From positions 1 through 35,788 of the forward strand of contig RBZT01000739.1 in assembly GCA_003693705.1 (NCBI GenBank): DNA of 35,788 nucleotides, written 5' to 3'. Numbering within the stretch: the stretch's first letter is position 1; the number at the start of each line of letters is the position of its first letter. Position numbers and translations under genes: made by a program. Positions 1 to 35,788 of this stretch are shown here, piece by piece. The stretch comes from Polymyxa betae A26-41 (Eukaryota; Protista; Endomyxa: Phytomyxea). The notes below the pieces were generated by a model. It searched no databases, was not told where the DNA came from, and was given only the letters and a program-made list of their open reading frames with translations.

Positions 1-1074
1 GCTTCATTCAGCTCAGTCCGTACGGTGTCCGTACGGACCTCTGGGAGTCGAGCCCAATATTATTAGAGTAGGTCTTCATACTTCATCAATGTTCGCATCT
101 TTAGTACGCATCAGATTTATGCGTCAGTCTTCGAGTCTTATTGCGGACGCAGTTCCATCAAACTGCGTACGCTATTTTTGGGAAAATCAGAAGTTTTATG
201 TAATTTTTAATAAATCTGATACACAGCGCGCGTATTGCGCAGGTGTACAGTTGTCAGTAAGACTATTCAAACACGATATAGATTTGTCATTGAATCTGAT
301 GGTAGCGTTTCGCACCGTCATTAATACTTACCCCGCTATCAAATGCTCTGCAAGTCGTGGCCTTGCTAGATGCCGATGTTCAAGTAAACCAGTGTCCCAT
401 GTTAGCGTTCGAGATCAGTTACAATCTGACCAGTTGGAAAATTCGGAACGTGGCAAGCTCCGGTCAGTGCAATTAGAAATCCGACTTGAACTATCTAAGA
501 AGAGATCTGACAGATGTGGGACTTCTGCTGCTTCGCCGTGAGGGCTCGACCTCAGAGGTCGGGTTAGAGTGGATCAGTCTCCAAAATATGGACATCATTA
601 TTTTGGAGGTCACACTGCATGTGTATGATAATCCAGAGAGAACCCACATCCGGGATCTGTCTTTGCGATTGCAGGGCGCGATTTTCCTGTAGATTGGTTC
701 TATCCGCAGGATTTTCAACAAATTATTTATGGCTCATTATAATAAAAACAAAGCAAAACCTATAAGGGCCTGTCGCACCATACCTACCAAGTATTGAACA
801 TCATGCATTATTGTACATAATCCTGGAGCCCAGGAAGAGGCTGATATCCAGTTCGAGGAAATCCACTTCTGTCACGATAAAATAAATGGCATTCAGCTAA
901 TGTCTTTCATCATTGCTGCAACTCTCTATTTCCTGAAGCCAGCATTGACAACAGTGTTTACGTTTCAGGCAAAAACTGGTGTGGGTTCCGGGATGGCTGT
1001 AAGTGCAGCCCTGTTGGCATCCGCGGCCACAGAGGCAGTGACCATCAGCTGACGGTATCGGTCCGGCTCAAATA

Positions 1075-2761
1075 ATGGAGTCGGCCGATAAAGACGCAGC
1101 GCTGACGATTGCTGAGGATTGGCCCTCGAAAACGCCGCCTCATCCTGGGCGACGGACGTTGATCTTCACGGCCACGCTGCTGCTGTTGGTTCTGTTCGAG
1201 TCGATCAATCCGCCTGAGAGTTATATCCACCAGTTTCTTGAGAAGGCTAAACATTTGCCTGCGGACGATATACCTAGATATGGTTCGCCATTTCCGACAT
1301 TATTCATGATCGTAACAATTCTTGTGTAGCGATTCCGTTCTTCACATATGGGCAGTTAATTGGGTTCCTGCCTTTAACACTGTTATCGGAACTGGTTGGG
1401 AAATGCTGCTACGTCATTGCATTAGGTACTTTCATCCCCGGCCTGCTCGAAGACATCTCATTATGTCAGGGCTCTCGCTTCGGATTGGCTCCAGTTTACT
1501 GCACTTGTTGGGGCCGGCTTCTATGCTATTACCGCATCAGATTGCAAGGGGCATGTACGGCCTGGCCAGCGCCAGCAAAGTCGCCATCAAAGCTCATGCC
1601 TATGCGAACCTACCCCATGATGCCTACCTCGCCATTGTATGTGAATTGTCATGTCGTCTACCATTGGTCTCTGATCTTTCATAGACCGGATATATGAAGG
1701 CCGTTAATCTCGTGGCCCATGTCATGGGCGGCACATTGGGATTCGTCTTCTATCGCGGCGGCCTGGATTGGTCGGTGGCATTCTCTGTCCAGGTCGCTTG
1801 CCTTTCTGTAGCGATGATCGCTTTCACTGCCAACTTCATCACATCTGCATTTACTACCAAGGTGGAAAGATCCAGTTTGTTGCTGCACACATTCTTCAAA
1901 AAAGCAAATTTCTCAGTAGTTGATTGTTGCGATGATGCTGAATCCAATTGCTTGCTATAGATGGAGACCGCCAAACCATTTCGTCGAAGAGACTCGTTTC
2001 GTGAATTCTCCCAGACGTTCTGGGAGACGTACAGGACGAACCGAATTCTTGCGGCGATCACGATCTGGGCCATCATTATGGATTCGCTTCAGCTTTGCTT
2101 CCAGACGCAGAAGTCGTCGCTGATTCATGCGATCGACATTAGCGCCAAAAGCAATGGCTTAGCTGTCGCTGGCTGTAGGCTTGCTTCTGCCTTAGTCACA
2201 TTCCTAATCGGCCGCTATCCATCACTCACTGTATGAGTAATCTCTTTTCCGTCTGGTCTGTTTACGTTGAAGTCTTTTTCCTATTTCAGTTTGGAGTGGA
2301 TATTTATACTCTAATTAGAAGGGATTTCGCATTGAATGGCTATATGGAGCTGCCCTAATAATGGCAATGGCTATCTTCACAGCTGGATATGCTTGGCATG
2401 TATATATTGTATATGGTTCTTTCCTCGTATACGGCGTCATATCTGACGCTTGCCTTTGCATCGCGACGGCTCATATCGCCCTGGAGTAATTCGAAATTTC
2501 ACGCTGAGCTCATTCATCCAGCTGAATGTTGTTTGTAGAAGCCCAGCGTCGATTCGTGGATGGGTGTTGTTCGGCAACCAGTTCCTGGCGATTTTGATGG
2601 CGTCATTGGTTCAGTTCGTTTTCGGTTCGATTCTGTTGTTGGGCATTCGGTGGATATATTTCGGGTTAGCGGTCATTGCTCTGATTACTCCCATCGTGCT
2701 AGCACCGTTAGCTCGTACCAGTAGCAGAGTACAAGATGCTTTCTCCATTAACTCCCACTAG
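1075..2761 (+). CDS. SLC19 / reduced folate-thiamine carrier family membrane transporter (multi-exon)
   Basis: Spliced translation through GT-AG introns gives the SLC19-type motifs INPPESYIHQFL (cf. PSEPFLTPYL), AIPFFTYG (cf. PVWTYS), MYGLASASKVA..AHAY..TGYMKAVNLVAH, NGLAVAGCRL and WVLFGNQFLAIL, plus many hydrophobic segments. Stop TAG at 2759-2761. Confidence 0.85.
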
Positions 2762-3026
2762 TCCATAAACATGTCAAAACCAGATTGAGGCGCTTTCTTG
2801 CTGTAGCTTAACCTTGAATCTATCAGTACAATGAGAGATAATACACCTTTCAGTTGCTTAACAAAGTCCTGCAAATATCACTATCTGTTTTGATCACGAT
2901 GTGTTTCATACTTTCACTCCGCTTAAACAGAGAACCTATTCTTGATTTCCAGTTTATCAAAAATTGTTCTAAATGATACGTATTGTCAGCAGATCGTAAG
3001 GGTACAATCAATTTCCGTGCTTATTG

Positions 3027-3500
3027 ATGGCTGACGTCGACGATCAGGGCGGCCCATCAGAACTAGAAGGATTGTCGCTGAAAAATACTGCCACTGATCA
3101 GCCACCGTCTTCATCAGCATCACAACGAGATGTTCGGGCTGTGCTGCTTCAACGAACGGGAATGACGCCAAGAGGTAACTTTATTCATGATCGCAGAGCA
3201 GGTTTCTTACTGATGCTGACAGATGCGTTTAGCTGGCTCTATGCGAGTCGTGGCCTCTATAAAATGAAGGAATACCATTTGGTTGTTGATGCTCTAAGTT
3301 ATTGCCTCAGAAACAGCAAGACTCAAAGAGAAGCCCAGCATCTGCTGGCGTTTTCGCTGTTCCATTTAAAGCAGTATAAAGCGGCAACACCAGCCTTCTA
3401 TAAATCCGTCAAACTAGGGAATGATAGCGATTGGCAGCCGCTAATAGAACTCTGTATTGATCATCCTGATATCGAATTCGTATCCGCAATAAAGCACTGA
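3027..3500 (+). CDS. Small TPR-like helical repeat protein
   Basis: ATG at 3027. Probable in-frame 48-nt intron 3175-3222 gives TPRDAFSWLYASRGLYKMKEY...AQHLLAFSLFHLKQYKAATPAFYKSVKLG, a TPR-like pattern. Confidence 0.6.
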   Translation: MADVDDQGGPSELEGLSLKNTATDQPPSSSASQRDVRAVLLQRTGMTPRGNFIHDRRAGFLLMLTDAFSWLYASRGLYKMKEYHLVVDALSYCLRNSKTQREAQHLLAFSLFHLKQYKAATPAFYKSVKLGNDSDWQPLIELCIDHPDIEFVSAIKH

Positions 3501-3740
3501 ACCAGAACCTAAAATATATAAACTCATATATAACATATTCAACAAAAATTGACAGTAAATGTGAATCGCCAGAATAGGTGTGAATTCTGCCTGTGCCCTG
3601 CGAACAAGTTCTGCAACATTTCTGAAAGATTTTTTCGTTTGTTTCTGAGGGAGAAAAATGCGTGTTATCAAGCGTCTCAAAGCAGAAATTGCAAAATAAG
3701 AAGTATTAATATAATAACATACCGGTAAAAGTCGTCGGTC

Positions 3741-5067
3741 ATGTATGCATTAAGACTTGGCGGTAGACACCCTCAGGTACAGCAGGACGAAAGCAGCAAC
3801 GTATTCGCCGATGATTTTGACGACAATGACTTCATAATCGATCGATGCCATGAGACTCTGGGCGCTATCGATCACTTGTTAGACCGGCCTGTAGTTTCCT
3901 AACTCTTTGCTGCTACTTTGCTATAACGTATGACAGGCCTCTCATCAAGATCGTTTCAGATGGCCACAGTTTGTCTTAAAACATCATCTGTACACTGTCA
4001 TTACGGATAGGTCTGCGAGTCCCTGCTTCACTTTAGCTTTTGCTTTAACCGTATATTTCTATATGCATCATTTTTCCAATTCTTTTTTTCTGCTCAAGTC
4101 CTGGGACAGTAAGGACTCAAATCCCTTTTTCTGTATTTTGATTTCAATTCTGTTTGCACTTTATTATTCAACGTTTGACTGTTTCACTTAGATGTCAAGT
4201 TGACCACGATATCGAGCAGCTTCAAGCTCGAAACGTCATTCGTTTGATTCGAATTGACAGAATCCCACCTTCTCCTCTCATCATTATAATCAAGACTCGG
4301 GATTTGGCGAATGTCCTTCATCAGAAGGCTCCATCGTCTCTTATTACAAGTCCATTACTTTAAGGTCGTCTAGCAAGTCTGCTCACCGTTTCGAATAGGC
4401 TCTTTTATCAAAATTCTTCCGAAATGTTGCAAGACCGAGATTTCTCGGGCTGAGCTTGTTCACTGTATGAAAGATGGAAACAGCTCTATAACGTGAGTTT
4501 AGTCACGACATCTCGATGCTGTCTGATTTTGTTTCAGAGAGCTTCTTGATCAGGGCTTAGTGGTGAATCTTGATGACACTACATTGAGGTTTTCAATCCC
4601 GGAGTGTGGCCGACTCGTGCATAATCTCATTCAAGGACGGTTGGAATTGGTCATGTTAATTAAGCGAAGAAAACAAAGTAGCAGCAGGTTATTGACCGTA
4701 ATGAACCCTGGTTTGTAATGGGATATCTGCTCAACAACGTTTCAGGCGGTTTCAAAACTCAAGCTAAAGAAGTCGACATTGACTTCTGAATTTATTGTAC
4801 AAGATTTACTTGCGTTAGGCGTTCTTGAACGGTCTTGGAGCTCTCTCCCCAAAGATAGTACTGATCCTGTTATCGTGATTGGGGACGAATCGATTATCAT
4901 ATGAGGATCTATTTTATCCATTGTCTCATCTGCGGCGATGATCAAAACTCTGAACGAACTTACTAATGGCAAAGCAATGGCATTTCGTTAACGCTATTCG
5001 CGTTCACAGGTTTACCACCCCTGATCTGGGATCATTAGGGAATTTGCTCATTTTCACGAAAAAATGA
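3741..5067 (+). CDS. STK19: STK19 family tandem winged-helix DNA/RNA-binding protein (multi-exon)
   Basis: Spliced exons read ETLGAIDHLL..PQFVLKHHLYTVITDRCQVDHDIEQLQARNVIRLI..SITELLDQGLVV..LRFSIPECGRLVHNLIQGRLELVMLIKRRK..KLKKSTLTSEFIVQDLLALGVLERFTTPDLGSLGNLL, colinear with the STK19 consensus. Start codon is tentative; stop TGA at 5065-5067. Confidence 0.8.
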
Positions 5068-5329
5068 CTTCGTTTTAAATCTACATCTACTTGTCTATAA
5101 TAATTCCTGATTGTGCTGGAAAATACTGTTCCGAAGGTGATAGCACCTTCCGTTGATCACTTTCAGCAACCTATTTATTTCCATTCCATTCCTTACCTGC
5201 TCTAATATAAGAAGATTTCAATACAAGAAATTCACAAAAAGCAAAACCTATGCCCTCCCTCAAAAAATTTCTCATTTTTTGCCGAAGTGTAGATTTTTTT
5301 ACTGAGATGGCCGCAAAATCGTCCTGGAG

Positions 5330-6264
5330 ATGGCGCCCAAGCTCACGTTTGTGACCGGTAATGCCAATAAGCTTCGTGAGGTCCAGGCTATTATCGGCTC
5401 GGTTGTCGACCTAACCAGCGCCACCATCGATCGTATGCAGAGATTTTGTGCTGCAATATATGATGGCAGTTGCTGATGAGATCTCAGTTCCTGAGCTCCA
5501 GGGTGAACCGGAGGAAATATCTAGTCGTAAATGCGAGCTAGCTGCTGAGAAGCTTCAAAGACCAGTACTCGTGGAAGACACCTGCCTCTGTTTCAATGCA
5601 TTGAAAGGCTTGCCAGGGCCTTATGTAAAATGGTAATCTGCTCTCAAGAGAGGTTTTATTTGCTACTTTCGGATTTGAGAACTCTTAACGAAGGCTAAGT
5701 CTTCATTGTACGTTTCGGTTTCTTTTTGCATGAGCTGTTCACAGCTTGAGATTCTTTTGCACTCTTCTTCTTGATAACCTTGCTTTTAGGTTTCTGGAAA
5801 AGACCGGTCATGAAGGATTGAACAATCTACTAGCTGCATATCCCGACAAATCAGCGTCAGTTATTTTAGCTGGACAGTATACGCTTCCTATCTGACCTTT
5901 ATCATTAGCTATGCGTTATGTACGTTTGGATTTTCAGCCGGGCCTGGTCATAAACCCTTGATATTTTCTGGCACTTGCGATGTATTGATTGGTTTGAAAT
6001 TATAAACTGTGTGGATTGAGCGCTATTTAGGGCACAATTGTCCCAGCTCGGGGTCCTGCAAAATTCGGCTGGGATCCAGTATTTCAACCCAACGGATTTA
6101 CCAAGACGTAATATCGATTAGCAACGACCGATATCTAACTAAACTGGTTTTGCAGATTTGCTGAGATGTCTTCGGAAGACAAGAACTCCATCTCGCATCG
6201 TTTTCGGGCCTTGTCGAAAGTTGTCGAATATCTCAATTCGAATGGCGATAATTTCAATCATTAG
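5330..6264 (+). CDS. ITPA: Inosine triphosphate pyrophosphatase (Ham1 family), 6 exons
   Basis: [55 protein letters not shown] and [11 protein letters not shown] motifs; all five introns are GT-AG. Confidence 0.96.
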
Positions 6265-6624
6265 CATCTCTTTAACTACAAAAGAAATTCAATTTTTTTG
6301 CTCATTTGAAAACGTGTCGTTATCGAAACAACTTCTGAAAGTGTCCTGCATCCATCAGTCTATAGAGCATGATGTATCTCTATTTATAAAGAGAACCTAC
6401 GGTAGGCTCTTGCCGGCCTAAGCTCACGCTGTGGTTTATAGTGCCTTGCCGCACACACAACGAAAGGTGTAAATATTTCAGTACAATCCAATCTATCATT
6501 GCCTGTCGAAGAGAGGATCCAGATCCACTTTGTCATAAGCTCAAAGCCCAGAACCGACCGAAACCAAAACTAGTGAACGGCGCTTCTTCGCACAATCGCT
6601 AAGGCTCGATCGAACATCCTCTAT

Positions 6625-9330
6625 ATGGAGAATCCAGACAACTGGGTTGAACGCAGCGAAGACCTGATTCCTTTAACAGGTATTGCGAATCCTTTAACTT
6701 TTTCCCTGGAAGCGAAAGGACACCCATCCGCTTACACAAAGTTGAGCCCCATGACCCCATAACCCCATGAGACTCCATCTGATACCAGGGAACGGCCTCC
6801 TCCCAGTCAATTGCTAATGTATTCTAACAGGTCCGCATCCCTTCAATGCAGAACCACCCATCGATCAGCTCTTTGATAGCGGGTTTGTGACCCCAACGCC
6901 TCTTCATTACGTCAGGAACCATGGCCCAGTCCCGCGCCTCGATTGGGAAACGCATCAGATCCGGATCAGCGGCCAGGTGCGTGAGCCGATCACGCTCTCC
7001 ATGAACGACCTGACGAACAAGTTCACTTCTATCGAAAGGATGGTGACAATTGTCTGCGATGGGAACCGAAGAAAGGAAGTCAACGTGATCAAACGATCGA
7101 AAGGATTCAATTGGGGACCCGGTGCTATTTCCACAGCTCTCTGGAGAGGTAACAAGGTTTTGGTGTTGGTAGAAAGCTGACAAAGCTTGCGAAGTCAGCG
7201 ATGTTTCTGAACTTTGAAACCCTTGTTTTTATTTGAATTGAATTTCCTTTGTCATTTGACCAATGTTTCCTCGTTTTGATATGCTCAAATTGTGCAGAAG
7301 GACCGTGTAAGAATGATTTGCTAAATTTGATCATTATTGCAGGAGTGCTTGTGAAGGACATCTTAGATTACGCAGGAGGCGCTGATGACGAAGCCAGATA
7401 TGTCTGGTTTACAAGCTGCGATGAGCTCCATCATGAGCCATATGGGACTTGTATTCCCTCCGGTCGTGTCCAAGATGTGGAAAGCGACGTCATGCTGGCC
7501 TACGAGATGAACGGAGAACGGCTCACGCCGGATCACGGCTACCCTGTCCGCTTGATCGTCCCGGGATATATCGGTGGCCGAATGGTGAAGTGGCTCAGCG
7601 AGATCCATGTCTCGGTAGACTTGACATCAAACTGGCATCATTACTATGATAATCGTTTCATGCCACCCTATATTGATTCTGACGAGAAAGCCGAGGCTGG
7701 CGGATTCTGGAAAGACGAGCGGTTTACGCTCTACCAGCTCAACATCAATTCGGTTATCGTAAAGCCGGGCGCGGGCGAAGTGATTGAGCTCGTGGATATT
7801 ATGAAGCTCACTTATGACATCTCCGGTTATGCCTACACCGGCGACGGCCGCCGCATTCAAAGCATCGAGATCTCGCTGAATTCTGGCAAGACCTGGGACT
7901 CGGCTGACATTCATTATCCGGCCGGGGTCGCCCCCGCGATGGGTACGACCACTGTTCCGCATTGCTGGATGTGGTGCCATTGGACCAAGACAGTGCCAAT
8001 CTGGCGTTTGATTGGCCCCGGCGAGATCCTGGTACGGGCTTGGGACGAATCATTCAATACGCAACCGAAAACAATTACCTGGAATCTTCTCGGGATGATG
8101 AATAACTCGTGGTATCGGGTCAAGATCCACACCGAGACCGCACCGTCGCCGCATCTTGTATTCCAGCATCCTGTACGACCCGGGAAGCTAACAGGAGGGT
8201 GGATGGAACCGCCCACGCCTATCCAAATGTCGCAAACAGTGTGTCCGGATAGGAAGGTGGCCTGGGACGAAGTTCGTCATCATAATACGGCTGATTCACT
8301 TTGGATTGTGATTCATGGTCGCGTCTACGATGTTACCAGTTTTATGGATGAACATCCAGGTGGCGCCAGTCCTTTATTGATGCACGCTGCACAAGACGCT
8401 ACTGCATTGTTCGAAGAAATTCACGACGACTTAGCGAAACAGCAAGCGCAGACATTCTGCATTGGGAGCGTTCGTCCAGAATCGCAACGCCGTCATGTTT
8501 CAAGTCGGCCGAAGCAGCCGAACGTCGATGTTCTTGGTCGACCTATCGGATTATCTACGCGACACTGGGTCAAGGTTGTTATCACAGAAGTTGCGGCAGA
8601 ATCCCGAGATACGATCCGGTTCACTTTGTCTTTCGAAGTCAACAGTTTGCGAATGGCGTTGCCTTGGGGAAAACATATCTTGCTTGGAATGCCCCAGGAG
8701 GACTCAGAAGAAATCTTGATGCGTCCTTATACACCGATACGTCCGGTTACTGTTCAGGAAGACGATAGCTCCTTGACCTTGGTCATTAAAATCTATGAGA
8801 AAGGGCGTTTCACACAAAAATTGAAATGCTTGAAGATAGGTGACGATTTGCTGATGAAAGGTCCAGATGGCCATATTCTCTACGAAGGTCAAGGAAAATT
8901 CGATATTTCAGGACACTTTCTGTCAGCAAAGTGCTTGTCATTGCTTGCTGCAGGGACTGGCATTACTCCGATTTACCAGCTGACCAGAGCCGTGTTATCG
9001 GACCCGGAAGACAAAATTAAGATTAAGATTGTCTTTTCTAACAAGACGATTGGTGATATTCTTTTGAGAAAGGAGCTTGATGAAATCGCTGAGCGACACT
9101 CGGATCGAATTCAGGTCTATTATACGGTATCGGACATGAACAAAGAAGACGTTCTTGACTGGCCGTACGGCATCACCCGCATCACTTACGAGATGCTTGA
9201 ACAGCATTGTTTTGAACCACATCCAGATTCGATCGCCTTCGTATGCGGGCCGCAAGGTTTCGTAGATGCCGCAGCTGTTCCCTTCCTGGAACAACTTGGA
9301 TACGACGACGATCACTATTTCTTGTTTTAA
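6625..9330 (+). CDS. NIA: Eukaryotic NAD(P)H nitrate reductase (Moco, dimerisation, cytochrome b5, FAD and NAD(P)H domains)
   Basis: N-terminal DNWVERSEDLIPLTGPHPFNAEPP, LHYVRNHGPVP, Moco cysteine in VCDGNRRKE..GFNWG, DHGYPVRLIVPGYIGGRMVKWL, WNLLGMMNNSWY, heme b5 HPGG...H, RPYTP, AAGTGITP and CGP. Two introns (~6680-6830 and 7149-7342). Confidence 0.93.
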
Positions 9331-9917
9331 AATTGTATCTTACCGTTTATAAATTGACTAAGAACTGGAAGATAAAAACTGGTGAAATAATCAATGAGAC
9401 CCTTGAGAGCTTGCTATTCTTCCTTAACTGCAAATATCTTGCTGTATCACCTAGATTTTGGAATGCGTCTGTTAGCATCACAGCAAAGAACCAGGAAGAG
9501 CTTATACCCGTGTCTGTTCCAGTATCAATCAGAATCGTGCTGCAAGGTGAAACCTCTGGCACATGTTATACATGCAAACGGTTTTGCCTGCTTTTGCCAG
9601 AACGTCAATCGGAGAGTTCCTGATATGAGACGTTTTACAGAAAGAGCCAAGAAGCAGTAACCGTCAACTCGACGATCGGGCAAGTCGGCAATGCTATCCG
9701 CAGGTCACCTGCGAGCCTGGGTCGCGACTCGCGAACACGAACAACATCTGACAGTTTCCTGATGCGCAAGGCTTGGTAGACGCCTTCTCCGATTAGACAA
9801 ACCTGATGATACTACGACCATTGATTCTGTTTACAAGCTTGTTGATCGTCGCTTAAATGATACCGTAACCTTTTTATAAGTTGATTAAGAATCCTATTAA
9901 GTATTTTAACGTCCTGA

Positions 9918-10557
9918 TCAGATATGATGGTGTCCGTGATCCCCATGATCCTCATGACCATCGTCGAAATCGTGGTCCCTGCATTTACATGTCATTAGCC
10001 GCAGCAAATTTTTCATCAACGGCCGCAATTACACAGAATCATCCTCTTCTGCCTCTTCCGAGTCGCTATCGAAATGCTCGTGGCTATGATGTTCAACTAA
10101 GTGGTTTATCGAATGAGCCTGCATTGTTCCGGTCAGCAACTTTGGAAAAATCAGGATGGAAGTTGTGACGTACATGATTCTCTGAGTGTGAATCTGTGCC
10201 CGTTACTTGAGCTGATATTGTGGCGGTCGTGGTGACCTTCACCTTGTCTTTTCCAATTCCCTATAAGTGAGCTTAGTAATGAATGCTGTCAATTGACCAA
10301 TATTGGTCTCTTCGACCTCTTTTGTGTGTTGACCACTGTCATGGTGAAGTTCGTGTTCTGCAATGAAAATGAGTTCGGAAGAAACGATATTGCAGCGGCA
10401 AACGACCTTCTTCCTCGTCGTTGTCTTCGTGGTCCACGAGATTATCGCCACCGTGGCCGAATTCGAATTCCGATCCCTTTATAAGGAATAATACTGATGA
10501 TAGTAACCATACGGTCAAATACAGCCTGAATCTGAATATAATAACAGTTCGTGACAT
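9918..10557 (-). CDS. Secreted His/Asp/Glu-rich protein (~141 aa, 5 exons), family member A
   Basis: Exons 10557-10407, 10357-10317, 10260-10174, 10118-10033 and 9978-9918 are joined by four 49-56 nt GT-AG introns into one open frame: hydrophobic signal, then GHGGDNLVDHEDNDEEEEHELHHDSGQHTKEGIGKDKVKVTTTATISAQVTGTDSHSENH...DHGHHHI*. The exact start could be slightly upstream. Confidence 0.8.
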
Positions 10558-10643
10558 TATTGCCAACTGAAGGGCCATCAATTGTTTCCAGCATCAAAAC
10601 CACCAACCTGATTGACACCTTCGATCCGATCACTGCAAATGCA

Positions 10644-10652
10644 ATGACTCAT
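10644..10652. promoter_or_regulatory. AP-1/GCN4-type bZIP site ATGACTCAT upstream of His-rich gene A
   Basis: Perfect 9-bp consensus ~88 nt upstream of the minus-strand ATG at 10557. The same core recurs upstream of the other two His-rich genes. Confidence 0.55.
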
Positions 10653-10914
10653 ACATCTGCTGCCTCCAGGTTTTTTGCATATCTTTATGCATATCAAGAG
10701 CATTCTTACGTATTGAAACTGATTATTCATATCTAGTATAGCCTACAGTTATTTTATATTTAAGAAATCGTGGTTGGTAGGCGAGTTTCTGGTTAAACTG
10801 GAGCTATGGTTGGATGGGACCAATTTGTCGTCATGACAAATCGGCCAGATATTGGTAGGATCTTCCACAATTCCGAGCCGAAATTCCAGCGTTCCGGCCA
10901 ATGTTTAATAACCG

Positions 10915-11851
10915 ATGTGGTCGGGTGGTGCTCTTATCTTGGCTCTGCTCTTAATCTGCATTCCCGGTTCTGAATCGCAATGTAGCGCTCCAACTAATCA
11001 TTTCGACTGCCAACTGACCCGATGATTCTTTAGTTTCGCCTTACGGGTTCGGGCCTGGGTTTGGAGGAGCATACAACCCGTATTTTTCATGGGCGAACGC
11101 ATTCACACCATACACCCCATATGGCCCTGAAGCGCCAATATCACCAACAATGCCATTTGGGGCACCAGCGACAACATTTGGTGCACCAACATTTGGTGCA
11201 CCGCCTGCAGCATTTGAGTCACAACCAGTTGCTCCAACTGGCCCGAGTGCACCAATGGCTCCGACTTCTGCTCCAACAACCCAATTCGCTAGCGCGCTTG
11301 GCGCCACACAAGGCGGACCTCCCAACACTCAACAACCGACGATCGTCCCTGTGCCTCAGATTTCGGCGGCGCCGACTACCACTCTCCAGATACTGCCTGT
11401 GCCAGTTCCGATGGCGACACAAGCTCCGGTGACATTGCTAGCCAGCGCTTTAGGAGCTACCCAAGCGCCTGTCCAAATCGCTCTCCCTGCCACAACAACT
11501 CCAGTGACTCTGTTAGCAGGGGCCTTATCAGCGACTCAGGGCGCTGGTAATGTGGCTGCGCCTCTAGTCTCTCAGGTATCTTCATTTTTAAATTGTCTTG
11601 CCTTTGCTCAATCGAAGTCTCAGCCTGTAGCCGCGGCGCCGGTGGCACAGGCTCCAGCGACTGTCGTAATGCCAACGTCAGCCCCAGTCTATTACGCTGC
11701 TGCTGCAGCGGCGAATCCAGCTGGCGGGGAAACGGGCCCTGCTCAGGTCCCAATTACTTCCTATTCACCAACGTCGTCGATGCAGCCTATTCCTCTTGCC
11801 TTGATTATCACAGCTAGATCACCAACAGTACAGGTTTTAAGGGCGGCCTAG
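10915..11851 (+). CDS. Secreted Pro/Ala/Thr-rich (mucin/wall-like) protein with Tyr/Gly/Pro/Phe-rich N-terminus
   Basis: Signal MWSGGALILALLLICIPGSES, an intron at ~10982-11033, then SPYGFGPGFGGAYNPYF..., FGAP repeats and three (L)ASALGATQ-like repeats. Probable in-frame intron 11576-11623; 3' end uncertain. Confidence 0.75.
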
Positions 11852-12329
11852 ATGTACAAACCCCAACGCCCTTAGTCCATTTGCTGATAAATTATGATGA
11901 ATAACATCATTTAGCATATCTTGATGACTGCATATCCGATACAACCAATCTTTTGGATCTAAACACAATGCTGAGTTTATAACGGATTTGGATTTTCAAA
12001 CCAGAAGATTATGTCATCCTGCTTAGAACTAATGACTTTCTTTTAGCTTGTTCGAACATCGTCTCCACCAAACCAGAACAGCGCTTAAGTAAGGTATTAG
12101 GTGTAGTTCATGATCTGACTAACACGCGCCATGATCGCTATCGTCGCGAGCAGACCCAGAAAGCATTAAAGCTGTCGGAAAGAGCGCTGCTGATGGATTA
12201 TGTATAAATGTATTGTATGGTCATGGAACCCAAGGGAATCCATAAAGTTATTGGCAAGGCTATGCGCCTGGCATAATCCAGACCGATTCTCCATCCGATT
12301 CTGAGACCCAAAAACCTTTCGAGGTAGCC

Positions 12330-12960
12330 CAATGGCTTCGGCTATGGAAGTTCAGCGTTTTTTTTCTAGCGCTAGATTGGTTAACGATCTTGCCTATAGC
12401 CATCTATCGTTGTGTACACTGAACAACAGTACCATGTTACGAGGGTTCTTCATCTTCGCTGCAATTGCAAGTCAACTACGTATTCAAGACATCAACGTAA
12501 ATGAAGATAGGAATCAAACCCTTCTGCCTCGTCATATAAGTTGGTTGCAGGAAATGGGGGCACTGAATTCAAAACTATCAATAACGTAGAACGTGCTCAG
12601 CTGAATGGGATTTTTCTCAAAAGGGACTTTTTTGCAAGTGCATGTCATTGGGGCATTTTTGCCTGTAGACCGATTGCATGCATATGCTCTAGTTACATCT
12701 GGCCCACGGCCAACTGTGATTAATCTGAAAAAGCAGGCCAAATGGTTCACCATTGCTGCTGATGTCTAACGCTTCTTATTAGTAGAACAGATGTCCTGTC
12801 GTCTAGCTACCGCTCTAGTTCTGCATCGTCTTCCAATGCTAATCATTTATCATCTTCCAGTCTAAGATCGTCGTCCTCTTTCAGTCTCCAATCCACGTTA
12901 GTATCTCCCAGCAATGCCCCCCGATACAGTTCTGCTACAGGCAATTCAATCATCCAATTC
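12330..12960 (+). pseudogene. Decayed fragment of an S8 subtilase C-terminal beta domain plus Ser-rich tail
   Basis: LVNDL..NNST, GNGGTEFKTINNVERAQL and, after a 1-nt frameshift, [25 protein letters not shown] match the C-termini of both downstream subtilases. A Ser-rich stretch follows. No catalytic domain was found upstream. Confidence 0.72.
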
Positions 12961-13112
12961 TGGATGAGCACTTATCATCCTCTGTGTTCTGTTAGTTTAG
13001 TAAAAATTATGCAGGTTGTCAAGGATCGTTCATGGTGCGTTTTTACTTTATCATACATTTACCTGCACCAGACCATACCAATCAACTATCAGGTCTAAAG
13101 TTGTACAGAACC

Positions 13113-13261
13113 TAAGGGCGCGTTTGGACGACAAGGAAAACCCGGTTTTTGCCAAAATCCGTTTTTTTGTCGAAAATCCAAGTTAGAGAGGGATTTTTAA
13201 ATCGGATTTTGGCGTCAAAACCGGATTATTCGTAGCATCGGGCCATCGGCCTAAGCCCTAA
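13113..13261. mobile_element. Possible MITE-like (Tourist/PIF-Harbinger-like) hairpin remnant
   Basis: Begins TAA-GGGCGCGTTTGG and ends GCCC-TAA. Nested internal inverted repeats: CCGGTTTT/AAAACCGG, GCCAAAATCCG/CGGATTTTGGC and AAAATCC/GGATTTT. Confidence 0.4.
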
Positions 13262-13583
13262 AGGTGATTTATATAGGCTACATTCAGTAACGATAAAATC
13301 AAGAAAATTTGATATCAGCGCAGCCATCCCAATCTGATCAGTATGAGCATAGAAAAGAAACGCAATGATTGCGTTCCAATCAAATGGGACCTTCGTAATG
13401 GCAAGATTCGTCAAGCATTTGTTCGTATCGGCAGCATAGACGTTGGCAAGGGAAAAGACGTACAGGCGTTTCCCATTCCTTCGATGGTTATCGCCTGCGG
13501 CCTGCTCTTCCAGCCTCAGATATCCAGCACAAGATGGATCCATGGAGCGAAAATCGATCCTCGACGTACGCTAGGCCACAGTT

Positions 13584-16500
13584 ATGTTGCGACGTTTCCG
13601 TCTCACGATTGTTGTTGTTGGGATAATATGGGCTCATGTGAACAGCCAAACCGCTGAACGACCACAAAAAATTTTGCTTCGGCACCTCACAATTGACCCA
13701 ACCGAATTGGGTCCAGTCGGAGGGGATTTAAACCTTCTTGATGTTGCTATCTTGCAACATTATATCGTTCAGTTCCCCAGTCCAGTCATCAGCAGTACCA
13801 AGGATGCTGTTCGTGATCTTGTTGGGCATAATCTGACGCTGTACATCCCCAATAATGCTTTTGTTGTTTACACTGATATGGAGACAATCGCCAAGGTTCA
13901 GCTAATGGATGGAATTATCTGGGCTGGGTTATGGCAACCGGAATACAAATATACCAGCTCACCTGAAGTGCAAAATGAATTTAACGACCAATTCAATCTA
14001 GCAGTATTCTTGGGTCCTATAAAAGATTTGGAAGGCTTTGTCCAAGACCTTCCTGCAAAAGCTCTTGCAGAACTAGGCTGTACCTTTGAGGCGCAAGTTC
14101 TTAATCGTGAACGATTGGTCCTCACAAAAATTGCTTACAATGGGATCCCAGTTGAGGCAAACTCACAGCTGAACCCGATCTACGAATGGCTGTCACTGCA
14201 ACCTGAAGTCTATCACATATCTCAATACGAACCCATTCAAATGCACAATTATTGGGCGAAATCTATCGTTCAAAACGATGATCCAGCAGGAAGAGCAGAT
14301 TCGGATTTGCTCTTCGCTCAAAACGATAAAGCAAAACGTCGCAAACAAATTGTTTAAACTTTGATTGTCTGGCAAAGGTATTCTTGGAGCGAATCAAGTT
14401 GTAGGTGTATCTGATACAGGGATCGCCAAAGAGAGCTGTTTCTTCAAACTCCCGCAGTTCAATCTAACAGTGACGCCGACCTCAGCTTGGCAGTATAAGC
14501 CAGTCCCGGCCAGTCAGCATCGTAAGATCATCCAATATGTAGCGCCATCGGGGATCGGAGACGGCACCGACTATCATGGCCATGGGACTCATGTGGCAGG
14601 CACAGTGGCTGGCAAGGTAGTCAATGGCCCGAACGGATTCAAGAAATACAATGGCATCGCGCCTGAAGCCAAGATTGCCTTCTTCGGTTGCGTTTCTCAT
14701 TGATCAAGTCCTATAGTCTTTCTGAATGGCAGTCTATAGATATGGAAGATGCTGCCGGTAATATGCGATCTCCTTGGTCTGTAGATCAGAATATGTATCC
14801 ATATGCATACTCATTGGGTGCTCGAGTCCACACGAATAGCTGGACTGCCACAGTCTCCAATAATCAATATACGGTTTGTGTGGACTCGAATTACTCAATG
14901 GTGATTTTACAACTTGATCATAGATTCAATCGCATGATGTGGACACATTCGTTTATAATAATCCCGATATGTTGCTGGTGTTCGCTGCTGGAAACCTAGC
15001 TGATGTAGGTGTATTGCCGCCGGCGACCTCGAAAAACATTATCAGTGTGGGCGCTTCGTTGTCGTCCAAGGCTATGCTATCAACGACATTCTGCTCCGGT
15101 CCTTTCTACTCTTATAGTCAGTGCTATTGGGAAACGCATTCAGGAGACGATAAAACAGAACACCTTGTAAGAAAGATCTATCAAGCTGGAGAATTTTTCC
15201 GATATCGAAAACTAGGCCTCGTTTTCCAGTGTTGGACCGATGTCTGATGGCAGGATTAAGCCGGATCTTGTGGCATCAGGAGAGTATATCGTCAGCGCTA
15301 ACAAATACTGCAATGGAACTGCATCCACTGACCTGAAAGCGTTGCAAGGCACATCTATGGCCTGTCCTGTAGTTGCAGGGCACTTGTGTAAGATTATGTT
15401 GGTCGTCACTTGACTGCTGCTCAATTACCTGCAGTGTTGGTCAGGGAGTATTTGCTGAAAGGTTTCCTTGCTACTGGCTCTGCCAATGCATCTGCTGCTA
15501 TCTATCCATCTGCGGCTTTGTTGAAGGCTATCGCCATTTCAGGGTCGTATTCGCTGAAAACCAGAGAAAAGTACACAAACAAGTATGTACCCATAGCATT
15601 AGGTGAAGCCCCTGATCCATATCAAGGTTTAGTGTAATCCGGACCTGTTGGTCCCATTATACTGAAGATCGATTTCAGGATTCGGAAGACTCAAGCTCAA
15701 TCAGGTCTTGTTTTTCTCTAACTATACTGGTTTCCAACGAACCATTGTTCCTCGGGTACGATATGCTTCACGCTCATTCAGACATGTTGATGCTGTTTTC
15801 ATTAGGGTAAAAACGGAACCGATCCAATAATTAGCCAAAACCAGACTCATGAATACTGTTTCCAAACGACAAATGTCGATCTTTCATATCCTCCCAGGTT
15901 TACGCTTGTCTGGACTGATGTGCCGGCACAACTTATAGCTGCTAGCAGTTTGGTGCAAGATCTTGATCTGCTAGTTTGGGTTAAAAATCAAACATATTAC
16001 GGTAATGTTGCTGGTGTCGCGGCTCTTTTCTCTAAATTACTTAGCCAATGGAGGCAACGGCACGGATTCCATCAACAATGTGGAACGCGTCCAGTTACCG
16101 AAAACCACCGCAAATCGTACTTCCATACGAGTCCAAATAATTGGTGCATTCCTTCCAGTGGACCGATATCAGAAGTATGCATTTGTTGCAAATGGCCCCA
16201 TAATTGAAATCAGCTGTGAATCATCCCAACTGTAAGTGGTCGTGCTCCGTGATCAAACTTGGCTCGTATTGAATTCGCTCCAGCAAGACACATCGTTCTA
16301 GTCCTTTATCATCTCTCAATTCGGTCAGCCGTTCTGCATCAACTGTCAACGCCATCCGTTCATTGTCAAGCTCGAAGAATTCCAGTACCAGCTCATCATC
16401 AAGCGCGAAGCGTTCTGTATCGTCGCTAAACTCCAGTACCATCTCAGCATCAAGCGCCAAGCGTTCTGTATCGTCGCTAAACTCCAGTACCATCTCAGCA

Positions 16501-17488
16501 TCAAGCGCCAAGCGTTCTGTATCGTCGCTAAACTCCAGTACCAGCTCAGCATTGAATTCGAGTTCCCGCGACAATTCTGTTCCGTTCTCCCAAACTGGTA
16601 CCCGTAATGCGTCTCGACCTCTTTTAAGCTTCACCTCTTTATCTTCTGTTCCTGGTTCCCGTTCGGCGGTCATACAATCCAGTTTTGGATCATCTGGCAG
16701 TCGGAGTTCTCGCTCAACCCTCTGAACTACACCTCGTGGATGATCTCACTGACCGTTCATCTCTCAACCTTAGGCATAACCGATTCGTCTCAAACCTCCA
16801 TGATTTCTACTTTTATCAGAGACATATCTGGAGCTTTATATTCGCCATCATCTCGATTCACGATCATCAGCCTGCGCGATCAGACAGCGTCGTCTACAGT
16901 GCTGTCTTTCGTTGTGCTTCCAAACAGCACTGACCCGGACGCCACGTTTCTAGTCGATATGTTCTCTCAGCAGATTCAAACTCCTGGTAGCAAGCTGAGA
17001 TCTGGAGCTTTACTGTCTAAGGCTGATGAGCCTCCTGTCACGGTCCTGATCGAAGGAGTTTCTCTCGTTAACTGCGGCGCCGACTCGTACGTAGTCAGCC
17101 CGAACGTTTGCCCGACCACCTCGGTGACGATATTGTCTTCTGGTTCGAGCATAAAGCTGGACCAAACCTATTTAGTCATCGCAAGTTCCTGTTTTATCAT
17201 TTCGTTGGTCGCCATCGTTTGTGGTTGCCTGTATCGAAGAAGTCCTGAAAGGCCCAAGCGACGTCTCTGGCAACGGGGCCGGCGCACACCCATAATGGTG
17301 TAGATTTCGGGCTGACCAACCAGACGGCACGAACAGTGTATTTCAGCCTGGTCGACGGGCAACATTCAACAACCGGGACTCAGCAAACGTTGAACGGTGA
17401 GCGAGCACCGATGCCAAGTCAACCGCAACGGTTAATCCAAGGAATCAAGAAATCATTTTACGGGATGGAATCCGAGACAACTTGGTGA
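13584..17488 (+). CDS. S8 subtilase, KP-43/TagC-like, with signal peptide, prodomain, C-terminal beta domain, Ser-rich stalk, SEA-like domain and single TM helix
   Basis: Catalytic motifs [21 protein letters not shown] and GTSMACP; also [31 protein letters not shown] and INNVERV. TM segment [22 protein letters not shown] followed by RR. The first donor is atypical, and splicing near 16650-16700 and after 17240 is uncertain. Confidence 0.88.
16381..16551 (+). repeat. 51-nt coding tandem repeat ([17 protein letters not shown]) x3
   Basis: Near-identical units start at 16399, 16450 and 16501 in the Ser-rich stalk of subtilase 1. Confidence 0.95.
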
Positions 17489-17876
17489 TTTACTTTAAAC
17501 TCGAATTGGTTCGACGCTCATGAACCCGTTTGTTCTGAATCAGGTCATTCGCCGATGACGAGATACAACAATAACCAAGTCGACTTGTCTGTCAGCGCTT
17601 ACCGCGTATATTAAAGTTTCATTAGTTCGCCTTCTGATAGCTGCTATAAACTGATCCCATATATTGTTTTAAAACAGACAAACTCTGCCTTGAAGCTTGG
17701 CATTGGGTAAAAATCGTTGCATGCGTTCAAGGCTATGAGAAAGCGTAGTTCATTGGATGCTTTGAGACAAGAAGGAAAGCTTTGCGAATTGGAAGTCGAT
17801 ACTTTGCCGCCTGCATCGGTTGCAAGCCGATCGATGATGTACGCTGATCTTACTTTAGAAACCTTCCATATAGTTG

Positions 17877-20800
17877 ATGTTGGTGATCTTTGTTGCAATA
17901 GTAATCGCAAGCCTGAAATGGCACCAATCAGTTGCAGTAGCAACAGACAGATCTCGATTGCTGATGCTGCGAGATTTCACGATCAACACGACTGAATTGG
18001 ATTCAATAGGAGCCGACTTTGGCCTTCTCGATACCGATCACGTTCAGCAACATTACATAATCCAGTTCGGTAGTCCAATCTCCATTGAAGCCAAAGATAC
18101 GGTTCGCAACCTAATCGGCCATTCTCTAACCTGGTATATTCCATACAACGCATTTGTCGTCTACATTGATCAGCAAACGATTGACAAAATTCAGAAGATC
18201 GATGGTGTAGTATGGACCGGCTTATGGCGAAGGGAATATAAATACAGTCCTCTACCCGAATTTCAAGCTTTACTAGAGCCAGAAGCCGACGAGACGATGG
18301 AGCTGATTGTTCATTTCGCTCCGTCTGTTGATTTTCCAGAAGCAGTCAATGAGCTTGTAAACCGAGCTCAAATCGAGCTTAATTGTACATTCCAGACAAC
18401 GAACTTCAGTCGAAATCGGGCGGTGTTGAGCGCCATCGCCATTAACGGAATCGGGATCGCGACGAATTCCGATCTGAACTTCCTCTGTTCCTGGTTGGCA
18501 CGACGTCCCGAAATCTATCAGCTATCGCCGCGGGAGTCGTTCGAGCTGAACAACTACTGGGCCAAATCCATCGTTCAGAATGATGATCCAGCAGGAAGAA
18601 ACGAGCATGAACTTCTCTTCGCTAAACATGGTAAGCAAACGAATGCAGCACAGACTTTTTGTCTGATTGAAGTAATGAAGGAATAAAGGGACAAGATCAG
18701 GTTGGATTCCATTCGACCAAAAAGGTCATACTCATCTGCGTTAAAGGTGATCGGGATCAGCGACTCCGGCATATCGAAACAGAGTTGTTTCTTCCACGAC
18801 CCCGATCACGACGTGATCGTGACAACGGTCACGCCAGGCCAGGACCAGCCCGACGCCCAGCAGCCCAGCCAGCACCGCAAGATCATCCAGTACATAGCTC
18901 CAGCCAAGACCGGCAATGGTCTTGACGATTCCGGTCATGGGACGCATGTGGCTGGCACGGTCGCCGGCAAGATCCTCACCGACCCGAATGGCTTCGCCAA
19001 ATACAACGGCGTCGCGACCGACGCCCGCATCGCCTTCTTCGGTTGGCATCCGATTCCCTGAATGCCTTTCTAGTCATTGGTGATTGCAGACATCGCGAAA
19101 GGCAGTACGGTCAGTGTTCCGACTCCGCTTGATGAGACCTATTTCCCATACTCGTATGCTATGGGGGCTCGCGTTAACACCAACAGCTGGGGTTCGACAT
19201 CGTCGCTTGGCGCTTACACGGTCGGAATCTCATTGCTGATCGGTTTCGAGTAATGTTTTGAAGGACGCCAGGCTGATTTTTCGGATCCGAATCACCGTCG
19301 TACTGATTCGTATTGTTCTGTCTGTAGACGTCGACGCAGTCGGTGGACGAGTTCGTGTACGACCATCCCGATATGCTGGTCCTGTTTGCAGCTGGGAATC
19401 AAGGCGCGTCGGGCATCACGCCGCCGGCCACGGCCAAGAACGTGATTGCGGTCGGAGCGACGGTTTCGTCGAACGACATGCTGAAAGCGACCTATTGTTC
19501 GGGCGCGTTCAGAAGCAGCAGCAGCTGCTCCTGGGGCATGAATTCGGCCAGCGATTTGCATGACCATCTTGTAAGACTCTCTATAATGCTTCATGCCAAA
19601 TTTCCTGATCAATCTAGGCGTATTTCTCAAGCATTGGACCAACTTCCGATGGTCGCATCAAGCCAGATTTGGTGGCATCTGGACAAGCGCTAGTTAGCGC
19701 CAGCAGGTTGTGTAATGTGTCGGCTGCTACTGACCTTCTTGTCTCTCAAGGCACGTCGATGGCGACTCCAAACGTTGCGGCACATTTATGTAAAGTGGTT
19801 TCTTATTCAGATTTGGCTGGAAGGCTGAATCTATTGCGATTAGTGCTGGTCAGGGAATACTTAACGAGAGGGTTCCTTGCAAATGGAGAACCTGACGCAA
19901 GCGCCGCCATTTACCCTTCCGCCGCCTTGCTAAAGGCCATCGCCATCTCGGGATCGTTTTCGATTCCGTTCAGGGAGAAATCGAGCAATGGCGGCTCTCA
20001 GCCTCAGGCATTGGGCGATTCGCCCGACTTCTATCAAGGTCTTAAATGAAGAGCACGTCATGGCCCACGGTCTCATTCTGTTTAGGGTTCGGAAGATTGA
20101 AGCTGAACCACGTTCTGTATTTCTCTGATTACAGAGGCAGCCAAGCCACCATCATTCCTCGGGTAACGTCCCGATCGTATTCACGTGATTTGCAGGGTCT
20201 CACGACTGCCTTTTGCAGAGCGCCAATGGAACCGATCCCGTGATCCAACAGCACATGGTTCATGAATATTGCATTCGGCTGACTGCAACGAATAGCTCGT
20301 ACCCGCCCCGATTCACCTTGGTCTGGACCGATGTCCCAGCACAGCCAATTGCTGGCATCAGTCTTGTTCAAGATCTCGATCTGGTCGTTTTAGTCGGCAA
20401 TACAACCTACTATGGTAGGAATCAGCATTGCTGACGTCGCCTCTCTGACGGTTGGACATTCTAGCAAATGGTGGTTCAGATGCCGATTCGATCAATACGG
20501 TCGAACGTGTTCAGTTGCCTGCAACGATCGCGAACAATACTATTATAAGGGTGCAAGTAATTGGGGCTTCTCTTCCCGTCGATGATTGGCAAAGTTATGC
20601 CTTAGTTGCATCTGGACCTATCGTAGAAGCTCATTGTCATGGGACCCAACGTTTTACTCGAAGGTAAACGTTCCTTTTGTTTCAGTAGCGGAAATAATTG
20701 TTAATCTTCTCTATCAAGTTATCGATCGAATTTTGTGTCATCGTCTGGTTCTCGGTGTAATTCTGTACTAACTTCTACATCTCCTAGTTCGACCCGAACT

Positions 20801-20929
20801 TCTAACTACCCATCAAAATCTTCCGGAACTCATAATGACCAATTATACAGCTCTGGAGCTTGGCGTCCATCATGCAGCTCAAGGATGATCGTTATACTGA
20901 GCATTGTATGCACAATGTTAATAAACTGA
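17877..20929 (+). CDS. S8 subtilase paralog, KP-43/TagC-like, with short Ser/Thr tail and hydrophobic C-terminus (GPI-like)
   Basis: [49 protein letters not shown] and INTVERV motifs. Intron positions largely match subtilase 1. Ends MIVILSIVCTMLIN*. Confidence 0.9.
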
Positions 20930-21476
20930 AGGAAAACAGTATTACCACTGCCAGCGCCTATCGATCGCGGCCTACACAGCGACTTTTGCATCTTCTACGT
21001 GTAAAATTCAGAATAAAGCTGGCGCGAGTTCAAAATCGGTGTGCGGCGATTAGGTGTACTTTGGAGTCTCATCATGAACTGTTGCCAAAACAGTTCCTAA
21101 GACTAGAGAGAATGGTCAATAGCTTGGAAAAATTCAGTTTCAGCCGTTTTGTACTGTCACGCCAACTGATGCCTCCTTCCATCGTCACCAGGCGAAGGGC
21201 ACCATGCGCACCTGCCTTTTGTCATCATTCAGTCGATGAAAGCGAAATCTGTTGAGGGGAAGCGGCCTCTCCCGGAGCAAGAATTGCGCTTTGCTTTTTT
21301 CAAGACATGAGAATGTTGGGTCCGTAGAAGCGCTCCGAGCCATCGTTATCATATCACTATTATCGACTATCTAGCAGCACGGCTCATCGCTATTGTTGCT
21401 ATCCGAGTCGCAATTGAATTAATCATCGTCGAGTCGAGATCGGTCCACGCTCACCGCCAGACTGGGTCGGAATAGC

Positions 21477-24400
21477 CTGGCTGCGGCGGCGACAGCCGTC
21501 CCGCTCCAGCCATCGTCGTCGACGGAATCCGACCAGGCGCCATCATTCGGATCCAGCATCTATCTGAGGATCAGCGACCTTATCCAGGACCTCAGTGAAG
21601 CTAATTATGCTTTGGTGTTAGAAGGCGTTGATAATGTAGGACTGCTGTTGTCTCTTTCACAGAGCTCTGTCAGAATGCCAGTTTTCATCACATCACGATG
21701 ACAGATTTGCAACTTCTATTTTCCTATTCGATTCATGATTCTGATTTCGGCTATTAGTTGAGATTAACGTATGGAAAAGACGTTGATTTGTTCCTTCTGA
21801 GGATATATCTCGCCTTGCTGGCAGATTGCAATGGAATCCCAAGGAAGATGCAGCTGCAGGCTGCGAAACTGTTTATCGAGACGAATCGAGACGATGTGAA
21901 CTTTGCTGGTTTGTTTACAACCGCATTCGAGGTGATGGCCTTCTCCCTGGAAAACGTCTTCGTCTAATTTCTCTATTCCAGTCAATCGAAAGCCGAGTCT
22001 GCTCTGATCTATTATCAAGCATTGTTACGAAACTCGACCTTAACGTTGTGACTACGGCGCGCCTGGCGCTGGCGTTGTCGTCGTCCACGACCAATAATGT
22101 CATGAAGCAGGTTCGATATTTGGCATTGCTGCGTATTGCTTTGCTAAGCTCTGTAGGGAATCGAATATCTGAGCACCCATGTGGACGAATTAACCAAAGA
22201 AACCTTCCCCGAACCATTTCTTCACAATCTGTGTTTTTTCTTTCGTTCCACGCTTCTGCTGCCCGAATCCGTTAAAGAGTCATTTTTTAGCAAATTGAGG
22301 TCAGTACGCTACCATTTTGTTCTCAACAATGTTACTCCTACTGGACGCTCTGTTTCATTATCCATTTCGTAACTCTGTTTTAGGCAATCGCATCCGAACA
22401 TCGTGAATTCGTCTGCGTTCATCCCAATATTCAATCCATCCAATCATGATATGACCTCTGTAAGTCCTTTTTTTTTTACATTTCGATACTTGTTTTGACA
22501 AAAAGTTAGGCTCCTCTGTTGGGCTCTTGTGGCGCAACGGTCTCAAAATGCGCATTATCGCAGATGCTTCACGATCAGGGCTACTCTTCGTGCCAATCGA
22601 TTTCACGCTTGAAAGATTTCTTGACGGAATTTTCGCCCATCGACGAAGGCACCGTTGCCGATTGTTTGGCCATGTTCCTGCGAACTGGCGACGGCGAACT
22701 ACCACCGTCTGATGAGACCTTAGCGAGCGCCTTCTCCATGGTCGTTACGCGAGCCTGGAAAGGGCAAGGTCTGTCTCATTGATTGATCGTGTTTGCACTG
22801 TGATACCGATTTGTATGCGTGTAGAGGGTCAAGCTGCCCCATCAGCTCCTGTCGAGGGAAACGTCCTGTCGGACTGGGACTTCGGCCTGTTTTTGACAGC
22901 TGTTAAGGAGGTTGCTCCGCAGCTGGATTTCGGTCGCGTCTTTCGCCTGTTCGATCGCGACGAGTTTCTCATCAAAGTAGTCCTTCTGCTGATTTCGCAG
23001 CCTTTCCCATCATTGACGTTTTTGTCAGGATCAGAAAAGTTTCGAAAAGCTACTGCATATTCATGAGCTCGTCTTTCCAGATTCTGTATTTCCCATTGAA
23101 ATCATTTTTGGTTCGTGGCGGAATCGCGTTGGGCAGCTTTCATTGCTGCGAATGGCGATCGGCTCACCAGGTTTCTGATGCTCGTTTGTTTCGAATCCTC
23201 CTCTAAATTTTTATAGCCATTGATTTCAGCCGCTCTACTCATGTCATGGAACATGTCCCTGGTCTGCCTTCTCTGCCTTCACATCGTCACGGCTATGGGA
23301 TTGGAAATGATGCCTGGAGCTCGCTCGATCTATTGCATACTCTTTTTGATCTGGTTCGTCTATTTGTTCGATCTGAGCTGTATTATGAGGCTGATTTGGG
23401 CAGTCCGATTCGGATCTCTATGGAGCTGTTCGCAATTTGTTCAATGTTCCCATTGAACAGTGTCCCGAATTGCTACTTTGTGCTGCCATTCAAACCAGAC
23501 CTGGATCGACTTTACGCACCGAACTCATCAATATTTTGCTTCCGAAATATTTCCGACAGAACCCGTGCTCTCGTACGTTATTTTCCTCTTATTGTCCATT
23601 CGGTTTCGACTGCTTTTGCCCATATTCGAATATTTTGTCGTCCACCAGTAAAAGGTTTGCACAGATATTGTACTGGGTCACATCTGGCAGCGAGAGCCTT
23701 CCGTTTTGATAGATTTCATGGTACTCATGTACATGGAGGACCGCTCCTTCTTACATCGCATCCTGGATGTCGCGCATGATCTGAAGGATGCTCTCGCTTG
23801 TATTCTGGATGCGAAACCGTTCAACTTCGCCATTGATCTGGCGTGTTTGGCGGCACCGCGCGAGTTTATCAATCTCGACAAGGTAATTTACATTCCGTTT
23901 GGCCGCATTATTGTTTTCAATCATGTTTTAGTGGCTCTCTATGCGCTTAAGTGAATATGGAAACTCGTTCGGGGTTGCTTGTCTGGAATACTTAACCCGG
24001 TCGTTATCTGCTCAGGTAAATTCGTTATTCATCATACATGATTTTCTGATATCGTTCAGCATCCGGTTGCTGCGCCATTCTCTATTGAGATGGCGTCTTC
24101 TTTTATCAACGCTTTGAAAAGCCATATGTCATCTCTAGCTCCGGAGACAGTCGCTCATCTCACAGAGCTTGCGTCAGCGATCCAGCAAGTCGCCGCTATA
24201 TCGGGACAGAAGCCTCCAATATCAACATCTCTGGGACCACCCGCGCTGCCTCATAATCCATCCACAATCAGTGCCAATATCGAAGAAGAAGCGAATTCGT
24301 TTTTCCAGATGATCTACGATGGAAAAATGTCGATTGCAGACGTTATCAATATGCTGGTATGTGGCTATCCCCTTTAAATTATCATTTGTTTTTCATCTGA

Positions 24401-27400
24401 ACCAATACTCATTGGTTTTTGATAGATTCGGTTCAAAAGTCCATCATCGACCAAACGGGAGAAGGATATTTACGTCTGCATGATCCACAACTTGTTCGAC
24501 GAGTACCGCTTTTTCAACAAATATCCCGAAAAGGAACTGCGAATAACGGCGATTCTCTTTGGCACACTAATTCGCCACGATTTAACGACGAGTTTCGACA
24601 CCTCTTTCGCTTTGCGCTATATTTTTGGTACATCGATTCCTTCAAATCGGTTATCCGGTGTATTTATACTGCTTGCAGAGGGACTCCAGAACGCTCCTGG
24701 ATCGAAATTGCATCAATTCGGTTTGTGGGCGCTGGATGAGATTCGGTCTCGTTTGCACGAATGGCCCGATTTCGTCAAAACGCTTGTTGACCTTCCTACG
24801 ATTCAGGATCATGTAGAGCATATTTAATCTTTTTTATCTCATTGTGCTTTTTCAGAAAATTGATTATTTCGGTTTTCCGTGTTCCTGCATACTTATGGTT
24901 TTCGAGCATTCAATATGCGTCTATTTCATGTTAATTTTGGGCTGTGGTTATCCGTCCCTCTTTGTGTTATTCCGCTGATTGAATTCATGCCAAAGGCCGA
25001 TCTGGTTGCGCTGCTGCGCTCAATCGCTGCTCACCCGACACCGGCCGCCAATGCCACGCTGCCGAATGCGCGCGAATCCAGTTCGGCACGACCATCGGAG
25101 CCGTCGCCATCCGGGCCAGCGTCCGTACCCGGCCCGGTCGCAACTGGATCAACGCCTATTGCAGCAACCTCGACACCCTCGGCGACTGCCACTACATCTG
25201 CCAATGCGTCTCTTAAAATCGCCTCGGTTGGCGGTATTGATGCCGTTTTGAAACAGAAGAATTTAGGTTCGCTCAGCAAAGCTTTTGTTTGTTGCGTTGC
25301 TGACATTTTCTCTGCAGTGCTGTTTTCTTCGCTTTCACAAGAACTTGCCGATAAGCTGTCATTCATCGTCAACAATGTCGACATCGTCAATATGAATGCG
25401 AAAGCTGAGGAACTTCGATCGCTATTGACATCCAGCATTTACGGCCCATTCGCTCACTATGTTGTCGTCAAGCGAGTCACCTCCGAGACCAACTTCATCA
25501 AGACGTACGTCAGCCTGGTTGAAACGGTAATACAGCCTGATCTCCTTCAAAATGTTCCGCTTTTTGAAAATGCCTTTCTAGTTGAAGCTTCCTGATTTGA
25601 TTCGTGTGCTTTTGTTGTACACCTACGAGGCCTGCAATGTCCTATTACATTCTCCCACTATCGTCCAATCGTCCCAGGAACGATCGCTGCTCAAGAATCT
25701 GGGGTCCTGGCTCGGCATGCTGACAATCAGACGAAACATACCAGCTCTCGCCAAATACATCAAATTCCCCAAACTCATCATTGACGGGTACAACCAAGGT
25801 TGGTTTCAAACTGGAAACGTTTCACACCTGTTTCAATGATGTAAATTTCTAGGTCGTTTGATCTCTGTGATTCCATTCGTCGCCAAAGTTCTCGAGAGCT
25901 GTTCAGAATCGCGCGTCTTTCGTCCTCCCAACCCGTGGTTGATGTCGCTTGTGTCGCTACTGGCGGAGCTTTATCAACTGGCCGATCTAAAGCTCAACCT
26001 GAAATTCGAAATCGAGGTCCTTTTTCAGAAGATTCAGATCACGTAAGTCGCTTGTCTTTTACAGTTTTGTATCGCTGGCTGATTATCGACGGGCCAGTAT
26101 GTCGGACGTCCCGATTCGCAATTATCTGCCGATCGTGAACCAGGCCCAGAACCTGAACTTCCGTAATCCGTCCGAATTGGCTGCCAGCGAAATTGCCGCC
26201 GGGCTCGCTCCCGCCACTGCCCAATCGCGCCCGGCGGTCACGACGACTTCGCAGCCTGCCGCGCCCTCCGGCCTCGCTCATGAGGCGGGCTCCGCGTCGC
26301 GAACCATTTCAGGTACTCCTGCTGCTTATCATGCTGAAGAGCCGGGTCCTCATGCTCAGGTAAACATTTTCTGCGAATTGTGAACCTTTTCGTCTTTATC
26401 TCACCTTGTTGTGTGAACACTTTCCCGTAAATTTGTGCTTCACAGTTGAGCAAAGATTATTGTTGTGCTTCACATGCAGGAGCGGTTTTGGCGTTGATTT
26501 ATTTGAGGCGGCGTGTTGGGCTGAAACTTGCTCGTAGGGCTATGTAACTATCAATCCGTCCTTGACACTGTTCACGACGAACCCGCGTATGAAGACCTGC
26601 GTGTCGATGGCTGTCGACCGTGCCATTAACGAGATCATCTCTCCTGTCGTCGAACGCAGCGTTCACATTGCATGCATAACCACTCGTGAACTAGTTTGCA
26701 AGGTAAACTTCTGTTTCCGAACCTTACTCTGTGTTAACAATGTTGCAGGATTTTGAAATGGAAGGCGACGAGCTACGAATGCGAAAATCAGCGCACCAAA
26801 TGGTGCAATCGCTAACTTGCTCGTTAGCTCTGGTTACGTGCCGCGAACCTCTTCGCCTCTCAATATCAAATCATTTACGTTCGCTATTGATCGCCAACAA
26901 TGCCGACGCTGCTTTGACAGAACAGGTTTGACATAACATTTTCCATAACATTTCTGCTCGTTGAAATGGTCTCATTCTGGCGTCAGGCTGTTGTTCAGGT
27001 TGCCAATGACAATCTTGATTTCGGCTGTACCATCATTGAGAAGGCGGCATCGGAACGAGCCATGCGCCAGATCGACGAAACGCTCCAAATCGAATATGAT
27101 ATCCGCAGGAAGGCTCGCGAGCATAAACAAATCTATGTCGATGTCGCTTTTGCTCAGGTGCGTCAATGCTCGAATCTTAAATTTTTCGTTTTGTTTTTTA
27201 ACGTAATATTTTGGCGTCGTAATGTTTTCCTCCAGAGCAGCATCAGATTAAATTCTGTTTCAGGGTCGACTAACTCGTTATCCGTCATCTGTGCCCGAGA
27301 CGTTACGCCCGCGACCTGGCCTTATTACCCTCCAGCTCAATGTGTATGACGAGTTCGGTGTCCCGAAATACCCGCCCAGTTCATCTTCGTTGGCGCCGCC

Positions 27401-30261
27401 TTCAGCCACGATTCAGGCCACACTGGATTCACTGTCCACCCTCATCCATCAGTTGCAGAGCGCTGCGACCGCATCTGACAATATCTCTGAAGACCACAAT
27501 GTATTCGATCTTTCAATATTGATGATTGTTCTCTTACTCAGTCTTATTTCAGGCTCGGGCTCTTCTGCTGTCGATCCAACAGATCTTGCAGCAGTCGATT
27601 GAGCATGAAGAAATCGCGCTGCACTTCACCAAATCGGTTTTCGCTTTATATGCCGCACCCAATAACACTCCAGCTCTCATCGAACTTTATCTGAATCTGA
27701 TGAAGGTAAAACGCTTTCTCGGTCTCCTTTTGAGTTGCGCAGTTTGAAACTCTAATCGGAACCGCGAATCAATTAACAATTGCTCGTACAGGTCACCTGC
27801 CACTCGGTTGCCACCGGAGCGAAGCTTGTTACTCTGTGTGTGATCAGTGCCGATGCGCAAACGCCCGGTCCGACTCTGTTTACATTGTCGATTCCATCGA
27901 TGCGCGGCCTGCTTCGTGATGGTCTCGTGATCACTCAGCAGCTCGACTCCCATTATGCCAACCAGTTCTCTTCATCGACAGCGCTCTCTCTGTCCCGTAT
28001 CACATCGCTATGCGCATTGCTGCAGACCTTCATCATCCAGGAACGTATCGTAGCACCTGGCGAATTCCCGCAGACGCTGGAACTGCTGGCCCATCTCTGT
28101 GCCCCTCTGGCTGCTGTTAACCCAGGCCTGCGCGACACCATTCGCGCATTCCTCGATCAGGTTCAATCCAAAGACCATGCGCTGAATTTCAACGTGGACG
28201 ACAAAGTGACCGAGGTCGACAAGGAGGCGTTACCGGCGCCCGAATTGAGCGCCGCCGACGCTCGCGAAACGTACAAAATTCTGTTTAACAAATGGATCTC
28301 GATCTGCGTTTCCCAATCGTCGACGCTGGACGAGGCTTTCCATCAATACCTGACTCTGCTGAAATCTCAGCACATTCTGCAGTCCGAAGCGTCCGTCGAG
28401 GAATTCTGCCGCACTGTCATGGTCGTCGCCATCGAGAAATGCATCGATCAGCTAAAACCGGCCTCGGCCCAGCCAACCCTCAATTATCATCCCATCGATT
28501 CGTTCTGCAAGTTGATCGTCTGCTTGGTGAAGGTAATCAGGCTGCTTTTTTGGCGACATTGGGGTAACCTAAGCGCAGGTTCTTTCAACGACGAACGGTG
28601 GCATGTTCGTGTCGAAGATCAGCCTGCTGACAACTTTCTTCTCCGTCATCGCTGACGTACTGACCCGTGATTTTGAACGCGATCCGGAGCAGTTCGCCCA
28701 GCGGCCTTACTTCCGTCTGATTGTCAATCTCGAACAGGTCTGCTTTTCTTTTTTGTCACTTCTTCCCAACTCAGCCATCAACGATCATCGTTTTCCCTGT
28801 TTTTGTTGTTTGTTTTTGTCTTGACCTTCATTTTTATGTTTTGCTGAAGGACTTGAACGCCAACGATCCCGAGCTGGATCCGATCAGTGTTCCGATTTTG
28901 ATGGCCTTCTCTCGGCTGTTCCATGAGATCCGCCCGGCTCTGGTGCCTGGATTCTGCCTATCCTGGCTTGAGCTGGTCTCGCACCGGACCTTCATGCCTC
29001 GTCTGCTTCAATCCAAGACGCACAATCTCATGCAGATCTTCAAATCACTTTTGGTCGACCTGCTATCGTTTATGCAGGTTCGTTTTAGTGCCATCAGTTA
29101 TAACATCAACTGAATCTTGGCTGCCAGATCTACTTACGTACCCCGTATTTGACCGAAGCAATTCGTTCATTGTACAAAGGTTCATTGCGAATCTTCCTGG
29201 TCCTGTTGCATGATTTCCCCGAGTTCCTCTGCTCCTATCATTTCTCGTTCTGCGATGTGATTCCGCCCTCGTGCGTCCAGCTGCGTAATCTGATTCTTTC
29301 CGCCTTCCCGCGTCACATGCGTCTCCCCGATCCTTTCTTACCGAACTTGAAGGTAAATAATCTTATTGACGTTCTTTGGAAGCATCTTGCTGAATTGCAT
29401 TAGGTTGATGCTTTACCGGAAGTGAAAGAGCCTCCGGTGATCCTATCTGATGTGTGTGCCACTCTGGTCCATTCGGGTCTCTTGACCGAAATCGATCAGT
29501 TCATGGCACTTCATCACCGCCCGGATTCGTTCTTTGCCGATCTACATGCCAAACTACTTCGGCCAAAGCACGAAATCGCCGCCGCCGGTACCATCTACAA
29601 CGTTCAGTTGATTAACTCAATTGTGTTATACGTCGGTCAGAAGGGCATCCACAGCTCGACGGTAAAATCATTTTGATGTTTTAGTTTGCATTGCTATATC
29701 GGGAGTTTTATTTGCTCTCAACAAAATCTGTTGGCCTTTCATTTAACTTGAAATTAGGCGCTCACTGACAATGGCTGTTCCGCAAATACAGCAGCGATGG
29801 AAATTTTCCAAACGTTGACATCACAGCTGGATGAAGAAGGCAGATTTTACTTTTTAAATGCGATCGCCAACCAGCTCCGCTATCCTAACAATCATACACA
29901 TTACTTCAGCTGTGTCTTGTTGTTCCTGTTTGTCGAGGCTAAGAGCGATATCATTCAAGAACAGATCACAAGAGTGCTTTTGGAGCGATTGATTGTGCAT
30001 CGGCCGCATCCCTGGGGTCTTCTAATAACGTTCATCGAGTTGATTAAGAACCCGGTGTATAATTTCTGGAACCATCATTTCACTTACTGCGCTCCAGAGA
30101 TTGAAAGGTTTGTCTTTTTTTTTATATTCGTAGCATTTTTTTTAAACGAGGTTTCCTCCAGGCTGTTTCAGTCGGTGGCACATAGCTGCATGCAATCGGT
30201 TCCTGGAGCGCCTTCACAGCAGGTGCCCTCCCCCGAGGATCCGCTTCTGAACGCAGTATGA
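21477..30261 (+). CDS. CNOT1: CCR4-NOT transcription complex subunit 1 (scaffold), many short introns
   Basis: [119 protein letters not shown] and [14 protein letters not shown] motifs. All traced introns are GT-AG; the start is unresolved. Confidence 0.96.
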
Positions 30262-31105
30262 CGTCAATAATATTATATCCGTCCCTGTACAGAACGAGGA
30301 CAGAATCGGGAAGCGCTCAATGCCTGATGTCCCATATCTAAATCCAACGTGTTGTTTCGTCTTCAATTATCTATGTTAACAATATAGTTCAGCGCCTTTT
30401 TACTATGCTGCCTCTGTTTGTTGTCCAAAATATCCGGATTCCCTAGTACTCCCATTTAAAATAGATTCTGAATTCTGAGCAAATCGAATCCTGAGGCCGA
30501 TACGTTGGCAAATCTTCAGGATTGACCTGGTTTTGCCAATAACAGTTTCTTTTTTGACAATCCTTTATCAAAGGGTTGTGCTCCTTTTACTTTCCGGAAA
30601 AACAGCTAAAATGTGTCAGGCAACGAAAGACTGAATTTTTAAACCTCCAACTAGAAACGAAATCGAGGCGCCAAAAGGTACCGTAAATAAGTGGGCTGCC
30701 AACCCAATCGATATCCACTCTGTCAATGTTCCATATAAAGCAAATCTATACCTCAGCGCAAAGCCCATAAATTCATGTGGCCAAACTCGTACAGTTTCAT
30801 TCTAAATAAACCAAGTTCATGCTGAGTGTTCCATTACTTTTATAGAAAGATAGCTTGTAGATTTGGTCGCTGCAAAAACAGTCTGACGACGACGACAACA
30901 GAGAGTTAATGGAAAGTAGCCGCTGGCATCGTCGGCACCCTGCTGCTACTTTGGGTCCGCAACGATGATATTTAGCATCATGATCCCGACCATGGCCAAA
31001 AAGGCTGTAACGAAGATTTTGTGCGAAATATTCCGTCAAACGATTCCGATGACAACCCTATCCCTGCCTGGATCTTGGATGGAGCTTCTTGGTTGATTCA
31101 CCATA

Positions 31106-31171
31106 TGAGTCATGACTGAACATTTTGAGTCAATCGTTTCAGACACGCTTCGGCTCCCAGCCGATGACTCA
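31106..31171. promoter_or_regulatory. Cluster of three TGA(C/G)TCA (AP-1/GCN4-type) sites upstream of His-rich gene B
   Basis: TGAGTCA at 31106-31112 and 31126-31132, TGACTCA at 31165-31171, a near match TGATTCA at 31094-31100, and TATA-like ATATAA near 31221. Confidence 0.65.
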
Positions 31172-31286
31172 GGCGTCGAGCTCCATCTTGTGTGGATATG
31201 ATGGCCACCTTAATTCATTCATATAATCAGTTAGTTTTCTCGAACGCTCTATTTTAAAGTCGAACGACACTCACCTATCGAAAGCA

Positions 31287-31703
31287 ATGAAGACCACTTC
31301 GATCCTCGCCTCGATTGCCCTGCTGTTGGCCGCCCCTGTCCAAATTCAGGCTGGTGATGCCGCTATCGACGTTCTGAACGGTGATGGTCACGTCGATAAC
31401 GTCGCCGACATCCGCGGTCTTCATGGATTTGACGGTCACCATGGCGATCACGATGGCTTCCATGGACACGGACACGATGAACACGGTCACGGCCACGGCC
31501 ACGGCGACCACGGCGACTTCGACCACGGCCACGGCGACCACGGCGACTTCGACCACGGCCACCGCGACTTCGAACACCTCGGCCATGACTTCGAGGACTG
31601 GCAAGATGACGACCACTTCATGGCTCATGGTCACGACGTTCCCCACGGATACGATGGATTTGAGCACATCCAGCACGAAGACGGCCACCACTGGGATCAC
31701 TAA
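31287..31703 (+). CDS. Secreted His/Asp/Gly-rich protein (138 aa, intronless), family member B
   Basis: Signal peptide MKTTSILASIALLLAAPVQIQA; mature part is dominated by H, D, G and F (HGHGDHGDFD repeats) and ends EDGHHWDH*. Confidence 0.88.
   Translation: MKTTSILASIALLLAAPVQIQAGDAAIDVLNGDGHVDNVADIRGLHGFDGHHGDHDGFHGHGHDEHGHGHGHGDHGDFDHGHGDHGDFDHGHRDFEHLGHDFEDWQDDDHFMAHGHDVPHGYDGFEHIQHEDGHHWDH
31494..31562 (+). repeat. 30-nt coding tandem repeat (HGHGDHGDFD)
   Basis: CACGGCCACGGCGACCACGGCGACTTCGAC occurs twice, followed by a partial copy. Confidence 0.85.
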
Positions 31704-31787
31704 ACGCGTCCACACATTGCCTTTCCTAATAAACGTAAACAGTATTGGCTGCATATCTTGTCTGTCTTTCTCGATATTCGAATCTCA

Positions 31788-32568
31788 TTACAGATCGGCT
31801 TCGCTGAGATACGGCGCCAGCAATGCATACCAGTTCAGAAGGTACCATCGCCCTGAAGAAGTGTCAAAGGCGATCGTTCAGTGAAATGTCCTGTGTCATA
31901 CCTTCCGAATGACGTAATTCCACCATGATCGGTAGATGATCGGTCGGCATTGTTTCGGTTGGCTCGCGCCATTGCGACCTGGACATCAACACGAACAGTG
32001 ACCGTTGCTGCTGCGTGGCCGTCGTCAGATTACGTCGCGACCCGGTGCGCTCCAGGCGATCGGTGACTCGCGGACGCTGCTGGCGCTCGGCTTCAACAAG
32101 CTCGGCGAACAGACTCGAGTCGCCACAGAAGCTGTCCAGGCGAATTTCGATTTTCACGCCCGTAGCGTCTTCTTTGAAATACGAACGAATTCGTTCGGGT
32201 CGGCCCTGAACCCGAAATCGAATTCGTGATTCTTAAATACAACTAGTTTCGATTCATACATAGAGATGGCGAATTAGAAACTCGTGCTCAGCAGGGCGTA
32301 GACGATTGCCCCCATCTGGGCCGGGTTCGAAGAACGACGGGTGCAGACAATGTGGCAGCATGGTAAGGCCGGCGACGGGCGATTCAGCAAGACGTTGCAG
32401 GGCTAGGCAGGCCATGAGGACAGCGCCGTCCGGGGATCGTGACCGTTTCTGGCAAACATGTGGGAATTCGTCAACGTCAGGGACGGCAGGGATCTCGGCC
32501 AGCAATGTCACCTGGGCCGTGTTGCAAGGACGGGCCGGCGACGCCGACCTCTGTAATCGTGGAGGCAT
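31788..32568 (-). CDS. Hypothetical protein (spliced), unknown function
   Basis: Two GT-AG introns of ~54 and ~49 nt join three segments in frame: ...EHEFLIRHLY|GRPERIRSYFKED...IMVELRHSE|GRWYLLNWYALLAPYLSEADL*. The 5' end may extend to ~32875. Confidence 0.6.
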
Positions 32569-33059
32569 TGCTTACGATGTAATGTTACAGAGCAGCCATC
32601 ATCACCTACAAAGAGAAGCTCCAGTATAGGACGCAACCCGATCAATTTCGAACTTTTTTTATTCGAAAAATGAAACTGTTGGAATCTCTTCGATATCGAC
32701 GCAGGTGACATTCTTGGTGATGGTCGTGAAGATTCAGCGCGCCGTTCGATGAGTCAAGCGGGTTTGAAGGCGTCAAAAGCTCCAGCAAACCATTTCCGAT
32801 TTGAAGATGTTATCTAACCACAATACTTACCTGTTTGAGATAACACTCATATAGAGGCGATGATAATGATGTCATCAGTGGCGAGCGCTGATCATGGTGA
32901 CTGCCACCGCCAGCATCACGATCGTTGGGCAAGCTCTACTGCGGTGCTGTGCTCATCTCACAAGCGTTAAGTTCGACTTAACGATACACTGTATTAAACC
33001 CAACGTTCTGGTAAGAGACCTATCGTCAGTTCCCATCTTCATATCGACCTGCTTCACAG

Positions 33060-33515
33060 ATGTCGTCTGTTGTATTGACGTGCTCTCTAATGGCGCTCAT
33101 GCTGGTGGTTGGGCTCTTCGCCTGTCCGGGGCCGAAAGAGGAGTTTTACATGCGGGCGTTGAAAGATCGCCACGTGATCCAAGGCACGGTTGTTTCCAAA
33201 AACATAACCAATATCCAAGCTGCAGGCCAGGGCGTTGTTGAAGTCATTTACACTATTAAAGTCACGGAATCGTACAAAGGCGACCTCGAGCAAGGCAGCG
33301 TTGTCAATGTTACTTCGAACTCAGCAGATCGGACGTGTGGTCGTGATCTGGAGGCGAATACTGGAGAACACTTTCTACTCGGCATCGATGAGTCAGAGTG
33401 GGGATATTCAACCTACCAGAATAACCTGTTCAGGCATTTGAATGAGGTGACAACTGCAGAAGATCTTCTTCTTGCGGAGTACAAAAGACAGAAGGAACAG
33501 GCCCTGTCTAGTTGA
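33060..33515 (+). CDS. Secreted single-domain TIMP/NTR-like protein
   Basis: A 21-aa signal leaves Cys at mature position 1. VIQGTVVS, IYTIKVTESYKG, VNVTS...TCGRDL and EHFLLG follow the N-TIMP OB-fold pattern. Intronless. Confidence 0.78.
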   Translation: MSSVVLTCSLMALMLVVGLFACPGPKEEFYMRALKDRHVIQGTVVSKNITNIQAAGQGVVEVIYTIKVTESYKGDLEQGSVVNVTSNSADRTCGRDLEANTGEHFLLGIDESEWGYSTYQNNLFRHLNEVTTAEDLLLAEYKRQKEQALSS

Positions 33516-34097
33516 TCATTATTATACCTTCACACTGAAGTCGGCATCTTTGTTGTTTCGTTAAAAATTCAGCTGTATCAAAATATCGGTGTTCTGTGCG
33601 TAGTAATGGGGGAGCTCTACTTCTGACTAACTCCCGATCCAGTCGCGAAAGACCTACCAACTGTCGTTGTCGATTGTGAACCTGCTGGGTATCTGAACGA
33701 TATCGATTTTATTAGATGGAAACCAAGCGACAGAATCCCTATAGATAACAGATGCCTAATAGTATTCGCAGAAGTAACTTTAGAGTTTACAGTAAGTCGT
33801 CAGTCCGGCGACTTTAGAAACGGCGGTGGTTTCACCGACCTCGCAGCCTGGAAGGTCTGACGACGCGGCGAAATTGGTAACTCTGAAAGCATACAGCTGA
33901 TCGTCGTTCTGGATACCACCTATTATTATACAGAGAGAAGCTTCAGCAGAGTGAAAAACTCTGTCGACCTTGGAGCGAATTTTTATTTGAAATAAGTGTG
34001 CTACTGGAAGCTCAGCGATCTAGATCAAAGCGGATGAGGTCTGATGTGCGTTTCGATTCCGATAGTTGGTCGTCATGAATCACAGATAAGATCAGCG

Positions 34098-34106
34098 ATG
34101 AGTCAA
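34098..34106. promoter_or_regulatory. AP-1/GCN4-type site ATGAGTCAA upstream of His-rich gene C
   Basis: TGAGTCA at 34099-34105, ~76 nt upstream of ATG 34181, with a near match TGAATCA ~23 nt further upstream. Confidence 0.55.
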
Positions 34107-34180
34107 GCAACCATAGGGCGAACGTCACGAGTTGCAGCCGACCACTTACTATTTCACCCAACCGAATTGAGTCTCTATTT

Positions 34181-34810
34181 ATGATAACATTCGTATTCGT
34201 AGCGTTATTAATGGTGTCGTCGGTGGCGCGCGCCGATCACGGCGACCATCACGACGACCATCACGATCTACACCATGTAAATTCATCGACGGTATCGGGG
34301 CGCCGATTTAACATTCCTGACAGGACGACCATGACCATCACCACGAGCATGATCACATTGATCATCATGATCATCATGACGAAGAAGATCACGATCACGA
34401 CGATGAGCATCAGGATCACTCCGGTAAAGACAAATCGACGACGGCGACGACAGCGACCTTGTCGGCGTCGATGACGGCGTCTGATATGCATTGTAAGGCT
34501 GGCCTGCGCCGCTCACTGTTAGCTTCATTTCGCTGATGGGAATTACAGCGGACTCGCACGAGATCGCCCACGAAGATTCTTACGAGCACGAGGACGATCA
34601 TCACGACGATCACGGTATGCTTGGATTCATGACTACAGCGTCGAGCTAAACGTTGACGTAGATCACGAGAATCACCACCACTTTCATGGTGAGGCGCATG
34701 AGGGCCTTGGGCATGGAGGACACGGCCATGGTCATGACGATCACGAGGGGCATCATTTCGGTGAACATTATGAAGGCGGCCATCACCATTGGGGTGGTGA
34801 AGACGGGTAA
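34181..34810 (+). CDS. Secreted His/Asp-rich protein (~159 aa, 4 exons), family member C
   Basis: Signal MITFVFVALLMVSSVARA. Introns 34277-34323, 34493-34548 and 34615-34661 (GT-AG) give DHGDHHDDHH...SGKDKSTTATTATLSASMTASDMHSDSH...EGGHHHWGGEDG*. Confidence 0.88.
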
Positions 34811-35282
34811 GCCTAGGCTAGGGTTTAGGGTTTTACTAACTCAGCGTCTGCGTTTAGCAACCTGATCTCGTTCTTGCTCGAAGGTCATTAATTGCAAACA
34901 GTGTCGCCATTAATTAACCGCCCGGGTAATGATCTCGGCATTCATGAAAACGTTCGTTATAAAACTCCAATACAATGATAACATGTATTCACATGAGAAC
35001 TTATCCAAGCGGCCAATCCGCCGTCTTGATGTTTGTGCCGCCATAGACGAAGGATAGGCTATCCGCGACGATCTCTGCTGTCTATAAGGTCCTATTATGT
35101 ATGGTCGACAAGCACATAGAGGACTTAATGTAATCAAGAGCATCAAACGCGGAAAGCCAGACTGTGGCCAATGGGATCCCAGTGATGGCGCGGCCGTTTC
35201 GGGACCCCGCAATGTCCACGGCGCACTGTTGGGCCTTGATCGCTATCTGGTTATTTCCAACCATCGCCTTCATTCTACCAAT

Positions 35283-35750
35283 ATGTATCTCGTGATACTT
35301 GCCACGCTGGCAGCCGCCGTCAATGCCACGTCGCCTCATGTCATACAAATACGGCGCGATTCAAGTGGCGACCTACTGTTAGCGTCTCTGGGCCGAGTGC
35401 AGCACGACTCAAACCAAGATACAGTCTGGTTGCAGATCAGAAGGGCTCCAGATTGTAATTTAAATGTCCTTTCGATCCGTCGCTTACCCAGCGCTCAAGG
35501 CCTCTGTTCGTCTGTACTTAAGGCTCACCAATTCGATGTTCCTGGAACGACACCGCCTATCGGAATTCCTGCAAAACGCTTTGGCTCCGATCCCAAACTG
35601 CCTGGGTCGCCACCGCGAAGCAGCCAGTTGAGGCGATTCATGCAGCAGCGTGACATTCGGTATTTTGGAGGGAGACGACGTTGCTCTTTCGAGATAAATT
35701 TTGATGAATCGCTTGTGTTCCAATTAGACCCTCTTGGTTCATCACTATGA
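35283..35750 (+). CDS. Hypothetical small secreted protein (~155 aa)
   Basis: ATG at 35283 begins the signal-like MYLVILATLAAAVNA inside the 35097-35750 ORF; no recognisable domain. Confidence 0.6.
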   Translation: MYLVILATLAAAVNATSPHVIQIRRDSSGDLLLASLGRVQHDSNQDTVWLQIRRAPDCNLNVLSIRRLPSAQGLCSSVLKAHQFDVPGTTPPIGIPAKRFGSDPKLPGSPPRSSQLRRFMQQRDIRYFGGRRRCSFEINFDESLVFQLDPLGSSL

Positions 35751-35788
35751 GTTGACCAACCAGGGTGTTCACATAGTGCAAACCCCCC

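Follow-up and report, generated by a model that had tools for sequence, protein, structure and literature searches.

The window, by which we mean the whole 35,788-nucleotide stretch of DNA analysed here, carries two genes 24 kb apart (gene 1 and gene 2) that encode predicted secreted proteins rich in histidine and acidic residues and that have a short core motif in common. Its source, Polymyxa betae, is a plasmodiophorid that parasitises sugar beet roots and transmits rhizomania. The features of the two loci, in the coordinates of the window, are the following.

9918-10557, minus strand: gene 1, five exons encoding a 141-aa secreted His/Asp/Glu-rich protein from start to stop codon (model reproduced, and transcript contigs)
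10407-10557, minus strand: gene 1 exon 1, with the start codon, a hydrophobic signal-peptide-like N-terminus and the first acidic/His arm (translation and hydropathy; junction 10407/10357 in RNA contigs)
10317-10357, minus strand: gene 1 exon 2, 41 nt, with the unusual donor GAG|GTCGAA at its end (junction 10317/10260 in the contigs of runs X1 and X2)
10174-10260, minus strand: gene 1 exon 3, the conserved core, with the motif at 10174-10254 (profile scores)
10033-10118, minus strand: gene 1 exon 4, His/acidic, in which the second half of the family core is kept loosely (junctions in RNA contigs)
9918-9978, minus strand: gene 1 exon 5, the C-terminal His/Asp/Gly arm and the stop codon (translation and transcript contig)
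10645-10651, no strand assigned: TGACTCA site (AP-1/bZIP-like), at -88 from the start codon of gene 1, within the 358-nt spacer between gene 1 and its divergent neighbour
10915-11851, plus strand: divergent neighbour gene, encoding a low-complexity Pro/Ala/Thr-rich protein that is secreted and has a hydrophobic C-terminus (translation and X2 contig)
34099-34105, no strand assigned: TGAGTCA site, at -82 from the start codon of gene 2
34181-34810, plus strand: gene 2, four exons at 34181-34276, 34324-34492, 34549-34614 and 34662-34810 (sequence-only model)
34423-34559, plus strand: core motif of gene 2, at 34423-34492 in exon 2, interrupted by the intron 34493-34548 and resuming at 34549-34559 (profile scores)

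The spliced 141-aa His/acidic protein that an earlier note on this DNA had proposed for 9918-10557 was reproduced, and its four introns are backed by contigs from two studies. When public transcript contigs were aligned to positions 9000-12000 of the window, a contig of 1876 nt from run X2 (100% identical, mean word depth 221) skipped all four introns exactly, at 9979-10032, 10119-10173, 10261-10316 and 10358-10406; each is GT..AG on the minus strand (CT..AC on the plus). The contig from run X1, which belongs to the other study and is 437 nt long and about 97% identical, skips three of the four exactly; at the remaining one, 57 nt are missing and three different letters stand in between. The exon 2 donor, at 10317/10316, is the only one that preserves the frame; an alternative donor at 10298 is more obvious, but it breaks the frame and is unused in the RNA. 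Two raw-read RNA runs of 2026, X10 and X13, yielded no alignments here and bear neither way on the model. Downstream of the stop codon, a transcript contig extends the 3' UTR to at least 9686. Six differences from the window are listed for X1 in gene 1; five are synonymous and the sixth changes Gly134 to Glu, which indicates a coding gene under purifying selection. The difference at 10222, in the motif exon, is one of the synonymous ones. On inspection, the N-terminus is a long hydrophobic stretch with Arg residues, and the mature protein has 18.6% His, no Cys and a pI of 4.66.

The divergent neighbour has two introns, 10982-11033 and 11570-11617, both GT..AG and both seen in the same X2 contig as gene 1. 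This contig runs from minus-strand gene 1 across the 358-nt spacer into the plus-strand neighbour, both in spliced form (10407-11875), and it may have arisen either from overlapping divergent 5' parts or from bridging unspliced RNA or DNA; the presence of both genes on one contig does not show a single transcript. Its mean word depth is roughly tenfold that of the contig of the assimilatory nitrate reductase gene at 7249-9330, a ratio that is a poor measure of expression.

The earlier note had looked to RNA for confirmation of both gene models. Transcript contigs bear out gene 1 at all four introns, and gene 2 stands as a model read from the genomic letters. Its predicted product has 159 aa and is 28% His; the predicted introns are all GT..AG, and their lengths of 47, 56 and 47 nt fall in the size class of seven RNA-verified introns nearby. 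The His-rich frame would be lost if the first intron were read through. By inspection, the N-terminus is hydrophobic with a classic A-x-A site ahead of the first Asp, and the mature protein would contain 31.9% His and no Cys, with a pI of 5.24. Two TTTAGGG-type units lie at 34813-34834, directly after the gene 2 stop codon.

The motifs of the two genes are identical at 15 of 27 positions when compared position by position, and BLASTP with the exon-confined part gives 13 identities in 23 residues at E = 0.004; taken by itself, this pairwise match is suggestive only. We therefore rely on the wider family. Six-frame searches of the genome to which the window belongs (27,085,814 bases in 1001 contigs; the published draft is given as 1,001 contigs, 27,085,946 bp and 45.1% GC, PMC6328671) with the two motif exons returned five further open frames carrying the core, and a profile search added an eighth genome member, L018. 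In the profile search of the genome, gene 1 exon 3 was found at E = 4.8e-11 and gene 2 exon 2 at E = 2.6e-14. These two exons score 39.5 and 35.1 bits, respectively, against a profile built without the window rows, and 38.9 and 33.0 bits against a profile built from database proteins only, with 9.5 bits the best of 2000 shuffles of both motif exons; at the exon level, hmmsearch gives gene 1 exon 4 a weak 0.8 bits against the family profile. The profile scores are decisive: the shared motif is not a product of chance, because both genes belong to a larger family, and the likeness that had been claimed between genes 24 kb apart is thus upheld far above the chance level. The consensus first proposed for it, GKDKx4TTAT[IL]SAxxTxxDxHSxxH, captures a genuine signature and is too narrow for the family at large, which follows roughly G-x3-x5-T-x-A-x-[LIV]-[TS]-A-x-[VMIL]-x-[AG]-x-D-x-H.

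An exhaustive search of 1.84 billion protein cluster representatives with the core profile (E <= 0.001) matched 16 representatives only, and every named one comes from Spongospora or Plasmodiophora. The named matches are S. subterranea A0A0H5RE08, P. brassicae PBTT_08748 and a further P. brassicae protein misnamed TPR38; the remaining matches are unnamed transcript or metagenome contigs. A word-based protein search with the family alignment returned five proteins, all of them already found. Two long tandem-repeat proteins that match the strand only, P0010 and P0013, were rejected as relatives; P0013 has weak Pfam matches to Big_9, Cadherin_5 and He_PIG. The family is so far found only in the Phytomyxea, namely in Polymyxa, Spongospora, Plasmodiophora and a few environmental transcripts.

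No Pfam family was matched by five paralogues and the two motif exons at E values up to 10, no PDB chain was matched in a profile search with the family, and the protein Atlas offered compositional look-alikes only, with scores <= 0.80. The inputs to searches and folding were individual exons and paralogues without introns; the joined translations served to check frame, composition and charge and for one alignment. The literature searched for histidine-rich plasmodiophorid proteins and for the accessions contained nothing describing the domain or the family. The only literature trace of the family is in the supplementary tables of a 2025 secretome study of gall-formers, where PBTT_08748 (pLDDT 44.6) and A0A0H5RE08 (pLDDT 32.7) are both marked as disordered and fall in separate small clusters, 167 and 519, beside P. 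betae gene models, and where family members are listed among candidate effectors as disordered proteins of pLDDT 33-45 (PMC12503489). Those clusters contain the same proteins and list them as secreted, in table rows without domain, motif, family name, promoter element or function, and the three subfamilies described below are left unlinked. Two Spongospora members were not found in the supplementary tables of a sporosorus proteome and an in-planta proteome; this is weak evidence, since proteins poor in Lys and Arg yield few tryptic peptides. The earlier note's view that the motif belongs to no known domain and marks a new family has thus held, with eight genes in this genome and the profile search it had proposed finding the core in both this genome and its relatives in Spongospora and Plasmodiophora. 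Taking the family claims jointly, we regard it as nearly certain that gene 1 and gene 2 are genuine and belong, as paralogues, to an undescribed phytomyxid family.

All eight P. betae genes start with a hydrophobic, signal-peptide-like N-terminus, as judged from their translations. We computed the mature products of seven family members and of one core-less His-rich gene of the window; the proteins of this set are free of Cys, contain 9-32% His, 16-31% Asp+Glu and 5-11% Gly, and have pI values of 4.7-5.6, with a net charge of -16 to -41 at pH 7 and of -5.5 to +12 at pH 5. The core occurs as a single copy per protein and has a fixed length of about 36-45 aa. It consists of a Gly and a Lys/Asp-rich turn, an alternating (amphipathic) stretch of Thr, Ala and aliphatic residues, and a closing Asp-x-His, after which it continues in most members as D-S-Y-S-H-x-H-D-N-A-H-E. 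The motif shared by the two window genes is the N-terminal half of this core; in both, this first half is well preserved, with only a loose fit in the second. In an alignment of 20 cores, a T and an A are invariant, and a G, an A, a D and an H are conserved in at least 90% of the sequences.

Three subfamilies are discernible. Subfamily A has a conserved terminal P-W-[VI]-x-x-G motif; in subfamily B, about 200 residues precede the core, and a conserved amphipathic segment lies at the C-terminus; and subfamily C, which comprises gene 1, gene 2, L003 and L018, is extremely His-rich. In two of the three subfamilies, the core lies 40-60 residues past the signal peptide. Intron positions differ among gene 1, gene 2 and L018, and in five paralogues the core is uninterrupted in one open frame. 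In L018 (G000:C479:118-3228), the core lies at about 1501-1611 of the locus and is preceded by a long His/Asp-rich arm; the frame departs from the family pattern immediately past the strand, and we suspect an intron at that point. Constraint is concentrated in the core. Between the subfamily B protein of P. betae and its Spongospora and Plasmodiophora orthologues, the 36-aa core is 89-92% identical and the remainder 39-41%; the corresponding values for subfamily A are 50-81% and 21-40%. The conservation of the core in parasites of beet, potato and brassicas points to a shared cell-biological rather than a host-specific role.

Besides the core, the eight genes have a promoter element in common. 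TGASTCA sites lie just upstream of gene 1 and gene 2 (see above), and each of the six other paralogues has one to three of them at -51 to -166 from the start codon; in the fetched 3-kb paralogue loci, there is no TGASTCA besides the promoter sites. The window as a whole has eight sites against 6.3 expected, hence no overall enrichment, and five of these eight are at most 181 nt ahead of the start codon of one of three His-rich genes. The eight 170-nt promoters together contain 14 sites, against about 0.2-0.3 expected at the background density of the window. With the element so close to the start codon in all eight genes, joint activation of the set is probable. The third His-rich gene of the window (31287-31703) is an intronless, core-less gene for a His/Asp/Gly-rich protein that is predicted to be secreted and to be 25% His when mature. 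Its TGASTCA sites are at 31106, 31126 and 31165, not more than 181 nt from the start codon, and with these three sites the element reaches beyond the core family. Two subfamily A paralogues, L006 and L008 (G000:C479:12306-14231), are arranged in tandem about 330 nt apart, each with its own TGASTCA group.

AlphaFold2 predicts no fold for these proteins, with a mean pLDDT of 52 for a full paralogue and of 64 for a 75-aa domain alone. In both models, only the core reaches a pLDDT of 70-79, as an extended segment with no intrachain partner, and in the hydropathy profile of gene 1 there is no other non-polar island apart from the signal peptide. A prediction of a four-copy complex of the 75-aa domain scored 0.01, a result that speaks neither for nor against binding.

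We favour, at a probability of roughly 0.45, the reading that these are metal- or pH-responsive proteins of an extracellular matrix or wall in which the core serves as an association module. The His/acidic arms would act as high-capacity, pH-switchable binders of divalent metals, their charge switching between about pH 5 and 7, and the core, as the sole hydrophobic, order-prone island, would pair, as a beta-strand, with other copies of the core or with a common scaffold; arms and core together could then build a metal- or pH-crosslinked extracellular matrix. Candidate sites are the wall or cement of the resting spore or spore ball, the cyst wall and the penetration apparatus. We count the secreted Pro/Ala/Thr-rich, wall-like protein of the neighbour, which is divergently paired with gene 1, in support of this reading. 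Several observations weigh against it. The very high negative charge would suit a soluble polyanion equally well, and the Gly content lies below that of the His/Gly-rich jaw and beak proteins, in which Gly is well above 5-11%. Furthermore, members of the family are among published candidate effectors and are marked there as disordered (PMC12503489). The two Spongospora members missing from the proteome tables count weakly on the same side.

The same composition could instead serve a secreted, zincophore-like scavenger or buffer, whose arms would take up Zn, Ni, Cu or Fe in the host cell and whose core would anchor the metal-laden protein at a surface receptor or transporter of this obligate intracellular parasite. 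The extreme His and Asp+Glu contents (9-32% and 16-31%), the lack of Cys and the signal-peptide-like N-termini would all fit this, as would the conserved Asp/His cluster after the strand. Against it, the proteins resemble neither Pra1/Aspf2-type domains nor any Pfam family, no transporter gene was noted beside the genes in the window, and eight co-regulated paralogues in three architectures exceed the usual need, such that we consider a scavenger possible and, on balance, unlikely. Pra1 itself contains a metalloprotease-like domain that is folded, and a transporter gene partners its own; on the phytomyxid side there is no Pfam match, no matching PDB chain and no partner gene noted in the window. 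What the two have in common is secretion by a host-dependent microbe and His-rich segments, which in these fungal zincophores bind Zn (PMC3386192, PMC12663325).

Of a host-directed effector family, in which disordered His-rich proteins would operate inside the plant cell and the core would be a host-target-binding or translocation element, one would expect a different pattern of variation. Effectors usually diversify, which is the opposite of the conservation of the core, and a core 89-92% identical between genera that live on unrelated hosts (beet, potato and brassicas) argues against such a role, as do the position of the subfamily B core about 200 residues from the N-terminus and the synonymous nature of five of the six listed differences between isolates in gene 1. 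We therefore judge this reading improbable, even though the window is rich in other secreted-protein genes and the effector secretomes predicted for P. brassicae, S. subterranea and P. betae include family members (PMC12503489). Least credible, and in our estimate very improbable, is the notion that the Thr/Ser/Ala stretch is a mere mucin-like O-glycosylated linker or a chance low-complexity likeness. The stretch is indeed rich in Thr, Ser and Ala, and the pairwise BLASTP E value is only 0.004; against this stand the position-specific conservation of T, A, G, D and H in 20 sequences from several genera, the leave-out profile scores of 33-39.5 bits against 9.5 for the best shuffle, and the single copy and fixed length of the core. 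Judged from these sequence comparisons, the chance version is largely refuted. Self-assembly, Lys cross-linking and a wall, adhesive or effector role, which the earlier note had also suggested, are hypothetical functions.

Returning to the favoured reading of a metal- or pH-responsive matrix, one of the closest known systems is the jaw of Nereis. Its protein Nvjp-1 is a His-rich disordered structural protein hardened by metal coordination (PMC9465683). Secretion, His-richness, disorder and a chemistry responsive to pH and metals would be common to both, and for the arms of the phytomyxid proteins we use Nvjp-1 as a working analogy. There is no sequence relationship to Nvjp-1, and the phytomyxid proteins are much more acidic and have a conserved strand-like core. 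For the core, the closest likeness is to bacterial cadherin-/Ig-like repeats (F-strand and FG loop), in which the family profile matches the repeated L-S-A-T-I-I-A-T-D-S-H-D-N-S-Y-S, the same alternating strand closing in Asp-x-His-x-Asp-Ser-Tyr. Only about 20-25 residues match, however, and the core is far shorter than an Ig-like sandwich. Membership in Cadherin_5, Big_9 or He_PIG was rejected, with no Pfam match in five paralogues and the motif exons and no sandwich built by AlphaFold2. A dehydrin/LEA-type hydrophilin was likewise rejected; there is no Pfam match, and the N-termini look like signal peptides.

Among the plasmodiophorids are the agents of clubroot and powdery scab as well as organisms that transmit rhizomania and cereal mosaic viruses, and the group survives for decades in soil as resting spores, the wall proteins of which are, to our knowledge, essentially uncharacterised. 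A lineage-wide, probably co-regulated and so far lineage-only family offers a handle, both as a source of specific antigens and markers and through a promoter element that defines a regulon, and it turns the metal and pH chemistry of spore or infection structures into a testable idea. Even if the proteins prove to be soluble metal scavengers or effectors, their conserved core would point to a recognition module that is new. A more specific proposal, which we regard as distinctly unlikely, is a non-mineral material peculiar to plasmodiophorids and hardened by metal coordination, in which cross-beta arrays of the core would be locked through the His/Asp arms by Zn or Cu and the whole would be switched on by a bZIP factor acting on TGASTCA. 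Candidates for such a material would be the wall cement of the resting spore or spore ball, or the 'Stachel' of the zoospore, the dense body that encysted zoospores fire through the host wall.

In the databases, the P. brassicae orthologue of subfamily B is labelled 'Tetratricopeptide repeat protein 38' (P0008 compared with P0007). One P. brassicae assembly has a 486-aa model in which a TPR38-like N-terminus is joined to the family protein, and it is apparently from this fusion that the 276-aa stand-alone model took its name.

Transcription around gene 1 also has a feature outside the coding exons. An X2 contig over the 3' end of the nitrate reductase gene covers 9000-9448 and then 9506-9637, skipping the 57 nt between (9449-9505). 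The CT..AC ends of the skipped segment identify it as an intron of a minus-strand transcript, which may be either a long 3' UTR of gene 1 that is spliced or an RNA antisense to the 3' end of the reductase gene.

Follow-up and report, generated by a model that had tools for sequence, protein, structure and literature searches.

A TGA(C/G)TCA promoter element, likely a bZIP site, marks genes for secreted and His-rich proteins in Polymyxa betae

The heptamer TGA(C/G)TCA, in a looser form (A/T)TGANTCA(T/A), is likely a working promoter element in P. betae that marks a battery of secretome genes and is read by a dimeric AP-1/GCN4-type bZIP factor. It would act as homotypic clusters of two to four copies, 10–45 nt apart and ~30–270 nt upstream of the start codon. 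The cluster-bearing genes may number at least ~75, or a few hundred if variants of the central base are counted. Proteins of the secretory pathway appear to dominate the battery; the most distinctive are several apparently unrelated His/Asp-rich families, and further putative members are Kazal protease inhibitors, CAP, PAN and lectin proteins and a protein with a heavy-metal-associated (HMA) domain. One shared switch would serve dozens of secreted-protein genes.

Sites in the window

The window, the whole 35,788-nt stretch of DNA analyzed, contains eight exact TGASTCA sites, at 10645, 11215, 31106, 31126, 31165, 32750, 33389 and 34099 (Table 1). An initial annotation had named seven sites and had proposed from them a bZIP regulon of three His-rich secreted genes; the exact scan recovered all seven. 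The spacings to the start codons are as claimed, 88 nt for gene A, 175, 155 and 116 nt for gene B and 76 nt for gene C, and all three His-rich genes thus have TGA(C/G)TCA 76–175 nt upstream of the ATG. The statement that only two other sites exist was correct for 32750 and 33389 and overlooked 11215. The latter lies inside a coding region and is probably a chance occurrence. The site at 33389–33395 does fall within the TIMP-like ORF, as described, and is probably not regulatory.

Table 1. Motif sites and genes in the window
Feature	Position	Strand	Description
His-rich gene A	9918–10557	-	several exons; read by eye
TGACTCA site	10645–10651		full ATGACTCAT context; 88 nt upstream of gene A ATG (10557)
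TGAGTCA site	11215–11221		within low-complexity ORF 11150–11851; exact scan
Homotypic cluster, gene B	31094–31171		116–187 nt upstream of ATG (31287)
His-rich gene B	31287–31703	+	intronless; 138 aa; signal peptide; 21% His
Decayed paralogue C' of gene C promoter and exon 1	32725–32950	+	
TIMP-like secreted ORF	33060–33515	+	151 aa; Cys predicted directly after signal peptide
Two-site cluster, gene C	34076–34105		TGAATCA (34076) and TGAGTCA (34099); 76–99 nt upstream of ATG (34181)
His-rich gene C	34181–34892 (end approximate)	+	several exons

The number of sites in the window is unremarkable. About four had been expected at uniform base composition (4.4 by computation), 3.3 are expected from the genome-wide density of one per 10.9 kb, and dinucleotide shuffles gave 6.3, with eight or more sites in 33 of 100 shuffles. 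The total is therefore not enriched. The placement of the sites is far from random: the regions upstream of the three His-rich genes, ~600 nt in all or 1.7% of the window, hold five of the eight. Given the density of sites in the window, the chance of at least one site in each of three 200-nt promoters is ~1e-4. Central-base variants (TGAWTCA) adjoin exact sites at 31094 and 34076, which brings gene B to four sites and gene C to two.

Genes A, B and C would each be members of the battery. The gene models are based on ORFs, and the exons of gene A were assigned by eye, without transcript support. The introns of gene A are short and of the GT..AG type, and its protein begins with a signal-peptide-like sequence and is otherwise rich in His, Asp and Glu. 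The single site of gene A lies in a spacer of ~360 nt common to gene A and a divergent low-complexity gene. Upstream of gene B are TGATTCA (31094), TGAGTCA (31106), TGAGTCA (31126) and TGACTCA (31165), with a TATA-like TATAAT between this cluster and the ATG. Gene B has an N-terminal GDGH(V/I)D motif in common with a gene pair on contig C920; the exact gene B protein is not on record. Gene C has introns of ~47–70 nt, a signal peptide and exons very rich in His and Asp.

The site at 32750 had been taken as evidence that a Zn-protease inhibitor, the TIMP-like gene, belongs to the same programme. The site exists, and its sequence context is indeed common to 34099, as the 13-mer CGATGAGTCAAGC. The surrounding DNA (C') is ~65–70% identical to 34075–34270 (local score 45; highest shuffle score 29), and its coding part is decayed, with GAG at the position of the start codon and an in-frame TAG. 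The 13-mer holding site 32750–32756 is perfectly preserved, whereas the C/C' DNA around it is ~68% identical. On these alignments, 32750 belongs to the promoter of a decayed gene C paralogue, which would be a fourth member of the battery; its assignment to the TIMP-like gene is not clear. The site therefore adds no independent evidence for that gene, and the TIMP match (PF00965) of the ORF is below the Pfam cut-off (E = 4.5e-4; 20.5 bits vs 23.1). The C/C' duplication also explains two of the four window sites in which CGA directly precedes the core. As a general feature this flank was rejected; it is present at 3.5% of half-sites, against a background of 1.9%.

Genome-wide clustering of the motif

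A non-regulatory pattern, generated by chance, by base composition or by promoters copied along with duplicated genes, would fit the unenriched total of the window and the descent of the C and C' sites from one ancestor. Moreover, a reader of a single window could have picked any shared word. The genome-wide counts largely refute this reading, which we consider very unlikely. TGASTCA occurs 2475 times in the 27.1-Mb genome, and single sites are no commoner than composition predicts, so that promoters with one site, such as that of gene A, rest on context. Pairs of sites 1–80 nt apart number 124–135 in the same 27.1 Mb, against 11 for a reversed control and ~18 predicted from site density alone. 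Sorted by orientation, the pairs number 64, 50 and 21, against 6, 2 and 3 in the reversed control. The raw pair counts are too high because of three repeat families, whose removal leaves ~76 cluster loci and lowers the excess over the reversed control from more than 10-fold to ~4-fold. When TGAWTCA is included, mixed pairs number 239 against 12 in the control, and TGAWTCA is itself 5.2-fold enriched within 60 nt of exact sites. Cluster sites also avoid open reading frames, with 23% located in open segments of at least 100 codons, compared to 57% of all positions.

The promoters that contain clusters are otherwise dissimilar, which also argues against copying. A blastn comparison among 58 cluster regions found no similarity, and a search for a second motif by 6-mer enrichment around clusters returned only AT-rich intergenic words. 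By these comparisons, cluster promoters appear to have nothing in common but the motif. The Yap/Pap1-type word TTASTAA is 1.8-fold enriched near sites, with n = 2 only, and the CRE TGACGTCA has one occurrence, numbers too small to interpret. A literature search by motif found nothing relevant.

The flanks of the core resemble those of GCN4/AP-1 sites, with A/T favored and C/G disfavored. At 116 cluster sites, the -1 base is A in 42%, T in 34%, G in 19% and C in 5%, and the +1 base is T in 41%, A in 32%, C in 16% and G in 11%. The avoidance of GC flanks, with C at -1 and G at +1 both rare, led to rejection of a Maf/CNC element (MARE/ARE, TGCTGASTCAGCA).

Sites are retained among diverged paralogues. 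Four paralogues of one His-rich family, 33–58% identical, all have two to three sites 30–160 nt from the ATG, and the lectin-like paralogues L029 and L030 (34% identical) have two sites each in promoters that are otherwise unalignable. Two relatives of the conserved His-rich family are on ~930-nt transcript-like contigs without promoters, and a metagenome scan yielded no locus.

Genes flanking the clusters

The genes next to clusters were surveyed at 55 clusters, with a simple hydrophobicity rule as the test for signal peptides and with background ORFs drawn from the DNA neighboring clusters, not from random loci. At 25 of the 55, a signal-peptide-like ORF starts within 300 nt and points away from the cluster, compared to 7.1% of control positions; the distance to the nearest such start is 30–211 nt (median ~90). 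Among ORFs of at least 100 aa, 20 of 39 at clusters begin with a signal-peptide-like sequence, versus 15 of 144 in the background (p = 1.4e-7), and 6 of 39 contain at least 10% His, versus 1 of 144 (p = 4e-4). This strong class bias is a further argument against a non-regulatory origin of the pattern.

His-rich genes flank 10 of the 55 clusters and belong to several apparently unrelated families. Kinship is detectable in two groups among the ten, and the rest are dissimilar after masking of low-complexity sequence. No Pfam domains were found in the His-rich proteins. Seen from the His-rich side, with a DHHD-coding word as the probe, the genome-wide enrichment is modest: a site occurs within 500 nt on the 5' side at 14 loci, against ~6 expected (~2.3-fold) and 8–9 on the 3' side. 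Most of the 176 DHHD matches are lone words in ordinary DNA, which dilutes this test. The link between the motif and His-rich genes extends genome-wide and involves a non-random promoter element, as first proposed from the window, although some His-rich genes lack an exact site. The divergent His-rich pair on contig C920, for example, has only the variant TGAATCA.

The His-rich link is real, and the programme is wider. Its description as His-rich proteins plus a Zn-protease inhibitor was too narrow, since other kinds of secreted protein (Kazal, CAP, PAN, three lectin types and unknowns) make up about half of the targets. The Pfam domains detected among targets are Kazal, PAN, CAP, B-lectin, SUEL-lectin, legume-like lectin and HMA. 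No secreted target is obvious at about half of the clusters, and some clusters adjoin PPR, FYVE or methyltransferase genes. A site lies within 350 nt of only 8 of ~150 non-cluster ORFs of at least 100 aa, which is near chance and indicates that the motif is not a general promoter element.

It is conceivable, though rather doubtful, that the battery is a narrower metal-responsive regulon, in which a metal-sensing bZIP drives His-rich binders and metal-handling proteins, and the remaining targets would have no part in it. The signal would be the supply of zinc, copper or nickel, or metal withholding by the host. Among the target classes, His-rich proteins stand out most, and the HMA-domain target, which has one cluster upstream, carries an MxCxxC motif. 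In addition, the His-rich target L015 appears to be N-acylated instead of secreted, so that the targets may be united by their His content and not by secretion. However, most annotated targets (Kazal, CAP, PAN and the three lectin types) have no evident link to metals, none of the targets seen is a metal transporter, and metal binding by the His-rich proteins is deduced from composition only.

Candidate bZIP factors

The genome encodes six matches to bZIP_1 (PF00170), four of them above the cut-off. Among solved structures, CREB, GCN4, Fos and Jun come closest (best PDB E-values ~1e-3). L056 has the basic region NKEAALRSR, which fits the canonical N-x2-AA-x2-SR. L055 and L058 have the GCN4-like basic region EAARRSRARK, with Glu in place of Asn. 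No convincing clusters that would suggest autoregulation were found at the bZIP loci.

Binding of the motif by one of these factors is predicted. A non-bZIP reader, or an element that generally strengthens the promoters of highly expressed or secretory genes, is an unlikely alternative that draws on the remoteness of the lineage from model organisms and on the lack of the invariant Asn in two of the four best bZIP matches. No database protein exceeds 42% identity to the nitrate reductase of this genome, and the matches are scattered among chytrids, brown algae, plants and amoebae. A general element is at odds with the near-chance frequency at non-cluster ORFs. As to the reader, TGASTCA flanked by A/T is what textbooks give as the AP-1/GCN4 site, and its palindromy fits a dimer. 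Recognition of TGASTCA by bZIP factors also holds in distant protists: Phytophthora infestans PITG_04908 binds TGACTCA on protein-binding arrays and is a precedent for a bZIP reading this word outside animals and fungi (PMC11267843). Substitution of the invariant Asn has a precedent as well. Oomycete bZIP classes have Cys, Val, Tyr or Arg at this position (PMC4046829), whereas the replacements here are Glu and Lys, and the P. betae bZIP family is small, not expanded.

Comparison with known systems

The AP-1 or TPA-response element, bound by Jun/Fos bZIP dimers, is the identical palindromic heptamer with a degenerate central base. In animals, AP-1 drives metalloproteinase and TIMP genes. The likeness extends to the presence of several copies in proximal promoters and to targets that include secreted proteins and protease inhibitors. 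The P. betae element differs in that it occurs in a remote microbial eukaryote with approximately six bZIPs, none orthologous to Jun or Fos, its target set is dominated by His-rich proteins, and its binding is predicted.

The yeast Gcn4 element, ATGA(C/G)TCAT, has the same core and A/T-preferring flanks, and the basic regions of L055 and L058 are almost identical to EAARRSRARK of Gcn4. Asn235 of Gcn4 is a DNA-contacting residue; both P. betae proteins have Glu at this position. A general amino-acid control element of the GCN4 type would account for the match of core and flanks to ATGASTCAT and for the two GCN4-like bZIPs, but the targets are secreted proteins. Amino-acid biosynthesis genes, the hallmark of the Gcn4 regulon, are absent from the scanned targets (none of 30 cluster-flanking proteins scanned with Pfam). 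Amino-acid control is thus extremely unlikely.

A further parallel is found in effector-promoter motifs of parasites, such as the gland boxes of nematodes, which are read by SUGR-1 (PMC11929438). In both cases, a short promoter word is found in otherwise unrelated genes for secreted proteins that form, or here would form, a co-regulated secretome battery. P. betae differs in both the word and the factor family.

Implications

The genes of the battery are expected to be co-expressed in response to a common signal. Encystment, spore wall formation and competition with the host for metal, which the initial annotation had put forward, are candidate occasions for such expression. A more speculative proposal, which we hold only tentatively, is that TGANTCA clusters and a GCN4-like bZIP with Glu for Asn together constitute one switch for a "metallo-secretome". 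Unrelated secreted His-rich metal binders, protease inhibitors and lectins would be turned on together at one life stage or metal supply, and the unrelated genes would have been recruited by independent gain of the heptamer.

The motif provides an inexpensive handle, in that it predicts members of a secreted-protein battery from the genome alone and so yields a list of proteins that may act at the surface, in the wall or in contact with the host. It also leaves approximately six bZIP genes among which to look for the regulator. The battery is a further case of unrelated genes that have a promoter word in common without common promoter ancestry. Finally, the function of the odd His-rich families becomes testable through the condition that switches the battery on.

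Sites in the window

The window corresponds to contig C598 in a eukaryotic genome assembly of 27.1 Mb and 1001 contigs. It has a GC content of ~47% and short introns (~47-70 nt), and it encodes an assimilatory nitrate reductase and pieces of NOT1. No database protein exceeds 42% identity to the nitrate reductase, and the matches are scattered among chytrids, brown algae, plants and amoebae; the lineage is without a close sequenced relative.

An exact scan of the window revealed eight copies of TGASTCA (TGA(C/G)TCA), the AP-1/GCN4-type bZIP word. These comprise the seven sites listed in the initial annotation and an eighth, at 11215, that lies within an ORF. The distances it gave from site to start codon are correct for all three His-rich secreted genes (A, B and C). 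The number of sites is ordinary, compared to 6.3 in dinucleotide shuffles, 4.4 at uniform composition and 3.3 at the genome-wide density, but their placement is unusual, with five located in the ~600 nt preceding the His-rich genes A, B and C. Counting two variants of the central base, TGATTCA at 31094 (12 nt from an exact site) and TGAATCA at 34076 (23 nt), gene B has four sites and gene C has two. The extended form CGATGASTCA occurs at four of the eight sites (31165, 32750, 33389 and 34099); across the genome this CGA flank is not a general feature.

A relic promoter upstream of the TIMP-like gene

The site at 32750 had been assigned to the TIMP-like gene, but it falls in C′, a decayed copy of the promoter and first exon of gene C. 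C′ is ~65-70% identical to 34075-34270, with a local alignment score of 45, where 500 shuffles reached no more than 29, and it has GAG at the position of the start codon and an in-frame TAG. The 13-mer around the site is perfectly conserved between C and C′, a small footprint, which also indicates that 32750 and 34099 descend from a single ancestral site and do not count as independent. The duplication also explains two of the four copies of CGATGASTCA but not the other two. The relic promoter may be used by the TIMP-like gene. A probable 48-nt intron (GTAAGA…CACAG), recognized by eye, ends directly before the TIMP-like ATG, suggesting that the transcript may start in or near the relic promoter. 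The TIMP assignment itself scored under the Pfam cut-off.

Genome-wide clustering of the word

Because a word noticed after the fact in three promoters could be shared by coincidence, the test was extended to the whole genome. TGASTCA occurs once per 10.9 kb, yet pairs 1-80 nt apart number 124, compared to 11 for the pattern read backwards and ~18 predicted from site density alone. By orientation the pairs number 64, 50 and 21, versus 6, 2 and 3 in the control. Mixed pairs of an exact site and TGAWTCA number 239 versus 12 in the control, and in the fetched DNA TGAWTCA is enriched 5.2-fold at up to 60 nt from exact sites. Neighbouring sites of a cluster are mostly 10-46 nt apart. Three repeat families with several sites each account for ~28 loci, leaving ~76 unique cluster loci. 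The core is preferentially flanked by A/T, with avoidance of C at -1 and of G at +1, a pattern that fits GCN4/AP-1 sites and does not fit Maf/ARE sites.

One of the repeat families, first in the table, contains three TGASTCA and one TGAATCA in ~90 nt. It has ~20 further copies, including those on C190, C245, C260, C439, C466, C467, C475, C771 and C1000, often less than 2 kb from contig ends, and resembles the end or promoter region of a mobile element in which the word of the secretome promoters is used. In a second, smaller family, two sites stand at a fixed spacing of 16 nt. Separately, on C618 and C755 a DHHD-coding stretch is preceded by almost identical promoter copies whose sites have different central bases (TGAGTCA versus TGACTCA), as would fit a free central position.

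Genes flanking the clusters

Fifty-two loci were fetched, with 55 unique clusters, including those of the window. Only 23% of cluster sites lie in open segments of at least 100 codons, compared to 57% of all positions. A signal-peptide target was defined as an ATG-ORF of at least 60 aa with a signal-peptide-like start, pointing away from the cluster. A signal-peptide-like ORF begins 30-211 nt from 25 of the 55 clusters, compared to 7.1% of control positions within these loci. Among non-overlapping ORFs of at least 100 aa, 20/39 beside clusters are signal-peptide-like versus 15/144 elsewhere (odds ratio 9, p = 1.4e-7), and 6/39 versus 1/144 contain at least 10% His (p = 4e-4). Ten clusters adjoin His-rich genes when multi-exon genes are counted.

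A Pfam search of the His-rich proteins matched no family. Other targets matched Kazal inhibitor, PAN, CAP, B-lectin, SUEL lectin, legume-like lectin and the HMA metal-binding domain; PPR, FYVE and methyltransferase proteins also flank clusters and may be chance neighbours. The 30 cluster-flanking proteins compared with Pfam include no enzyme of amino-acid biosynthesis. The HMA-domain protein (MxCxxC), encoded 235 nt downstream of a three-site cluster, is the only target annotated directly as metal-handling. The cluster at L015 precedes a gene for a protein with 16% His whose start, MGACC…, looks like a myristoylation/palmitoylation signal, not a signal peptide.

The clusters could be mere copies of a promoter. 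This is ruled out by all-against-all blastn of 58 cluster regions (±200 nt), which revealed no similarity except one 43-nt match involving a repeat. Two lectin-like paralogues (34% identical) have two sites each in promoters that are otherwise unalignable. Detectable relatedness among the His-rich targets is limited to two groups, the others being dissimilar after low-complexity masking. In one conserved family (L035a, L035b, L037b and L053c; 33-58% identical), the promoters of all four members contain two or three sites, located 30-160 nt from the start codon, and the proteins have a block that is not repetitive, …LTATMNAKDQH.DSYSHLHDNAHET…. Only two ~294-aa proteins are related to this family, both from environmental transcript-like contigs (P0121 and P0122), and their existence indicates a genuine protein family. 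Secreted His-rich proteins are encoded in groups on C920, with at least five genes in 18 kb, and on C479; most of these genes have their own motif cluster.

The link to His-rich genes has limits. Exact sites are missing from a divergent pair of His-rich genes on C920 that is related to gene B; the 254-nt spacer of the pair contains only a ATGAATCAT variant. Nearby, a single exact site lies ~200 nt upstream of a third His-rich gene, with three one-mismatch sites beside it. The DHHD-coding word had 176 matches versus 47 for the control, with a site up to 500 nt 5′ at 14 loci versus ~6 expected, and at 8-9 loci on the 3′ side. Isolated matches in ordinary DNA make up most of the DHHD words and dilute this test, which backs the His-rich link only weakly.

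Coordinates of genes, clusters, repeats and bZIP loci (window positions where no locus or contig is named)
Feature	Location	Strand
Gene A, ATG	10557	-
Gene B	31287-31703	+
Gene C	34181 to ~34892	+
C′, decayed paralogue of gene C promoter and exon 1	32725-32950	
Probable intron	33012-33059	
TIMP-like ORF	33060-33515	+
Clusters at His-rich genes	L015, L035 (two), L037 (two), L044, L051, L053, L054, gene B	
His-rich protein starting MGACC…	L015:2011-2235 (C160)	-
HMA-domain protein	L016:2818-3444 (C202)	
Conserved secreted His-rich family	L035:2631-3332, L035:3699-4532, L037:5190-5801, L053:7676-8254	
Grouped His-rich secreted genes	C920:4000-22000 (L053, L054)	
Grouped His-rich secreted genes	C479:12000-14000 and 133000-141000 (L035, L037)	
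First repeat family	L032:2501-2590 (C32:130215-130304)	
Second repeat family	C86:68424, C177:1087 and 1422, C259:15083, C686:53716, C942:15096	
Third repeat family	C87:5219, C136:7818	
Promoter copies at DHHD-coding stretch	C618:5847-5965, C755:11337-11455	
bZIP, near-Gcn4 basic region	L055:1501-1641	-
bZIP, near-Gcn4 basic region	L058:1501-1626	+

Candidate bZIP factors

The bZIP_1 profile had six matches in the genome, at loci L055-L060, four of them over the cut-off. L056 has a canonical basic region (N-x2-AA-x2-SR), and L057 is similar to Hac1/XBP1. L055 and L058 have a near-Gcn4 basic region (E-[SA]-A-[RA]-R-S-R) with Glu at the invariant, DNA-contacting Asn (Asn235 in Gcn4), based on alignments to CREB and GCN4 chains; L060 has Lys at this position. 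By their predicted sequences, these three represent an unusual bZIP class. Asn-substituted bZIP classes are known in oomycetes (PMC4046829). The nearest solved structures to the candidates are CREB, GCN4, Fos, Jun and NFIL3, with weak E-values. A bZIP from Phytophthora infestans binds TGACTCA on arrays (PMC11267843), indicating that bZIP recognition of this word reaches far beyond animals and fungi.

Discussion

The TGASTCA motif is very likely a real cis-element, and the element itself is of an already known kind. Judged by sequence, homotypic TGANTCA clusters mark a battery of genes across the genome, and the window's His-rich genes are among its members. The initial annotation proposed a regulon of the three His-rich genes; the motif is indeed upstream of all three, but the battery is a broad secretome programme rather than a dedicated His-rich one. 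His-rich proteins are the most striking class within it. It is possible that the battery is metal-responsive, a reading suggested by the HMA target and by the one His-rich protein that appears not to be secreted. In practical terms, the clusters provide a first handle on gene regulation and the secretome in an unstudied lineage.
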